From the IMG/VR virus record IMGVR_UViG_3300026549_001681: DNA of 64,000 nt. One strand, 5' to 3'. This document shows positions 1 to 64,000 of this stretch, piece by piece. This DNA comes from an uncultured virus (IMG/VR IMGVR_UViG_3300026549_001681) (lineage: Duplodnaviria > Heunggongvirae > Uroviricota > Caudoviricetes). The first letter of the stretch is position 1; each line of letters opens with the position of its first letter. Position numbers and translations under genes: made by a program. The notes under the pieces are model-generated. The model saw only the letters and a program-made list of their open reading frames with translations. It had not been told where the DNA came from and did no database searches.

Positions 1-437
1 ATAATCTCGCAGTAAACGGACAAAACCTCGTTAAGAGTGCTTGCCACGTCTTTCTTAACTTTGACAGAACCCGAAGCATACTCCTTCCAGTATCTAACTG
101 CGATATGGTCAGGCTTAAGAGTTGCAAGCGCGGAAAAGATCGGATCAGCTTCGGTAGTACCGTCAGCCTTGATATCCGTAGCCTTATCAACGAGTTCGAA
201 TACTTTGTCATAATTCTTCTCATGCTCAGCAAGCTCAAAGTAGACATAATACATAGCGGCTAACATCAAGCACTTAGCTGCATTTTCCCAGAAAGGATCA
301 ACTTTGTATTGGTCATCCATGCCGTGATCTTCACCGTATGAATGAACCATTTCAAAAGCTACACCGACCTCGGTCTCGATATCTCTTTGGACTTCGTTCT
401 GTCTTACGAGTGCAAACGGGTTATAGTTACATTTCAT
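1..437 (-). CDS. VirD4/TraG-like all-alpha-domain protein (runs off window start; not in ORF track)
   Basis: Manual translation MKCNYNPFALVRQ...KVDPFWENAAKCLMLAAMLCLY...; GGAGG RBS before ATG at 437; YNPF...DPFW signature of the VirD4 middle domain. Confidence 0.6.
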   Translation of the reverse strand, partial: MKCNYNPFALVRQNEVQRDIETEVGVAFEMVHSYGEDHGMDDQYKVDPFWENAAKCLMLAAMYYVYFELAEHEKNYDKVFELVDKATDIKADGTTEADPIFSALATLKPDHIAVRYWKEYASGSVKVKKDVASTLNEVLSVYCEI

Positions 438-460
438 TTTGGAAACCTCCTTATGGTTTG

Positions 461-901
461 TCATTCTTCCAGGTGCCAGATACCGTAGTCGATCTCATCT
501 TGCACTTCCTGATTAGTCTTATTTCCACCTTTCTTGCGGTTACAGCGCCAGCAAAGGCACTGAAGGTTATCTATGTCATTACCGCTCCCGCCACGCTTTA
601 CAGAGCGAATATGGTCTGCTTCCAAGAGCAGATAGTCGCCCAGGCCCGGACAGAGATCTTCCAGGAAGTCCCTGGAGATACCGCAGATCTGGCATGTGTA
701 ATTGTCTCTTTCAAAGACCGCCTCTTTGTCGGAACTCCGAATGTATCGTCTCTGTGAGAGCTCTCGCTGTTTTTGTTTTTGTCTCCGTATGCTTCTTCTG
801 AGCCATTTATACCGGAAGAAGATGACAAGCAAAGCAACGGCAACAATTACAAGAAGCAAGGCCTTAATTTTCGGATGTGAAGTCAATCTGTCTAAACTCA
901 T
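461..901 (-). CDS. HNH endonuclease with N-terminal transmembrane helix
   Basis: RDNYTCQICG...LEADHI...GG...NLQCLCWRCNRKK; hydrophobic N-terminus LLLVIVAVALLVIFF. Confidence 0.85.
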   Translation of the reverse strand: MSLDRLTSHPKIKALLLVIVAVALLVIFFRYKWLRRSIRRQKQKQRELSQRRYIRSSDKEAVFERDNYTCQICGISRDFLEDLCPGLGDYLLLEADHIRSVKRGGSGNDIDNLQCLCWRCNRKKGGNKTNQEVQDEIDYGIWHLEE

Positions 902-1692
902 AGGCTATGATTCGACCACCAGGGCTTTTTACCGTGTAGATGCTTTGAGATGTAATATGCACCTGACACAATACTGTCATCATCTGTAAGACCGTATTGA
1001 GAGAATAAAGTCAGAACCAGCTCCTCCAGAGGCCGCTTTTCGGGATGGTATTTGGCATCGTAAGCGTCATTTTCGATCCAATGGATCGCAGTTGGATCCT
1101 TTCTGACCGCAATCATTGCTTGGCAGACCTCGTAGAGCTCAGAGTGTTTGAAGAACCGTTCTTGACAACAACGGCTTATTTCTTTAACTAAACCTTCCGG
1201 CATAGTAAAATTCTCCAAAGCAGAGTCTTCTGGTGTCTTTTCAGCCTCTTCGGGTTCGATCTCATCAAAAGGAACAGGACCTTTCGGATACTCTTCCGTT
1301 TCAAAATAAGTGTCTTTTTTGCGTCTGCGGTACGCACCGTAATAATTGCCGAGGAATTCGTTGTATTTGACAAAGTAATAAGCAAGCTGTGGAGCCTTGT
1401 CAAAAACTTCGTCAATCAAATCTGACCAATAAGGAACACCGTGAAGCGTGCTTTCGTAGGAGAAAGAGAAACGTTCCGGATATTTGGCATACTCATTCTT
1501 GTTATTTGCATCTATGAAATCGCGAATAAACGACATAGAAGATTTTAACCCTTCATAAACTATGTCCTCATAATGAGTAACATGGCTGGTACCGGCTTGA
1601 CCGATAGCTATTTGTTCAGTTTCTGATGAAGGCTGCGTGGCGTCTGGCAATGTATCAGAGTTCATCTTGTTTCGTTTCGAATGATTAAACAT
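898..1692 (-). CDS. hypothetical protein
   Basis: 264-aa ORF with RBS, overlapping the HNH gene start, downstream of rep. Confidence 0.7.
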   Translation of the reverse strand: MFNHSKRNKMNSDTLPDATQPSSETEQIAIGQAGTSHVTHYEDIVYEGLKSSMSFIRDFIDANNKNEYAKYPERFSFSYESTLHGVPYWSDLIDEVFDKAPQLAYYFVKYNEFLGNYYGAYRRRKKDTYFETEEYPKGPVPFDEIEPEEAEKTPEDSALENFTMPEGLVKEISRCCQERFFKHSELYEVCQAMIAVRKDPTAIHWIENDAYDAKYHPEKRPLEELVLTLFSQYGLTDDDSIVSGAYYISKHLHGKKPWWSNHSL

Positions 1693-1716
1693 TGTATCTC
1701 CTCTCTTATCAAGAAG

Positions 1717-2769
1717 TTAAGTCTTTTTGTATTCGTTCTCAAGGCACTTAAGCAGGTACGAATCCAGGTTCTTTATCTTGTCTTTGGACAAAGTCAACGC
1801 TTTATGCTGCACAGCATTAAAAGTAAGCGCTCTTTCGTCCAAGTCGTCATACGGATAGTAAACTTGTGATGCTGCATCGAAAGCAACTATACCTCTGTCT
1901 GTAACACGCTCATCAGCATATTTCCTATAACGGTCTATGACTTCTCTGTGTTCGACATAAAAAGAGCAGATCTCGTCGTAATCGACAATGTCTTCTTTTT
2001 TTGTTTCTCCGGAGGGGACCGTTTCAGAATCGGACTCACTGAAAACATCACTGAGCAGGATCTTGTTTTCGTTCTTTGGATTGGCCTTGATACAGAAGAT
2101 TATCGTAAGCCAAACGCCACGAGCACCCACTTTACCGCGTTTGTATGTAAAACTAATATCTGTATATTCGTTAAGAGCCTTCTGACACACATCCAGCACA
2201 GCTCTTTTGAAGTTTCTCATATCCTCGTATTCGTTAGGAGCAATACCAAGTTTTTCACGGAGTTCCTGAACAGAGATTTCACATTCTCCATAATACTCAT
2301 GTCTTTTCAAGAACTCGTACATTAGACACTGGTTAGGTGACTTTAATCTGAGAATATTGCCTATTCTGTACGATACATAATCTTTCTTAAAGTTAAACAT
2401 CAAAGGAAGAGCGTCATCTGAAGCGTTCAGCTCTACATAAGCCTGACCTTTATCAACAATAACTCTGCATCTTTGGAATAAGACAGTCTGAGCATAAACT
2501 ACATTCTGCTCTTGATCCGGGCCATCAATAACGATCTGCAAGAGCTCCTTTGTTCGCTGTCTGAAATAATCAAGTTTAGGCTTAGTTGTCCAACCCATAA
2601 TTCTACAAAAATCATTTATAGGAATTCTTACATACCTGGACGCCGGGTTTCTTGCGTCGATTTTTGAAAGATAAACTCTCAAAAGACGACCTTCTTGAAA
2701 ACCGAGTTCCCGAACATATTTATCTAAGAAGTCACGACGTTCGACAATCTCATTACCTTTAATAATCAT
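1717..2769 (-). CDS. Rep_3 family plasmid replication initiator
   Basis: ALPLMFNFKKDYVSY...LRLKS..YEFLK...ISVQELREKLGI..Y..MRNFKRAVLDVCQKALNEYTDI; adjacent iteron array. Confidence 0.9.
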   Translation of the reverse strand: MIIKGNEIVERRDFLDKYVRELGFQEGRLLRVYLSKIDARNPASRYVRIPINDFCRIMGWTTKPKLDYFRQRTKELLQIVIDGPDQEQNVVYAQTVLFQRCRVIVDKGQAYVELNASDDALPLMFNFKKDYVSYRIGNILRLKSPNQCLMYEFLKRHEYYGECEISVQELREKLGIAPNEYEDMRNFKRAVLDVCQKALNEYTDISFTYKRGKVGARGVWLTIIFCIKANPKNENKILLSDVFSESDSETVPSGETKKEDIVDYDEICSFYVEHREVIDRYRKYADERVTDRGIVAFDAASQVYYPYDDLDERALTFNAVQHKALTLSKDKIKNLDSYLLKCLENEYKKT

Positions 2770-2820
2770 TTAGCCTCCAACAAAAGAATCCTTCCATCTG
2801 CTGATAGAAGGATACTTTTA

Positions 2821-2866
2821 CTTGTTATAATTCTTGTTATTATTCTTGTTATATCTATACTTGTTA
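2821..2866. repeat. AT-rich CTTGTTA repeats (4 copies), putative DNA unwinding element
   Basis: CTTGTTA four times between the rep start and the iterons. Confidence 0.6.
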
Positions 2867-2904
2867 CCGAGCAACGAAAGCAATGTTTTCAAGGCTTGCC
2901 AGAG

Positions 2905-3234
2905 TCAGATGTGTAGATTTATTCCTGAAAACCACTTCAGATGTGTAGAGATATTCTCAGATGTGTAGAGTTATTCTCAGATGTGTAGAGATATTCCCCG
3001 AAAAATCCAGATGTGTAGAGATATTCCCTGAATTACAGTAGAAACCCCGAAAAACAAGGGTTTGCCGCTCAGATGTGTAGAGATATTCTCTGGCAGATAA
3101 ATTCAGATGTGTAGAGATATTCTCAGATGTGTAGAGTTATTCCCCGATAAATCCAGATGTGTAGAGATATTCCCTGAATTACAGTAGAAGTCCCGAAAAA
3201 CAAGGGTTTGCCGCTCAGATGTGGAGAGATATTC
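2905..3234. repeat. Iteron array, 10 x 20-bp YCAGATGTGTAGAGWTATTC (replication origin)
   Basis: Copies start at 2905, 2937, 2957, 2977, 3007, 3069, 3103, 3123, 3153, 3215; directly upstream of the Rep_3 gene. Confidence 0.9.
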
Positions 3235-3331
3235 TCCCTCAATATGAAAAGAATATTCTCAAGGCTTTGCACCACTTGGTGCGTACACTATTTTGCAACA
3301 CACAACCGTGTTGTGTTTGTCACACGCAATG

Positions 3332-3340
3332 TTATCCACA
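3332..3340 (+). promoter_or_regulatory. DnaA box
   Basis: Perfect TTATCCACA about 100 bp from the iterons; one-mismatch copy TAATCCACA near 3378. Confidence 0.55.
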
Positions 3341-3814
3341 CTCCCTCAAGTGCTCTGAAGCAATCTTATTGTTAAGATAATCCACATATAATATGTCCCC
3401 GTCATCGGGATCCCGCTCATATATCAATGAATACGCAATGGCACAGCCAACCACATCGGAGATCATAAAGTTCATTGAATTACTGAGCCGCCTTACATCT
3501 TCTTTAACGAACTCAAAGAACCTTGTACTTTCAACTTCATTTTTGAACTCGTCTTCCATCCACTCAGTTATGCAAGGGAGCTTTGACAAAGTGTCCGAGA
3601 TCTGAAAATAATCATGAAACAAGGTAAGGCTCAACTCGAAATAAGCAAAAGCAGCTTTGACCAGGTTATCATCACGATTAACACGGAACGAAACAAAATC
3701 CTCTGTGTGACAGTGATAAATTTTGTCTTTCTCCCAATAGGTTGTGCCACCGGTAGTGTAGGACTTGATACATTTAACATCGAAAACATATTCCGTCATT
3801 ACACCATTCTCCAT
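3332..3814 (-). CDS. hypothetical protein
   Basis: 160-aa ORF in co-oriented run; start may be 3799. Confidence 0.6.
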   Translation of the reverse strand: MENGVMTEYVFDVKCIKSYTTGGTTYWEKDKIYHCHTEDFVSFRVNRDDNLVKAAFAYFELSLTLFHDYFQISDTLSKLPCITEWMEDEFKNEVESTRFFEFVKEDVRRLSNSMNFMISDVVGCAIAYSLIYERDPDDGDILYVDYLNNKIASEHLRECG

Positions 3815-4260
3815 TCCGCTGCAAGTATCATGTGCTGTTCTTTTGCTTCGCTGTATGCAGAGACAAGATATCTTTTTCCGTCTTCATTAAGATATTCGAT
3901 ATAGGTCTTGTCCTCACCAAATTCACAATCCTTATCACAAAAGATAGAGCAGACCTCCCAGTCTCCTTGCCAGTTGATAGCATACTCGTGATTGTTCATC
4001 TCGTATAAAAAGGCATCTACCGCAAACGCATGGTCTTTCATGAGCTCGGTCAGTTCTCCGGCTTTTTCAACCCATGCTTTTATTACAGGCGAATCTTTCT
4101 TCAGGTAAAAATGGCCCATAGTACCCAGACGATAAATGTCGTGTATCGTTGCGTTTCTCTGTGCAAGTTCTTTATCGAGCTGGTCTCTCGTCAGAGCATA
4201 GAAGATAGGAAGGGCATCAAACTCTTTCTGTCTTTTGGTGGTGTATTCCTCATAAGTCAT
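3799..4260 (-). CDS. hypothetical protein of a type seen on Firmicute mobile elements
   Basis: Start re-called at MTYEEY (4260) after AAAGGAG RBS; F.YEM.NHEY.INWQGD motif. Confidence 0.75.
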   Translation of the reverse strand: MTYEEYTTKRQKEFDALPIFYALTRDQLDKELAQRNATIHDIYRLGTMGHFYLKKDSPVIKAWVEKAGELTELMKDHAFAVDAFLYEMNNHEYAINWQGDWEVCSIFCDKDCEFGEDKTYIEYLNEDGKRYLVSAYSEAKEQHMILAAEWRMV

Positions 4261-4417
4261 ATAAAGAGGTCTCCTTTGCTTGATAAGTATTTTCGTCTGC
4301 ACACAAATCCGTGGCACAAGTTGTGTGTGTCCGAAGCGTGCCACGACCTTCGAATCCAATAACCATAATGACTTTACTCTCTGTTTGGGGTTGTGTCGTG
4401 TGTTGCGTTGTGTCAAA

Positions 4418-4921
4418 TCAACGCATAGGGAAGTACATTTCCATCTGCTCCGGATCAGGTCCCGCAGGAGCTCTGTCACAGAACGCGAAGTTGTTCTGTA
4501 ATATATCCACAATCTCACTGCTGTCTTTGTATCTGTGATTAGCAATGTCCATAACGAGGGCATAGGCTCTTTCCGGTGTCAGAGTGAGGTTAAAACCATT
4601 CTTATATAAGAACATATCACATACGGCATAACCAGTCCGCTTGTTACCATCAATAAATATCTGGTAATTGGCAAAATCAAAAAGATACTTCGCGGCCTTA
4701 TCGAACACGGTAGGGTAGAGATCAGTGCCAAACATCGTCTGGAACGGAGCTAAGACGACTGAGCGGAACAGGTCATCATCACGAAGTCCGTATGAACCGC
4801 CGTGAAGCCTTATCATATAGTCGTGAATACCGATGATCGAATCTGCCGTCAGGCACGCGATCTCCGTATTGTCTTCACCGAGCCGTTTATACATCTCGTT
4901 ATACTTAGCGTCGTCAATCAT
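4418..4921 (-). CDS. doc: Fic/Doc family toxin (variant motif QIFIDGNKR)
   Basis: IHDYMI..HGG..GLRD...LYPTVFDKAA...QIFIDGNKRTG; GGAGG RBS before ATG 4921. Confidence 0.85.
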   Translation of the reverse strand: MIDDAKYNEMYKRLGEDNTEIACLTADSIIGIHDYMIRLHGGSYGLRDDDLFRSVVLAPFQTMFGTDLYPTVFDKAAKYLFDFANYQIFIDGNKRTGYAVCDMFLYKNGFNLTLTPERAYALVMDIANHRYKDSSEIVDILQNNFAFCDRAPAGPDPEQMEMYFPMR

Positions 4922-4940
4922 AAATATATCCTCCGGGAAA

Positions 4941-4970
4941 TAAAAAAGAGACACCTCGAAGGTGCCTCTC
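4941..4970 (-). terminator. Intrinsic terminator-like hairpin between antitoxin and doc
   Basis: Minus strand GAGAGGCACC-TTCGA-GGTGTCTC followed by T run. Confidence 0.55.
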
Positions 4971-4994
4971 GTTATACAAATTCAAACTTTGTCC

Positions 4995-5150
4995 TTAATC
5001 CTTTTTCTCGTCTTCAGGAGTACCGTTTCCTGCGAGCCAATCAAAGAGCTTTCCGTACTTCTTGTCGAGATAACCAAACTCTTTGTCGCTCTCTTCAGGT
5101 GTCATAGGCGGAGTCTTTCTGTACTTATATTCTGTATGATCTTGTGCCAT
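4995..5150 (-). CDS. 51-aa putative Doc antitoxin (not in ORF track)
   Basis: MAQDHTEYKY...YLDKKYGKLFDWLAG...; GGAGG RBS; directly upstream of doc; KY..LF..LA resembles Doc antitoxin C-termini. Confidence 0.55.
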   Translation of the reverse strand: MAQDHTEYKYRKTPPMTPEESDKEFGYLDKKYGKLFDWLAGNGTPEDEKKD

Positions 5151-5180
5151 TCTATACTACCTCCGTGTTGTATTTTTCAA

Positions 5181-5212
5181 TATCATTATACAATGACAAT
5201 ATCATAAAATCA
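5181..5212 (-). promoter_or_regulatory. sigma-A promoter with 18-bp palindromic operator over the -10
   Basis: TTGATT-17-TATAAT; TGTCATTGTATAATGATA on minus strand. Confidence 0.7.
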
Positions 5213-5218
5213 AGCAAC

Positions 5219-5584
5219 TTACAGATACCAGACGCAGACCACAAGGTCGTTGTCGTTATCGAAAAAGGACCAGTAATCGCCGCCCGCTGCAAAGATAAAA
5301 TGACCGAGCACGCAGATCGCAACCGGTTCCTTGCAGGTCTTTAAGAATTCTGATAAAGTTATCCGTTCGTCCTTTTTATAGTATCTCTTTTTCTTCACGG
5401 AAAGAAACTGCCTGATGTATTTATCTTCAAGGTCAAGGGAAAGATACCCGTCGGGTTTTAGGCCGAAAGGATAGTTCTTTCTCGCTGTCGAGAAATAATC
5501 GCCCTTCAGGTACTCGTAAGCACATCCAGTCCCGACCATGGAGCAGGGAAGTTCTCTGAATTTCGGATCCGGTTCATAACGCAT
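5219..5584 (-). CDS. hypothetical protein
   Basis: 121-aa ORF downstream of the motif-associated promoter. Confidence 0.65.
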   Translation of the reverse strand: MRYEPDPKFRELPCSMVGTGCAYEYLKGDYFSTARKNYPFGLKPDGYLSLDLEDKYIRQFLSVKKKRYYKKDERITLSEFLKTCKEPVAICVLGHFIFAAGGDYWSFFDNDNDLVVCVWYL

Positions 5585-5659
5585 AGTCTTGCACCCCCAA
5601 ACAAAAAACGCAGGGAAAATGGCCTGAAGCTATATCTCTCTGCGTTATTATCTGAGTTT

Positions 5660-5719
5660 AGTATATCACTTCTCCCAGAATTGCAAATCGAAGATAAAAA
5701 ATCACCTTATTCGGGAGTT
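5660..5719 (-). promoter_or_regulatory. Extended -10 promoter with conserved upstream 21-bp motif (copy 1)
   Basis: TGaTATACT at 5668-5660; AAAAAATCACCTTATTCGGGA at 5696-5716. Confidence 0.7.
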
Positions 5720-5797
5720 AGCGATAAATTTATCGAGGATCGTCCTGGTAAACAACGCCGATTCTTGTACCCCATAAATATACTTCGCAAGCGTTAA

Positions 5798-6133
5798 TCA
5801 TTTTTCGTCACCCCACTTCCAATCACGGGACGGCTTTTGTTTTCTTGCACGTTTCCTTATAACCGTGCTCGCAATGTGGTAAGAAGGCCTGTCAAAAGGA
5901 TCCGGTATAAGCTCATCAAGGCTACTTTCCATCTTCATTGCTCCTAACAGTTTGATGAGGTTCTTAAGTCCGATATCACCGCCGCTCTCAAATCTTGCGA
6001 TCGTAGCAACGGAGACCATTGAAATATCAGCAAGTTCTTTTCTGGTAATAGAACTGTCTATACGGGTTTGTTTGAAACGGGCAGCGAGCTCTTCCAAGAT
6101 AGCCTTTTCATTCATCTGGTCGTCAATCTTCAT
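5798..6133 (-). CDS. XRE-family HTH regulator (HipB-like, orphan)
   Basis: RIDSSITRKELADISMVSVATIARFESG; C-terminal RKRARK..WKWGDE; start re-called at MKIDD. Confidence 0.85.
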   Translation of the reverse strand: MKIDDQMNEKAILEELAARFKQTRIDSSITRKELADISMVSVATIARFESGGDIGLKNLIKLLGAMKMESSLDELIPDPFDRPSYHIASTVIRKRARKQKPSRDWKWGDEK

Positions 6134-6385
6134 AGTGTTATCCTCCAAGTAAAGAATAATATCGTTGAAAATAAAATACAATATATGAGATATTAAACCG
6201 ATAATTAAGAGGTAAAAAAGCAAATATGATACTTTAATGTTCTGCTATTGGCCATTACCATCAATAAAAAAAGACTGATTGATTTTTTATATTTTTATTC
6301 TTTTTCGGTCTTGCTAAAACCTTTGTTTTATTGCGTTTGCGGTTCGATTACGGAGGTGTCGTTGCACGATTACGGACCATAGAGC

Positions 6386-7729
6386 TCATAAGGCCTGCCC
6401 GTTCCTGCTTTCATATATCTTTCCGTATATTTCTTTTATCTTGGCATCCGTAACCAGGGCTCTTCCTTCGTCTTCTGTCGCAAATACGCAGTAGTGACCG
6501 TCCTTATAGCCGAACCCGGCCGTTCTGCCGAGAACTGCGTTGACCGCAGTTTGCAGTGCACTGTAATCATCACCCGGGCAGGAATCGAGCAGGGGATACC
6601 ATTTCCCGTTCTCGAAAAGAGGCATCATTTTCTTAAGCAGCTCTTCTTCCGTAGCATTATCTACCCGGACAGAGATCGTGCCGTTGAAATAGACGATTCC
6701 GTTACCGGGAGCTCTGAATAATAACTCTTCAACACTCTTTCTTATGTACCGCACCGACATGACACTGTCGCCGTCGGGAAGATCGATCCGTTTCGGGTAG
6801 CCTTTAAGTTCTTCTGTCCTTTTTGCTTCCCAGATCTTACGGATCTCAGAAGAACAATTCCCGGTTTCAAAGCCGCTGTCATGCTTTCGATATAATTCTA
6901 ATTCCATGACACTATCGTAGAGAAGATGGAACTTGTCAAAGTTGTGATCGCTGTGATAATGCCCGAAATACCAGCCTTTGAAATCTACCTTCGAAGAACG
7001 CATGACAGCATCGAAGAAATCCGTCAGCTCATTAGAAGAACGGTAGTACATTCCCGGCATACCGGAACGATTCAAGTAGGACTCAGGCGCACAATGCGTC
7101 AGGATATAATCTACTTTTCCGCCGCACTTATCCAGATTAAGGAGCGCCTCTTCGTACTCAGCCGCAGACGGCAATTCCCGTGCCCACCACGAGAGGTTTT
7201 CGGTCCGGTATTCCTTATCTGTGGATTCCGCACCTCCAAAAGTAAAAAAAGTCGTACCTTCTATATCAAAGATCTGACCACGCATAAGATGAACAATGCT
7301 GTCGGTGATCCTGTGTATCTTACCGCCGTGCCATTCTTCGACCGGGTAACTGTCGAGAGCTGCGTGGTTCTCGTGATTACCGTCGATGAAGAGTGTTGTC
7401 CAGGGCATCTTGTCCCAGTAATCCTGAACAGAGCGGTCATGCCTCAGAGCTTTTTCAACATCGGCTTTAAGAGAAGCCTCAATCATTGAGAGCTCTGCGC
7501 TTGGTCTGGTTTTCCGATAGTCTTCCAAGCGTGACCTGGCCATGTCCTCAAATGTCTTTCGCACGGAAGGATCCCTTTCAGGATCGCCGATCCAGCACAT
7601 ACCCGCATCTCCCGTGATGATAAGGTAATCAGCTTTGGACAGCTCTTTGCCCATAAGAGTGTTGAATCGGTCTATCTTGATGGTGTCTTGAAGACCATGC
7701 GTATCGCCTGTGATAAAAATACGTGTCAT
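6386..7729 (-). CDS. Calcineurin-like metallophosphoesterase
   Basis: GDTHG, GD, GNHE, THC, FGHYH motifs. Confidence 0.9.
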   Translation of the reverse strand: MTRIFITGDTHGLQDTIKIDRFNTLMGKELSKADYLIITGDAGMCWIGDPERDPSVRKTFEDMARSRLEDYRKTRPSAELSMIEASLKADVEKALRHDRSVQDYWDKMPWTTLFIDGNHENHAALDSYPVEEWHGGKIHRITDSIVHLMRGQIFDIEGTTFFTFGGAESTDKEYRTENLSWWARELPSAAEYEEALLNLDKCGGKVDYILTHCAPESYLNRSGMPGMYYRSSNELTDFFDAVMRSSKVDFKGWYFGHYHSDHNFDKFHLLYDSVMELELYRKHDSGFETGNCSSEIRKIWEAKRTEELKGYPKRIDLPDGDSVMSVRYIRKSVEELLFRAPGNGIVYFNGTISVRVDNATEEELLKKMMPLFENGKWYPLLDSCPGDDYSALQTAVNAVLGRTAGFGYKDGHYCVFATEDEGRALVTDAKIKEIYGKIYESRNGQAL

Positions 7730-7777
7730 AAGTTTATTTGTATCATCATCCACTCCACAACACAACCGGTTGTGTGT

Positions 7778-8515
7778 TCAGCTGCGTCCAAGGTCAGAGT
7801 AGGCTTTTAAGAGCGACTCTATGCAGTTAGCAGCACAAGTAGTTGCCTCAGACAGGATTCCCGCACCTCGTTTTTTACTGTCTTCGCGAAGCAGACTGAC
7901 CGAGCGGACAAGCGTTTCTTCCGGTTCACCAAAAACACGGTCAGACTTGCCTTCGATCGCATCGATGCCGATCTCTATTGCTTTCACATAGTCAGTATTC
8001 GGTTCACAGTGAGCACGGATATCGTACAGTGCGAGCAACTCACGTGCCCTTCCGCCATAGTCAGTCACCAGAGTCTCAACGAACCCGTCTTCGAAATTAG
8101 GAAAACTTTCTTTCAATTCCTGGACGGCAGTTTGAAGCGACTTCGTACGCAAGAGAAGGTTACTTATAGTTCTGTAAGCCGAGGCTCTGCCCATGCGGAT
8201 AGCTTGTAATCTTCCGAGCTCGTTCCACTTGTGTTCAGAACGGGCCTTGTTTTCGGCATTTTCAGCTCTGGAGACGTTATAGTGCAACTTTTGCTGAAAC
8301 TCTGCACGGGGCAAAGGTCTGACATCCGTTCTTTTATATTCAAAATCAAAGTAGGATTCGAGCCACTCAACCGTAGCCTGATACATGGTCTTCATTTCCG
8401 TGTGCTCAGTGACCAGAAGAGACACGTCAACTTCAGGCGGCAGGGAATTCAGGTTGTCAAGTTCGATCATTTCTTTACCCATAAGTCCTACAACGCTTCG
8501 ATACATGTCGATCAT
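7778..8515 (-). CDS. hypothetical protein
   Basis: 245-aa ORF with AAAGGAG RBS. Confidence 0.7.
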   Translation of the reverse strand: MIDMYRSVVGLMGKEMIELDNLNSLPPEVDVSLLVTEHTEMKTMYQATVEWLESYFDFEYKRTDVRPLPRAEFQQKLHYNVSRAENAENKARSEHKWNELGRLQAIRMGRASAYRTISNLLLRTKSLQTAVQELKESFPNFEDGFVETLVTDYGGRARELLALYDIRAHCEPNTDYVKAIEIGIDAIEGKSDRVFGEPEETLVRSVSLLREDSKKRGAGILSEATTCAANCIESLLKAYSDLGRS

Positions 8516-8700
8516 AAAAAACTCCTTTCAAAACAGCAATAAAATCCTTCCATTCCTGTTTGATTATTATTGTCTGAATATTCTTTACTATTGTCTTTTA
8601 AAGATAGAACTTCCTCTTTTGTCAAAATCATGTCAAAATCAGATTTTCCTTCTTTGCACGATTACGGATACTTTGTCACAAACCTCGGTCAAGGCCTTCG

Positions 8701-8892
8701 TTACCGAGGCAAACCTTCAGCCATACACTCTGCCAAAGCATTTGTATACACTTCGTTTAATTCATCGGCAAGCTCCGGTGGCACCTTGTCTGTTATGCCG
8801 TGTTTCTCATAAAACCTTCCCATAGCAAGTCCAACGTGCATACCGTGCGAAAATCCGTCATGATATGCTCTGTCCATTTTGTCCTGCGTCAT
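8701..8892 (-). CDS. small hypothetical protein
   Basis: MTQDK start after AAAGGAG RBS. Confidence 0.6.
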   Translation of the reverse strand: MTQDKMDRAYHDGFSHGMHVGLAMGRFYEKHGITDKVPPELADELNEVYTNALAECMAEGLPR

Positions 8893-9094
8893 AAAAGTTC
8901 TCCTTTCCGACACAAAAACGTGGCACAAGTTGCGTGTGTCCGAAGTTGTGTCATTGCCGTCTGATGCAATGACCTCAAGCATTTCAGACTCTGAAAAGTG
9001 TTGTGTCAGGGTGTTGTGTCAGTGTTTTTTGTCTGTTGGTTAGTGCAAAAAAAAAAGACACCCGAAGGTGCCTTGCAGTTATAGACCGGAACTG

Positions 9095-9187
9095 TCAGCC
9101 GAAGTACATTATTGCCATTCCGACAACCAAAAGAGTAACAGTTATAACCAGTCCGGCAGCTATCAACTCAGCAGCGGAAATAACCAC
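9095..9187 (-). CDS. 30-aa hydrophobic peptide (not in ORF track)
   Basis: GTG start after AGGAGGAG; MVISAAELIAAGLVITVTLLVVGMAIMYFG; followed by terminator-like hairpin near 9050-9075. Confidence 0.5.
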   Translation of the reverse strand: MVISAAELIAAGLVITVTLLVVGMAIMYFG

Positions 9188-9191
9188 AATG

Positions 9192-9458
9192 TCACTCCTC
9201 CTCCTCATACGGATTATAATACTTGCCATAGGTCTTCAATGACAGTAAGCCTCGAAATCCTTCTGCCAAGCAGAGAATGACGGGGATTGTCAAAGCAACG
9301 CAAGCTATTATGGCACTAGAATGTTGCTCTGTTGAAGCCGCATGAAATAAAACCCAGTAGTCAAAAATAAGCGGAATAGCAAGAATCCCAGTAAGAATAA
9401 AGTTCTTTACTGCTTTATCCTTATTTTGTTTGCAAATTGAATTTAATCTTTTAGCCAT
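9192..9458 (-). CDS. small two-TM membrane protein
   Basis: Start MAKRLN after AAAGGAG; two hydrophobic segments. Confidence 0.65.
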   Translation of the reverse strand: MAKRLNSICKQNKDKAVKNFILTGILAIPLIFDYWVLFHAASTEQHSSAIIACVALTIPVILCLAEGFRGLLSLKTYGKYYNPYEEEE

Positions 9459-9523
9459 AAAGACTCCTTTCGTATAAAAACCGTGAGGAACCGGGAAAGC
9501 TCCCCACGGCATTAGTTCAATAC

Positions 9524-10444
9524 TTAGTCATCAACGAATCCAGCGATATAGTAGTCAACGCAGTTATAGCCAGCTACAAAGCCATCAGGATACTGAGCAT
9601 AGAACTCAGCATCGAGTTCGGAGTAATCAACGTTCGGAGCGTAGTATCCATCACTATATCCGTAATGGTATTCAGTACCCTCCATCGGCTGGACAATATA
9701 CTCCTTGGTAACTGTTACATCAACGTCATTGTCTTCTCCGTCCGGATCATCAGAACCATACACGATGTATGTCGTGCTGAGAATAGCAGCTACGGGCTCA
9801 GGTGCAGGCTCGGGCGTAGGCTCGGGAGTAGGAGTGGGCTCCGGAGTCGGGGTGGGCTCGGGAGTAGGTGTTGCCGTCGGCACGGGTGTAGGAGTAGACA
9901 CGGGCACCGGCGTGGGTGTTGAAGGCGGAACCGGTGTGTTCGTCGCAACAGGCACGGGAGTCGCAGTGGGCTCAGCTGTATTTGTTGCCGTCGGCTTAGG
10001 CTGACCGTTCGTGTTCGTAGGCTTAGGTGTAGGAGTAGCGTTCACAACGGGTGTGGAGTTGTTTCCGTTAGTGGGCTTCGGCGTAGGCGTGTTAGCCGTA
10101 CCGGCAGGAGCATTTCCGTTCGTGTCGGGCTTGGGCGTAGGCGTAGCAGCTCCATTACCGTTCTGTGCAGGCTCCGTATTACCTGTTACCACATCGCCGC
10201 CGATCTCCTTGCCGGAGACTGCATTGCCATTGGAAGCAGACGGAGTAACTGTTGCTCCGTTCGCTGTCGTCTGATTGGGTACCGTCTCGGTAACGATGAT
10301 CGGATCACCGTTCTTGTCTGTACCGACCACGGATGTGACCGTAGCAACGGGCTCCGTGAGTACCTTGTTCGCATTGTCGCAAGCAGAAGTGAAGGCAAGA
10401 GCCGTAACAACTGCAATACTGATAACAACCTTAAAATTCTTCAT
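9524..10444 (-). CDS. Lipoprotein with Pro/Thr-rich (PT/PEPT) linker
   Basis: Signal peptide ending FTSAC (lipobox); long TPTPEP repeats. Confidence 0.8.
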   Translation of the reverse strand: MKNFKVVISIAVVTALAFTSACDNANKVLTEPVATVTSVVGTDKNGDPIIVTETVPNQTTANGATVTPSASNGNAVSGKEIGGDVVTGNTEPAQNGNGAATPTPKPDTNGNAPAGTANTPTPKPTNGNNSTPVVNATPTPKPTNTNGQPKPTATNTAEPTATPVPVATNTPVPPSTPTPVPVSTPTPVPTATPTPEPTPTPEPTPTPEPTPEPAPEPVAAILSTTYIVYGSDDPDGEDNDVDVTVTKEYIVQPMEGTEYHYGYSDGYYAPNVDYSELDAEFYAQYPDGFVAGYNCVDYYIAGFVDD

Positions 10445-10795
10445 TGTCTTGTCTTCCTTTCTTAGTATTTTTGAGTAGGTTTCTTTCCTCCTCACAATAA
10501 TATTATGGAGTAGGCACCTCAAAAACAACAGTAAACCGAGAAAAATTTCAATATATAGTGGTTAGCGAGCCACCAAATACTATATATTGTGTCCTGTTTC
10601 GGAGACCTGAAAATCAGTCAACCGCAAGGGATTCACACCCCTCTTTCCGCCTCCTTTTAAGGAGAAAAAATTTTTCAAAAGTCAATATATATTTTTAGAA
10701 AAAAGGGATAATTTTCATACCCTTTTTAGGTATTTTACCCTTACGGATTTTCTCTTATATATAAATAGTCCTTCGTGTGTATTCCAAAACAAGCC

Positions 10796-12004
10796 TTACA
10801 GGTACAAAGACAATATCTTCGCCTGACAATATCGGCAATGCTTCTCGACTCGGAGGCAGTTTTCGTTGTCCCAGTCATCAGTGATCGGGAACTCATTGAC
10901 CTTGTTGCAACTTGGGCAGATAACACTGATCTTAGTCAGATCCCGACCACTGGGAATTTCTTTTGAAGTTGCCTTATCCTGACTGGAGTTCTTGCCGGAC
11001 CAATATTTATCGTACACGGCCTGGCATCCTTTCACAAACACAAAGGCCTCCGTTACCAAGCTGTATAAAAGCTCTTTCGATTCAACGGTTTTGCGGGTAA
11101 CAGGCCGGTAGTAATTCTTCCTTGGTGTCGTGCCGGCTCCGGTCGTCTGTCCGAACATCTTTGACACAAGATTTGCAGTATCAATATCCCTGATTCCGAG
11201 ACACAGCATGGTGTCACAAGCTCCGACAATCGCAGCTCCGTCTTCTGTATACTGCGTCAAGGCACCATACGAAGGTACGTTCACCGATGCCGACATGTTC
11301 CTGGAATTCATTGACGTAAGATAGTGCAGGAAAAGCTCCGGTACCGCGTTAAGAAACTCGTCCATAAAAAAGTGGACATGAACAGGAACCGTATTAAAAA
11401 ATGAATACAAACCTTTGAGAAGTTTTTCATATAAAAGCCCAATCGAAGCATTGGATTTTCCGTTATCTGCAACAATGAAAACCGCAGTTAAATGCTGTCC
11501 CAGCTTAGCACAGATCTCGTTTATCTTTTTCTCGGTAATCTCAACCTGTGGATCCTTGATAAAGTCCAATACAACAAGATCATACTGTTTCGACTCCAAT
11601 TCTTCTTTGACCTGGCAAAGCGCCTCTCCTTTATAATCGAAAAGTACGAACGAAGTATTTCCGCACAGTATGTTTGGCTTGATGTAGCGAGAAAGCACGC
11701 ACGGCCCGTATCCGTTGAACACTATCGTATTCATGTTCAGTTCCCGGTCTTTTATCTGCTCGGCAAATCCGATCTTGACATTCTCGGACAATAACCTGTA
11801 ATACTTCGCATTGTCAGAACAGTATCCCTTTTCCGTTATTGAAGGAACTGTAACAGCCTGACGCGGCCCTCCGTAAATGTGGTATTTGACAGTCGGAACA
11901 CTTATGCCGTATTTATCGGCAAGTTGCTGATAGGTAAATTGTCTGCTTCGGTATAAAGCAATCATCTCGTCGTATTGCCAGTCTTCAAGTTTTTGTCTGG
12001 GCAT
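10796..12004 (-). CDS. HTH + degenerate VirD4/TraG-like domain + C-terminal Zn ribbon
   Basis: TYQQLADKYGISVPTVKYH; YIKPNIL..NTSFVLFDYKGE; VHFFMDEF; SRNMS; IVGACDTMLCLG; CPSC...CRYC. Confidence 0.7.
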   Translation of the reverse strand: MPRQKLEDWQYDEMIALYRSRQFTYQQLADKYGISVPTVKYHIYGGPRQAVTVPSITEKGYCSDNAKYYRLLSENVKIGFAEQIKDRELNMNTIVFNGYGPCVLSRYIKPNILCGNTSFVLFDYKGEALCQVKEELESKQYDLVVLDFIKDPQVEITEKKINEICAKLGQHLTAVFIVADNGKSNASIGLLYEKLLKGLYSFFNTVPVHVHFFMDEFLNAVPELFLHYLTSMNSRNMSASVNVPSYGALTQYTEDGAAIVGACDTMLCLGIRDIDTANLVSKMFGQTTGAGTTPRKNYYRPVTRKTVESKELLYSLVTEAFVFVKGCQAVYDKYWSGKNSSQDKATSKEIPSGRDLTKISVICPSCNKVNEFPITDDWDNENCLRVEKHCRYCQAKILSLYL

Positions 12005-12032
12005 TGTATTTCTCCTTTTATGTGATAGGGCG

Positions 12033-13073
12033 TTACTCGTCTCCAAGCAGCAGTTTTTTTAGTTCATCTGCATCATCAAAGCTGAAGAGTTCTCCCGATG
12101 ACATATCCTGCACGGTTACTGCCGTCATATCTGCCGAATTTTCTTTGAGTAGACGAGGCAGCTTCTTATTAAAATCGTAATAAAACATTTGTAAGTGTTC
12201 TTCTATGAACTCTCTAAGTTCCATAGTATCTTTCATGAGCCATTCAACTTTCTCATTTAAGAGATATTCAATACCGCAGATGCGAGCCGAATCTTGTGAA
12301 TGTCCTTTTTTCGGGAATTCAAAATAATTGAAATTACAAACAAGTTCGTATTTGGCATCAGAACGCCTGGATTTACCAGCGACAATGTCTATCTGTATAT
12401 ATCCGTTGTATTTGGGATGATACAGTCTCGGAACGGAACTTGAGAGCCGCTTTTTACAGGTGCCTTCAGTTTCCTCAAACAGATAACTGAAGGCTATCTG
12501 ATTTTCACGCGATTCATCCCAGTGTTCGCACAGGTCTATAACGTTCTCATACGAAAGAAGGGAAGCATCGCCGGACTTTTTGTTGCCTTGTTTATCACGA
12601 TACACCCACTTCAGGCAATCAACGAAGTTAACATCAGGGCTGTCATCTAACTGTTTAACGAATAGGATAAATTCCTGCAAGGCTTTTTCTGCACCCTGAT
12701 TATATGCACTCCTCTCAACAGATGTGAGACCATCACCTTTGACGGAAAAGACAATGTCAGCATAGTCAGTCATAAGAAGTTGTTCTCTAAGTTTCTTAAT
12801 CAGTTCATCTGAACGGGTTATTCCTCTGTCTTCCAGCAATTCACGTTCCATACACAAAGCGTACTGAAAAGCTACAAAAGCCTTACTGCGCCCATACCAC
12901 TTTTGAACGGTAGCGTCTGCTTCATTCTTGTCCGTAAAAAATCTGACAGAAGGATTCGTGTCATCCGTCAAATAAAAAGGCATAGCCAATCCGGAAAGCA
13001 TATTTGCATTGTTTTCAGCAAGGAATCCTTCCCAGTCTAAAAATGCTTTTAACTGCTGATACGAGACTCCCAT
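12033..13073 (-). CDS. hypothetical protein
   Basis: 346-aa ORF with GGAGG RBS. Confidence 0.7.
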   Translation of the reverse strand: MGVSYQQLKAFLDWEGFLAENNANMLSGLAMPFYLTDDTNPSVRFFTDKNEADATVQKWYGRSKAFVAFQYALCMERELLEDRGITRSDELIKKLREQLLMTDYADIVFSVKGDGLTSVERSAYNQGAEKALQEFILFVKQLDDSPDVNFVDCLKWVYRDKQGNKKSGDASLLSYENVIDLCEHWDESRENQIAFSYLFEETEGTCKKRLSSSVPRLYHPKYNGYIQIDIVAGKSRRSDAKYELVCNFNYFEFPKKGHSQDSARICGIEYLLNEKVEWLMKDTMELREFIEEHLQMFYYDFNKKLPRLLKENSADMTAVTVQDMSSGELFSFDDADELKKLLLGDE

Positions 13074-13140
13074 TGTTATTATCCTCCAAGTACAATGCGA
13101 TCACGGCAATAATGACGCGTTCATGTCATTAAGGCAGTCA

Positions 13141-13338
13141 TCACATTGAACGAAAAATGCCTGCGTCACGGCAGGCATCATCTATCTCTTTCTTGTTTTT
13201 GTTTCGGTCATAGTCTTTATCCGACCTGAACACGGCAGCCCGTGGCCGGGGCAGTCTGTCATACTTCGTCTTGTGACCGGGATTTACCTTAGCCTGATAC
13301 TCAGACTTGGCGATCATCTTCTTGGTTTTGTCTGACAT
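13141..13338 (-). CDS. small basic hypothetical protein
   Basis: ORF directly after the TA pair, with RBS. Confidence 0.55.
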   Translation of the reverse strand: MSDKTKKMIAKSEYQAKVNPGHKTKYDRLPRPRAAVFRSDKDYDRNKNKKEIDDACRDAGIFRSM

Positions 13339-13343
13339 TGTTT

Positions 13344-13670
13344 TCACTCCTCGTTGTGTGGAACGAACACAACCTTTGCGTCATACCCGAGTGTCATTGC
13401 GATCTGTTGTACCTCGCTGAGTGTGGGTTCTCCGTCTACGAGGATCTCCATGTAACGGTCAAGGCCGATTCCGCTCTTTTCTGCGATCTCCTTGTCAATG
13501 TCTTCGGCAGGAACGCCACGCTTTTCTGCGATGGCACTTGCTGCCTTCGTTACCATGACCGTGAAATCCGTACCGGTCTGGAGCTTCCTGTACTCATACT
13601 TAGTCTCAGGATCTCTGAGCAATTCTTTCTTAACCTCGTTAAAAGTCACTCCGCACATATAAAATTCCAT
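13344..13670 (-). CDS. XRE-like antitoxin (HigA-like)
   Basis: TFNEVKKELLRDPE..YEY..L N-terminus; EPTLSEVQQIAMTLG; follows a RelE-type toxin. Confidence 0.75.
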   Translation of the reverse strand: MEFYMCGVTFNEVKKELLRDPETKYEYRKLQTGTDFTVMVTKAASAIAEKRGVPAEDIDKEIAEKSGIGLDRYMEILVDGEPTLSEVQQIAMTLGYDAKVVFVPHNEE

Positions 13671-14019
13671 CCTTTCTTGCACGATAGTCAGCGATACGTT
13701 TGTACGCTATGTCGATGTCCGCCTCCTTTATCTTTTGGTCCTTCTTCTGGAATCCGTGTACGCACACAGCCTTTCCGTCACACCAAAAGTATAATATTCG
13801 GAAAATGTTGGTGTTCACCTCCAGCTTCAGCTCGAACAGATCCTTCCGTACTTTTTCTGCGTGCGGCCGTCTGATATCCGGGCCGAGTCTTTCGAGCAGA
13901 TCTAACCGAGACAGCATCTTCGTTTCGGTTTTCTTATCCTTTTCTTCTAAGGATAACAGGAACTCCTTTACGGGAACATTACCCATTTCCGTTTTATAGA
14001 AGATAACATCGACTTTCAT
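13639..14019 (-). CDS. RelE/Gp49 (HigB-like) toxin
   Basis: FYKTEMGNVPVKEFL...RPHAEKV..DLFELK...RILYF...HGFQKKDQK. Confidence 0.9.
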   Translation of the reverse strand: MKVDVIFYKTEMGNVPVKEFLLSLEEKDKKTETKMLSRLDLLERLGPDIRRPHAEKVRKDLFELKLEVNTNIFRILYFWCDGKAVCVHGFQKKDQKIKEADIDIAYKRIADYRARKDGILYVRSDF

Positions 14020-14161
14020 CTTTCTTCTCCTATCATAATAGTTATCGTGCGGGGCATAAAAAAACAACAGTAACAACCGAAAAATTGTCACTACCTTAAA
14101 TTTTGTTGTCACAATCGGGTGTCACTCACTGTGGCACCTTTGTATGTGTCACACACAACTG

Positions 14162-14626
14162 TCAGTTCTGTAAAGTCTCCCAAAACCTTAAATGCTCATT
14201 GACGCACTTAACGAACATGGGCTGCATTTCATCCCAGTGCAGTACAAGGTAAGGGAACATCAATGAGCCTCGTTCAACGGCAGTCATCGGATCGCAGACA
14301 GCAGGGGAGTAGATCATCTTCTGGAACGCGGGATCCTTTTCCACGAACTGCACCTGACCGTCAATGACCTTCAGGGACATATTGGCATCCATTGACATAT
14401 TGAATCCGCCATCAGGACTGCCTGTTATCTTGAACTCGTTAGTACCTTTGCCGAACTTGACCTTGACTACGCCTCTCGGCAGGCACTTGCTCACTATTTC
14501 AACGAGCTCAGGTGCGACTTTGCGCCAGGCAGCTGTCATTTCTTCACGGCGCTGACAGATTGCTCTCTGCCTGTTGGTGACAACGTACGCGGTACGCTCT
14601 CTCTGTTTTCTTAACTCGTCATTCAT
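14162..14626 (-). CDS. hypothetical protein
   Basis: Translationally coupled ORF. Confidence 0.65.
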   Translation of the reverse strand: MNDELRKQRERTAYVVTNRQRAICQRREEMTAAWRKVAPELVEIVSKCLPRGVVKVKFGKGTNEFKITGSPDGGFNMSMDANMSLKVIDGQVQFVEKDPAFQKMIYSPAVCDPMTAVERGSLMFPYLVLHWDEMQPMFVKCVNEHLRFWETLQN

Positions 14627-15039
14627 ACTTCCAATACACCTCGCTGCTGATATACATTGACCATGCCCTGTATTGCTTCATCGCGAGTTACCTGGGCAAT
14701 GACATTCCCGTCCTTGAGGAAATACTTGGTCACTTCTTCGCCTTCGGGCTCTTTTCCGCCGCCTATCCTGATGCGTACAACGACAGTGCAGAAGACGGAA
14801 TTGTTTTCGCAGTCCTGTTTGCAGCTGGACTTGGCAAGGGACATGGCGTTCTTTTCCGCCGTTTCCTTGTCACGCAGTTTCACGATCTGCTTGTCCTTGT
14901 CAGATGCTATAAAGGCGTGCGGTTCATAGTCGAGCCATTTATAGTATCCGATCACAAAGAACTCTTCTTCCTGCATATCGGGATCGTAATGCAACATTTC
15001 TCTTGTAGTCATAAGTCTTACCTCCGAAAGTGATATCAT
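14623..15039 (-). CDS. hypothetical protein
   Basis: Translationally coupled ORF. Confidence 0.65.
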   Translation of the reverse strand: MISLSEVRLMTTREMLHYDPDMQEEEFFVIGYYKWLDYEPHAFIASDKDKQIVKLRDKETAEKNAMSLAKSSCKQDCENNSVFCTVVVRIRIGGGKEPEGEEVTKYFLKDGNVIAQVTRDEAIQGMVNVYQQRGVLEV

Positions 15040-15542
15040 GTGCTCCGTATAGACGGATCCAGGTCATAAAGTTCGTTAAAGTCATCTGCCGTATTGGTCT
15101 GGATCGGTCTTGTGCCGACTACGGCATTTATTTCGAGCATCTTGTCTGGTGTGAGCGGCACACCTTCATAAAGTAGGGTGTGTACCTCCAGGTTGTGTCG
15201 CCTTGCAAGCTGGAGCATCGTCTTTGTGCCATGGGATTTTCCGTCCCAGAACGCAAATACTATGCCGTGGCGGTCAGCTGCATATTCAGCCATCTGTTCA
15301 TTCCGTACCCAGTCTGCCGCGTCTCCGTATGCTTCCGGCATGGCATAGAACTGACACAGCGCAAGTCTGTATTCACGGGCGAACTGCGCTCCGAAATAAC
15401 TGGCTCCGGGAGCATCGCCAGTGATGATCTCGACATCGTCAATGTTTATGTAGTGTTCTCCAAGGTACTTCAGCACCGTTTCTTTTATCATGCCGTAATT
15501 GGCAAAGCCTTTGGTGCCTGCGATGATTATTGCTATGCTCAT
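15036..15542 (-). CDS. SLOG-fold (DUF2493-like) protein
   Basis: IIIAG...EIITGDAPGA...RNEQMAEYA...AFWDGKSHGTKTM. Confidence 0.8.
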   Translation of the reverse strand: MSIAIIIAGTKGFANYGMIKETVLKYLGEHYINIDDVEIITGDAPGASYFGAQFAREYRLALCQFYAMPEAYGDAADWVRNEQMAEYAADRHGIVFAFWDGKSHGTKTMLQLARRHNLEVHTLLYEGVPLTPDKMLEINAVVGTRPIQTNTADDFNELYDLDPSIRST

Positions 15543-15590
15543 AATGATACCTCCATTGTGACAACCAGCCAGACAACAACAGACAATAAC

Positions 15591-16310
15591 TCAGAGATGC
15601 TGACAGCCCCGCTGTCCCATTTCCTTGAGGAATATATCCACGATGCTCTTGGACAAGTCTATGGAATTAAGTGAACCGTCAACTCTGTAACCCTGCCAGC
15701 TCTTGTGTGTGTCATTGATGCCGTTGAGGATCTTTATACCAACATTCTTATCACTGACAGAGGTAAACTCCTGAAGGTTCCTTGTATAGTCATCCAACAT
15801 AAAATTGAGGACTGTGTTTTCCAAATTGAGAAAATCGACTTTTTTGGTTCCGCACGGTACAAAGATACGATGCTTGTCATCGACTTCAGGCATGTATACA
15901 TCAAGCCAACGGTTCTTGTCGACATAAGCCGTGACCGATCTCGGTTCAACGGCGGAAAGAGAAAAGACTTCTAATCCAGAGTATTTCAAAGCGCGAACAG
16001 CTTCGATAACATTTGTCTTCGGTGGCAGCGTCATAAAGTATCCAGCCTCGAATATATCTTCATAGTGGAAATGTCTTACTTCTCCATTAAAGACATACTC
16101 CTCGTTTGGCATCCTGAACGGATTGATCGTACCGTCAATATCGACCAAGATATTGTATGGTGTATTAGGCTTAAAGCGAATATGTTGTGACGGAAAACCG
16201 AAGTTAACCGCAAGATCCCCAGGTGTATCTGTATCGTAAACCTTCTGCGTAATAGGGTTTCCTTGAACATCAAAAACCGTTCTGACTTCTCCTGTTAAAT
16301 CGTATGTCAT
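15591..16310 (-). CDS. HAD-family 5'(3')-deoxyribonucleotidase-like protein
   Basis: VDIDGT motif I, LSAV, K..WL..Y.P, LDDY..NL. Confidence 0.75.
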   Translation of the reverse strand: MTYDLTGEVRTVFDVQGNPITQKVYDTDTPGDLAVNFGFPSQHIRFKPNTPYNILVDIDGTINPFRMPNEEYVFNGEVRHFHYEDIFEAGYFMTLPPKTNVIEAVRALKYSGLEVFSLSAVEPRSVTAYVDKNRWLDVYMPEVDDKHRIFVPCGTKKVDFLNLENTVLNFMLDDYTRNLQEFTSVSDKNVGIKILNGINDTHKSWQGYRVDGSLNSIDLSKSIVDIFLKEMGQRGCQHL

Positions 16311-16361
16311 TGTCTTATCCTCCTTGTGTTTTGTGTCGGGGTTGTGTAGGGCAGGGGAGTA

Positions 16362-17192
16362 TCACGTCCCGCCCGGTGCGGGTATTGTTATGCTCGGCAC
16401 ATCTGTTCCGCCGGGCTGGGTGCTCGGTTCTGTTGTATCAGTTGTGTTGCTTGCGCCGGGGATTGTGACAGTCGGCACATTCGAAGTTGTGTCACCGTTA
16501 GAACTCGGCACAGTGTTTCCCGTGCCGGGTATGGATACCAGCGGCGCTTCGGAACCGGCACTCGTTTCAGATGTCTCTGCGGTCTCGTCAGGGAATGTCA
16601 CATCCGGATCTGTGCTCGTCTTCTTGACGATCACATAGTTCTCGTCAAACTGGACTCCGAAATCCAGCGATGTTTCCTTGTACTGTATCTCGAATTCTTC
16701 CCAGTCACGGAAATACTCATACAGGATATATCCTTTTTCCGATCTGCCCGGGTGTATCGTTGCCTGTTCAATGATGTTGCCTGAGATACCGAGCGTCTCA
16801 GCAGCCTGACTGTTGTTATTGACCATGGACAGTTGCTCATTGTCAATGTAGCCTCGTATGCTCTTGGGCTGAAGATCTAAGTCTTCATCACTCAGGTTCG
16901 TTATCTCAACATGGACCTTGATGTAGTTGTGACTCTTGACCAGTCGGTCAAACACATCCAGTTGTTCCCAACGCACGACCTCGACTGAGTCAACAGTCAT
17001 CTCGACATGATTTGTCCTTGCCGTATCAGGTATGCTGTATGTTCCGTATATCTCTCTGTCCCAGTCATCCTCTGCTGTCTCAGATGCAACCGTTGTTGCG
17101 TCAGGCTTTTTGGCCTTGACGGTACAACCTGTCACACCGCTCAGTACAACTGCCGAGCACAACAAACAGGTAAGTATTTTCTTGGTATTCAT
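16362..17192 (-). CDS. Lipoprotein (DUF4352-like Ig fold)
   Basis: Lipobox VTGC; V.VEITNLSDE...TIHPG....G.I.YE. Confidence 0.7.
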   Translation of the reverse strand: MNTKKILTCLLCSAVVLSGVTGCTVKAKKPDATTVASETAEDDWDREIYGTYSIPDTARTNHVEMTVDSVEVVRWEQLDVFDRLVKSHNYIKVHVEITNLSDEDLDLQPKSIRGYIDNEQLSMVNNNSQAAETLGISGNIIEQATIHPGRSEKGYILYEYFRDWEEFEIQYKETSLDFGVQFDENYVIVKKTSTDPDVTFPDETAETSETSAGSEAPLVSIPGTGNTVPSSNGDTTSNVPTVTIPGASNTTDTTEPSTQPGGTDVPSITIPAPGGT

Positions 17193-17551
17193 AAAACATC
17201 ATTCCTTTCCGTTTCATCGTCTCCGTTATTCCAGCACGAGAGCATTTCTTCCGCGTCAAGTTCGACTCGGCACTCGTAACGCTCGTCGTTATCCTTGCAG
17301 GAAGCGTAGAGCTTGAACCGCCACACATCAGGTCTGAAACTGAGACGGTACCCGCCGCGTTTCATCTTGAATGTGCACTTAGCAGGATGCCAGAAGTTCA
17401 GTCCTTCGTAAGCAGAACCTTCGGGCATCTTTATCAGGTAACACTCAGGGGGATCACCGTTGACTCGGACAATGTCCGACTCGGTTATTCTGATCTGTGC
17501 ATACTGTGGCTTAGCCATGAGGCGACTCACCTCCGTTACATAACTGGTCAT
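17189..17551 (-). CDS. hypothetical protein
   Basis: 120-aa ORF coupled to neighbours. Confidence 0.6.
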   Translation of the reverse strand: MTSYVTEVSRLMAKPQYAQIRITESDIVRVNGDPPECYLIKMPEGSAYEGLNFWHPAKCTFKMKRGGYRLSFRPDVWRFKLYASCKDNDERYECRVELDAEEMLSCWNNGDDETERNDVL

Positions 17552-17774
17552 ACGCCTTGGTCCGTACCTCTATGTCAGGATCGGTACAAAGTTTGCTTAT
17601 GACCTCGGCAGGCAGAGTGTGGTTATTCAGAAGTGCCAGTCGCACTTTCTTTGACTCGTCACACGCAACGCCTCGAAAGAGTTGTGCAGGGAAGTCAGCC
17701 CGTGCTACCAGCTCCGCTCTCTCGTCCTCGTTATCTGACGAGATGTATTGTATGTGCAGTTGATTCTTGTTCAT
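17511..17774 (-). CDS. small HEAT/LRV-like repeat protein
   Basis: D....VR.A..N...P..V...L..DPD.EVR pattern. Confidence 0.55.
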   Translation of the reverse strand: MNKNQLHIQYISSDNEDERAELVARADFPAQLFRGVACDESKKVRLALLNNHTLPAEVISKLCTDPDIEVRTKAYDQLCNGGESPHG

Positions 17775-18267
17775 CGTTTATCCATCCTAAAGTATCTTTG
17801 ATAAGTGTTGTTTATCCCGGTCACAGTCACACGTTGTGTTGTTGTGTCTCAGTTGTATGTCTCGGTCAGGCTGCTCCGTGAGTTTGACTCCGATATTACG
17901 ACTCGGTCAGCACAAGGCTCCGTCAAAAACGCCCCGGTCAGTCATTTCCGATGGTATGCTGGTTGTATAAGAACGAATGACACAAGTATCTTCGTTTCGT
18001 ACAACTGTGCCATTCAACTCGGACATTGCATTGACAATGAAATGATTACCAAGTGACAACGGAATGACATACTCTTTCAAAATCAGCTCTCACAGAGCCC
18101 TTTTGCTCCGACACATCGGACTCCGGATGAGCCTCCTTGCTCGTCATAAAACGGGCACACAGGAACGCGGTCTTATACCGCCTTGTTATCCTGAAACAAT
18201 CCTTCGTGACACCGCTGTTCACTCTGTGTAAGAGTGGACTTAAGCGGTCACGAACAGGGAATAATAG

Positions 18268-18712
18268 AACCTCGTCACACCGCAACCCGGTGTGCGATGT
18301 CCCGGTTGAACACCCTCCGTGGTGATACCGACCTCGCGTTAGCGCTGGCTCGGTCACGAGGCTTCAAGGAGCGCTTCACGGTGCCTTCCGAACGAAGAGG
18401 AAGCCGCTCTGCCACACCCTCCGTTGAAGACGGAATCAGACCTCGTAAGAGGCACCGAGCGTCAGCTCGACAAGGGTTGAACTGACCTCGTTGATAGACC
18501 GCCACTCGCGGAGCGATGACCTCGTCAGACGGTCTCTGTCAGTCCTGACCGGGTACCGTTACGGCACCGCCGTAAGACCTCGCAAGAGCTCACCGTGGCA
18601 AGTCCCGGCCACGTCAGAAGTGACCTCCTTGATAGAGCGCAGTTCGCGGAGCGATGACCTCGTAAGACGGTCTCGGCCACCCCTTACTCAGACACTCTCT
18701 GACCTCGTCAGA
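18268..18712. repeat. GACCTCG box array with a ~138-bp degenerate tandem duplication in a ~1-kb non-coding region
   Basis: Boxes at 18268 (AACCTCG), 18330, 18439, 18484, 18518, 18576, 18622 (GACCTCC), 18656, 18701. Confidence 0.8.
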
Positions 18713-18801
18713 GGGCTCCGTAAGCCACCGGCACAGTCGGGATACGTCTCGGTTCAGCACGGCTCCGTCAAGAGCCTGTAAGGGCAATGTGAAGGGGAAA
18801 C

Positions 18802-19704
18802 TTACAGTGCGAAGTCGGGCGGCATACCGGTCATACTCTGCGGAGCAGACACGGTCTTTGCCGACGGCAAGAACTTCGGATTAGTCAGTGTGAGGATCGT
18901 GTCGCCCGTGTCCTCGTCGTCTGTTATCGACCAGCCCGACAGGGATATGGAAGTGACAAGGAAGAGGTTGAACACTGACTCATCAGACTTGATGGAGAAG
19001 TCACAGAAGACTCTGTCCAGTGTCATGTTCGCAAAGGAAGCGAAGCACTCCATGACCTTGTTACTTACCGACATCGTCGGGATAGTGGGAGCCGTAGCGA
19101 GCTTGCGTATGAGAGCCTCTGAAGACGACTTGGTAATGGTATCCGGGTACTGTGATGCAAAGGCACGTACGAACGACGGTATGTCATCGTAGTGGGCATC
19201 AGCGTACTCGATCATAGGTCGTAAAGGCATCGACACGTACTCCGGATCAGGCAGAAAGGACTGTTTGACCAGAGCACCGTAATCTTCCAATGCACGCTTA
19301 TTACCGAGTGCCGAACTGCCGCCTAAGTGCTGCGACAGCTCACGTTCTTTCGCGGCAAAATCGAAAAGATACTTGGCCGCCTGCCTTGATGTGATCAGGT
19401 ACTGGTTAGTTGCCTTCTTGGCATGTTCCACGAGCGCGAAATCGTTCTTTTCATTCTGCTCGATGTAATTGTCAAGGTCCTGCTTAGACAGTACGGCAGG
19501 CGACTGTGTGATCCACTCGGGAACGATTCCCATAGCATCAGCCATAGCCTGAACGTACTCATCCGGGAAAACCTGACGGGCCTTAAGGTGATTGGAATAA
19601 TATTTCCGTCCCGCTTCATCCGTCTTACCGCACGCAGCCGAGAGCTTGGTTTCAGTGAGACCGGAGAGATTGCGGAAGTATTCTAAGAAGAAGTAATTTA
19701 TCAT
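18802..19704 (-). CDS. hypothetical protein with HTH-like N-terminus (paralogue of 28611-29405)
   Basis: YFRNLSGLTETKLSAACG...AMADAMGIVPEWIT. Confidence 0.7.
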   Translation of the reverse strand: MINYFFLEYFRNLSGLTETKLSAACGKTDEAGRKYYSNHLKARQVFPDEYVQAMADAMGIVPEWITQSPAVLSKQDLDNYIEQNEKNDFALVEHAKKATNQYLITSRQAAKYLFDFAAKERELSQHLGGSSALGNKRALEDYGALVKQSFLPDPEYVSMPLRPMIEYADAHYDDIPSFVRAFASQYPDTITKSSSEALIRKLATAPTIPTMSVSNKVMECFASFANMTLDRVFCDFSIKSDESVFNLFLVTSISLSGWSITDDEDTGDTILTLTNPKFLPSAKTVSAPQSMTGMPPDFAL

Positions 19705-19725
19705 AAATAAATCCTTTCGGTTCTA

Positions 19726-20883
19726 TCAGTTTTTCTCTCTTGCAGCATCGTCAATGAGCGCCTGAGCCGTTGCCTGTGCCGCCTCTGCCTGAGCCGCACG
19801 CTGTGTTTCCATACACAGATCGCACCAGTCCTTGACCATGTTGGTCTCACCGTGTGTGAACTTGCGTGGAGAAGCAGGAGTCAGGTAAGTGATGCACTTG
19901 TAGTGACCTCGTTCAAGGAGCTTAGTCAGTGATGCAGCAGCCCTCTGTCCTGCCTGGTCATTGTCAAAGGCAAAGACGATCTTCTCAAGGTCAGAACGCT
20001 CGTCGAGGATCCTTTTCAGCTTGAGAGGCACGGACGCATAGCCCTGATCTTCTGTCTCACCAATACCTTCCATGGACATCCAGGAGAAGGAATCCCAGGC
20101 ACGGCCTTTACGCTTCTGCAAGGTAAGAAAAGCCAATCCGTCAATGAACGATTCGAAGCAGATCAGCATATCTGTCGTGCTCCCTGAGATGTAGTACGGT
20201 ACGAAGTGTTTGAAGTCGGAATTAAGGACTTTGCCTCCGATGTAACTCTCTTTGCCTGTCTCCTTGTCAATGGTCGGCTGGAGATACTTGAACATGGCTG
20301 ACCTGGCCACACCGTCCTTGTCCCGTCCTACAAAGATAGCATTGTGATAGTAAACAGTCCTTCCGTCGGCTAAGACCTTGGGCGTGTTCGACTCATACAC
20401 AAGTCCTCGGTCAATGAAGAATTCGAGTATCTCCCGGTCGATTCCACGCCGTCCGCAAAGCCCGGCACGAAGCTCGTTAGTCGTAGGAGACTGAGGCGGG
20501 AGATGGAACTGTCCGTCATCGTTGACACGGTTAAACTGCCTTTGCAGATCTTCGAGTTCACGACGCTCCTGAGACTTCTTGGCAAGCTCTGCCGCACGGT
20601 CCGGATTGTCCATGCCAAGCACGGAACGAAGACGTTCTTCTATGTCTCTCGGAGCAGTGATGCCCTCTATCTCGCGGATATAACCCCAGGCACCCTGACC
20701 TCTTTTACCACCGGCGTGATAGATCCAGACATCCTTCGACTTGGAGTATTTGAACGATGACATCATGTGTCCGTCAGGATGCTGAATGTCACAATACTCG
20801 TCCGCACTGATCTGGCGGTAGTGATAACCGAGAGCATCCAGATAATCCAGGAGCGTTATGTCTTTGTACTTGTTGTCAGCCAT
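19726..20883 (-). CDS. DUF3991/Toprim primase-like protein
   Basis: LLDYL; RRGIDREI; YHNAIFVGRD; CFESFIDGL; FAFDNDQAG; KDW. Confidence 0.8.
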   Translation of the reverse strand: MADNKYKDITLLDYLDALGYHYRQISADEYCDIQHPDGHMMSSFKYSKSKDVWIYHAGGKRGQGAWGYIREIEGITAPRDIEERLRSVLGMDNPDRAAELAKKSQERRELEDLQRQFNRVNDDGQFHLPPQSPTTNELRAGLCGRRGIDREILEFFIDRGLVYESNTPKVLADGRTVYYHNAIFVGRDKDGVARSAMFKYLQPTIDKETGKESYIGGKVLNSDFKHFVPYYISGSTTDMLICFESFIDGLAFLTLQKRKGRAWDSFSWMSMEGIGETEDQGYASVPLKLKRILDERSDLEKIVFAFDNDQAGQRAAASLTKLLERGHYKCITYLTPASPRKFTHGETNMVKDWCDLCMETQRAAQAEAAQATAQALIDDAAREKN

Positions 20884-20903
20884 GATATGACCTCCTTAAT
20901 CGA

Positions 20904-21107
20904 TTACTCCGCAAGGAACCAGTCAAAGAAGGGATTGACCTTTCCGACCTGCTCAGCGAGATCGACTACGGCCTTCATATCAGCGATAGAAAGATTCGAC
21001 GCAAGGAGTTTTCTCGTGTCAAAAGCGAAGTCGTTAAGAGCCTTGGCGGAAGTGATTCCGTTCTTCTTAAGTGCGCGGATAAGTGCAAGTTTCTTTTCAA
21101 AATTCAT
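20904..21107 (-). CDS. small hypothetical protein
   Basis: 67-aa ORF with AAAGGA RBS, first gene after motif promoter 2. Confidence 0.6.
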   Translation of the reverse strand: MNFEKKLALIRALKKNGITSAKALNDFAFDTRKLLASNLSIADMKAVVDLAEQVGKVNPFFDWFLAE

Positions 21108-21233
21108 GATGATTTCCTTTCCCGTTCCTATTGGAACGAATACAAAAAATTAAGTGCCGTTAAGAGTATTCCGGCACCAAAAACAAAACCGCAGAAAGGA
21201 GAAATCCTCCTCTCTGCGGCAGTTGTTTATTCT

Positions 21234-21293
21234 ATTATAACAGCCTTTCCGAATTCCAAATTCCCAACAAAAAAATCACCTTATTCGGGAGTT
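21234..21293 (-). promoter_or_regulatory. Extended -10 promoter with conserved upstream 21-bp motif (copy 2)
   Basis: TGtTATAAT at 21242-21234; motif at 21270-21290. Confidence 0.7.
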
Positions 21294-21316
21294 TCGGTCG
21301 ATTTTCGGAAAATATA

Positions 21317-24073
21317 TCAGTCTCCGAACTGACCGAGGATACGGTCATCAACCTCATCGGGGGGCGTGAGCTCGACGGGTCCTCCGCCGTTCATTTCCGC
21401 CTCGATCTGAACGGCAAGGTTGCGCTCCTCATCGGTTGCATCAGGTATGGCCCAGATGGATTCAGGGTTCGTACGTATTGCCGTTTCACGAAGAGAAGGG
21501 AAGCGGTGAGCAAGGTTCCGGATCAGTGACGGCTGGGCAATGACTGCCTGTTCACACTCGGCAAAAGACGCATCCGGCCAGAAGATTATCGACGCAGGCA
21601 TTGCGGTAACGGCAGCATGACCGACAGCTTCAGGTACCAGCGGAAGGGCAGAGAGCAGGAGCGGTTCTTCCGTTACGGCAACGACGAGAAGTTCCTCTGA
21701 GGGATTGTCCACAGAGAGTACGGCTCTCGGGTTGTGCTCGATGACACGGTGTAAGAGTTCGTCGTCAAGGAGCGACATGGGGATATACGGCAGAGCCTTC
21801 TCGCCACAGGCATTGTAGACTGCTGTTACTATCTCGGTGTCGAGCTCATACGGACACTGCGATGTCAGCTCAGGCTTCTTGCAAAGTACCGTGATCCAGT
21901 CCTGCTTGGTGCACAGATCGCCCCATACGACAGCCTGTTCGGGTACAGCTGCAAGCACCTTGGTCCTGAGCTCCGGGATAGGGTTCTTGATGTACTTCAT
22001 CCTTGCCGCAGCCGTGCGTGTGTTGAGAAGCGCCTCCTGCCATTCTTCAGGCACGGAATCCATCGAGTCGGCAAGTTCAGGTCTCTTAAGGAATAACTTT
22101 TTCCGCTTCTCTGCATCAAGTCTCTGCTCGATCTCCTGCATTGTACCACCCGCAAAAGAGAGCCTTTCTTCGACAGGCATGGTCCACTCTGAGATGAGGA
22201 AAACCGCTGCGGAATCTCTCAGTGCAGCCCACGGTGAAGGCTTGTCTTCGTGGCGTTCTACCTGGGCATTTCCTCTCTTGATGAGCATGAGATCGTCAGC
22301 CTTGAACACGCGGGCATTGTCCCTGTAATCCGTGTATATGTGAGTACCGCCATCCAGTGTCGTAGGCATCATGGCCTTGTTATAGTGTCCGCACGAGAGC
22401 GGTCTACCCCAGGATGTGTAACGGCCTTCGACGTAGTTGGCGCCCATGTGCACGTTCGGATATGGTATCTCCTGAACAAAGGTAGCAATGATGTTTGCGT
22501 AGTCGGCAACGACTGCGTCATTTGCAAACTCGATGTTGTCGAACACGAAAGTTTTTGTCTGTTCATCCGTCCAGACAAACGCCTGCGCCAGGATCTTCCC
22601 GGCACGCTCTACAACGACACAGCCAGCAAAAGGATCGGAGGTGAGCTTGTAAACGCAGGAACCGCCGGCGCCTTGCCAGTGCTGACAGCAGTGTGTGTCA
22701 TAACCGACGGTGAAGTTACGATAGTCGGCTTTATCAAGGAAGTACATCTTGTAAGCACCGTCCTTGATAACGAGACCGTTGCCCTTTATGGCCACGTCAT
22801 TATCAGAGAACCGGTAGTGATAAGCTTGCTCGTAGTTGGCACAATCCTCACGGCCTTTTCTCGTCTTGATATCCTCGATGATCTGTCTTGCAGTCATGTC
22901 CGGATCCCAGTTACCTATCTGAAGAGGTCTGTAATTCAAGAGGAGCTCGTTGAGATCTGCAAGAGACTCGTTCCTGTGTCTGGAGAACCATTCGCCGAAA
23001 CGATAAGAAACAAGTTCTCCGATATCAGCTGCTCTGACATGAGTTGCCAGAAAGTATATCTGCTCCTGTTTGAACTGAGAGAAGTCGCAGTGGGGAAGGA
23101 GAGCATAGAGGACGGGAGAACCCGACTTGGCGATAGGTCTGAGAGAACGCAGTCCGTTATCTCCGAATCCGTTTACTATCTGCTCAGCTGTCGTGACACC
23201 GGTGAGGACCTGTGCACGTACGTACTCCTCGAACATTCCGATCCTCTCAAGCGGGACATTGTGGAATCTGTCGAGGAACCCCTGCCTGGCCCCGGAGATC
23301 AGAGCTGCACCGGCAGATGAACGGAACGAAGTGCCGATAACATTGTCGGGTGTCAGGATGAAATCCGGATGGTCACGCTTGACTGCACAGGCGTTCCTGA
23401 GCATGTCACCGGGGAAGTTTAACGAGTCCGCAATAAAGCTCTGCTCATACTTGTCAAAGGTCCCAAACGTACGCACCTGATCGATGGGCGGTATGACACG
23501 GTAATCCTCGTCGGAGAAGATCCAGCGCAGACGGTTGGCGTCCCTGCCGAGTTTCTGCTTATCTTCGAGAGAGATGTCGGTGTCAGTATTCAGTGTAGGA
23601 TAGACACAGAGCGCATCCGCCACATGCTCTATCAGTTCTTCGCGTACGATATCGACCTCGTTAAACGAACCGAATCCGATATGTCTCTCGTCAGTGTCAG
23701 CCGGTATCACCGTATAACCGTTAAAGAGCGGCTCAAGCCTGAAAGCCTCATTGTTGGCTATGGCTCTCTTCTTAGCTTCCTTCATCGCTTCTGTCTGGGA
23801 TACGATGTCATCATCCTCAACGTAACTGTGCCATCTCCTGACAGTTCCGGCCGTCAGGAGATCTTCTCCGGCTGAAGCGATACTGTCAAACTGCGCCCTG
23901 TTACCACGGTAGTTGTACTGGTGTATCTCGACATCTTCAGGAAGGTCTTCGTGACGAATGAGATACTCGTAAAGCTCTTCAAGCGTGATAGGCGAGTGGA
24001 TCTCGAACACTCTCGTATCAGTGCCCGCCTTGATGAAATTGGTCATTTTTCCTTTATTGTTGAAGATAATCAT
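21317..24073 (-). CDS. Large protein with PcfJ-like domain and C-terminal short helical repeats
   Basis: G.DTHCCQH..GAG.SC...AQAFVW...VFDNIE; repeated A+..P..+ units at C-terminus. Confidence 0.6.
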   Translation of the reverse strand: MIIFNNKGKMTNFIKAGTDTRVFEIHSPITLEELYEYLIRHEDLPEDVEIHQYNYRGNRAQFDSIASAGEDLLTAGTVRRWHSYVEDDDIVSQTEAMKEAKKRAIANNEAFRLEPLFNGYTVIPADTDERHIGFGSFNEVDIVREELIEHVADALCVYPTLNTDTDISLEDKQKLGRDANRLRWIFSDEDYRVIPPIDQVRTFGTFDKYEQSFIADSLNFPGDMLRNACAVKRDHPDFILTPDNVIGTSFRSSAGAALISGARQGFLDRFHNVPLERIGMFEEYVRAQVLTGVTTAEQIVNGFGDNGLRSLRPIAKSGSPVLYALLPHCDFSQFKQEQIYFLATHVRAADIGELVSYRFGEWFSRHRNESLADLNELLLNYRPLQIGNWDPDMTARQIIEDIKTRKGREDCANYEQAYHYRFSDNDVAIKGNGLVIKDGAYKMYFLDKADYRNFTVGYDTHCCQHWQGAGGSCVYKLTSDPFAGCVVVERAGKILAQAFVWTDEQTKTFVFDNIEFANDAVVADYANIIATFVQEIPYPNVHMGANYVEGRYTSWGRPLSCGHYNKAMMPTTLDGGTHIYTDYRDNARVFKADDLMLIKRGNAQVERHEDKPSPWAALRDSAAVFLISEWTMPVEERLSFAGGTMQEIEQRLDAEKRKKLFLKRPELADSMDSVPEEWQEALLNTRTAAARMKYIKNPIPELRTKVLAAVPEQAVVWGDLCTKQDWITVLCKKPELTSQCPYELDTEIVTAVYNACGEKALPYIPMSLLDDELLHRVIEHNPRAVLSVDNPSEELLVVAVTEEPLLLSALPLVPEAVGHAAVTAMPASIIFWPDASFAECEQAVIAQPSLIRNLAHRFPSLRETAIRTNPESIWAIPDATDEERNLAVQIEAEMNGGGPVELTPPDEVDDRILGQFGD

Positions 24074-27003
24074 GTGGTCATACCTCCGTTCAAGTTAGGA
24101 TCAACAGGTGTTGGTGAAGGCGGAGTCTCACCAAGGAGATCTGCCAGTGTAATGTTCATGGCTTCGAGTTCTCTTTCGGTTACGAGACCGTCAGGAGTAT
24201 TGATGCCGTGATCGTTCTGTATTGCTCTCTCTTCGGCAGGGGCAGGAGTGACACGGCGTTCCGCCTCGCGTCTCATGCGACCTCTCTGCTGGGGAAGAGT
24301 AATATCGGGATTGGCGTTTCTATTTGCCTCTGCCTCATTACGCATCTCCTCACGGATCCTGTTGGCTGTACGGACGGAGAAATCGTAAGGCCTGCCGAGA
24401 AGTTCATAGGCCTGCTCGACATACTGGTTCCTGAAACAGAAATTATCTCCGTAAGACCTCTTGAACGTTGCAGACGGTTCCAGTTCGAACGTACCGGACA
24501 TGACGAGCTTGGTCTTTGCTCTCGTAGCGCCTACGAACCAGAGACGGTAGTTCTCGTCAAACTCACCATTGTTCCTGTACTTGTTCTCGTGGATGTGATA
24601 GTCATTAGTATCGAAGTGCGAAAGGGTGAGGTAAGTAGTATCCCACTCAAGGCCCTTGGATGAATGTACGGTCGTTATGCAGACACCCTCATACTTGCCT
24701 TCACGTCTGAATGAATCCTTATTTCCGTACAGATCGAATGTCCTGAAGAAATCGGAAAGCTCCTCGTAGGAACGGCAGCGGTCCAAGCGTGAGAGGAAAT
24801 CACGGTAGCAGGCATCGAACTGTCCTTCAGTGTCGATGTTGTCCAAAGCCCGTGCATACTCCATGAAAGACGAAAGGCCTTTATCTTCCGGGAAGGAGAA
24901 GTGGTCAATGGCATCACGGACAGCGTACGGATCTGCGTCCTTGAGTGAACCGTGGTTCATTGCATTGACATAAGCTGCAATGCCGAGATCACCGTTGCCC
25001 TGCCAAGACTTCCAGAATTCGCAGATCGCTGCAACTCGTGCATCCTTGATGTAAGGGACAGGGTTACAGATCGTAGCCGGTATTCCGCGTCTGGAAAGCT
25101 CTGCCGCAATAGGCTCTATGTCATTCTTATTCCTGGTAAGGACTGCTATCTCAGACGGATTCTTCCCGGAAGCGAGGTCCTCTTCGATAGAATCGCAGAT
25201 GAACTTAACTTCCTGCGCCTGTGTGTAGCAGCCCTTGATGACCGGCTGTAAAGATGACTGCTTCGGAGTAACCAGAGGAGCTTCCGCTGCACGCGAGATC
25301 CTAAGTCCGTTGATACGGTTCGCCAAAGATACGATAGGCTGTGGACATCTTCTGCAAGTAAGAAGGTTCAGGTCAGTGAACTCGTGGTTCTCACCCGTGC
25401 CGAAATAAGTGCCGAAGTTAATCATAAACTCCGGTGTAGTAAATCGGAAACCGAAGATGGACTGGGAATCATCTCCTACTGCCATGAACGACTTGAAATG
25501 CGTATTTCTGTCTATCATCTGTTTCAGGAGATCGATCTGCTTTGCATCAGTATCCTGGAACTCATCAACGATGATGTGCTCGTAGCCGAGATCGGAGTAG
25601 AAGTCAGGGACCAGCTCGCCTATTTTTTTCATCAAGACTATCTGATCGTCATACTCTACGAGGCAAAGACGCTTCAGGATAGACTGGAACTTGTCGAACA
25701 TGGCTTTGATCTGACCTTCTGCTCCGATAGGGACATTGACAGGTTCCTGACCAGCCTTGAGCAGTTCGAAAGCCTTTATCAGCTCTGTAACAGCCTGACT
25801 CTTCGGCGCGAACTTCTTGGATTTGAACGTATCCGCGTATGAATCGTAGTGCCAGCCCTTGATCTTCGGGAATTCGGCAAGGAGCCTGTTACAGATCTCG
25901 TACTTTTTGGAATCTTCCAGGAGTTTGGGCTGATCCATAAATCCGAGAGTATCATAGTAAGACTCTATCTTGTTCATACAAAACGAGTTAAATGTGCCCG
26001 TTGTCATGTCTCCGGGAGAGAAGGGAATGTCCTGCTCGGCACAGTATTGTGATACACGGGCAACCATCTCCTCGGCACCGGCTCTGGTGAAAGTAAGGAG
26101 TGCTATCTTGTGAGCAGGAACGCCCGACCTAAGAAGTTCCAATACGCGGAAAGCAACTACCAGCGTCTTTCCGGCACCCGGTCCTGCATTTACACGGGCG
26201 ATCCCTTCACGGAAATCGACTACCGCCTGTTGCTCGTCAGAGAGTGTGATCTCTCCGGCAGAGCGTACCTGTCGCATGACATCTTCGGCCATAGCCGGCT
26301 CTTCGTAATTGCAGATAAGGGACATGGAACAGAAAGCGCAGTCCTCTCCGGAACAACGCTGCAATGTCTGCTCCGGGCCTTCAGCCTCGCGCAGTGCGAG
26401 CATCTTGGGCTCTATATCCTGGAATTTATGCTCTGATATTTCTGCCGAGCCTGCACCGTTCCTGTTAAGGATATAGGCGTAGTCAACATAGCCGAGAGAA
26501 TGTGAATTGTCGGCAATGCCCTGTGCGTATTTTGCTATGGCATACGCTTCCGGTATGGCATTGCTGTCCAGACTGCCCTTGAACTTTCCTGTCTTGACCT
26601 TAAGTGCATGGACTTCGCCTGTTGCAGGGTTAGTAAGGAGAAAGTCGCAAATGGCCTTGATCTCATCTCCGAAATAGTTTACTGTCGTATCCTCATCCTT
26701 GGATATCTTTTCGAGGTTAAATCCGTTAGACGTAAGAGTACGAAGCTGCCTTCTCAGATCTTTGATCCCCGCTTCATACTTGTCCAGGTTCTCGACCATC
26801 TGGTCATAAGATTCGAATTTATAATCCGCTGCCGCAAATCGTGAAATGAGTTCTCCTCTGACATCGATATCCTCGCGGTTCATTATGGCGTCGATGGCAA
26901 CTCGGCGGATAACTCTTGCTCTCACCATGCGAAGAGACGACTCGGTTACTTCGGCATGATTGGGACAAGACACATTCTTATAAAGGTCTGATGATGTCTT
27001 CAT
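24070..27003 (-). CDS. UvrD/PcrA-like SF1 helicase with N-terminal extension
   Basis: AGPGAGKT, LTFT..GA.EM, VDEFQD, VGDDSQSIFGFR, TVHSSKGLEW, FVGATRAK. Confidence 0.92.
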   Translation of the reverse strand: MKTSSDLYKNVSCPNHAEVTESSLRMVRARVIRRVAIDAIMNREDIDVRGELISRFAAADYKFESYDQMVENLDKYEAGIKDLRRQLRTLTSNGFNLEKISKDEDTTVNYFGDEIKAICDFLLTNPATGEVHALKVKTGKFKGSLDSNAIPEAYAIAKYAQGIADNSHSLGYVDYAYILNRNGAGSAEISEHKFQDIEPKMLALREAEGPEQTLQRCSGEDCAFCSMSLICNYEEPAMAEDVMRQVRSAGEITLSDEQQAVVDFREGIARVNAGPGAGKTLVVAFRVLELLRSGVPAHKIALLTFTRAGAEEMVARVSQYCAEQDIPFSPGDMTTGTFNSFCMNKIESYYDTLGFMDQPKLLEDSKKYEICNRLLAEFPKIKGWHYDSYADTFKSKKFAPKSQAVTELIKAFELLKAGQEPVNVPIGAEGQIKAMFDKFQSILKRLCLVEYDDQIVLMKKIGELVPDFYSDLGYEHIIVDEFQDTDAKQIDLLKQMIDRNTHFKSFMAVGDDSQSIFGFRFTTPEFMINFGTYFGTGENHEFTDLNLLTCRRCPQPIVSLANRINGLRISRAAEAPLVTPKQSSLQPVIKGCYTQAQEVKFICDSIEEDLASGKNPSEIAVLTRNKNDIEPIAAELSRRGIPATICNPVPYIKDARVAAICEFWKSWQGNGDLGIAAYVNAMNHGSLKDADPYAVRDAIDHFSFPEDKGLSSFMEYARALDNIDTEGQFDACYRDFLSRLDRCRSYEELSDFFRTFDLYGNKDSFRREGKYEGVCITTVHSSKGLEWDTTYLTLSHFDTNDYHIHENKYRNNGEFDENYRLWFVGATRAKTKLVMSGTFELEPSATFKRSYGDNFCFRNQYVEQAYELLGRPYDFSVRTANRIREEMRNEAEANRNANPDITLPQQRGRMRREAERRVTPAPAEERAIQNDHGINTPDGLVTERELEAMNITLADLLGETPPSPTPVDPNLNGGMTT

Positions 27004-27080
27004 TAAGTGATACCTCCTTGCAATAAAAAACCGTGAGGAACAAACCCACGGTTAAGATGAATATATTTTCTGTTTATTTA

Positions 27081-27251
27081 TTACTTGTTAAAATCTTCTC
27101 TGACAACACGTTCCAGGAGCGAAAGGATCCAGGAAGGAGCCTCTCTGTCACCCTGTTCCCAGTGCTGTAAAGTACGGAGCGGAATTCCGTACTGTTTCGA
27201 AAACTTGTTTTGGGATAGCCCCGAAATTTCTCTGATCTGTTTCATATCCAT
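27081..27251 (-). CDS. 56-aa XRE HTH protein, putative HipB-like regulator (not in ORF track)
   Basis: MDMKQIREISGLSQNKFSKQYGIPLRTLQHWEQGDREAP...; GAGG RBS. Confidence 0.8.
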   Translation of the reverse strand: MDMKQIREISGLSQNKFSKQYGIPLRTLQHWEQGDREAPSWILSLLERVVREDFNK

Positions 27252-27261
27252 ACCGAGAACC

Positions 27262-28200
27262 TCACCGATATAAATAAAACTCGTTTATAGGTTGCTGCGA
27301 AAGCCGATCAACGAAAAGGTCCTGATGCAAACCTCTTGCTCTTAGCCATACGCGTTTCATTTTATTGGCAGTAGCCTCATCATACATTTCAGCCACGCGA
27401 ACAAAGTGCGGATCCAGGTTAAGACTTTTCAGGACTTGGAGCCTTGGTCCGTAGAGCTCATGACAGATGTCAACGGTTTTCTCAAAACTCGAACCGAAAA
27501 GACCTGTTGGTTTAAGTTTAGAAAACAAGACAGCGTCCAGATCTTTCATTGTGTTGAAGTCATAGTGCGTAGTGGCCGAAAAACTGGCGCCGTTGTCGAA
27601 GATGGGACAGTAACCATAGCGATACTCTTCTGGTAAAAATACAACACAGATATTTCGGAGGTGTCTGTCAATATTCCTGGTCAGAGCATCCAGCTCAAAC
27701 AGCTGAGTAAGATATCCGCCAAAATCAGTAAGCCCAGTTTCTTCTTCGATCACATTGACAAAATTCTGCACGAGTTGCTTATTACTCATACCCTTAGTCA
27801 TTCGATTATACATACCCCACCAGCCAACAGGGTTTCGTCCGGTATCAAACTCGGTATAGTGATCGCGAAGAATATCGTAAGCCGTCTTCAACTGCGGTAA
27901 CATTGCCTTTTCAGACTTAGACAAACCCTCGACAGCCTTTCCGTTTGTCAGAAAGTCCTTGGACCTGCATAAATGAATAACTTCTTCGTTTCTCTTGGCT
28001 GAAATCATTTCATACTCCGCGAAAGAAGAAGCATTGGATGCACGCAGAATCTGTGTTACAAGATATTCCGCAGCACCTTCCGGTCGGTCTGGAAAGTCCT
28101 CTTTATACCAGATACCGTTATCACACCACTTTCGCATATTCCCGTAGATCCAGTCTGCGGGATTTCCATGCCATACGGCGATATTAAATTCTTCTAACAT
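27262..28200 (-). CDS. HipA-like kinase toxin
   Basis: GNMRKW..WYKED; N.DRHLRN; PIFDNGASF. Confidence 0.85.
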   Translation of the reverse strand: MLEEFNIAVWHGNPADWIYGNMRKWCDNGIWYKEDFPDRPEGAAEYLVTQILRASNASSFAEYEMISAKRNEEVIHLCRSKDFLTNGKAVEGLSKSEKAMLPQLKTAYDILRDHYTEFDTGRNPVGWWGMYNRMTKGMSNKQLVQNFVNVIEEETGLTDFGGYLTQLFELDALTRNIDRHLRNICVVFLPEEYRYGYCPIFDNGASFSATTHYDFNTMKDLDAVLFSKLKPTGLFGSSFEKTVDICHELYGPRLQVLKSLNLDPHFVRVAEMYDEATANKMKRVWLRARGLHQDLFVDRLSQQPINEFYLYR

Positions 28201-28203
28201 GGC

Positions 28204-28524
28204 TTAACCCTCCACGGGAACAATCTCGAAAGCATCATGAACTAAGGCGCCGTGTGTCTTTTCGATGATCTTGTAAGGGTCATACTCAGTAATCCCGATC
28301 TTGGCCAATTTTTCCATAGCACCTACTTGCGTAGAAGGGATACACCTGCCTGCAATCATATCTTCCCAGCTGTTGAAGGTGATATTAGTCTTTCCTGAAA
28401 AAGCACAGATGGGTTTAACATCGGAGTGATGCACGACCGAGACTTTCTTGGTCGTAAAATTTACTGTAATGGTCGATGTGTGCTGTGTGCCAAAATACCA
28501 ATTATATGTCTTGATCTTATCCAT
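28204..28524 (-). CDS. HipA N-terminal-like small protein (HipS-like)
   Basis: RCIP...LAKIGI.EYDP..II.KTHG....D; directly upstream of the kinase. Confidence 0.65.
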   Translation of the reverse strand: MDKIKTYNWYFGTQHTSTITVNFTTKKVSVVHHSDVKPICAFSGKTNITFNSWEDMIAGRCIPSTQVGAMEKLAKIGITEYDPYKIIEKTHGALVHDAFEIVPVEG

Positions 28525-28555
28525 TAGTCTCAGCTCCTCAAATCTTTATATTCAT

Positions 28556-28584
28556 ATTATAGCCCATTGGGCGATAATTTGCAA
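28556..28584 (-). promoter_or_regulatory. sigma-A promoter with palindromic operator for the hip-like operon
   Basis: TTGCAA-17-TATAAT; near-perfect palindrome ATTATCGCCCAATGGGCTATAAT. Confidence 0.7.
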
Positions 28585-28610
28585 GAACATTATCACATAT
28601 AGTCAATGTC

Positions 28611-29405
28611 TTACTGCATAAACTCCATCATGTTCAAGGAGCTGCCGCGAGGACTCGGTCTGTCTCTTACTTCGTTCACAACAGGCTGAACGAAAGTGTA
28701 ATCCGAGAGCTTGTATCCGGGATACGTAATGAGTAAGGAACCGTCTTTGTTATAAGTCACGGAGAATTTCGATACACAGAGCTTAAAGGCGATGAGGAGA
28801 TTGATAAGACAATTCTCATCCTTGACTTCAAAGCCTGACGCAGCTTCATCGATCGTGATGTCTTCTGCCTTGGCAAAATCCCTGATGACACCCTGGTCAC
28901 AGGTCTCCATCGAACCGGCAGGAGGATTGCACCCGGCCATAAAGACATTTCTGATTATCGTTTCCGTATAATCATTATCGTCATAATGGAAATTGTTGCG
29001 AATGTAGTTTTCCACCGTAGTCTGATTCAGCTCTGCTGCCGCACGGATCAAGGCGTAAGGGCAGGGCGGAGGTGTTTCCACAGGCTCCAGCTGACCATCT
29101 ACCAAAGCCCGAAGCGACTGCCTGAATTCGTCCCCTGGATGTTTTACACAGATACCTTCTGCCTCGGGCACTATCCCATTGTTGAGTTTGGAAGGTCCGA
29201 TATACATGGCAAAAGTCTTTTTGGTAAACACCACGGGTACTGAAGTGAGCCACAGCGAAGAAATACCGAGAGCGCCGGCTGCCTGTTCCGCCTTGGAAGC
29301 AGGAGACGCCATATATAACAGTGTTTCATTCTCCCAGTCATCTTCAGGCGTCGTTATCTCGATGCCGAGTTTGGATCTGAAATAGTAATAATAATAAGCG
29401 TTCAT
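28611..29405 (-). CDS. hypothetical protein (paralogue of 18802-19704)
   Basis: YYFRSKLG; ALGISSLWLTSVPVVFTK; FEVKDENCLINLL. Confidence 0.7.
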   Translation of the reverse strand: MNAYYYYYFRSKLGIEITTPEDDWENETLLYMASPASKAEQAAGALGISSLWLTSVPVVFTKKTFAMYIGPSKLNNGIVPEAEGICVKHPGDEFRQSLRALVDGQLEPVETPPPCPYALIRAAAELNQTTVENYIRNNFHYDDNDYTETIIRNVFMAGCNPPAGSMETCDQGVIRDFAKAEDITIDEAASGFEVKDENCLINLLIAFKLCVSKFSVTYNKDGSLLITYPGYKLSDYTFVQPVVNEVRDRPSPRGSSLNMMEFMQ

Positions 29406-29764
29406 ATAGAAGTCCCTCGCCCGAGCAAAGTCTGGAAAGCACTGTAAGTAACATGATACGCCAGATTTTTGAGATTGTCTCCGCTCTCGGATGATAATGC
29501 GACAAGCCCCGGAGCGGAAAGTTTAAGTATCGCTTCAGGCGGTCTCTGATCCTTTTCTTCCAGAGCCAGACGAAGTCCAGGCGCCTGCTGCTCGGTCCAG
29601 ATGTGATCGGGAGAATCGTCGTCTTTTTCGAGCTCGGATAAGACCATCTCACCGACACAGACCGCGAAATCTTTCTCGGTAATGGAATTATGTGAGAGCT
29701 TGACGGATGTTTTCATTCCGTCTATCAGCATTTCGGAAAGTTCAGCGAATGTTTGAAAATTCAT
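29402..29764 (-). CDS. hypothetical protein
   Basis: Coupled ORF with GGAGG RBS. Confidence 0.65.
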   Translation of the reverse strand: MNFQTFAELSEMLIDGMKTSVKLSHNSITEKDFAVCVGEMVLSELEKDDDSPDHIWTEQQAPGLRLALEEKDQRPPEAILKLSAPGLVALSSESGDNLKNLAYHVTYSAFQTLLGRGTSI

Positions 29765-30308
29765 AACAAAGACCTCCGTTGTATCTTAAATAGTGAGCAA
29801 GAGAAAGGAGCCTTTCATCCGCTCTTGCCACATACTCGACCAGTATGTTCTGGGACGGATCGTCCGGGGGAAGGCACTCGATCAGGCCGAAAGCGTTCTT
29901 GACCGTCATGACACCCTCATCACAATGCTCAGTGATAAGCGAAGGTCCCGCGTTGACATAGGTTTTCAATGCAGGGACATATTTACCTCCGAAAGTTCCG
30001 AGTGACTCAAAGGCTTCCGGCGCATGAGGTGACTGTGCATTGAAAGTCCAGAGTCTTAAGTATATCTCGGACGGAATATCCTTAGCCGCTCCTGCGAACT
30101 CGGCAGCAGAAGCCAGTGCTCCTCCGCCGCAGGCAAGCGTGCCTGACTTAAGATACTTGGTAACAACCTCACGCCACCATCTGACTCCGCCCCAGGTACC
30201 GCTCTCCGTGACCGGATTATCCTTAAACACACGGTAAGCGAACTCTTTGGCATCAGCACCGAAGATCTGGAGTATGGTCATACAATCATTTACGTCTTCT
30301 ATCTTCAT
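29742..30308 (-). CDS. hypothetical protein
   Basis: Start re-called at MKIED after GGAGG. Confidence 0.65.
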   Translation of the reverse strand: MKIEDVNDCMTILQIFGADAKEFAYRVFKDNPVTESGTWGGVRWWREVVTKYLKSGTLACGGGALASAAEFAGAAKDIPSEIYLRLWTFNAQSPHAPEAFESLGTFGGKYVPALKTYVNAGPSLITEHCDEGVMTVKNAFGLIECLPPDDPSQNILVEYVARADERLLSLAHYLRYNGGLCYEFSNIR

Positions 30309-30312
30309 AATC

Positions 30313-30888
30313 TTAAATACCTCCGCGTCCTCTTGATTCGAGCACCCAGTTCCACACATCACATATCAGCTCCGTCTTATCCTGGGGCGATCTCGGTTCA
30401 TCTTTTCCGAAGAACTCGGCCACTTCTTTTATAGTAGGCATTTTGGATCCGGCCGCATTGCTCGGCATATTAACCCGTGCCTGCTGGTCCCGGATATCTC
30501 TTACCATCGGCAGAACGTCAACGAAGAGCTTGTCTCTTACAACACCGTACCTCTTGAAAAGTTCCTGGTAAAAACCCGCACCGAAGCAGAAGAAGAGCGT
30601 GTCATAGTCAACAACGCCCTTTTCATTCTTGCCTTTGTGGAAAAACACGGGCGCGAGCTTATCGACGGATTTGGAAAAGTCCGGTCTTCCTTTGACCATC
30701 TCATCTGTGATGCTGTTGAAGGGAGATGCGACCGAAAGCCCGTCCGATCTCGTGAATACTCCGTCGCAGATGAGCTTGTTATCTGGACAGGTCACGATCC
30801 TCAGAGCAGTGAGCTCCGTATCCTTATTATTTCTTCCGGCCACGGGAAAAGGTCCGCTCGACTCAGCGGAAATCGCATAGAACAACAT
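30313..30888 (-). CDS. Degenerate DnaQ-like 3'-5' exonuclease fold protein
   Basis: ISAESSG (cf. D.ETTG), NSITDEMVKGRPDF, FVDVL, PTIKEVAEFFG. Confidence 0.5.
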   Translation of the reverse strand: MLFYAISAESSGPFPVAGRNNKDTELTALRIVTCPDNKLICDGVFTRSDGLSVASPFNSITDEMVKGRPDFSKSVDKLAPVFFHKGKNEKGVVDYDTLFFCFGAGFYQELFKRYGVVRDKLFVDVLPMVRDIRDQQARVNMPSNAAGSKMPTIKEVAEFFGKDEPRSPQDKTELICDVWNWVLESRGRGGI

Positions 30889-30953
30889 ATTGTACCTCCG
30901 GAAATTTGCATTAAAAAACGCAAGTGATTTGCTTGCGTCAACTTTACGACTAT

Positions 30954-31010
30954 ATAATACCACAAAACGCAAAAAGGCAACAGTAGAAGAAAAAATCACC
31001 TTATTCGGGA
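30954..31010 (-). promoter_or_regulatory. Extended -10 promoter with conserved upstream 21-bp motif (copy 3)
   Basis: TGgTATTAT at 30962-30954; motif at 30990-31010. Confidence 0.65.
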
Positions 31011-31087
31011 CTTTTTGCATTGTTGCGTGTTGCATTTAACGCGATTGTAATATAGAATACCTCTTAAGAAGAAAGAGTATATACCAT

Positions 31088-31099
31088 GAACAAATGTTC
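31088..31099. promoter_or_regulatory. Putative LexA (SOS) box
   Basis: GAACAAATGTTC matches Firmicute GAAC-N4-GTTC, 35 bp before the SNF2 start. Confidence 0.5.
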
Positions 31100-31134
31100 T
31101 GGTATCAGATAAGACCAAAGGATGACCGCCCTTT

Positions 31135-32556
31135 ATGGAATTCAGACCGCACGATTACCAGAAGGCCGCTATTGATTTTATACGGGAACACGATGATTCT
31201 GCCCTGTTGCTCGATTGCGGACTTGGAAAGACCATCATAGTCCTCACCGACATTAAGGATGAGGACAAGAAGCTCGTGCTGGTCGTAGCTCCCAAGCTCG
31301 TCGTTGGTTCCTGGATCAGAGAAGTCAAGAAGTGGGACCACTTAAAAGACATTTCCATTGTCGCTATAGAAGGCAATGAAAAGCAGCGCATGGAGGCGAT
31401 CAGGACTCCGGCAAGGATCCATGTCATCTCAAGAGACAACATTGCATGGTTTGCATCTTTTTGTAATCTGAACCAATTCGACATGATCGTTATGGATGAG
31501 TCGTCTTCTTTCAAGGATGAGACCTCCCAGAGAACCAAGGCCCTTATCGGCCTTGACCACCCTAAGAAGGTCATCTTGACGGGCACTCCGATTCCGAAGA
31601 ATATCGAGGACCTGTATTCACAGTACAAGATCCTGGACGGAGGCAAAAGACTCGGAGCAGAACTCAGTGACTTCCGCAGGATGTATATGTATAAGAAAGG
31701 CCGCGTATGGAAACCTCTTCCCGGCGCACAGCAGACTGTGTTCAGACGTGTCAAGGACATCACCATCTCGATGAAGTCTGATGAGCTCCTTAATCTGCCC
31801 CCTGTTACCACGGTACGAAACGAAGTCGCGATGACAGCTGAAGAGCAGGCTGTGTTTGACCGTCTCGCCAAGGATCTTTGTCTTGAGTACAAAGGCATTG
31901 AGATCAACGTCGATAATGCAGGCGTTCTCTCGAACAAACTGGCCCAGCTCTCGAACGGTTTCTTCTATGACGAAAACAAAGTGGCACACACAGTCCATCA
32001 GCATAAGAAAGAAGAGCTTGAAGCATTGCTCGAAGCATCTGCCTGCAATGGCGAAGATGTCGTAGTCGCATATAACTTCGAAGAAGACCGAGAAAACATC
32101 ATTAAGACATGTAAAGATCTCGGTATTCCCGCTCTGGACATGAAGGAAAACAAGAATGTCGAAGCGTTCATTGCACCGGGTGACTCAAGAGTTGCCATGG
32201 TACATCCGAAGTCGGCAGGCATGGGATTAAACCTTCAGGAACACTGCCACAGACTGATCTGGTACTCCTTGCCTTACTCCTATGAAGAGTTTTACCAGAC
32301 TCTCAAAAGAGTATACAGACAGGGCCAGACAGAACACACTTTTATCCACTCGATCGAGTGCCTGAACTCCTATGACCAGAGGATCAGGGACATCGTAAAC
32401 GCAAAGGGTAACTGTAACGAGGCCCTCTTACAGACAACGAAGTGGATGGCTGATAAGGGCTTCGAACACAGAGAGGATGAAACATTTATCTTCGACCTGA
32501 ATACGATGCTCGCAGCACTGAACCAGGAAGCACAAACACAATTCATAAAGAGATAA
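31135..32556 (+). CDS. Phage-type SNF2 family helicase
   Basis: FRPHDYQ, LDCGLGKT, DESS.FK, LTGTP, SAGMGLNLQ, RVYRQGQ. Confidence 0.92.
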   Translation: MEFRPHDYQKAAIDFIREHDDSALLLDCGLGKTIIVLTDIKDEDKKLVLVVAPKLVVGSWIREVKKWDHLKDISIVAIEGNEKQRMEAIRTPARIHVISRDNIAWFASFCNLNQFDMIVMDESSSFKDETSQRTKALIGLDHPKKVILTGTPIPKNIEDLYSQYKILDGGKRLGAELSDFRRMYMYKKGRVWKPLPGAQQTVFRRVKDITISMKSDELLNLPPVTTVRNEVAMTAEEQAVFDRLAKDLCLEYKGIEINVDNAGVLSNKLAQLSNGFFYDENKVAHTVHQHKKEELEALLEASACNGEDVVVAYNFEEDRENIIKTCKDLGIPALDMKENKNVEAFIAPGDSRVAMVHPKSAGMGLNLQEHCHRLIWYSLPYSYEEFYQTLKRVYRQGQTEHTFIHSIECLNSYDQRIRDIVNAKGNCNEALLQTTKWMADKGFEHREDETFIFDLNTMLAALNQEAQTQFIKR

Positions 32557-32577
32557 GACCTTAAAGGAGGAAAGACC

Positions 32578-32907
32578 ATGAACCGTTACTGTCCGATCAA
32601 CACCGACAACCCGAAAGTCAGATTATTGGATTCCATTATCCGTCTTCCTGACAAGTATACTCCCAGCATGAACAGGGAAGCCAAAGCAATAAGGGACAGC
32701 CTTCCCGAATTATCGTTGGCCGTTCTGCGTTCAAAGAACAGGGCATCCATCGTCTGCGCCGTTATGGGAACAGGATGGGAACCTATGCCTGACAATCCCT
32801 ACTTCGACAGATACGAAAGCGGCAGAGTCTATAAGGAAGCAATAACCAGGCTCGCAGACTATCTGGAAAAGACCGGCGCACTCTACGAAGGCCTCATCAT
32901 TGCTTAA
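32578..32907 (+). CDS. hypothetical protein
   Basis: AGGAGG RBS; plus-strand operon. Confidence 0.65.
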   Translation: MNRYCPINTDNPKVRLLDSIIRLPDKYTPSMNREAKAIRDSLPELSLAVLRSKNRASIVCAVMGTGWEPMPDNPYFDRYESGRVYKEAITRLADYLEKTGALYEGLIIA

Positions 32908-32921
32908 GGAGTAACGGTAAT

Positions 32922-33626
32922 ATGGACGAATTCCTGAGAAAACCAAACAGGTCAAAACTTGACCTGATATTCAAAGAGCTGGACAAAGCGACCGGTACCA
33001 AGCTGACAAAGCGTTATCAGGAGTGGCTTGGCATAATGGATGCAGCGCACGTCAGTTACAGAAGGGAAATCCCGGCCGGAATATCCGACTGCGTTAACTT
33101 TCTCGTAAAAAGAGAAGACATCGAGGAGTGGCTTGATGCGGAAGATCTCTACTCACCGGCGCCGCCAAACAGGTACATCATACACAATGAGGATCTCGCA
33201 GATTATGACTGTGGTATAGCTTACTTTTTTCGGCATAAGAACGAGGTCAAGTCGAGAATCAAGAGATTGGAAAACATTCTCAACACTGATCCGGGAGACA
33301 GATACGCGGGAAGCAAGAACCCGTACGATGATGTTCATATCGAGTTCTCTCCCGAAAGACAGACAGCAAGAATGGTCGTTGATGCCAAGCTCCCTGTTAC
33401 GCTGGAGAAGTTAAGACATAAGAGGATCGTCTATAACCGCATCATCACCTATGTCACGGTCCAGAGCTTGGGGCTGGATGCCATGAAGGTCCTGGATGAA
33501 TTTCTCTTTGATACACAATGCGGAAAAGACATTTCTCAGATAAAGAAGATCGTTGAAGGCAAACTGAAGTGGCTCGAACACGAACAGTGTTCAAGACGCG
33601 GTATTGAATGGAAAGAGAGTCCTTGA
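32922..33626 (+). CDS. hypothetical protein
   Basis: 234-aa ORF with RBS. Confidence 0.65.
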   Translation: MDEFLRKPNRSKLDLIFKELDKATGTKLTKRYQEWLGIMDAAHVSYRREIPAGISDCVNFLVKREDIEEWLDAEDLYSPAPPNRYIIHNEDLADYDCGIAYFFRHKNEVKSRIKRLENILNTDPGDRYAGSKNPYDDVHIEFSPERQTARMVVDAKLPVTLEKLRHKRIVYNRIITYVTVQSLGLDAMKVLDEFLFDTQCGKDISQIKKIVEGKLKWLEHEQCSRRGIEWKESP

Positions 33627-33631
33627 GGTAA

Positions 33632-34075
33632 ATGGCTATGACAGGAACCAACAAGAAGATTGATATAGTCTTTCCGGAAAAGGACAGCTCACACCTTGAT
33701 GCTCTTTTCCGGGAATACCAGCAGCAATTACAAGAGCTCAAGTTCCGTCAGTACCAGGAATATAACCGCCGGGAAAATAAGAACTTAGTGCTTCTCATAG
33801 GTTTTTTCACGCTTTCGTTCATTTTGTTCTTAATCGCTTTGGTAAGCGTAGGCGTGTCCGGGAACACTCTCCTCAACACAGTATTTGGAGCACTGACCAT
33901 TTGTAGTGTGATAATTACATGTGTCTTTTCCGAAAGAGACAGAACCATCAAAACGGAAAGACAGAATTGGTCCTCCCAAATCTGTGATGAAGCATCCCAA
34001 CTTGGTTTTTCTCTTACCTCGGACGATGTATATGCCATTATGGAAGGCAATTTCAAGGATTTAAGCGGAGGATAA
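33632..34075 (+). CDS. two-TM membrane protein
   Basis: Two hydrophobic helices. Confidence 0.65.
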   Translation: MAMTGTNKKIDIVFPEKDSSHLDALFREYQQQLQELKFRQYQEYNRRENKNLVLLIGFFTLSFILFLIALVSVGVSGNTLLNTVFGALTICSVIITCVFSERDRTIKTERQNWSSQICDEASQLGFSLTSDDVYAIMEGNFKDLSGG

Positions 34076-34079
34076 GACC

Positions 34080-34418
34080 ATGACATCGATGACCACTACC
34101 TTTAACCGCCTGAAAGAACAGTTCTTAAGAGCTTTAGACGGCGAACTTCTGTCAGGCGACGGCGAAACGTATAAGGAAGCATCTGAAGCAGATTGCAGAG
34201 CACAGGCAATATCCATCTTTGATTATGTAGTCTGTGCAGCATTGGAAGCAGCTCAGAGCGGAAGAGCTTTGGAGAAAGTGATGGAATCAAACGGTGTCAA
34301 TCCGAGAGATCCGCAGATCTTCAAGGACTATCAGCACTTCGTTATTAAGGATGAAAAAGAATATAAGACCAGGGAAGAATACCACTTTGGTGATAAGGAG
34401 GATTCCAATGACTTTTGA
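34080..34418 (+). CDS. hypothetical protein
   Basis: GGAGG RBS. Confidence 0.6.
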   Translation: MTSMTTTFNRLKEQFLRALDGELLSGDGETYKEASEADCRAQAISIFDYVVCAALEAAQSGRALEKVMESNGVNPRDPQIFKDYQHFVIKDEKEYKTREEYHFGDKEDSNDF

Positions 34419-34833
34419 TTCTTTAAGGGATTTTTTTATTGTAGCACTCTATGTGGCAGGAAGTGCAACCGTTGCGTTGGGCGCTATCTCTTTGATACGA
34501 ACTATTTTGGAAATGGCGGCGGGCAATGATGCGGTTGTACCCGGGATTGTTTCGGAAAGGATGCAAAGTGCCTGGAAGCAATCTACACGAAAATGGATAT
34601 TGCGTACAGTTGTTTTATGTTCTGTCGGGACCTTACTGCTCGGCTCCGGAATCTGGGGACGAAAAACAGTTGAGGAACGTCGTTGGAATCAGGCAATAGG
34701 CGAAAATTATACATTTTATATTGACGGTGTGCAGGTTAACCCTGACACGATCGTTCAAAGCGACTATAAGATAACTTACGATGATGAAAACAAAAATGTA
34801 ATGATGACTCGGTCAGACAGAAGACCTTGGTGA
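34408..34833 (+). CDS. two-TM membrane protein
   Basis: Start MTFDS after AGGAGG. Confidence 0.6.
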   Translation: MTFDSLRDFFIVALYVAGSATVALGAISLIRTILEMAAGNDAVVPGIVSERMQSAWKQSTRKWILRTVVLCSVGTLLLGSGIWGRKTVEERRWNQAIGENYTFYIDGVQVNPDTIVQSDYKITYDDENKNVMMTRSDRRPW

Positions 34834-34871
34834 TTCATATAAGATCAGTCGAGACGAAGGAGGATTTATTC

Positions 34872-35159
34872 ATGATTAACATTCTATTCAGAACAAACGA
34901 AGAAAACCTGCCCAGCACTCTTTGCCTGGACACTGCTGTCTCAGTCTATATGTCTACTGATAACAGGATCATAATAGAGACCACAGGAGACGATTACATT
35001 TCAGCCAAAACGATCACGGCAGCGGATTTTGAAGTTCTTATCCGTGCAGCTTTTATGGGCGGCAGCATTGATCTGTCAGACAATGACCGTTTCGGCTTGT
35101 TTGACTTTTACGAGTCTTACGAAGATGAAGATGCTGAAGATATGGATTCCGAAGTTTAA
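34872..35159 (+). CDS. acidic hypothetical protein
   Basis: Start MINIL after AGGAGG. Confidence 0.6.
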   Translation: MINILFRTNEENLPSTLCLDTAVSVYMSTDNRIIIETTGDDYISAKTITAADFEVLIRAAFMGGSIDLSDNDRFGLFDFYESYEDEDAEDMDSEV

Positions 35160-35173
35160 GGAGACATTGAAGT

Positions 35174-35494
35174 ATGTTGACACTGCCGATCAAAAAACAG
35201 TGGTATGACATGATACTTTCCGGCGAGAAAAAAGAGGAGTATAGGGAGATCAAGCCGTATTACACCAAGCGCTTTCTCAGCTGCGGACTTCTGAAAGAAT
35301 CCGATATTCCGGAAGATGGAAAGATAAAGATATGCCCGAGCGGCCCGGCCATAATACGACTCAGGAACGGGTACTCGGCATCCTCACCGTCGTTTGATGT
35401 CATCTGCAATCTGAAGATAGGCGAAGGCAAAGCTGAATGGGGCGCCACGCCCGGAGAAAAATACTACATTTTGGAGATCCTGAGTATTGAATAA
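35174..35494 (+). CDS. ASCH domain protein
   Basis: LTLPIKKQWYDMILSGEKKEEYRE...RNGY...WGA. Confidence 0.85.
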   Translation: MLTLPIKKQWYDMILSGEKKEEYREIKPYYTKRFLSCGLLKESDIPEDGKIKICPSGPAIIRLRNGYSASSPSFDVICNLKIGEGKAEWGATPGEKYYILEILSIE

Positions 35495-35519
35495 ATCAAT
35501 GTGTCATTGTATAATGACA
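35487..35519 (+). promoter_or_regulatory. sigma-A promoter with palindromic operator TGTCATT-N4-AATGACA
   Basis: TTGAAT-17-TATAAT; palindrome at 35502-35519. Confidence 0.75.
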
Positions 35520-35554
35520 TTACAAACGAAGAATAAGACCGAAGGAGGTAACAG

Positions 35555-36841
35555 ATGTTGCAGACCAATGAGACCACATCCGAGTTTTACATCGGAAATA
35601 ACATTGTCATAGATGACACAGAAATGATGCTCTCGATCCTTGAAAAGGAGACCGGGCTTGAAAACATTGACTTAAAAGACATGGCCGAATTCGTTGAAAG
35701 CCAGAAAGCCACAAAGTTTTATTTTGACAGAGCCCTCAATGGAAAGAATATCCTTGACTCAAGATCAGACATTGAATATCTCTGGGTGGATACGGGATTT
35801 CTGGATACAAGAGACAGGCCTCTTTTCCTCTCTCTCATCAATCATAAAGGGTATTTTTCCGGACATTTCATCGGCACTGCACATTACCTTGCAGGCACCG
35901 TAATCAAATATTATCCCGAGAACAAAAACAAAGTCATTGAAAACGAAGATAGATTCAAAGAAAAATACAAAAGAAAGATCGCAGACAGAGAGATACCGAA
36001 CCTTATGGGAAGATATCATGCGATCACCGAGATAAAGACAAATGCAAAGCCGGAAGCTGCAACGGTTACTGTTGCAAGCAGAGAAGCAAAGATCAGGGAA
36101 TACTGGGACAGCAAGCCGCTGGACATCACCAATGATATCGCAGAGATCCTCCTGGTAAACAACTGGCAGAGCATCAGGGGCCTCGACAGATATATCAAGA
36201 TCATCGGCGTCAGGATCCCGCAGCTTATAGAGCAGAATAAGACGGATTACTTCCGCCTCAACCATATCAGATCCGCAGCGGTCAACACCGGCCTTATTGA
36301 CAAATACGGTTCATCCGTCTGTGTCATCTACCGCAAGCACCTCTCGTTCAATCTCTATACGCCCCAGTGCATCATTGAGAGAAAGTCCGACTATGTAAGA
36401 GAAGGTTTTGAAGCAGGAGCAGACGACCTAAAACCTGTCACTTTCATGAACGACGAAGTCTTTGATGCCACGGCAGAGACACTGGATATTTCGCCGCGTG
36501 CCCTGGGACACATCATCGAGGAGAGGAAAGACAGGTTCCCGGAAGAAGCAAGAACACTTTCCGAAATGGCTATCGCCGGCAAGATCAGAAACGCCATCGA
36601 TATCGGACTCAAGTTCCAAAGCTGCGACCAGACATACGTTAAGCCGAGTTATTCCGGCAGAGACGGTAAGATCGCATGGCTCATGCCTCTTCACATCAAC
36701 AGGGAAGTGACAGAAGAACCCGAGCTCGTTCTCGTCATTGTTAAAAACGGTCAGTTCTATGAGATCAAGACCATCCTGCCTTATGATGAATTCGTCAAAG
36801 ACAAACTGACTGCACTCTCACTCTATGGCAGGCTTTGGTAA
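35555..36841 (+). CDS. DUF3825 domain protein
   Basis: NTGL.D; HII.E..DRFP; P.Y....KI.WLMPL; LVLV...YE.KTIL. Confidence 0.7.
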   Translation: MLQTNETTSEFYIGNNIVIDDTEMMLSILEKETGLENIDLKDMAEFVESQKATKFYFDRALNGKNILDSRSDIEYLWVDTGFLDTRDRPLFLSLINHKGYFSGHFIGTAHYLAGTVIKYYPENKNKVIENEDRFKEKYKRKIADREIPNLMGRYHAITEIKTNAKPEAATVTVASREAKIREYWDSKPLDITNDIAEILLVNNWQSIRGLDRYIKIIGVRIPQLIEQNKTDYFRLNHIRSAAVNTGLIDKYGSSVCVIYRKHLSFNLYTPQCIIERKSDYVREGFEAGADDLKPVTFMNDEVFDATAETLDISPRALGHIIEERKDRFPEEARTLSEMAIAGKIRNAIDIGLKFQSCDQTYVKPSYSGRDGKIAWLMPLHINREVTEEPELVLVIVKNGQFYEIKTILPYDEFVKDKLTALSLYGRLW

Positions 36842-36905
36842 GAAGAAGCCGGTTATACTTTCTGCGACGTTTATGGCAATTTAACAGGAAACAGATGATA
36901 ATACT

Positions 36906-38588
36906 ATGACCAAACTTATTGGATACGATCAGCTTAGAGATTACCAGAAAGACTGTGTTGATACTCTCAATAAGATCGAGAGCGGAAAGCACCTTGTCCA
37001 GATGGCGACAGGGCTTGGTAAGACCGTGGTATTTTCAAACATCAACCGTCCCGGTCGTACTCTCGTGCTCGCTCACAGGGAAGAGCTCATCAACCAGCCT
37101 GTAAAATACTTCGACTGTCCTGTCGGATTTGAACAGGCAGGGAGAAGATCTAACGGTGAAGAAGTTGTCTGTGCCTCTGTCCAGTCTCTTGTAAGGAGAC
37201 TCGATAGATTTCAGCCTGACGATTTTGACATGATTATCACTGACGAGGCCCACCATGCCGTAGCGCCTTCGTACAGGAAGATATATGAGTATTTCAGACC
37301 GAGAGTCCACTTCGGATTTACCGCCACGCCTAACAGAGGCGATAAGCAGGGCTTGGGCCAGATCTACGATGACATCGTCTTTGAAAAAGACATCAGGTGG
37401 GGTATCGCCAATAACTATCTCACGGACATTAAATGTTTCCGTATCGACATTGGTTTCGATATCTCCAAGGTCAAGAGAAATAAAGACGATTACAACCTTC
37501 ACGACCTTGCTGCCGCAGTGGATATCACCGAGCAGAATGAAGCTATTGCTGAAGCGTATGAAAAATACCGTGTCGGACAGACATTGATATTTGCCACAAC
37601 GGTACAGCACGCACATAATATCGCAGAACTTATTCCCGGCGCAGTCGTTGTATCGGCGGATACACCGAACAGGGATCAGATAATACAAGACTTCACGGAC
37701 CGTAAATTCCCGTGCCTTGTTAACTGTATGGTCTTTACCGAAGGCACGGATATGCCTCTTATCGAGACCATCATCATAGCAAGGCCTACGAAGAACTCCG
37801 CACTCTATACGCAGATGATCGGCAGAGGTCTCCGCCTGTATCCGGGAAAGGAATACTTAACGCTCCTCGACTGTGTCGGAGCATCGGGTAAGAACGATAT
37901 CTGCACGGCTCCCGACCTCTTCGGTATCAAGATCACCAAGAAACAGTACGAGTCCATCAGCAAGGAAAAAGAAGACGACGGCATCATGCTGACAGAGATC
38001 GAGCCTGAGATGAACAGGCACTACGCTTGGAAGATCAATGCGACAGAGATCAATCTGTTCGAGAAGGAGAAGAATGTCAGCACTCACGGTGTCAATTTCA
38101 CCAAGCTCCCGTCAGGCGGATTCCTTTTGTCTATGTCTGGATACTTGGATCGTATTATCGGCGAAGACGGCAAGCCGCACTTGGTAAGACAAGCTAAAGA
38201 AGGTGCCGAGAAAAAGACACTCTTTGTCGGCATAAAGATCCTGGTATCAGCACCCGATCTCCTGGATAAGAGCAGGATCGTCAAAGAAGTAAGAGTCGGG
38301 AACCAGTTCAAGAGGGAAGTCAGCGAGCCTATGGACATCGGCATTGCATTTGGCACCGTCTGGCGGACACTGAATAAGACTGAGATATATCAGCCTTTCA
38401 GAAAGCTCTGGGACAGAAGAGGCAACATCTGGGAATATGACCTTGCTTCAGACAAACAGAAAGCTCTGATTAAGCGAAAGATGAATCCCAAACTCATTGC
38501 CGGAGTCGATTACGACACACTCACCAAGGGCGAGGCGGGAAGGATCCTGGATATCCTTTCAGGCAATAATGTAATGACAGGGTTTTGA
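36906..38588 (+). CDS. DEAH-box SF2 helicase (ResIII/Irc3-like)
   Basis: LRDYQ, MATGLGKT, DEAHH, FTATP.R, TEGTD.P, QMIGRGLR. Confidence 0.9.
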   Translation: MTKLIGYDQLRDYQKDCVDTLNKIESGKHLVQMATGLGKTVVFSNINRPGRTLVLAHREELINQPVKYFDCPVGFEQAGRRSNGEEVVCASVQSLVRRLDRFQPDDFDMIITDEAHHAVAPSYRKIYEYFRPRVHFGFTATPNRGDKQGLGQIYDDIVFEKDIRWGIANNYLTDIKCFRIDIGFDISKVKRNKDDYNLHDLAAAVDITEQNEAIAEAYEKYRVGQTLIFATTVQHAHNIAELIPGAVVVSADTPNRDQIIQDFTDRKFPCLVNCMVFTEGTDMPLIETIIIARPTKNSALYTQMIGRGLRLYPGKEYLTLLDCVGASGKNDICTAPDLFGIKITKKQYESISKEKEDDGIMLTEIEPEMNRHYAWKINATEINLFEKEKNVSTHGVNFTKLPSGGFLLSMSGYLDRIIGEDGKPHLVRQAKEGAEKKTLFVGIKILVSAPDLLDKSRIVKEVRVGNQFKREVSEPMDIGIAFGTVWRTLNKTEIYQPFRKLWDRRGNIWEYDLASDKQKALIKRKMNPKLIAGVDYDTLTKGEAGRILDILSGNNVMTGF

Positions 38589-38655
38589 ATGGTCCGATTA
38601 AAGGCACGCGCAGTCAAAAGAACTGTGCTATCGTAGATATATTTAGAGGTACACG

Positions 38656-40539
38656 ATGAGTATTACATTATCAGATGAACAGGAAAGATTCGTACAGGCT
38701 GCATGTTCCGGGAAGAACATCCTGGTCGACGCCTGCATCGGATCAGGCAAGACGACTGCGATCCAGGAACTCTGCAACAGGCTTCCCGGCAAGAGGATAC
38801 TGTACCTGACATATAACAAGATATTGAAACTCGATGCCAAGGCCAAGATCACTAACAGGAATGTACTTGTCTCGAATTATCACGGCTATGCTTTTATGCT
38901 CCTCAAGAAGATAAACAAGTCATGCGGCATCGAAGAGCTCATCAAGACCTGTAACAGGGAAAAACCGCCTGTTGAAAAGTTCGATATGCTCATCATGGAC
39001 GAATACCAGGATATCGACCAGGAAATCTCGGAATTTTTGACTCTCATCAAGGACTCAAATCCCGGGATGCAGATAATAGCAGTAGGCGACATGGACCAGA
39101 AGATCTATGACAGAACTCTCTTGGACGTAAGACAGTTCATGACAGAATTTCTGGGCACACATGACAATATGTATTTTACGAAGTGTTTCCGTATCTCTCC
39201 GGAACTCGCTGCAACGCTCGGACGCATCTGGGAGAAGCCGATAGACGGAGTAAATCCCGACTGTGAAGTCGAAGAAATGACGGAAGACGAGGCAATCCTG
39301 TTTCTGTCTCAGCACGATGCAAGCGAAGTGCTGTGTCTGGGTGCCAAGAACGGCAGTATGTCCAGCACGCTGAATAAACTTGAAACAGAGTTCCCGGAAA
39401 AATACAACAAGCAGACGGTCTATGCGACGATCGCGGACATGGACAATACCTGGAAAGCAATAGAGCCGGGACCTAATGTCGGTATTTTTACGACCTACGA
39501 CAGCTGTAAAGGCTTAGAGAGACCTATCTGTGTCGTATTCGACTTTACAGAGTCTTACTGGAGCACCAGAACCCGCTGCTTTAATGTCAGATACGAGATA
39601 ATGAAGAACATCTTCTGTGTCGCAGCGAGCAGGGGCAAAAGGCACATCATATTCGTCAAACCCGACGAAGCCATGCTCAGCGAGGAGACATTGTCCACAC
39701 CGACAGAATCCAGACCGGACTTTCCCAATGTCGATATGTCATCGATGTTCGATTACAAAAAGAGGGAAGATGTGGAAGCAGCGTACGAGTGTGTCAAAGC
39801 CAAAAAGATCGATGTCCCTGATACAAGTACCATCGAAGTCAAGTTCAAAGACGGCATGATCGACCTGTCTCCCTGCGTAGGCATTTACAACGAAGCATCA
39901 TTCTTTTCCGCTTATGACATAGACCACTCTCTGAAGTACAAACTTGCTCATAAAAAAGACCAGTCCCTTCCTTACGGAGACTTCTTAGAGAACGCGACAC
40001 TGGAAGAAAAGATCCTGTTCTATGTTGCTCTTGAGACAAACCAAAAAAGGTATTATACGCAGGCAGAAAGTGTCTATGTTGACGAGAACAGCTCAGAGCA
40101 GATGCACAGAAGACTCCTGGAAAGACTTACTCCGGACGAAGAGGTGCAGACAGAGTGCAGGATCGAATTCGCAGACAGGGACGGACAGAAGGCCTTTACT
40201 GCCAACGGGATGTGCGACGTGCAGCGCCCTGACTGTATCTACGAGTTAAAGTTTGTTCAGGAGCTCCAGCATACGCACTTCTTGCAGCTTGCTTCTTACT
40301 TGGTCGCTAACAAACTTGAAAAAGGATACCTCTGGAACATCTATAACAATGACATTTACGAAGTGAGCGTTCCTGACAAAAGGAAATTCCTTAACGCCGT
40401 GTGTAATTGCGTAACAGGTGGTGTCTTGCCCAAATACACACCTGTCGGAGGTGATCCGAAACCCAAGACCAAGATGGGCGAGATGTTGCTGAAGGCAAAT
40501 AAGACCAGGATAAGAAAGAAGAACGGAAAAGATAACTAA
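38656..40539 (+). CDS. SF1 (UvrD-like) helicase fused to C-terminal PD-(D/E)XK nuclease
   Basis: ACIGSGKTT, DEYQD, VGD.DQ.IY, KGLE, VAASR; G.CD...YELKF...H.LQLA.Y. Confidence 0.85.
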   Translation: MSITLSDEQERFVQAACSGKNILVDACIGSGKTTAIQELCNRLPGKRILYLTYNKILKLDAKAKITNRNVLVSNYHGYAFMLLKKINKSCGIEELIKTCNREKPPVEKFDMLIMDEYQDIDQEISEFLTLIKDSNPGMQIIAVGDMDQKIYDRTLLDVRQFMTEFLGTHDNMYFTKCFRISPELAATLGRIWEKPIDGVNPDCEVEEMTEDEAILFLSQHDASEVLCLGAKNGSMSSTLNKLETEFPEKYNKQTVYATIADMDNTWKAIEPGPNVGIFTTYDSCKGLERPICVVFDFTESYWSTRTRCFNVRYEIMKNIFCVAASRGKRHIIFVKPDEAMLSEETLSTPTESRPDFPNVDMSSMFDYKKREDVEAAYECVKAKKIDVPDTSTIEVKFKDGMIDLSPCVGIYNEASFFSAYDIDHSLKYKLAHKKDQSLPYGDFLENATLEEKILFYVALETNQKRYYTQAESVYVDENSSEQMHRRLLERLTPDEEVQTECRIEFADRDGQKAFTANGMCDVQRPDCIYELKFVQELQHTHFLQLASYLVANKLEKGYLWNIYNNDIYEVSVPDKRKFLNAVCNCVTGGVLPKYTPVGGDPKPKTKMGEMLLKANKTRIRKKNGKDN

Positions 40540-40556
40540 GCACGATTGCTAAATAA

Positions 40557-40594
40557 ATAAAACGCCCCAGTCAATGAGATCGAGGCGTTTTATT
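40557..40594. terminator. Bidirectional terminator between convergent genes
   Basis: ATAAAACGCC...GGCGTTTTAT inverted repeat. Confidence 0.7.
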
Positions 40595-40615
40595 ATGGTG
40601 TCTTACAAATAAGGA

Positions 40616-41011
40616 TTATTTTGCTTTGCCTTGATATATGAAGGGAGCATCTTCGAAGACAGCTCCGGTGATCAGCACATCTTCTCCGTCTTTGACCGCA
40701 TAGTAGATCGTTTCAGGCCACGCGCCGCCCGGAGCCATGTCAAGGACATACCTGTTGTTCTCCTGGTCCCAAGTATAAGTTCCTCTGAATGTTCCCCAGG
40801 TGAAATCAAACTGGCAAGTGCCGTCGGGATAACAATACAGCCTTTCGACCTGAAAATCTTCATCTATCTCGCGCTGACTGATATAAAGGGCATTGATCTT
40901 CTGACCGTTCTTATCTCCGCCGCAGCCTGTCATGACAAAGCAGGCCAGTGACAATGATAGGATCAGAGCACAAAGCACTATCTTTTTCCGATTCCTATTA
41001 CATATTCGCAT
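40616..41011 (-). CDS. small lipoprotein
   Basis: Signal peptide with lipobox MTGC. Confidence 0.7.
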   Translation of the reverse strand: MRICNRNRKKIVLCALILSLSLACFVMTGCGGDKNGQKINALYISQREIDEDFQVERLYCYPDGTCQFDFTWGTFRGTYTWDQENNRYVLDMAPGGAWPETIYYAVKDGEDVLITGAVFEDAPFIYQGKAK

Positions 41012-41095
41012 AGTGTTCTCCTTTCTTATCCGATGCTGAATGTATCATAATACTATCACATAAATAAGAGAACAAATGTTCCACGCGGAACATTG

Positions 41096-43198
41096 TTACG
41101 ACCTTGGCGGGAACTCATATCCGATGGTGTGATCGGGCTTTAAGACCAGGTAAGCATCGAACTTCCTTCCGGATTTACCGGTAAAACCCTTAATCAGGTC
41201 AGTCTTGCCTCTGGCCAGGAGCTTCTTTACCTGTGTCTCGGTAATTGCCTTGGGTGCATCCTTGCTGCCCATCTTCTTCCAGACGACGAAATCACACACC
41301 CCCTGACCGCCGGTGCAGGACCAGCATATCTTACGTTCGACCACGTCTCTGCCACACTTAGGGCACTTGCCGACTACGTTAAGTCCGGCTGATTCCATGC
41401 CTTCAGGTTTGACGCCCTCATCGTTTCTGTGCTCATCGAAGAATTCATAAACAAAGTCATCGATACCGGACATAAAACGCTCAGCAGTCTCTTCGCCGTT
41501 AGCAATGGCAGCAAGTTCTTTTTCCCACTCGGCTGTTGTCTCTGGTGTCTTTATCTTCTCATCGGCAATGGCATCGAAAGCCTTACCTTTTTCAGTAGCG
41601 ATGAGCTTACCTTTTTCACGGACGATGTATCCGACGCGGATCAGCTTCTCGATGATGTCTGCGCGGGTAGCAGATGTTCCTATGCCGACACCTTTGAGTA
41701 CATCTTTGAGTTCCTCGTCTTCCAGAACTTTGCCGGCAGTTTCCATCGCAGTGATGATGGTTGCGTCAGTGTAATATGCAGGAGGCGTTGTCTGCTTCTG
41801 TTCGTCTTTGAGATCAAAGACCTTGTAATATTGGCCCTCGGCAAGTTCAGGGAGGATGTTTTCTTTTTCCTCGGCGGTCTTTCCGAGCATCTCATACATT
41901 GCAGTCTTCATAGTCCTGAAACCTGACTCAAGTATCTTCTTGCCTTCAGCTGTGAATTCGTAACCAGCTATGTCGAATTTTGCTTTCGTACTCTCATAAG
42001 TCGATTCGGGACCGGTCGCAATAAGAAGTCGCCAGCACACGAGAGCAAGAAGCTGGTTAGGCAGATCTGCCAGGGAAGCAAAAGGCACTACTTCTTTTGT
42101 AGGCAGAACGGCATGGTGATCCGTGACCTTCGTGTCGTCTATGACGCGTTCCAGGTTAGGTTCGTACTCAGGGCAAGTTTTGACCACGTTTCTGATGTGC
42201 GGTATAAGCTCCCTGACAGTGCCCTCCTGGGCCTGCTCGATGTACTTCGAATCAGTTCTCGGATAAGTAACGAGACGCTTCTCGTAGAGATCCTGAAGGC
42301 GGTCTAAGGATTCCTTGGCAGACAGTCCGAAGAACTTGTTGCTGTCTTTCTGGAAATCGCCGAGATTATAAAGAAGGTCATGCTTGGCGGTCTTCTTTTC
42401 CTTTTTGACTTCCAGGCACTTTGCATCCTTTCCGAAACAATCCCGGATGCACGTCTGAGCAGCGTCAAAAGTCTCTTCTCTGTGTGACGCAGTAAATCCA
42501 CCCAGGTCAACGGTAATGATGTAGTAGGGAACAGGTTTGAAATTCTCGATTTCTAAACAACGCTGTACGATGAAGTGATTTACGACAGTCTGAACTCTGC
42601 CTGCGGTATAGTAGACCTTGGCAGAGCCGTACTTGACGGTGTAAAAGACGGAAAGATTGATTCCTACCGCCCAGTCGGCCTGTTGTCTTGCTTCAGCTGC
42701 GCGGAAGAGATTGTCATAGGCAGAGATAGGCTTTCTGTTATGCAGCCCTTCTTCTATGACTGTCTTTTCCATTGAAGATACCCATAATCGTGACGCAGGC
42801 TTTTTACATCCTGCAAGATTGTAGATCAGACGGAAGATCAGCTCACCTTCGCGGCCGGCATCCGTTGCACAGATGACTTCTTCACAGTCTGACGAGTTGA
42901 TGAGCTTTTTGACGACATTGTACTGGTTCCTTACGGCCTTGTTATAATCTTCGGTGCCTCTTACGTCTGCGATACGGTAACGGTAAGGATTAGGCAGGAA
43001 CGGATAATCGTCAAGGTCCCATCTGCCTGCGAATTTTTCGTCATAGTCCTTAGCGTCCCAGAGCTCTACAAGATGTCCTAATGCCCAGGTAACGCAGTAA
43101 TTGTTACCGGACAGATAACCGTCTTTTCGGTCGAAGGCTCTGACGACTTCCGCGATATTCCTGGCTACTGAAGGCTTCTCTGCAAGAATAACTATCAT
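41096..43198 (-). CDS. topB: DNA topoisomerase III
   Basis: AEKPSVA, ATDAGREGELI, GRVQT, TYPRTDS, DHHA, GIGTSATRADIIE, C-terminal Zn ribbon. Confidence 0.95.
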   Translation of the reverse strand: MIVILAEKPSVARNIAEVVRAFDRKDGYLSGNNYCVTWALGHLVELWDAKDYDEKFAGRWDLDDYPFLPNPYRYRIADVRGTEDYNKAVRNQYNVVKKLINSSDCEEVICATDAGREGELIFRLIYNLAGCKKPASRLWVSSMEKTVIEEGLHNRKPISAYDNLFRAAEARQQADWAVGINLSVFYTVKYGSAKVYYTAGRVQTVVNHFIVQRCLEIENFKPVPYYIITVDLGGFTASHREETFDAAQTCIRDCFGKDAKCLEVKKEKKTAKHDLLYNLGDFQKDSNKFFGLSAKESLDRLQDLYEKRLVTYPRTDSKYIEQAQEGTVRELIPHIRNVVKTCPEYEPNLERVIDDTKVTDHHAVLPTKEVVPFASLADLPNQLLALVCWRLLIATGPESTYESTKAKFDIAGYEFTAEGKKILESGFRTMKTAMYEMLGKTAEEKENILPELAEGQYYKVFDLKDEQKQTTPPAYYTDATIITAMETAGKVLEDEELKDVLKGVGIGTSATRADIIEKLIRVGYIVREKGKLIATEKGKAFDAIADEKIKTPETTAEWEKELAAIANGEETAERFMSGIDDFVYEFFDEHRNDEGVKPEGMESAGLNVVGKCPKCGRDVVERKICWSCTGGQGVCDFVVWKKMGSKDAPKAITETQVKKLLARGKTDLIKGFTGKSGRKFDAYLVLKPDHTIGYEFPPRS

Positions 43199-43353
43199 GT
43201 CAAAAATCCTTTCTATATCAAGAGTTTTATCCAAAAAATATTGTTATAAAACTCTAAATATGCTACGCTAAATTAACCAAGGGTATTGGTCATACCTTTA
43301 GGTCTTATCTTCGACTCCCCGGTGCGCGGTTCATGCTTCGGGGAGCTTTTAAT

Positions 43354-43755
43354 TTAAGCGGCAAGGGCGAGGTATCTGTCTACAAGTTTGTTCTGAGCCT
43401 CGATGCGTGCGAACCCTTTTACGTTTCTGGCAAGTACATCATGGCTCACGCTGAACATGACGGTCCAGCCGCCTTTCTTATCGTCCATGATGCGGCACTT
43501 GGTAATAACAGGGAAGACCACGATCTCAACATCGTAGTGGCCCTTCTCGACAAGAAAAGCGACTTTCTGCTTCAGGATCTTGTCAGTAAGGCTACGCATC
43601 TGCTCCTTGGTCTTCAACGACTGAAATCCGAGCTTGGACAGTTCCTTCCAATCCAGTACGGCACCTCTCTTGTCGTTCTTGTCCTCCGAACGGGACAAGA
43701 TAACTGAGATCAATTCCTTTTCTTTCTTGTTCAGTTTTGCATCGTACTTACTCAT
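43354..43755 (-). CDS. hypothetical protein resembling the Rep_3 first winged-helix domain
   Basis: LNKKEKELISVILS; FPVITKCRIMDDKKGGWTVMFSVSHDVL similar to Rep TVLFQRCRVIVDKGQAYVELNASDDAL. Confidence 0.55.
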   Translation of the reverse strand: MSKYDAKLNKKEKELISVILSRSEDKNDKRGAVLDWKELSKLGFQSLKTKEQMRSLTDKILKQKVAFLVEKGHYDVEIVVFPVITKCRIMDDKKGGWTVMFSVSHDVLARNVKGFARIEAQNKLVDRYLALAA

Positions 43756-43775
43756 AAAATTGCTCCTCTCAAATA

Positions 43776-44135
43776 TTAGTCTATCTCTTTATAAACACTC
43801 TGATATACTCCGTATGCGTCACAAATCTCATCAACCGCATCGTTAAGGAATCTGGAAAAGTCAGAACCCGTACAAAGAAGCAACTCAGGATACTTTTCCC
43901 TTATTTCCGTATGTTCTTCAAAAACCTTCTTTACAAAGTCCGGCTCTGTCAATTTTCGCGTATTGCCGGAAGCGATGCCAAGCATATCGAAGTATGTCAC
44001 CATGACTCTCAGGTAGATCGGGTCCAGATAGACAACTTTTGTCTGACCGTCTGATTCATACCAATGCTTGAGTTTGTTGAGCTGGTTCAGTGAGAGTGTC
44101 ACATCATATCGGCACCTGTTTTCCGTCTTACTCAT
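43776..44135 (-). CDS. hypothetical protein
   Basis: Start MSKTEN after GAGGAG. Confidence 0.65.
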   Translation of the reverse strand: MSKTENRCRYDVTLSLNQLNKLKHWYESDGQTKVVYLDPIYLRVMVTYFDMLGIASGNTRKLTEPDFVKKVFEEHTEIREKYPELLLCTGSDFSRFLNDAVDEICDAYGVYQSVYKEID

Positions 44136-44155
44136 AAAAGTGCTCCTCTCAAATA

Positions 44156-44311
44156 TTAGTCTTTTTCTTTGTAGTCCTGACAGATGGGGTAGAAACCTGA
44201 ACCTGTCATCTCGTGTTCGATGTGAACGTATTTCGTCGTTTCTCCGCACCCGGTACACTCACCATCGAAGTTATTTTCGCAGTCGGTCGCATCGCATTTA
44301 ATGATAATCAT
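44156..44311 (-). CDS. 51-aa Cys-rich protein (not in ORF track)
   Basis: MIIIKCDATDCENNFDGECTGC...ICQDYKEKD fills the gap in the operon. Confidence 0.55.
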   Translation of the reverse strand: MIIIKCDATDCENNFDGECTGCGETTKYVHIEHEMTGSGFYPICQDYKEKD

Positions 44312-44313
44312 TG

Positions 44314-44502
44314 TCATAAACCTCTTGCCATCATATCGTCTATATCTTTCTGATATCCGTTATAGTGCCTCATCGCTTTCTCGGCGGTCCTGAACCCGTA
44401 TCCGTTAGCATCGTCCAACACTTTACCCGTGTCCTTATCAATGACAATGTAACGTGTCTCCGTTATGGAAAACGCTGAGCATACGATCGGAATAGGTGTC
44501 AT
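44314..44502 (-). CDS. small hypothetical protein
   Basis: G.VLDDANGYG motif; RBS. Confidence 0.6.
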   Translation of the reverse strand: MTPIPIVCSAFSITETRYIVIDKDTGKVLDDANGYGFRTAEKAMRHYNGYQKDIDDMMARGL

Positions 44503-44511
44503 ACCTGCTTA

Positions 44512-44844
44512 TTACCTCCTGTTAAGACGATCTAACATATAATCTACACTTTGCTGTTTATCCTGCGGCCATTCAGCATAGTGTTCCGTCAGCCACGAGA
44601 CTTGTTCATCTGTAAGATATACAAGTTTATGTTCATCATTAAGTTGCGGATATCCTATCCTGCCATAGATGTCGCGTGCTCTGACGACAACCCAGCCCGC
44701 ATCCATCAAGTAATCTTCTGCTTCCACACCGTTATAAAATTTTCTACCCAGTTTTTCGCAGATCTCCATTGCTGTGTTTAAGTGGTCATAAGCGGTACAA
44801 GCATATAGAACAGCTTCCGGAGATAAAAAACCACAATGGTTCAT
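44512..44844 (-). CDS. hypothetical protein
   Basis: Coupled ORF. Confidence 0.65.
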   Translation of the reverse strand: MNHCGFLSPEAVLYACTAYDHLNTAMEICEKLGRKFYNGVEAEDYLMDAGWVVVRARDIYGRIGYPQLNDEHKLVYLTDEQVSWLTEHYAEWPQDKQQSVDYMLDRLNRR

Positions 44845-45428
44845 TCTTCCGCACCGCCTTTCAGCTGTTTCTGAGCTAACTTGAACGCAAGCATATAAAG
44901 CTCCAGTATCCCGGTCGGTTCTTTTCCCAGATCATAGGCATATTCATAGCAATCAGAATCATATTCACTAAGAGCTTCCACGCCTTTCTGAGATATTCCT
45001 GTTCGATCGTTGAAGTCTTCTAAGACTTCGTAAATCAACTGCTCGATCTCCGTATCATGCTCTTCTTGATTGATTTCTTCATCAGTTACCCATCCATATT
45101 CGTTTGCCTTGCTAATTAGTTCGTTTTTGGCACTTTCATAGTCATATACATAAATAGGTCTTTCATGGCAACAGATCTTCTCTTCGAAATATCCCGTGTT
45201 ATTAACAAAGTCTCCGAAAGTCTCATATCTCATGTTAGTGATGTTATATGCGATAAGGTCTCCGAGATCTCCGGATATATGAAGCCTGTAGTGATCTTCC
45301 TCAAACAAAAACCTGATTCTATATTCACAATGTCCCGGATTCTGAAAATCAAGGATCTTGATATTCCCAAAATCTTGGAAAGTTGCAACGTGATTTTTGA
45401 AGTTCTCTTTTTGACGCAACAGATTCAT
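44841..45428 (-). CDS. phage-like hypothetical protein
   Basis: L.ISGDLG motif; AGGAGG RBS. Confidence 0.7.
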   Translation of the reverse strand: MNLLRQKENFKNHVATFQDFGNIKILDFQNPGHCEYRIRFLFEEDHYRLHISGDLGDLIAYNITNMRYETFGDFVNNTGYFEEKICCHERPIYVYDYESAKNELISKANEYGWVTDEEINQEEHDTEIEQLIYEVLEDFNDRTGISQKGVEALSEYDSDCYEYAYDLGKEPTGILELYMLAFKLAQKQLKGGAEE

Positions 45429-45442
45429 AAATCCTCCTTGAA

Positions 45443-45661
45443 TTATCCGTTCTCTTTCATTTTGCTCAAGATCTCTTCGTCGGTTTTGCCTTCGACATAC
45501 TCATCGTCGATACAATCATCCAGCTCACAATCCTTAACGATCTCAAGTTCCTGAAGCTGCTTTACCAACTTGTCGTAATTAACCTCGTCCTTGTGCTTTG
45601 CTGAATCGTCAAGAATAGCTTTTATACAGGCTAAGTATCCGTCTTTATAAAAATTCCTCAT
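45443..45661 (-). CDS. small hypothetical protein
   Basis: Start MRNFY. Confidence 0.55.
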   Translation of the reverse strand: MRNFYKDGYLACIKAILDDSAKHKDEVNYDKLVKQLQELEIVKDCELDDCIDDEYVEGKTDEEILSKMKENG

Positions 45662-45671
45662 TGATTGTCCC

Positions 45672-46130
45672 TCAGATCTTGGCCTTGCATTTCGGACAAC
45701 AGTAAGTGGACTTTTCGCCTTCTGTGACAGCGACAACAAACGACTCCTTGCAGTGCGGACACGAGATTGTCAAGGATCGTGTTTCGGTGTCAGCAAAATC
45801 GAAGACAGGCTGACCGTCTACTTCCACGGTGCAAATATCAAACAGCCCGTACGCTGCCCAGTCACAGCCTTTGCTCTCGTCATAACGTCCGATGCACTCA
45901 CAATACATGGCATTGGGTGCTGCTCCGGCTTCTCTGAATTCCTTGCCGGTATTCACTCTGCCGCAGCGGGGACAGACAAATTTATAATCCTCGAAATTCG
46001 TACCGAATCTGCGTTTGCCCTCGGCAAGCCATTCTGTCTTAGTGTATTTTCTGCGTTCCACGATCACATCTTTATCCTTTCTTATCCTGCAATGGCTGTC
46101 CCGGTCATTTTGGCTTTGCAACGAGGACAC
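45672..46130 (-). CDS. VVA0879-like Cys-rich protein (true start probably near 46066)
   Basis: W..EG..RFG...FVCP.CG...CIGR....GCDWAAYGLF. Confidence 0.65.
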   Translation of the reverse strand: MSSLQSQNDRDSHCRIRKDKDVIVERRKYTKTEWLAEGKRRFGTNFEDYKFVCPRCGRVNTGKEFREAGAAPNAMYCECIGRYDESKGCDWAAYGLFDICTVEVDGQPVFDFADTETRSLTISCPHCKESFVVAVTEGEKSTYCCPKCKAKI

Positions 46131-46450
46131 TCAGGTCCTTCCTGGTCCAGCGATACCGTATTTCCGCAATTCGAACAATCCGAAAAGAACTCCTTATTTA
46201 CAAACTCCGGATTCCTGCTCGGATTTATCCAGTGTGCCGTTGTGATCCTCGGCTTGATAGGCACAGACTCAATAAGCGTGCCCTGCGGCTTGGGACACCT
46301 GGCGATCTCAAGTATCCACTTTTCTGTATATGGCTCGTGGCAGCATACTGAGAGTTCCTGACCGTTTCCGGCTGCAATACTCTTACAGCTGTCACAACCA
46401 TTACACCTTTTTAGGATCTGTATAAGTCTGTCAACCTCGGGCTGCATCAT
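46082..46450 (-). CDS. phage-like Zn-ribbon protein
   Basis: HWI...CSNCG...CPRCKAKM. Confidence 0.6.
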   Translation of the reverse strand: MMQPEVDRLIQILKRCNGCDSCKSIAAGNGQELSVCCHEPYTEKWILEIARCPKPQGTLIESVPIKPRITTAHWINPSRNPEFVNKEFFSDCSNCGNTVSLDQEGPECPRCKAKMTGTAIAG

Positions 46451-47388
46451 GTCTCGTTCCTTTCCGCATATCCCGTTTTATAATCGATCGTCCAACCGGA
46501 CTGAAGATTCGGTACAAAGAAGCAATAACAGATGGACAGACCATTATCCTCGACGGAAAAGGCTTCCATTATCACGCCTCTGCAAACAAGTTCATCGTCA
46601 AGGAACACCGGAGTCACACGGTACATGATGTGAAGTCCCGGATTATCGTCTAAGACTTCTTCGACTGCGATCTCGTTGGGGAGCATGGCATCGTTATTGA
46701 ACTGTCTGGTACCGGTAACAAGGTTCTTCGGGTTATCATCCTGACCTGTCAGAGCCCACGCAATAAGATGTGATCTGTTATAGAGCCAGCCCTTATCGAC
46801 ATCTTCAGCAGGAATGGATTTCCAGCCTGAAGGCTTTACCTCCGAGATGTCTCCTCTCTCAGCATCATACCCGGGCATCATATCCTGCGTAAGGCAGGCA
46901 AAGGCAACTCCACAGCGTCCGTATGAATCGAGGTCAGAGTATTCTTCGAAAGATTCCAACGAGAGTTCATCATCGGTGAAATAGGGGATACCGCCGTTAA
47001 GCTCGACAGCAAGCGTATCATCCGGCAGCGCTTCAAAGTTGATATCATTCCACGAAAAATGTGCTTTGTCAGCAGCAGACGTGGAGGAGGAAGCAGTAAC
47101 GCTTGACTCGACCGTAGTGCCTGAAACGGTCGCATCAGACGTTACTGCCGTGGTTTCGATCGTAAGTTCGGATGGCGCGATCTGGTTGAACTGGCTCTCA
47201 AGTGCGTTCCTGTCAATGACATTGTTGGCATAGGCCCAGCGGAATCCCATAAAGACAAGGAACAGGACAAGAGCAATGCCGAACTCGATAAGGTTCGACT
47301 TAAGTGCTTTCTTGAATTTCTTTTTCCGGTCTTTCTTCTCGCCGAAGAACACTCGGTTCCAGTTCACGTTCTTGATCGACATGGTCAT
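46447..47388 (-). CDS. Membrane-anchored DNA/RNA non-specific endonuclease (streptodornase-like)
   Basis: YSDLD.YGRCG, PSGW, YNRSHLI, NLVTGT..FN, YRVTP; N-terminal TM helix. Confidence 0.9.
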   Translation of the reverse strand: MTMSIKNVNWNRVFFGEKKDRKKKFKKALKSNLIEFGIALVLFLVFMGFRWAYANNVIDRNALESQFNQIAPSELTIETTAVTSDATVSGTTVESSVTASSSTSAADKAHFSWNDINFEALPDDTLAVELNGGIPYFTDDELSLESFEEYSDLDSYGRCGVAFACLTQDMMPGYDAERGDISEVKPSGWKSIPAEDVDKGWLYNRSHLIAWALTGQDDNPKNLVTGTRQFNNDAMLPNEIAVEEVLDDNPGLHIMYRVTPVFLDDELVCRGVIMEAFSVEDNGLSICYCFFVPNLQSGWTIDYKTGYAERNET

Positions 47389-47411
47389 TTATCTCCGGTC
47401 TTTATCTTCAA

Positions 47412-47444
47412 TGTCATTATATAACGACAAACTAAATCTGTCAA
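47412..47444 (-). promoter_or_regulatory. Consensus sigma-A promoter with 18-bp palindromic operator
   Basis: TTGACA-17-TATAAT; TGTCGTTATATAATGACA. Confidence 0.75.
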
Positions 47445-47670
47445 TCTGTTAATGTTGCGTGTTGCACGAAATGCAAGTAAAAGTTGCACCGTGTCCTACA
47501 CTGTATTATGCTTTTCTTAAATAGAAATACAAGCACAGGATAAAACGATTTGTTTGATTATACAAATCGAATAAAGCGCGTTTGGTGTATGTGCAGAAAT
47601 ATGCAAAACGCAATACATAGGTTATAATGAAAAGTGAAGATAAGATTAAATACAGGAGACCAAGACCACT

Positions 47671-49731
47671 ATGCCTAAGCAGACCATACTGCACATCGAT
47701 CTGGAAACCCAGAGCTCTCTTCCGTTGGAGCGAGTCGGTGTATATAAATATGTCGAAGATCCCAATTTCGGGATCCAGTTAATGTCCTACACATATAACG
47801 AAGGCCGGGTACATACCATAGACCTTGCTCACGGTGAAAAGATACCGGGACAGGTTATATGTGACATTATGGACGGTACAAAGATAAAGCTGGCACATAA
47901 TGCCTCCTTTGAACGCATCTGTCTTTCTAAATATCTCGAACAAAAAGGCGTGCTGAAAAAAGGTGAATTCCTTCTGCCTGAGTCATGGTGCTGCACGATG
48001 ATATATGCGAGATATTTCAATCTTCCGGGTTCATTAGATGCACTTTGCAAAGTCCTTGGTCTTCCTGAGTATTACTGGAAGGACAAAAGGGGAGCTGCCC
48101 TGATGCACAAATACTGTCACGCACAATACAAGGACATGAGTCAGATCCCGATCGATGACGACTGGCTTGCGTACAAGAAATACAATAATCAAGACGTTAT
48201 TGCAGAGCAGGCGATCTTCTATGCACTTTTTTCTTCTCTCGCTAAAGCATCCACGATATATTACAAAGACCTCTTCAAAGAGTATGCCGTATCCGAGAGG
48301 ATAAACGACAGAGGGATAAAGATAGACATTCCGTTCGTACAGAAGATGTCAGAACTGGCTTCTGACTTCAAGTCGCAGCGTTTGATTGATCTTCAACTCC
48401 TTTGCGATCTTTACGCGGCAAAGCATAATAAACCGAGGATCACTAACATTAACTCGGTAGAGCAGTTGCAGGCATTACTGGAAGTTCCGTCATTGGACAA
48501 AGACAGGATACCGATGTTCTTCGATCAGCTGCCGAATGACGTAAAACAGATAATCATAACAAGGTCCTGTATCACCCAGGTTGCGACACAGAAATACGAC
48601 CACATGTTAGAGTCTGTTTGTGAAGACGGACGCATCAGAGGCGAGTTCAAGTTCTATGGAGCAAGCACCGGAAGATTTGCAGGCAATAATGTTCAGGTCC
48701 AGAACCTCAAGAAGAATGACTTTGAAGATATAAAGGCAACCAGAGAACTGTATATGTCAGGTCAGGCTCCTGTCTCAACACATTACCTTGACGATATCAG
48801 CAGCCTCGTTAGGACTGCAATAATACCTGAAGGAAACAATATCTTTTCTGACTCGGATTACTCGGCGATAGAAGCCAGAGTCGTAGCATGGCTTGCAGGA
48901 GAAGAGTGGGTATTAGACGCGTTCAGAGAGGGCAGGGACGTTTATAGCGAGACCGCATCCCAGATATATTCCGCCATCCGGAAAACACCTGTCAAAGTTG
49001 AAAAGAACGGTGAGAACGCAGGTTTAAGAGAGATTGGAAAGACAGCAACATTATCCTGTTGTTACGGAGGCGGCACGTCTGCGTTCAACAACATGGGCGG
49101 AGATAAGTTGGGCCTTACGCAGGACCAAATGAAGAGCATTGTATATTCATGGCGAAAAGCTAACCCTCACATCAAGAGCCTCTGGTACACGATAGACAAT
49201 GTCGTTAAGTACCTTATCAGATACGGACAGGAAGGCGTTATGTCCAAGGACCAGGATCCGGGACTTCCCGATGACTTGAAGATAGTATATAGAAGATCAC
49301 CTTTCATCAAAGGCGAATATCAACTGGAGATCATACTGCCTGTTACTCACCGTGTCCTTATCTACCCGGACATCAGACTGACGACGGAAAAAGATCAGCA
49401 GGGAAAGACTTACGAGTGTCTGTCTTATATGGCTGCAAAGGGCAGAAACATAGACGGTACCACGACAGAATACAGGACGAAGATCTATGGCGGAAAGTTC
49501 GTGGAAAACATCACACAGGGAATAGCACGGGACATTCTTGTATCTGCCCTTTCAATGTTACAGAATTCCGGCTACCCGGTCGTAATGCACGTTCATGACG
49601 AAGTCCTTGCCGAGTATCCGAAAGATTGCGTAGCCTCCATATCGAGCATCCTGGCATCGGCTGCAATGCCGTACGAAGGATTGCCTCTTAAAGCAGAGGG
49701 CTACACTTGTGATTTCTTCATGAAGGCTTAG
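47671..49731 (+). CDS. Phage-type family A DNA polymerase with 3'-5' exonuclease
   Basis: IDLET, AHNASFE, TGRFAG..VQVQNL, DYSAIEARV, R..GK...L...YG, ENITQ, HVHDE. Confidence 0.95.
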   Translation: MPKQTILHIDLETQSSLPLERVGVYKYVEDPNFGIQLMSYTYNEGRVHTIDLAHGEKIPGQVICDIMDGTKIKLAHNASFERICLSKYLEQKGVLKKGEFLLPESWCCTMIYARYFNLPGSLDALCKVLGLPEYYWKDKRGAALMHKYCHAQYKDMSQIPIDDDWLAYKKYNNQDVIAEQAIFYALFSSLAKASTIYYKDLFKEYAVSERINDRGIKIDIPFVQKMSELASDFKSQRLIDLQLLCDLYAAKHNKPRITNINSVEQLQALLEVPSLDKDRIPMFFDQLPNDVKQIIITRSCITQVATQKYDHMLESVCEDGRIRGEFKFYGASTGRFAGNNVQVQNLKKNDFEDIKATRELYMSGQAPVSTHYLDDISSLVRTAIIPEGNNIFSDSDYSAIEARVVAWLAGEEWVLDAFREGRDVYSETASQIYSAIRKTPVKVEKNGENAGLREIGKTATLSCCYGGGTSAFNNMGGDKLGLTQDQMKSIVYSWRKANPHIKSLWYTIDNVVKYLIRYGQEGVMSKDQDPGLPDDLKIVYRRSPFIKGEYQLEIILPVTHRVLIYPDIRLTTEKDQQGKTYECLSYMAAKGRNIDGTTTEYRTKIYGGKFVENITQGIARDILVSALSMLQNSGYPVVMHVHDEVLAEYPKDCVASISSILASAAMPYEGLPLKAEGYTCDFFMKA

Positions 49732-49733
49732 AC

Positions 49734-50093
49734 TTACTTATCCCCCTGTCTCTGAAGAAGAAAGGTCACAAAATCTTCTGCCAGAGCTTTATTAGCTCTG
49801 GAGAGTTTCCTGTAAGACTTTATGAGTTCGTATTCGGCAGCGACAACCTCTATCTTACCGCCTTTATTTGCCGGGACCATTATGTCCGAGTCACCTATGA
49901 GCCAGTTAGGAGATACTCCAAAAAGTGCGGCGAGCTTTTCCAGAGACTCACGCTGAGGAATGTAAAGACCGTTCTTATAACGGGATATCATTGCCTTGGA
50001 TATACCTGTCCGCCGTGATACATCGGCGGCAGTCAGATCGGAGGCTTCCATCGACTCGTTAAAGCGTTCCGAGAAGACTTCATAATTATTCAT
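49734..50093 (-). CDS. XRE-family repressor
   Basis: DVSRRTGISKAMISRYKNG..IP...LA.LFGVSP.WL. Confidence 0.9.
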   Translation of the reverse strand: MNNYEVFSERFNESMEASDLTAADVSRRTGISKAMISRYKNGLYIPQRESLEKLAALFGVSPNWLIGDSDIMVPANKGGKIEVVAAEYELIKSYRKLSRANKALAEDFVTFLLQRQGDK

Positions 50094-50136
50094 TTCCGCA
50101 CTCCTTTCCCGTGTGAACACACGAGTATTAGATGAA

Positions 50137-50727
50137 TTATCTCTGTCTGTTTTTAAGAAGAGATATTATTTCTTTTACGAGTGTCTTATTTGAATAAGAC
50201 AACTTTCTGTATTCTTCAAGAAGTTCTATCTCGGAAGGTGCTGCCTCTACGGTAAGCGGCACGGTATCTGGATTGACTCTTTCGTCACTATCACCCGTGA
50301 GATATGCAGGGGAGACCGAGAGCACGCTGGCAAGTTTTTCGAGGTTCCTTCTTCTGGGTACATACTCGCCGCTCCTATAACGGGAGATCATAGTCTCCGA
50401 GATGTTGGTCTTCTCAGCGATCTCGACCGGGAGAAGTCCGCTGTCCTTTACCGCCTTGGAAAACCTCTCGGCAAATATACCGCGGTCTTCGATGACACCG
50501 GGCTTTTCTTCGGATCCGTTGCTGTCACCCGTAAGGTAAGCAGGAGAGACTGACAGGGCAGAAGATATCAGGAGGAGCTTGTCCCGTCTCGGTATCACTT
50601 CTCCGTTCCTGTAACGCGAGATAAGACTTACGGATATCCCGGTCTTCTTCGACAATTCCGTCAAGGTCATGTTGCCGGCCTTTATGGCAGCTTCAAACCT
50701 TTCTGCAAACACGCTTTCCTTTCCCAT
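50137..50727 (-). CDS. Tandem double-XRE repressor
   Basis: Two copies of FAERF...T.IS...ISRYR.G..P...LSVSPAYLTGDS. Confidence 0.9.
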   Translation of the reverse strand: MGKESVFAERFEAAIKAGNMTLTELSKKTGISVSLISRYRNGEVIPRRDKLLLISSALSVSPAYLTGDSNGSEEKPGVIEDRGIFAERFSKAVKDSGLLPVEIAEKTNISETMISRYRSGEYVPRRRNLEKLASVLSVSPAYLTGDSDERVNPDTVPLTVEAAPSEIELLEEYRKLSYSNKTLVKEIISLLKNRQR

Positions 50728-51002
50728 TTCTATATCCTCCAACCCTTGCACAAAAAGCAACTTCTTGCAAAGCATTATACCAAGCGGGCCTTTTTATTCA
50801 AACGGGAAAAATGTATGCAAAAAATTGCGTTTTTCACTTGCGTAAGTATTGCAAAACGCAAGATGAAAGTGTAAACTATACTTGAAGCAGGGCAAACGGC
50901 CCTTGTTTCGTTGAGAAAAACAAGCGTTGCGTTTAGCAAAATTTGAATTAACCAAGTTACCTCGAAGACAAATACTTGAGATTGACCAAAGGGTTGAGTT
51001 AA

Positions 51003-51893
51003 GTGAAGACTGAGATTAACAATTATAAGTCTATTGTCGGAGAGGGTTGCGAGACAGTCGCAGCCCCTTCTTCTTTTGTGCAGACTTCTTCGATCGTACA
51101 GAGAGAACACGCACTGGTGTCCCCCTCGTCTTTGAAGAGGATCGTATCCTGCACGAGATCCCTCAAGGTCAATGAGGACTACTTGCTTGAGCACGGTGAA
51201 ACAAGCTCTCCTGCCGCCATCGAAGGCACAAAGGCTCACGCTGTTGCAGAAAATCTCGTAAACGAACATTTCAATATTCCGCTCCAAAACGATTCAGTGG
51301 CAGAAGCAGCTGATGCCGACTTTGCCATGAAAGTCTGCGGAAAAGCATACAAAGACTTTGTAGTAAGAGTATTCCAGGGAAACGATTGTACCAAGCTCTG
51401 CACCGAGACAAAGGTTGACATGACAAGTCTTATTTCAGAGTGCTGGGGAACTTGCGACTGCTTCATGGTCTCAGAGAGTTCTCTCATCGTTGTTGATTAC
51501 AAATACGGACACGCACTCGTAAGAGCGCAAGGCAACGCCCAGCTCAAAGCATACTCTCTCGGTGCATATCTCTCGCTCCCGGACAATGAAAGAAAGACTA
51601 TCCGAAAGGTTCAGTTCTATATCTTCCAGCCGAGAGCAACCACGGATTATGTAAACGGATTCCCGAGAAAGCTCGACACCGTGGGAGCGATCTCGCACGA
51701 CGAAATGCAGATCGAAGATCTTATCGCCTGGGCAAAAGAAACCAATGTAAAAGTTGAACAGGCTATCAGGAACGAAGGTCAATTCACAGCAGGCGAACAT
51801 TGTGCTTTCTGTGCCGGGAAAGGAACTTGTCCCGCGACACGCATCAGAGAACAGGAAGAAACGACTCTCACGCTCGCTGATTTACTCAGGTAA
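51003..51893 (+). CDS. DUF2800-type (Cas4-like PD-(D/E)XK) nuclease
   Basis: HALVSPSS, EGT.AH, WGTCD, DYKYG, N.QL..Y.LG, FQPR, G.HC.FC. Confidence 0.88.
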   Translation: MKTEINNYKSIVGEGCETVAAPSSFVQTSSIVQREHALVSPSSLKRIVSCTRSLKVNEDYLLEHGETSSPAAIEGTKAHAVAENLVNEHFNIPLQNDSVAEAADADFAMKVCGKAYKDFVVRVFQGNDCTKLCTETKVDMTSLISECWGTCDCFMVSESSLIVVDYKYGHALVRAQGNAQLKAYSLGAYLSLPDNERKTIRKVQFYIFQPRATTDYVNGFPRKLDTVGAISHDEMQIEDLIAWAKETNVKVEQAIRNEGQFTAGEHCAFCAGKGTCPATRIREQEETTLTLADLLR

Positions 51894-51957
51894 CAACGGT
51901 TACGACCGTAAGGCAATAGATTTATAAAGTTAATTTAGCCATAAGGAGGAAATAAAT

Positions 51958-52827
51958 ATGGCACTTACACAGGCAGAACTCAACACAAGACTTAAAGAAA
52001 CATGGACATGGGCACAGACGCAGCTCTCAGACCAGCAGAAGACAAATATCCTGAACACGCTCAAGGGAAGAAATGGAAAGATCCTTCCTTTCGATAAGAT
52101 GGCAGGCTTCGAGATCAAGGGCCCTGTTTACGACTGCACCATTTCACATCCGCCCAAGATGACCGGTTCCGACGGAAGAACATTCTATCCCCAGGATCTT
52201 AAGATGGCCGTGTCTCAGGAGAGCTATGTCAATGTAGCACTTCTTATTTACACAACAGTTAAGTCTTGGGAAATCACCCAGAACAGACTCTCTAACCCCG
52301 ACAACCTCATCGAGATCTTCGGAAATAAACTCCCCGTAAGCGTTAAGCCGAGAGTTGACAGGGAAGGAAACCCCGCAGAAGGTGTTTGGGTTAATATGAG
52401 CTGCTCAGTAACAACCAACGCGGTCGGAGACCTTGCTTTCCAGAACATCCAGTTTGCAAGCACAGTCGAAGGCAAGACGATCAATGTCAATAACGCAGAC
52501 GAACTTCTCAAGCCTACCGACACTCAGCGTTCTTACGTAAGCATCAAGCCTTCTGTCTACTTCACGGGCAAGGGAACGGCTGCAACAAGATGTTCTGCGC
52601 TTACGCTCATTCCTGCACCGCAGAGAGAAGAGTCCTTGAGTGTTGATGACCTTCTCGGAATGGGTAGTGCTCCTATGGTTGCTTCATCTCAGCCTCAGCC
52701 CGTTGCACAGCCCGTTGCACAGCCTGCTCCTCAGCCGACTGCGGCATCCCAGGCTCCGACGGCACCGGCACCTCTTGAACCGGCTCCGGCAACAACAGAT
52801 GACATTCTCGGCATGATCCAGATTTAA
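51958..52827 (+). CDS. hypothetical protein, possible ssDNA-binding protein
   Basis: Sits after DUF2800 where phage SSB (DUF2815) usually lies; P/Q/A-rich tail; strong RBS and terminator. Function inferred only. Confidence 0.45.
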   Translation: MALTQAELNTRLKETWTWAQTQLSDQQKTNILNTLKGRNGKILPFDKMAGFEIKGPVYDCTISHPPKMTGSDGRTFYPQDLKMAVSQESYVNVALLIYTTVKSWEITQNRLSNPDNLIEIFGNKLPVSVKPRVDREGNPAEGVWVNMSCSVTTNAVGDLAFQNIQFASTVEGKTINVNNADELLKPTDTQRSYVSIKPSVYFTGKGTAATRCSALTLIPAPQREESLSVDDLLGMGSAPMVASSQPQPVAQPVAQPAPQPTAASQAPTAPAPLEPAPATTDDILGMIQI

Positions 52828-52850
52828 CCTTTGGGACATTCAATAACATT

Positions 52851-52877
52851 GGCAGGCGGGGCAACTCGCCTGCTTTC
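52851..52877 (+). terminator. Intrinsic terminator
   Basis: GCAGGCGGG-GCAA-CTCGCCTGC followed by TTT. Confidence 0.6.
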
Positions 52878-52895
52878 ATAAAAGGAGATAAGACT

Positions 52896-53411
52896 ATGGA
52901 AATAACGATAAACGGAAAACCGACAGATCTGGAAATACAAGAAATTACATTACTTTCCGTAGAGGAAGCTGAAGCTCTTCTAACCTCCGACAGAAGTTCT
53001 CTGCGCTGGATGACACCGGACGACTTAAAGCGCTGGTGCTGGCTTAGAACATCCGGCGATACTCCAACCGACGAGACATATTATGCTGCTGTTTTAGACC
53101 ACGGCAATAATGTTCGCCTTAACGGTTGCGATGTAGGAGAGGATTGCGGAGTGCGTCCTGCCATGCGTGTCTCGACACAGCTGACAAAAGGCGATGTGTT
53201 TGAAGCAGGCGGAGAGAGTTGGACTATGTTAAATAACGAACTCGCCTATTGCGACCGGATAGTAGCCCAAAGTCGTTACCGCAGGGACTCAGGAGCTTCA
53301 GACGCTAACGATTACGAAAAGTCAGACATTAAGAAGTGGCTTGAGAACTGGGCATTAAAGAAGGGCATTTACACAACAGCTCAGATGGAACAGATGCAGG
53401 GAAGAGCTTAG
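52896..53411 (+). CDS. DUF6273-like protein
   Basis: LLSVEEA...WLRT.G...GVRPA. Confidence 0.65.
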   Translation: MEITINGKPTDLEIQEITLLSVEEAEALLTSDRSSLRWMTPDDLKRWCWLRTSGDTPTDETYYAAVLDHGNNVRLNGCDVGEDCGVRPAMRVSTQLTKGDVFEAGGESWTMLNNELAYCDRIVAQSRYRRDSGASDANDYEKSDIKKWLENWALKKGIYTTAQMEQMQGRA

Positions 53412-53413
53412 TT

Positions 53414-53683
53414 ATGAGCAAAGAGATATATGTTAATCCGAAAAGCGGTTACAACAATGACGACATCCAGAAGATGCTCGAAACACTGAGGGAACCCGAA
53501 TATAAGGAAGCCTTTCTGCAAAATCTGACTTGCAGCCTGAGAGACAAGCGGGCGATCCTTGATTGTATCGATGACGGATACTACGAACGCTTCGACCGTT
53601 ATGACTCAGATGTCTGCGAGACTTTTATAGCGACTTACGAGGAATGGCTTGGAAAGATGCAGATGCCAGGAAGAGGAGGCTGA
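53414..53683 (+). CDS. hypothetical protein
   Basis: Operonic ORF. Confidence 0.6.
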   Translation: MSKEIYVNPKSGYNNDDIQKMLETLREPEYKEAFLQNLTCSLRDKRAILDCIDDGYYERFDRYDSDVCETFIATYEEWLGKMQMPGRGG

Positions 53684-53686
53684 TAT

Positions 53687-54406
53687 ATGAAACTTAGCAA
53701 TGATTACACAAAGACATCAGAGTTTATTGAGGCAGAGAACGAAAAATGTAAAAAAGATGTCTCGGAAATACAAGCTCTGATAAAAGAACAGTTTAGTAAT
53801 TGCTCTGTCACCGTCTGGCACTGTTGCACGCCGCAAGGCAAAGGATACTACACGGTAAAAGATGCAGAAAAGACACGCTTCGCTCGTTCTGTCCGAGGCA
53901 TCGAACCTGTTGGTGCAGTTTGGAGCTCAAGGGCATGGCTGAGAATATTTGAAGCACAGAAATCCTTAAACAAATATCTCAGACAGGTCAGGCAACTTCT
54001 TGAAGAGCAGGCCAATGTCACAATGGAGATAAGACAGTTATATCTTCCGTGGGTTCTTGATACTAAGGGCTTTGAGAGGACGGTTAACTCGGAAATGTTC
54101 TTGGAAGAAGGCGAGATAGCAATAAAGATCAAAGCAGCCTATGACACATTGCAAGAATACAAAAACGAGTATTCAGATGACATTGCCGAATACGAGTCTT
54201 CTAACGGTGTGTTTTCGTACTATAACAAGGAAGGCGGTATCTATTATGCAGCTCAGGATCATATCGACTCTGCGGTAAGCAAGATATACAAAGACAGAAA
54301 GTCTTTGGAAGATGCCGGGCTGTGGGAAAGTGTACGTAAGATGATAGACGAGTTAAATGACATGGTCTTGATGAGAGCTCGTTACGAGGATTGGCCAAGC
54401 CTGTAA
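53687..54406 (+). CDS. hypothetical protein
   Basis: GGAGG RBS. Confidence 0.65.
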   Translation: MKLSNDYTKTSEFIEAENEKCKKDVSEIQALIKEQFSNCSVTVWHCCTPQGKGYYTVKDAEKTRFARSVRGIEPVGAVWSSRAWLRIFEAQKSLNKYLRQVRQLLEEQANVTMEIRQLYLPWVLDTKGFERTVNSEMFLEEGEIAIKIKAAYDTLQEYKNEYSDDIAEYESSNGVFSYYNKEGGIYYAAQDHIDSAVSKIYKDRKSLEDAGLWESVRKMIDELNDMVLMRARYEDWPSL

Positions 54407-54431
54407 ATAACCATAAGGGGATCTTTGACAC

Positions 54432-54965
54432 ATGAAACTCCGCAATGATATAAGACAGAGAATGGAACCGCACTTCAAGCCTGGTGATACCGAGTATGAC
54501 AAGATCGTCAAGGCAGCGACAGTCCTTAATACCCAAGTCAGTGAAGTGATAGACTTTTCCGAAAGAAACTGGGAAGAAGACAAGTTCAGATTTAACGACG
54601 AGAAGGAAGTCTTGGAAGAAATATACATCAACTATCTTCCGGATGAAGAAGATAAGCCCTCTGCCGTAGTCATGAAGTTCGAGTATCCGTACCTGGACAT
54701 AGCAACAGCCATGTCTCTTTATTCCGACAGGGATCCGTACGACATGGCAGACGAAGTATGGACCTATGTTACAGAGAGAGCAGACTTTCCTAAAAGCGCT
54801 GCGATAAACGAACCCGAGTTCGGAACAGCAGAGGAGCTCTTTGCGGAGTTCAAAGCCGACTTTTCCAACATTTCCTCGGATGGTCCCGGTTTTTGCAAAG
54901 ACCACATCAAGAAATTAACAACGCATTTGACAGAGCTCGGATATTTCCCGGGCAGAAGTGTATAA
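54432..54965 (+). CDS. hypothetical protein
   Basis: 177-aa ORF. Confidence 0.65.
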   Translation: MKLRNDIRQRMEPHFKPGDTEYDKIVKAATVLNTQVSEVIDFSERNWEEDKFRFNDEKEVLEEIYINYLPDEEDKPSAVVMKFEYPYLDIATAMSLYSDRDPYDMADEVWTYVTERADFPKSAAINEPEFGTAEELFAEFKADFSNISSDGPGFCKDHIKKLTTHLTELGYFPGRSV

Positions 54966-54986
54966 GGCCTAAAGCCCTTGATATTC

Positions 54987-55019
54987 TTGACTTTGATACA
55001 ATATCGTTGTATAATGACA
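54987..55019 (+). promoter_or_regulatory. sigma-A promoter with 18-bp operator variant
   Basis: TTGACT-17-TATAAT; TATCGTTGTATAATGACA. Confidence 0.7.
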
Positions 55020-55047
55020 TTGTAAGAAAAATAAGGAGAATAAGGCT

Positions 55048-55995
55048 TTGATCGAGATGTACCCGGGCAGCAGTGAATACCTTTTCGAAGGATACAACGG
55101 TATCGGCGAACAGGACTACGAAGAGCAGGCTCGTGCAGGCTTTGGCGAGTTTGGTTATCTTGAGCAGGGATACTATGACCTGGGTGATGACGAAGAACTG
55201 TCTGAACAGGACATCTACGACGGCGAAGAAAGACTGCTCCTTGATTTCTATGGTGATTACTATGCTTCAGGCGAGTATCTCAGAGACGGGCTTTCGAGAG
55301 AAGACCTCGTCGCTGATGCGATCGAATACTTCGACTATAACGGCTGCGACCTTTCCGATTACTTCGGAGAAGACTACGGATATAATTATGGCTATGGATA
55401 CTACGGCGGATATTCTTACTATGACAGTGAGGAATATCAGAAACAGTTAGAGGAACTCGACAGCGTGGGTAAGAAAAAGCCTGAACATTCCATCAACAAT
55501 CCCGTTGACATCAAGAGCCAGAAAGGCCCTAAATGCTCTGCTTATTCTTCGTCCTGTCTCCTGCGTTACTATGGACAGGAATCCGATCCGTCCGAGCTCT
55601 ATGATAAGTTTTTCAAACTTCCCGACGGCTCTGCCGTTCCGTCCTCGGTCGGTAAGGTCATCGGAGCAAGACTTCACAAGAACGGCAAGCTCAGCGACAT
55701 CAAGGCAATGATTGACGAAGGCAAGCCCGTACTGGTACTCATCTACTATGATGAAGAGCCCGGCTGGGACAATCTTCACTATGTGCTTGTAACAGGCTAT
55801 GATGACGAGAATATCTATATCGCGGACTCGCTGCACCGTTCAGGCAAGAGATACTACAACAGAGCAGTAAAGACCAAGCTCTTCAAGAAGATGTGGAATA
55901 CTTCCAAGAGCCTTCCCGTTAAGCTCGTTTACGGCAAGAACCTTTACTTCGAATATAACCTTTCAGACAAAGGAGAAAGGCCGAAACACATCTGA
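55048..55995 (+). CDS. Peptidase C39-like protein with acidic Tyr/Gly-rich N-terminus
   Basis: Q....CSAYS, GKPVLV, HYVLVTGYD...IYIADS. Confidence 0.8.
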   Translation: MIEMYPGSSEYLFEGYNGIGEQDYEEQARAGFGEFGYLEQGYYDLGDDEELSEQDIYDGEERLLLDFYGDYYASGEYLRDGLSREDLVADAIEYFDYNGCDLSDYFGEDYGYNYGYGYYGGYSYYDSEEYQKQLEELDSVGKKKPEHSINNPVDIKSQKGPKCSAYSSSCLLRYYGQESDPSELYDKFFKLPDGSAVPSSVGKVIGARLHKNGKLSDIKAMIDEGKPVLVLIYYDEEPGWDNLHYVLVTGYDDENIYIADSLHRSGKRYYNRAVKTKLFKKMWNTSKSLPVKLVYGKNLYFEYNLSDKGERPKHI

Positions 55996-56135
55996 GTCTT
56001 ATCTTGACTAAGCAAAACAACACCCGCTTTGGCTCAATGAACCTCAAAGAAAGAGCCGGGGCGGGTGTTGTCTGTCAAATACATATATGGGTATCTTCTA
56101 CCCAAGGTCATTATAACCTTGCGTTTATTTCACGG

Positions 56136-56516
56136 TCAAACCCTTCCGTTGAATCTGTCTGCGAAGATGTCCGCGAACTCACCGAAGAAGTCCCTGTACG
56201 CATCGATCGTGCCGAGTTTCATATCACGCCCGGGATCATCTTTTGCGATCCGGGCCTTCTCAGCTTCCCAGTCTTTGCCAATGAAAGCGAGAATGTAAAA
56301 CTCAACCTGATCTATCGTACCCCGGTGAAAATATTCTTCGAACGAATGAAGGATCTTCGTGTAAGTCGGCACATAACTTGCTTGGTAGAAGAAACCCTTG
56401 TTACCGCTTTTCTTTTCCCAGTCTTCCCTCTGCGCATCGTAACACCACTCGTTGATATCGTAGAGTCGGAATTCGATCTTTTCTCCGAGCTCCCTTCTTC
56501 TTGTTGATTCATCCAT
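56136..56516 (-). CDS. hypothetical protein
   Basis: AGGAGG RBS. Confidence 0.6.
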   Translation of the reverse strand: MDESTRRRELGEKIEFRLYDINEWCYDAQREDWEKKSGNKGFFYQASYVPTYTKILHSFEEYFHRGTIDQVEFYILAFIGKDWEAEKARIAKDDPGRDMKLGTIDAYRDFFGEFADIFADRFNGRV

Positions 56517-57009
56517 AAGCATTTCCTCCTTGTTTTTGGATTTCTATTTATATGATGCCGAGCAAGACTCAAAATCGGACTGATTTATCGAACAATGTAT
56601 GGGAGTTGTGTTACAAAATACAAAGTATGTCAAACAATTCTTTTTCCCAGACGTGAACAGGAAAACGGTGTATCGCGCCGTGGATACACGCTTAAACTGC
56701 AAAAATAAGCCCGTACCGTGCCCAAGCAAAAGGAGCGATACGGGTTTATCTCATTGTTCCTGTCGGTGAATACCGTGTTATATTCGCTGACATTTCGATT
56801 ATACGACGACCAAAATAGCAAGGTCAATGAATTTGGGATGTTACATACAGAGTTAGCAAAAAACGGAGTAATAGGAGTAGTAGCAAACTTTGCGGGAATG
56901 TGGTAATGGACAAAGAAATTATCTGTGAAATAATGCTTGAATTATATTGAAGATTCAATACTAAAGGAATAATATTATTCTGTAAATCATTTGTATGAGA
57001 GGTGTTCAC

Positions 57010-58824
57010 ATGCCTAAGTTTTTGACTGAAGATGAAGTAAGAGATGCTGATAAGATCGCTCTTGGTTTTGATAATGTTTTAGAGGTTGGTGTCAAACAAG
57101 GAACCGGTCAGATAACCACATTTAAGCAGTTGGGTATTGTTGGAGACGGTGATAACCATAAGCCTGACGGTTGGCGTATTCCTGAAAACAAAAATGATGT
57201 GGCGATTTTGCTTGAAACTAAAAATAGCAATGAAGATGTTGGTGCTAAGAAATGGATCCTCGAAATAATGAAAAATTGTGAGATCCTTTCCAATGCCGGT
57301 TATAAGAAAATCATTGGTATCCTTCACAATGGCTATAAAGCTATTGGTTTTTACAATGGAGAGCCCATTGATATTCCGGATGAAATACAGAACAAGCAGT
57401 TTTATATCGATCTGGTGAACAATCAGGGAATTGATCAGAAGAAGATTTATGATACTACAAGACGTATTAACAATAATCTTCATGTCAATTTCGGTGTTAA
57501 GAATTTGTATCATAGAATGATTTTTACTGCTTGTGCATTAGTTGCAGAGAGATACGGTGCTAACCTTGAGACCTTAAAGGGTAGAGCATTTTCAATGCTT
57601 CACACTCAGATATTAAGCACGATCAACAAATCATTAGAGAATGATAAAAAACAGAACGGCAAGCTTAAGATTCTGGAAGATGTATATTCAAAGATAGAAA
57701 TGAATTATACAGAGAATCAGGATGCTATTGATAGTTTTATCGATGACGTTTGTGAGATATCTGATTGTATCAACTCGAATGAATGGCGTGGAGAAGATGT
57801 TATGGGTATCTTCTTTAATGAGTTCAATCGCTATAAGAAGAAGTCTGAAGCTGGTCAGATCTTTACACCTGAACACATCACATCGTTTATGTATCGGTTG
57901 ATATGTGTAACTGAGAATGATTATGTTGGTGATTTCTGCTGTGGATCCGGTGGATTTCTTGTTAAGTCTATGAGTAACATGATGCGGTCTGCTGGTGGTT
58001 ATGATACCAATAAGGCAAAGGATATTCGTAAAAATCATTTATTTGGTATCGAATGGGATAAGGAAATTTATGCGCTTGCTTGTGCTAATATGCTTATCCA
58101 TAAAGACGGTAAGACCAATCTGGATCAGAATGATATGAGAAGTGAGTCAGCTTGTGAATGGGTTAAATCTAAGCCTATTACAAAAGTTCTGATGAACCCG
58201 CCTTATGAGAATAAGTATGGCTGCATGACTATTGTCGAAAATGTTCTTGATTCAGTCAAGGCAGGAACAGATTGTGCATTTATCTTACCTGATAAGAAAC
58301 TTGAAAAGGCTTCAAAAGCACAGATTAAGCGTATCTTATCAAATCATACACTTACGAAGATTATTAAACTGCCTGAGCCGTTATTCTTTGGTGTAGGCGT
58401 TACTACTTCTATCTTTGTATTCAAGACAGGACAGCCTCAGAACGGTGCTGAAATCTTCGGATGCTATATCGAAGATGACGGCCTTGAAACTGTTAAGAAT
58501 GAAGGCAGACAGGATATTAAGCATAAGTGGAAGGATATCGAAGATTATTGGATTGACAGTATCGGTAAACTCCGTGACACCGAGCATAATACAGCACAGT
58601 GGATAAACCCTAAAGAACATCTGTCATATCAGATGCCTGAAAAGCCTTTTGAGATTTCAGAGGAAGATTTCAAGAAAACTGCTATGGATTATATCTGCTT
58701 CAAGAATGGTATTGATACCAAAGAGTTCGGTGAGAAACTGCTTAATTCTGCTCTGTATGGTAGTGAAGTTACATCTGATGATACTGGCGTTCATATCAAG
58801 ATAGGCGGTGGTTCAAATGATTGA
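57010..58824 (+). CDS. Fused endonuclease/N6-adenine methyltransferase (BcgI-alpha/type IIB-IIG-like)
   Basis: PDG...LETK nuclease motif; GQIFTP; D.CCGSGGFL; NPPY. Confidence 0.88.
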   Translation: MPKFLTEDEVRDADKIALGFDNVLEVGVKQGTGQITTFKQLGIVGDGDNHKPDGWRIPENKNDVAILLETKNSNEDVGAKKWILEIMKNCEILSNAGYKKIIGILHNGYKAIGFYNGEPIDIPDEIQNKQFYIDLVNNQGIDQKKIYDTTRRINNNLHVNFGVKNLYHRMIFTACALVAERYGANLETLKGRAFSMLHTQILSTINKSLENDKKQNGKLKILEDVYSKIEMNYTENQDAIDSFIDDVCEISDCINSNEWRGEDVMGIFFNEFNRYKKKSEAGQIFTPEHITSFMYRLICVTENDYVGDFCCGSGGFLVKSMSNMMRSAGGYDTNKAKDIRKNHLFGIEWDKEIYALACANMLIHKDGKTNLDQNDMRSESACEWVKSKPITKVLMNPPYENKYGCMTIVENVLDSVKAGTDCAFILPDKKLEKASKAQIKRILSNHTLTKIIKLPEPLFFGVGVTTSIFVFKTGQPQNGAEIFGCYIEDDGLETVKNEGRQDIKHKWKDIEDYWIDSIGKLRDTEHNTAQWINPKEHLSYQMPEKPFEISEEDFKKTAMDYICFKNGIDTKEFGEKLLNSALYGSEVTSDDTGVHIKIGGGSND

Positions 58825-59869
58825 TACAAGCACTTGGAAAGAGTTCAGGGTTGGTACTTTGTTTGATGTAAGCAGACCTTCTTCAAGAAGTTCACAGAAT
58901 TATGATGAAGGCGATATGCCTTTTGTAGCATCTGGAAATTTCAATAATGGGGTTACAGCCTACTTACAGCCGAAAGACGATAATGATTACGATGAAGGTG
59001 GCTGTATTACTGTGAGTGCTGTTGATGGTTATGCTTTCTATCAAAAGGATAAGTTTCTTGGTCGTGGCGGTGCAGGTTCCTCTATAATGATGTTAAGGAA
59101 TGACAACCTTAATGAATTAAATGGAAAGTATATTTGTACTTTAATTCGCAAGGCTTGTAATGATTGGGAATATTCCAATATGGGTAATAAGGACAAACTT
59201 GCTGATACTATGATATGGCTCCCCATTACATCTACAGGTGAACCTGATTGGCAGTATATGGAAGATTATATGAAGGCTGTCATGGAAGAATCAGAAAAAA
59301 GCCTTGAGAATCTGAGAAAAACCGATGATACAAAACATCTGATTGATATGAGCGGATGGAAAAGATTTCATTTATATGATGATTGTATGTTCGGTATTGA
59401 CATGGGAACGAAGATGGACAAGGCTAAGATGAAAGAAATTCACCCTTCTGTCAACTTCGTAGGTAGAGCAAATGCAAACAACGGTATTACTACTTGTGTT
59501 GATAAAATAGATGATATTGAACCTTATCCTTCTGGCTATATGACATTATCATTGGGTGGTGAATATCTTGGTTCTTGTTTTATTCAACCTAAACCATTTT
59601 ACACAAGCCAGAATGTAATTGTGTTAATACCTAACGATAATATGACGGATAATGTTAAAAGGTTTATAGCGACTATGATATTCAAAGAAAGTCGTTCAAA
59701 ATATAAGGCTTTTGTAGATGAGTTAAATCGTCATATTAAAACTGATTTTTCAATTCCACTTCCTATCACCTCAACAGGCGAACCTGATTGGCAGTATATG
59801 GAAGATTATATGCAAAGAATAATGGATAAATCAGAGCAGATTATATCTGATTTGCAGATTGGAGCGTAA
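58817..59869 (+). CDS. RM specificity subunit with two TRDs (BcgI-beta-like)
   Basis: Two WK.F...NNG...LPITSTGEPDWQYMEDYM repeats; overlaps the MTase stop. Confidence 0.85.
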   Translation: MIDTSTWKEFRVGTLFDVSRPSSRSSQNYDEGDMPFVASGNFNNGVTAYLQPKDDNDYDEGGCITVSAVDGYAFYQKDKFLGRGGAGSSIMMLRNDNLNELNGKYICTLIRKACNDWEYSNMGNKDKLADTMIWLPITSTGEPDWQYMEDYMKAVMEESEKSLENLRKTDDTKHLIDMSGWKRFHLYDDCMFGIDMGTKMDKAKMKEIHPSVNFVGRANANNGITTCVDKIDDIEPYPSGYMTLSLGGEYLGSCFIQPKPFYTSQNVIVLIPNDNMTDNVKRFIATMIFKESRSKYKAFVDELNRHIKTDFSIPLPITSTGEPDWQYMEDYMQRIMDKSEQIISDLQIGA

Positions 59870-59870
59870 T

Positions 59871-60035
59871 ATGCCACGCCCTAAGAAAGATGGTAAAGTA
59901 ATAAACTATTATGTACGGAAGGACTTGGTTGATCGCCTTGACGCTTATTCTGAGAAGTCGATGATACCCAAAACTTCTATTGTCGAAGCAGCGCTTCAGG
60001 ACTATTTGGATAACGCAGAAAAGAACAAGAGATGA
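59871..60035 (+). CDS. 54-aa ribbon-helix-helix protein (not in ORF track)
   Basis: MPRPKKDGKVINYYVRKDLVDRLDAYSEKSMIPKTSIVEAALQDYL. Confidence 0.75.
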   Translation: MPRPKKDGKVINYYVRKDLVDRLDAYSEKSMIPKTSIVEAALQDYLDNAEKNKR

Positions 60036-60038
60036 GCT

Positions 60039-60272
60039 ATGCCAAAAGAAATTCGTGATGCAATACACGAAATGAACCTGTTTGTCCTGTCTCAGAAAGG
60101 CGTGTCGTATTACGATGTGAAAAACTACGCTTTGCAAAACGATAAGCAGAACTGGTTGTCAGCGCTAAAAAACAAGAGTGTCCGCACAGGAATATCCGAG
60201 TTGTGCAGATCTAAGAGGAAGAAAGACAACGTACCATACAACACGTTTTTCGGCGAACCATATACACAGTGA
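60039..60272 (+). CDS. small hypothetical protein
   Basis: Operonic ORF. Confidence 0.45.
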   Translation: MPKEIRDAIHEMNLFVLSQKGVSYYDVKNYALQNDKQNWLSALKNKSVRTGISELCRSKRKKDNVPYNTFFGEPYTQ

Positions 60273-60288
60273 CAGGAGGTAACATACT

Positions 60289-60519
60289 ATGCGTAAATTA
60301 CTTGAAGAATATAACACCGGCAAGATTACCTGGGATGAAGCGTACCGGATCGCCAATAATAACGCAGCAACCGCTTCTGAAGTCGGCAATACCGAAGAAG
60401 TGGAATACTGGACACACTTGATGAATGAACTTGGCGTAGAACTCGCTGACCAGTTCATGAAGACGCTCGGCTATAAGCAGAACAAAAGTGGTGCGTTCTT
60501 TAAGCCGGGCGATAATTAA
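60289..60519 (+). CDS. small hypothetical protein
   Basis: AGGAGG RBS; followed by hairpin near 60553-60590. Confidence 0.55.
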   Translation: MRKLLEEYNTGKITWDEAYRIANNNAATASEVGNTEEVEYWTHLMNELGVELADQFMKTLGYKQNKSGAFFKPGDN

Positions 60520-60872
60520 ACAGCGTTGAACAAGTTTCAACATAGTGCCTGGGCATCCTCTTTCTCTGTCGCCCGACGAGGAGAGGATGTCTGTCTTTTC
60601 TCTGCCGGCATCTACTTATAGTATTCCGTTCACTTTCCGAGAACAGAAACCACTATGTATAGTCGGATACGGTTTTGTGGCTAAATTTAGCCAGCACAAC
60701 CACAATATGTGGACAACGTAGTGTTTCGTCCTTGACAAAAATCAACTTAACCCCAATATGTAGAGCATTACAAAACCCCGGACAGACTAACTCGATCCGG
60801 GGCTCAGTGTGTGCAAACTAATCTCAATAATTTTCGTGGCGGATACCACACTATAATTATAATTCTCAAAAC

Positions 60873-60900
60873 AATAAAAAGCAAACAAATTTTCGTTTTT
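60873..60900. repeat. 28-bp direct repeat, left copy
   Basis: AATAAAAAGCAAACAAATTTTCGTTTTT identical to 63102-63129. Confidence 0.9.
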
Positions 60901-61003
60901 ATACACGCACTTACAGACACACCAAAAGTCACCCAGAGCGAACGAAATGTCAGTTGAAATGTCCGCTTCGTTGTCGGTATATTGAGGAGAACAGGAGGTT
61001 ACT

Positions 61004-63094
61004 ATGCTCGTTGACTCTATATTGAATGAAACATTAAACATCACTGATACTTCTACCATGAAAGAGTTTGCTGAACGGGTTGGTGTCAGCGAACGGCAGA
61101 TATTACGCTGGAGAAAAGAAAGGTGCGTGCCTCGTACCCGCACGATCAACGAAGTATATGACCGACTACGCAGTATGTGTCCTGAACAGTCCCAAAGGCT
61201 CTCAGAACTCGAAAAGGAGATGATTAAGGTCTGTATTCACCTGAGAGGCGAGCCGTTCGTTAGAAGTGAACACAGAGCTAAAGGCGATAATGATGTTCTC
61301 CAGAGGGCTGACAATGATTTTATACTCGGTAAGAAATTCAGGTTTAATACCAAGATTTTAGGCCACGCAAGGAACAATAACGTCTTCGTGGTTGGAATGA
61401 GCGGAAAAGGTAAGACTTCGTGTATCGTCGAACCTAATCTGTTACAGCGTAATGCGTCCTATATCGTAGCAGATGCAAAGGGCCAGATTGTCAATACGGT
61501 TGGAGGACTGTTGCAAATGCCCGGTACATCTGACGATGGTTATAATATTAGGATACTGAATCTCAAGGATCCGTCCTGCTCATTCCATTACAATCCTTTC
61601 CGTTATATCAGAAATGAAAATGACTGCGTGGTTTTGGGAAGAATAATCGCATTACACGATTGCGATGGTAACAAAACCAGTAGTGTTGATGCTTTTTGGG
61701 ATAATACGAGCAGTCAGCTTATCACTGCGTTGATTTACTTCCTCTGGAAATATGGTTCTAAAGAAGAACAGAACTTTGTTAATTTGCTGAGCTTGTTAAA
61801 GCTAAGTAGTGAAGGCTTAGTAGGAAGAAATTGTTATCTTAAAGAGATGTTTCGCTTGCACTCTGACGATTTGTTTTTGATGGCACAAGCGGGATGTATG
61901 TTAGCAGCAAGCGAAAGAACACTTGATAGTATTATCAGTATTACCTACTCCTGCGTAGCACCTTTAGCAGAACCGGCGGTGTCCGAGATGATGTTGTACG
62001 ATGAACTGCATTTGGAGGACTTTGCGGAAAGAAAGACAGCCGAGATACCGTCTTTGTTTGTTGTATGTGATGATATTCTGTCCAACAAAAACTTTATTGC
62101 TTGTATGTTATATAAGCAGTTGTTTGAACTGCTTTGTGAACACGCTGATCGCAGTCCGCTTGGAAGACTGCCGTTCCCGGTACGGTTTTTCCTTGATGAT
62201 TTTACTACGCTTGGACAGATACCTGATTTTAGTAATCTGATGTCTAATATGAGGTCAAGGAATATTTCCGTTGTCTTGATGGTGCAAAACGAAAATCAGC
62301 TTCAGGCTGTCTATGGAAATCAGTCAGAGAATATTATCGAGAACTGTAACTACTATGTTTGCTTGGGCGGGAACAGTTTAGACCAACAGGATAAGACCAA
62401 GAGGCGTTTTGGCAGGCGTATGTTTGAGAGAAACCGTGACAAAGGGTTTTATTTGGTGGATAACACTAAACGGCTTTACAATATCCGTCCGCTTCATTAT
62501 CAGGAACACCCCAACTGGTTTAATTATCCCTTTAATTATGTTGACTATATTCAGAGTAGGAAGAGGAAGGAAAGTCCTGCTTCGTTAATTGACATAGAAG
62601 AATTACAGCTTTGTTGTGAAATAAACAGCGAAGAACTCGGTAAGATTAAGCGTAAGACTAATGTATTGGATAGTTTTGCGGAAAAAGAACTTTATTCCGT
62701 TGTTGCAAGAACTGTGAAAAGCAAGTATTTAGTTGTTCCGCACTGTCATCTAAACGAGTTAGTGGATCTGAGTCATATTCGTTCCTTGGTTGTAAAGAAG
62801 AGACTGTCAATGATGCACTGTGATCTGATGGTCTTTGATAAAGATAATGTTAAGCCTGTTTGCGGTATTGAATGTGACGGGCCTTCGCATGATGAATCAG
62901 AGCAGAAAGTTCTCGATGAATATAAAGACATGGTATTTGAGCAAATAGGAATACCTCTACTGAGATTGAAATTGAATGGTCTTGGTGACGTTGCGGATTA
63001 CGATGCAATTTGCTCTAAGGTGCTGGAAATGGTAAAAGAATACGAAGAGCATAAGGCCGAGAATGATAAAGAGGCTTTGTTGACAGCATTATAA
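61004..63094 (+). CDS. HTH + VirD4/TraG-like ATPase + DUF2726-like nuclease-fold fusion
   Basis: EFAERVGVSERQILRW; GMSGKGKT..VEPNLLQ; YNPF; DAFW; FFLDDF; RSRNIS; EKELY...HCDL...IECDGPSH...D..KD..F...GIPLLR. Confidence 0.85.
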   Translation: MLVDSILNETLNITDTSTMKEFAERVGVSERQILRWRKERCVPRTRTINEVYDRLRSMCPEQSQRLSELEKEMIKVCIHLRGEPFVRSEHRAKGDNDVLQRADNDFILGKKFRFNTKILGHARNNNVFVVGMSGKGKTSCIVEPNLLQRNASYIVADAKGQIVNTVGGLLQMPGTSDDGYNIRILNLKDPSCSFHYNPFRYIRNENDCVVLGRIIALHDCDGNKTSSVDAFWDNTSSQLITALIYFLWKYGSKEEQNFVNLLSLLKLSSEGLVGRNCYLKEMFRLHSDDLFLMAQAGCMLAASERTLDSIISITYSCVAPLAEPAVSEMMLYDELHLEDFAERKTAEIPSLFVVCDDILSNKNFIACMLYKQLFELLCEHADRSPLGRLPFPVRFFLDDFTTLGQIPDFSNLMSNMRSRNISVVLMVQNENQLQAVYGNQSENIIENCNYYVCLGGNSLDQQDKTKRRFGRRMFERNRDKGFYLVDNTKRLYNIRPLHYQEHPNWFNYPFNYVDYIQSRKRKESPASLIDIEELQLCCEINSEELGKIKRKTNVLDSFAEKELYSVVARTVKSKYLVVPHCHLNELVDLSHIRSLVVKKRLSMMHCDLMVFDKDNVKPVCGIECDGPSHDESEQKVLDEYKDMVFEQIGIPLLRLKLNGLGDVADYDAICSKVLEMVKEYEEHKAENDKEALLTAL

Positions 63095-63101
63095 TTCAAG
63101 T

Positions 63102-63129
63102 AATAAAAAGCAAACAAATTTTCGTTTTT
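63102..63129. repeat. 28-bp direct repeat, right copy
   Basis: Identical to 60873-60900. Confidence 0.9.
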
Positions 63130-63133
63130 CTGT

Positions 63134-63161
63134 TGCAATCCGTTGCAAATGAGAGTATAAT
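63134..63161 (+). promoter_or_regulatory. sigma-A promoter upstream of the tRNA array leader
   Basis: TTGCAA-17-TATAAT followed by an AATGACA half-site. Confidence 0.65.
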
Positions 63162-63174
63162 GACATTGATGAAG

Positions 63175-63239
63175 GAAGTGCCTGTCCTTTATCTGGTGCA
63201 GAAGATAACTGTATTCAGATAGACGGCACTTCTTTTTTT
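63175..63239 (+). terminator. Promoter-proximal terminator-like hairpin
   Basis: GAAGTGCCTGTC...GACGGCACTTC followed by 7 T. Confidence 0.65.
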
Positions 63240-63271
63240 ATGACTACAACGAAAGGACAAGGAAACATTCT

Positions 63272-63421
63272 ATGAAGTTTATGTTTACACAACTGAATTG
63301 GCAGAGAATAGTCGCTGAGAAGGCGTCATATTCAGTATGTTCCTTGTTCCCGTCACGCTCTCATAGTGAGAACTATGCCATTGAAGGCAAAGATACAGGA
63401 CATGGGGGACGATCACAATGA
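63272..63421 (+). CDS. 49-aa putative leader peptide
   Basis: MKFMFTQLNWQRIVAEK...GHGGRSQ; AAGGA RBS; 3' end complementary to the downstream terminator. Confidence 0.5.
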   Translation: MKFMFTQLNWQRIVAEKASYSVCSLFPSRSHSENYAIEGKDTGHGGRSQ

Positions 63422-63464
63422 AGTGATTAGTTTTTGTTAGGCACAACAAGAGTTAATGCTGATT

Positions 63465-63510
63465 GAGGATCGTCCCGGAAGAGAACAAACCGAGGCGATC
63501 CTTTTATTTT
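63465..63510 (+). terminator. Attenuator terminator before the tRNA array
   Basis: AGGATCGTCCCGG...CCGAGGCGATCCT followed by TTTATTTT. Confidence 0.7.
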
Positions 63511-63544
63511 GTTCTCACGCACCTTGACAATTTAATCTCAATAC

Positions 63545-63618
63545 ACCCTTGTCATTCAAAGGTAGGATAACTGACTGTTAATCAGATAATACAGGTTCAA
63601 CTCCTGTCGAGGGTGCCA
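63545..63618 (+). tRNA. tRNA-Asn(GTT)
   Basis: Cloverleaf; CTGA-CTGTTAA-TCAG; GGTTCAAC T-loop; encoded CCA. Confidence 0.85.
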
Positions 63619-63710
63619 ATAAAGAAGTTCTGTAAGGAAACAGGCACTCCTTACAAAGCCTCTTACAAAGGGGCAAAAGGAAACCAGGCACTTCCTTTGT
63701 CCCTCCTTAT

Positions 63711-63788
63711 GGAGAGTTAGCTGATCCGGTGAAAGCTCCAGGTTGAAGCCCTGGGTACAGGTTGGTCCGACACCAACACTCCCCACCA
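63711..63788 (+). tRNA. tRNA-Phe(GAA), atypical
   Basis: CCAGG-TTGAAGC-CCTGG anticodon arm; T-loop TCCGACA; CCA. Confidence 0.75.
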
Positions 63789-63803
63789 TCAAGTGCCTGA
63801 CAT

Positions 63804-63878
63804 GGATCTCTGGTGCAACGGTAGCACTCCAGACTTTTAATCTGCGTAATGTGAGTTCGAATCTCGCGGGGTCCACCA
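63804..63878 (+). tRNA. tRNA-Lys(TTT)
   Basis: CAGA-CTTTTAA-TCTG; GTTCGAATC; CCA. Confidence 0.88.
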
Positions 63879-63882
63879 AAAT

Positions 63883-63958
63883 GGGTATGTAACTCAATCG
63901 GCAGAGTACCGGTCTCTTAAACCGGGAGTTGCAGGATCGTTGCCTGTCATGCCCACCA
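63883..63958 (+). tRNA. tRNA-Lys(CTT)
   Basis: CCGGT-CTCTTAA-ACCGG; atypical T-loop ATCGTTG; CCA. Confidence 0.85.
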
Positions 63959-63962
63959 ATAC

Positions 63963-64000
63963 GGCTCTGTGGGAAAGTAGCGCTAATCCGCCTGCCCGTC
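63963..64000 (+). tRNA. tRNA, probably Asp(GTC), truncated by window end
   Basis: GGCTCTG 5' acceptor strand, D-arm, then CCTGC-CC-GTC at the edge. Confidence 0.5.

Follow-up and report, generated by a model that had tools for sequence, protein, structure and literature searches.

Type IV coupling proteins (T4CPs; the Firmicute CD1115 family, NCBIfam NF045973, and TrwB, Cag-beta, PcfC and VirD4) are the closest described relatives of three genes, here termed (a), (b) and (c), found in a 64-kb window, the whole stretch of DNA that was analysed. All three resemble T4CPs in sequence, and (b) and (c) have the TrwB/Cag-beta fold. In contrast to canonical T4CPs, none of the three has a membrane anchor or lies in a transfer operon; (a) retains only the all-alpha domain (AAD), (b) is without the AAD and the catalytic lysine, arginine and glutamine, and (c) has a DD Walker B motif and a fused nuclease, and no C-terminal hairpin.

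Anchor-less T4CPs are already known, such as TraJ of pIP501, which works with TraI and is likewise soluble, a VirD4 domain that has no N-terminal helices (PMC7434980). Unlike the trio, the pIP501-type proteins are intact ATPases whose genes lie in transfer operons and which have a membrane partner of their own. Coupling proteins are the target of fertility inhibitors, a fast-moving group of accessory genes, and the accessory plasmid genes PifC, Osa and FipA act on the coupling step (PMC5696584), a likeness to the inhibitors proposed below; CagZ acts on the AAD (PMC9886983). However, these four proteins have unrelated folds, whereas here the coupling protein itself supplies the pieces proposed as inhibitors, and no Pfam or NCBIfam match linked the trio to PifC, Osa or FipA.

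HerA-DUF4297 and Sir2-HerA are antiphage systems in which, as in (c), a ring ATPase of the HerA/FtsK superfamily is joined to a nuclease or other effector. In contrast, (c) belongs to the VirD4 branch of ATPases, has an AAD, forms a single chain with DUF2726 and has no partner gene, and it matched none of the PADLOC models for these systems. Finally, a soluble VirD4 of gut Clostridia, found in a cassette with ClpP, belongs to the same anchor-less DD-Walker-B clade as (c), although (c) is plasmid-borne and nuclease-bearing, without a ClpP or adaptor neighbour.

The DNA of the window (Table 1) comes from a megaplasmid of 271 kb and conjugative type, carried by a Firmicute of the ruminant gut. 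We saw no T4SS genes within the window, nor in translations over the adjoining 10 kb; other parts of the 271,402-bp contig appear, on indirect evidence, to carry genes of a T4SS operon. Thus, the original prediction that no T4SS genes are nearby holds locally, but the replicon itself is conjugative in type. The source label carried by the contig of the window is absent from the canonical VirD4 cluster, so that this element may itself lack an intact target.

Table 1. Coordinates of features in the 64-kb window.
Feature	Position	Strand	Remarks
(a) stand-alone VirD4 all-alpha domain (AAD)	1..437	-	last 130 nt beyond window start
HNH gene, membrane-anchored (one helix)	461..901	-	directly upstream of (a)
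Rep3-family replication initiator, plasmid replicon	1717..2769	-	profile match
Iteron-like repeats	2910..3236		upstream of Rep3; 8 copies, 13-nt core
(b) AAD-less VirD4 pseudo-ATPase, 402 aa	10796..12004	-	core about aa 55-340
Type IIG-like restriction-methylase and specificity subunit	56995..59869	+	
Left 28-bp direct repeat of (c) cassette	60873..60900	+	
(c) HTH-like region, soluble DDF-type VirD4 with AAD, DUF2726 nuclease, 696 aa	61004..63094	+	
Right 28-bp direct repeat	63102..63129	+	directly 5' of promoter-like site before tRNA cluster
tRNA-Asn, Phe, Lys, Lys cluster	63545..63958	+	adjoins (c) cassette

Genes (a) and (b)

Gene (a) is cut by the window edge. It starts at the ATG at 437, with a GGAGG ribosome-binding site ahead, and in L065, which is identical to window positions 1-10464 and extends past the window start, the stop lies 130 nt past the edge, giving a complete gene of 188 aa. 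It consists of the AAD (YNPF...DPFW...TLN) and an unrelated 43-aa tail, and both Walker A and Walker B are absent, which bears out its first description as an AAD region without Walker A. No Pfam VirD4 match was found for (a); it matches NF045973 over positions 91-225 (E 2.4e-13), with 50 bits against a cut-off of 250. The protein is 58% identical to the coupling protein of sister elements, and groups with the canonical VirD4s of the plasmid family in our tree (UFBoot 100). Its cluster has 16 members, and all 15 of those listed are full length (188-195 aa). Comparison with L066 yielded 6 synonymous and 5 non-synonymous changes (dN/dS 0.20, P 0.011); against canonical VirD4, dN is 0.4. In two cases, (a) and an intact canonical VirD4 were found on contigs of equal size (144,967 and 56,346 bp).

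We identified no AAD-only frame in 100 genomes of the genus, nor among 399 of the class. A search for lone AADs gave 28 clusters including that of (a); the 11 inspected of the other 27 are apparently cut or interrupted VirD4s, and none of these starts at YNPF. The slot corresponding to (a) falls in an assembly gap in G001, the nearest relative of this element, and no RNA cover was found over (a) in the RNA libraries examined.

Gene (b) comprises an HTH-like N-terminus, a VirD4 core and a C-terminal CxxC...CxxC (363-366, 390-393). It matches TraG-D_C (E 2e-10) and, in two stretches, NF045973 (E 1e-26, 94 bits, below the cut-off of 250). The KPN, DYKGE, FFMDEF and SRNMS motifs are kept and the AAD is deleted. 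At the Walker A position, which reads GYGPCVLS, the lysine is replaced by V, and the arginine finger (aligned with TrwB R375) and sensor Q are replaced by N and P, respectively, while the Walker B DE is kept. All 107 other sequences retain the three residues, which both b-type genes have lost; the second such gene is a homologue in the relative G003. Because its catalytic residues except Walker B are lost, (b) cannot, as judged from sequence, act as a pump. The core was modelled with pLDDT mostly 80-93 over aa 91-280, in a TrwB/Cag-beta fold (Foldseek E 3e-9). Thus, of the features originally described, the core motifs and the missing AAD and GKT are borne out; the HTH gives only sub-cut-off Pfam matches (E about 0.01), and the CxxC...CxxC region, the supposed Zn ribbon, has no Pfam match.

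The two b-type proteins form a sister pair (FastTree 0.984), which joins the canonical VirD4 of the family (0.923; UFBoot 100 in an IQ-TREE analysis of 33 sequences). The G003 gene has no HTH, and is split in another strain. Over the core, (b) and its G001 counterpart differ by 9 synonymous and 6 non-synonymous changes (dN/dS 0.19, P 0.002), and all 18 listed members of (b) are full length. AAD-less frames were found in 2 of 100 genus genomes, with none further in the 399 class genomes. Short RNA contig pieces lie inside (b) in three libraries of three studies, in which intergenic DNA was also covered, and so need not reflect expression.

Peak 19-residue hydropathy is 0.99 in (a), 1.36 in (b) and 1.28 in (c), compared with 2.95 in the canonical sister protein, indicating that none has a transmembrane helix. 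With HMM matches for all three, this supports the original view of the trio as VirD4 derivatives without anchors. The trees place the origin of (a) and (b) in a duplicate of the family's own membrane-anchored VirD4, and among the genomes searched both were found only in this plasmid family. Selection on both has been purifying, with dN/dS about 0.2.

Gene (c) and its cassette

Gene (c) matches PF02534 (E 2e-33) and DUF2726 (E 2.9e-17, 63 bits against a cut-off of 24.7), and passes the NF045973 cut-off (273 bits against 250). Walker A, the arginine finger, sensor Q and the AAD are present, and the C-terminal hairpin of canonical VirD4 is absent. The predicted fold is that of TrwB/Cag-beta, with HerA structures also among the fold matches. 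The ATPase and DUF2726 domains first proposed for (c) were therefore confirmed, and the N-terminal HTH was seen only below cut-off (MerR_1, E 0.017) and is absent from other fused members.

Walker B reads DD in (c), a point absent from its first description, as in 26 of 26 fused relatives, and DE in 52 of 52 canonical proteins. The DD-Walker-B clade, which includes (c), is well supported (UFBoot 99), and (c) shares its lack of an anchor, DDF Walker B and short C-terminus. Both (a) and (b) fall outside; a single common story for the three genes is therefore not supported, as (c) comes from this separate, wide clade, and (a) and (b) from the family's own coupling protein. Of the 150 top representatives listed, 25 are anchor-less DD proteins carrying a DUF2726 nuclease, which none of 107 DE proteins carries. 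DUF2726 was confirmed by Pfam in 23 of 23 newly found fusions. E560, D607, G626 and H629 are invariant in 27 of 27 nuclease sequences, and E623 and D625 are conserved in at least 90%. With this profile match and these acidic and histidine residues, (c) is a predicted REase-fold nuclease; DUF2726 is a REase-fold DNase that occurs in defence fusions (PMC3710099).

We identified two genomic contexts of the nuclease fusion, this element and L153/L159. A viral scan (A3) returned 80 loci, in which only L153 extended into the nuclease part; a DNA pattern of the nuclease motif found three loci in viral contigs (two for the L153 protein, one unrelated) and three in genome contigs, all unrelated. No relative turned up when viral sequences were scanned with (a), (b) and P0163. 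The fusion was not found in 300 other genomes of the order and 399 of the class (only 3-4 candidates were scored per genome, and misses are possible), and no record among PLSDB plasmids or phages had it at 80% cover. Neither (a) nor (b) matched a PADLOC model, and (c) weakly matches mad8 (E 7e-7) in its ATPase part. No paper combining DUF2726 with VirD4 was found in a search of mostly open literature, and none on HTH-fused, orphan non-conjugative or soluble defence VirD4-like proteins among the titles and abstract openings listed. The fusion is apparently an undescribed family.

Gene (c) forms a 2.2-kb cassette flanked by 28-bp repeats. It is absent from G003, where the empty site has a single repeat copy, indicating that the repeat is a duplication; in G001, (c) is frameshifted by a 17-bp deletion. 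Gene (c) makes up an independent, mobile cassette of one gene and comes from the soluble DDF-type VirD4 clade. The slot beside it holds different restriction systems in three sister elements, being swapped in G001 and G003. Alleles of (c) are 96-98% identical in the motor, 68% in the AAD and 73% in the nuclease; comparison with G001 gave 5 synonymous and 8 non-synonymous changes (P 0.11, not significant). The repeat resembles a Gram-positive SOS box; this reading was rejected, as the window has 21 occurrences of the pattern where 20.4 are expected, and thus no enrichment.

Proposed roles and alternative explanations

We tentatively propose, with a probability of about 0.45, that (a) is a decoy, (b) a pseudo-ATPase regulator and (c) an anti-mobile-element ATPase-nuclease. 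Reuse in regulation or defence, as first suggested, is the most likely reading. Having retained only the substrate-recognition domain of the duplicate, (a) would bind relaxosome proteins of its own or close elements as a soluble decoy and lower transfer, a role to which we give roughly even odds. Lone AADs reportedly lowered cognate transfer in the work of Whitaker et al. (2015, J Bacteriol). In isolation, AADs are folded, monomeric and able to bind substrates (PMC8740702). Hexamer contacts of coupling proteins are made by the core and not the AAD (PMC9886983). The ring-forming core kept by (b) may act as a dead subunit or scaffold modulating the coupling protein or, via the HTH, transcription, which is possible, if doubtful. 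The soluble AAD-less domains of the same Whitaker study are said to have had no negative dominance, which counts against (b) as a poison subunit. For (c), the AAD would probably recognise an invading or co-resident element by its protein or DNA, while the ring would bind ATP and engage DNA, which the fused nuclease would then cut; a defence role is slightly favoured.

The proposal that (a) and (b) are halves of a split protein, reassembling into a soluble, dead, substrate-binding VirD4 as a complete decoy, draws on their near-exact complementary boundaries (on NF045973, (a) covers 91-225 and (b) the parts before about 90 and beyond 243), on the position of each as sister to the same canonical clade, and on the slot marked by the HNH gene, where G003 has its b-type gene in place of (a), between HNH and the gene that also lies downstream of (a), as would fit the fission of a single ancestral duplicate. 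Complementarity is, however, expected anyway, since domain boundaries are the only cuts leaving folded pieces, and the model of (b) closes the AAD gap itself, with a loop and helix 158-170. The genes lie 10.4 kb apart, G003 (99% complete) has no AAD-only gene, and in run X12 the HNH contig runs into other DNA with (b) on a 24-kb contig, a weak point as the contigs differ. A reassembled enzyme would have neither P-loop lysine nor arginine finger nor anchor. Since it would remain dead, and since one b-type gene is not accompanied by (a), a split enzyme is unlikely and the split reading as a whole quite improbable. Complex prediction for (a) with the (b) core (score 0.01, mark 0.32) gave no answer for or against pairing. 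It is similarly improbable that duplication and shuffling in a large, gene-collecting plasmid left the genes as by-products in slow decay, their frames kept open by recent origin or weak selection, as might be suggested by the narrow range of (a) and (b), the frameshifts in G001 (c) and one b-type allele, the thin RNA cover, and a dN/dS of 0.32 over the whole of (b), near the top of the 0-0.39 of neighbouring genes. The frames of (a) and (b) are still open although synonymous sites are saturated relative to the parent, the synonymous excess in (a) and the (b) core is significant, loss is limited to catalytic residues, and the AAD-less, P-loop-dead form persists in two lineages only 33% identical; the architecture of (c) recurs in 25 clusters below 50% identity. 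By the test that the original prediction set, with HMM matches for all three and dN/dS of 0.19-0.20 for the (b) core and (a), the trio are not decaying fragments.

That (c), and perhaps (b), are the plasmid's own intracellular regulators or DNA-processing machines (replication, resolution, transcription control), with the nuclease fold binding or nicking its own DNA, is unlikely. In its favour, DD-clade relatives in the host genus mostly lie on the chromosome, without a nuclease and behind a ClpP-like gene (11 of 12 loci), HTH_3-VirD4 fusions occur in several Atlas clusters (scores 0.85-0.89, leads only), the Walker B change from E to D suggests a slow, switch-like ATPase, and both (b) and (c) have gained an HTH, on sub-cut-off matches. 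However, other fused members and the G003 b-type are without an HTH, and cassette gain and loss beside swapped restriction systems, with AAD and nuclease diversity, is unusual for a core plasmid function. Working anchor-less coupling proteins of the pIP501 TraJ type, borrowing a small membrane partner for DNA mobilisation, are highly improbable, even though this subfamily is described (PMC7434980), (c) exceeds the NF045973 cut-off and the membrane-anchored HNH gene precedes both (a) and the G003 b-type. Walker A mutants fail to transfer (PMC7434980, PMC13463995), AAD deletion abolishes transfer (PMC13463995), and the Walker B glutamate missing from (c) is required in Cag-beta (PMC9886983); (a) has no ATPase, (b) neither the Walker A lysine nor the finger, and (c) neither the membrane-side hairpin nor an adjoining membrane or transfer gene.

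Extending the decoy, regulator and defence reading, gut-Firmicute elements might weaponise the coupling protein, with a nuclease-armed VirD4 whose allele-variable AAD senses foreign relaxosomes and destroys the attached DNA, and a lone-AAD decoy and dead subunit as backup, a scenario that we consider rather unlikely. If (c) is a defence enzyme, it would represent a new single-gene ATPase-nuclease family, which may sense conjugation machinery rather than phage parts; such genes are at present mislabelled as transfer proteins by automatic annotation, and the DD Walker B offers mobility surveys a simple marker by which VirD4s not involved in transfer can be told from true coupling proteins. Should (a) prove to be a decoy, it would be a natural counterpart of the engineered lone-AAD conjugation inhibitor, and a starting point for efforts to block the spread of plasmids among gut Firmicutes.

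The element and its transfer region

Among the 58 window proteins scanned we found no phage structural genes; the gene content comprised a Rep3 initiator with iteron-like repeats, helicases, a topoisomerase, a family A polymerase, a restriction system and four tRNAs. Positions 1-10464 were identical to locus L065, which is part of a 271,402-bp metagenome contig. We identified sister elements in two genomes, G001, with 89-99% DNA identity to the window across many contigs, and G003, and near-identical pieces of the element were present in bovine and sheep gut libraries. Sister contigs of 414, 375 and 145 kb are also available. In both genomes and at locus L067, a membrane-anchored (canonical) VirD4 was encoded in an operon running on into VirB4 of the CD1110 type; at L067 a relaxase lies upstream of it. 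Because of this T4SS type, we take the host to be probably a Firmicute. Three genes flanking the canonical VirD4 had cluster members on a contig of this length (271,402 bp), with source labels as for the window proteins, and thus the transfer region very probably lies elsewhere on the window's replicon. The canonical VirD4 cluster has 13 members, none of which carried the source label of this contig, though genes on both sides were recorded there, and the coupling protein of the window's element may be diverged, broken or missing.

We additionally noted variable and accessory regions. Among elements otherwise 96-98% identical, the Rep3 initiator was exchanged between a 350-aa type and an unrelated-looking 406-aa type, and the genes after it were likewise variable. 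The window carries a phage-like replication set on a plasmid, and a 918-aa protein coupled to a UvrD helicase; this 918-aa protein had no Pfam or PADLOC match, and a DNA search of G001 did not find the pair. Two intergenic boxes resemble Gram-positive SOS boxes, and a shared promoter-like motif precedes the tRNA cluster as well as a number of transcription units.

Coordinates of features in the window and in related loci
Feature	Location	Detail
Gene (a)	window 1-437 (-)	stand-alone VirD4 all-alpha domain (AAD)
Gene (b)	window 10796-12004 (-)	AAD-less VirD4 core
Gene (c)	window 61004-63094 (+)	soluble VirD4 with DUF2726 nuclease
Identical 28-bp repeats around (c)	window 60873-60900 and 63102-63129	direct repeats
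Rep3 initiator swap	window 1717-2769; L013 30-1250; L066 211-1431; L068 1817-3034	
Pro/Thr-repeat lipoprotein	window 9524-10441	directly downstream of (b)
Gene similar to lipoprotein C-terminus	L018 4018-5046	conjugative region
Phage-like replication set	window 47671-52827 and 31135-32556	family A polymerase, DUF2800 nuclease, SNF2 helicase
918-aa protein	window 21317-24073	
UvrD helicase	window 24070-27003	977 aa
Gp49/RelE-like gene with small partner (toxin-antitoxin-like pair); Fic/Doc gene	window 13344-14112 and 4418-4954	
GAACAAATGTTC boxes	window 31088-31099 and 41070-41081	intergenic
GTATAATGACATT promoter-like motif	window 5174-5214, 35486-35532, 47392-47445, 54986-55039, 63133-63170	
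ClpP-like/DD-VirD4 cassettes	L193-L203	G233, G020, G038, G007, G077, G056, G004, G085, G054, G002
DUF4379 protein	L159 4886-7660	924 aa

A lone all-alpha domain and an AAD-less core

Gene (a) starts at 437, with a GGAGG site ahead, and ends 130 nt past the window edge, encoding 188 aa that consist of the AAD and an unrelated 43-aa tail. It shared 58% identity with the canonical VirD4 proteins in G001 and G003 and grouped in the tree with these two and that of L067 (UFBoot 100). Within its cluster (n=16), the 15 members listed measured 188-195 aa throughout. The original prediction had named dN/dS in homologues as a check, and this pointed to purifying selection on (a), with 6 synonymous against 5 non-synonymous changes in 125 codons relative to locus L066 (dN/dS 0.20, P 0.011); against the parent VirD4 synonymous sites were saturated, yet the frame is open. 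We could not find a lone AAD outside the plasmid family, as all 28 places, spread over 25 of the 100 genus genomes, had frames of at least 360 aa, and the 11 that we read of 27 other candidate clusters resembled cut VirD4s. In two cases, (a) members and an intact canonical VirD4 were found on contigs of equal size in bp. A separate relative, P0363 (280 aa, on a 954-nt contig), is 40% like (a) and contains an AAD and a core whose Walker B (FYLED) is degenerate; it may be another dead VirD4 derivative.

Gene (b), of 402 aa, aligned to the VirD4 core in two halves, between which the AAD is missing. AlphaFold2 folded the core confidently, and Foldseek matched it to Cag-beta and TrwB; the HTH and zinc-ribbon parts were modelled at low confidence. 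The Walker A lysine, the arginine aligned with TrwB finger R375 and a conserved glutamine are lost in (b) and present in 107/107 other aligned sequences. The core is also under purifying selection against G001 (9 synonymous and 6 non-synonymous changes, dN/dS 0.19, P 0.002; 0.32 for the whole gene), and all 18 cluster members listed, from a set of 22 (b) alleles, measured 381-437 aa. We identified a 303-aa homologue in G003, 33% identical to (b), with the same AAD deletion and catalytic losses and neither HTH nor zinc ribbon; in another strain a gene of this kind was broken into two. In trees the two AAD-less genes were sisters and grouped with the family's canonical VirD4, a topology that needs care given the long branches. 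A scan of 399 class genomes gave no more frames lacking the AAD. Two (b) alleles (P0135, P0138) have an extended or replaced N-terminus, and therefore the HTH part of (b) appears exchangeable. The lipoprotein gene downstream had the best RNA cover of the stretch examined, and its C-terminal 95 aa are similar to a gene in a conjugative region.

It had been suggested that (a) and (b) act as a split protein, and their complementary domain boundaries, their common parent clade and the presence of the G003 homologue in the slot that (a) holds in the window are consistent with two halves of one protein. However, the two genes lie 10.4 kb apart, G003 (99% complete) has the AAD-less gene without a lone AAD, and, as a weak point, in sequencing run X12 the contig of the membrane-anchored HNH gene directly upstream of (a) continues into different sequence, with (b) nevertheless present. 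The pair would moreover remain without catalysis and without an anchor, which rules out a working enzyme reassembled from the two. We thus consider the split protein unlikely, and a common origin of (a) and (b) by fission possible.

The VirD4-DUF2726 family and its mobility

We searched a profile of (c) and its relatives P0002 and P0003 against 1.84 billion representatives. Among the best 150 of 19,521 matches, in a ranking that favours (c)-like proteins, alignment identified 25 anchor-less proteins with aspartate as the second acidic residue of Walker B (DD) and a nuclease (2 from the query set), 17 anchor-less DD proteins without nuclease, 92 anchored DE proteins, 15 DE proteins without visible anchor and one DN protein. 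The nuclease profile was built from those same proteins; as an independent check, Pfam recognised DUF2726 in 23/23 new fused proteins, 21 above cut-off (57 proteins scanned). The Walker A K, DDF, finger R and Q were invariant in 27 fused proteins, as were E560, D607, G626 and H629 of the nuclease, and all fused proteins end before the C-terminal hairpin of canonical VirD4.

The DD proteins, (c) among them, formed a single clade (UFBoot 99) that also takes in proteins from chromosomes of the host genus that have no nuclease, with a ClpP-like gene ahead in 11/12 (Pfam confirmed in the 4 tested). Across the genus and family of the host, the order orf, ClpP-like gene, soluble DD-type VirD4 was seen at these 11 of 12 chromosomal loci without an anchor. 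The fusion was rare in species genomes; the one other context seen (L153/L159) was a plasmid-like contig with a ParA-like gene and a relaxase, on which T4SS genes were not seen within 8 kb. There, convergent with the fusion gene, lies a gene for a protein that combines 11 DUF4379 zinc fingers with a nuclease-like domain at its centre. Several ESM Atlas clusters of 50-78 members, some with a viral label, join HTH_3 to PF02534 in proteins of 432-600 aa.

Gene (c) lies between direct 28-bp repeats, and G003 has an empty site with a single repeat copy and both flanks kept. In G001 (c) is disrupted by a 17-bp deletion. At the position upstream, the window, G001 and G003 each carry their own type IIG-like restriction system, different from the other two. 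Of 10 (c) alleles, P0002 was 96-98% identical to (c) in the motor (110/114, 172/175), against 68% in the AAD (91/134) and 73% in the nuclease (80/110). This gain and loss, the defence neighbours and the variable recognition and effector domains therefore suggest the pattern of a conflict gene.

Proposed roles of the three genes

The analysis established the anatomy of the genes, which residues were retained or lost, their origins, the selection on (a) and (b) and the mobility of (c), whereas the roles are inferred. We propose that (a) would act as a decoy. Lone AADs were reportedly inhibitory in the work of Whitaker in 2015, and soluble AAD-less domains were not. The weakest link of the proposal is (b), which would act as a dead subunit or a DNA-binding regulator, and (c) may be an ATP-gated nuclease directed at foreign elements, in which the E-to-D change of Walker B at D399 would make the motor slow or switch-like.

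Published studies describe AADs as recognising cognate relaxosome proteins (PMC7434980, PMC13463995) and as folded monomers in isolation (PMC8740702), with ring contacts coming from the core and little contributed by the AAD (PMC9886983). They also report loss of ATPase activity in Cag-beta Walker B glutamate mutants (PMC9886983), possible dominant-negative effects of inactive or chimeric coupling proteins (PMC7431656), coupling proteins as a target of fertility inhibitors (PMC5696584), and DUF2726 as a DNase of the REase fold that occurs in defence fusions (PMC3710099).

In the literature searched, outside which most subscription papers lie, we came across no description of VirD4 fused to DUF2726, of a naturally occurring lone AAD or of a pseudo-ATPase without the AAD. 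The component parts are already known, ATPase-nuclease defence has precedent, and (a) and (b) have a narrow distribution. The lone AAD and the family behind (c) would be surprising to a conjugation specialist, and both are directly testable.
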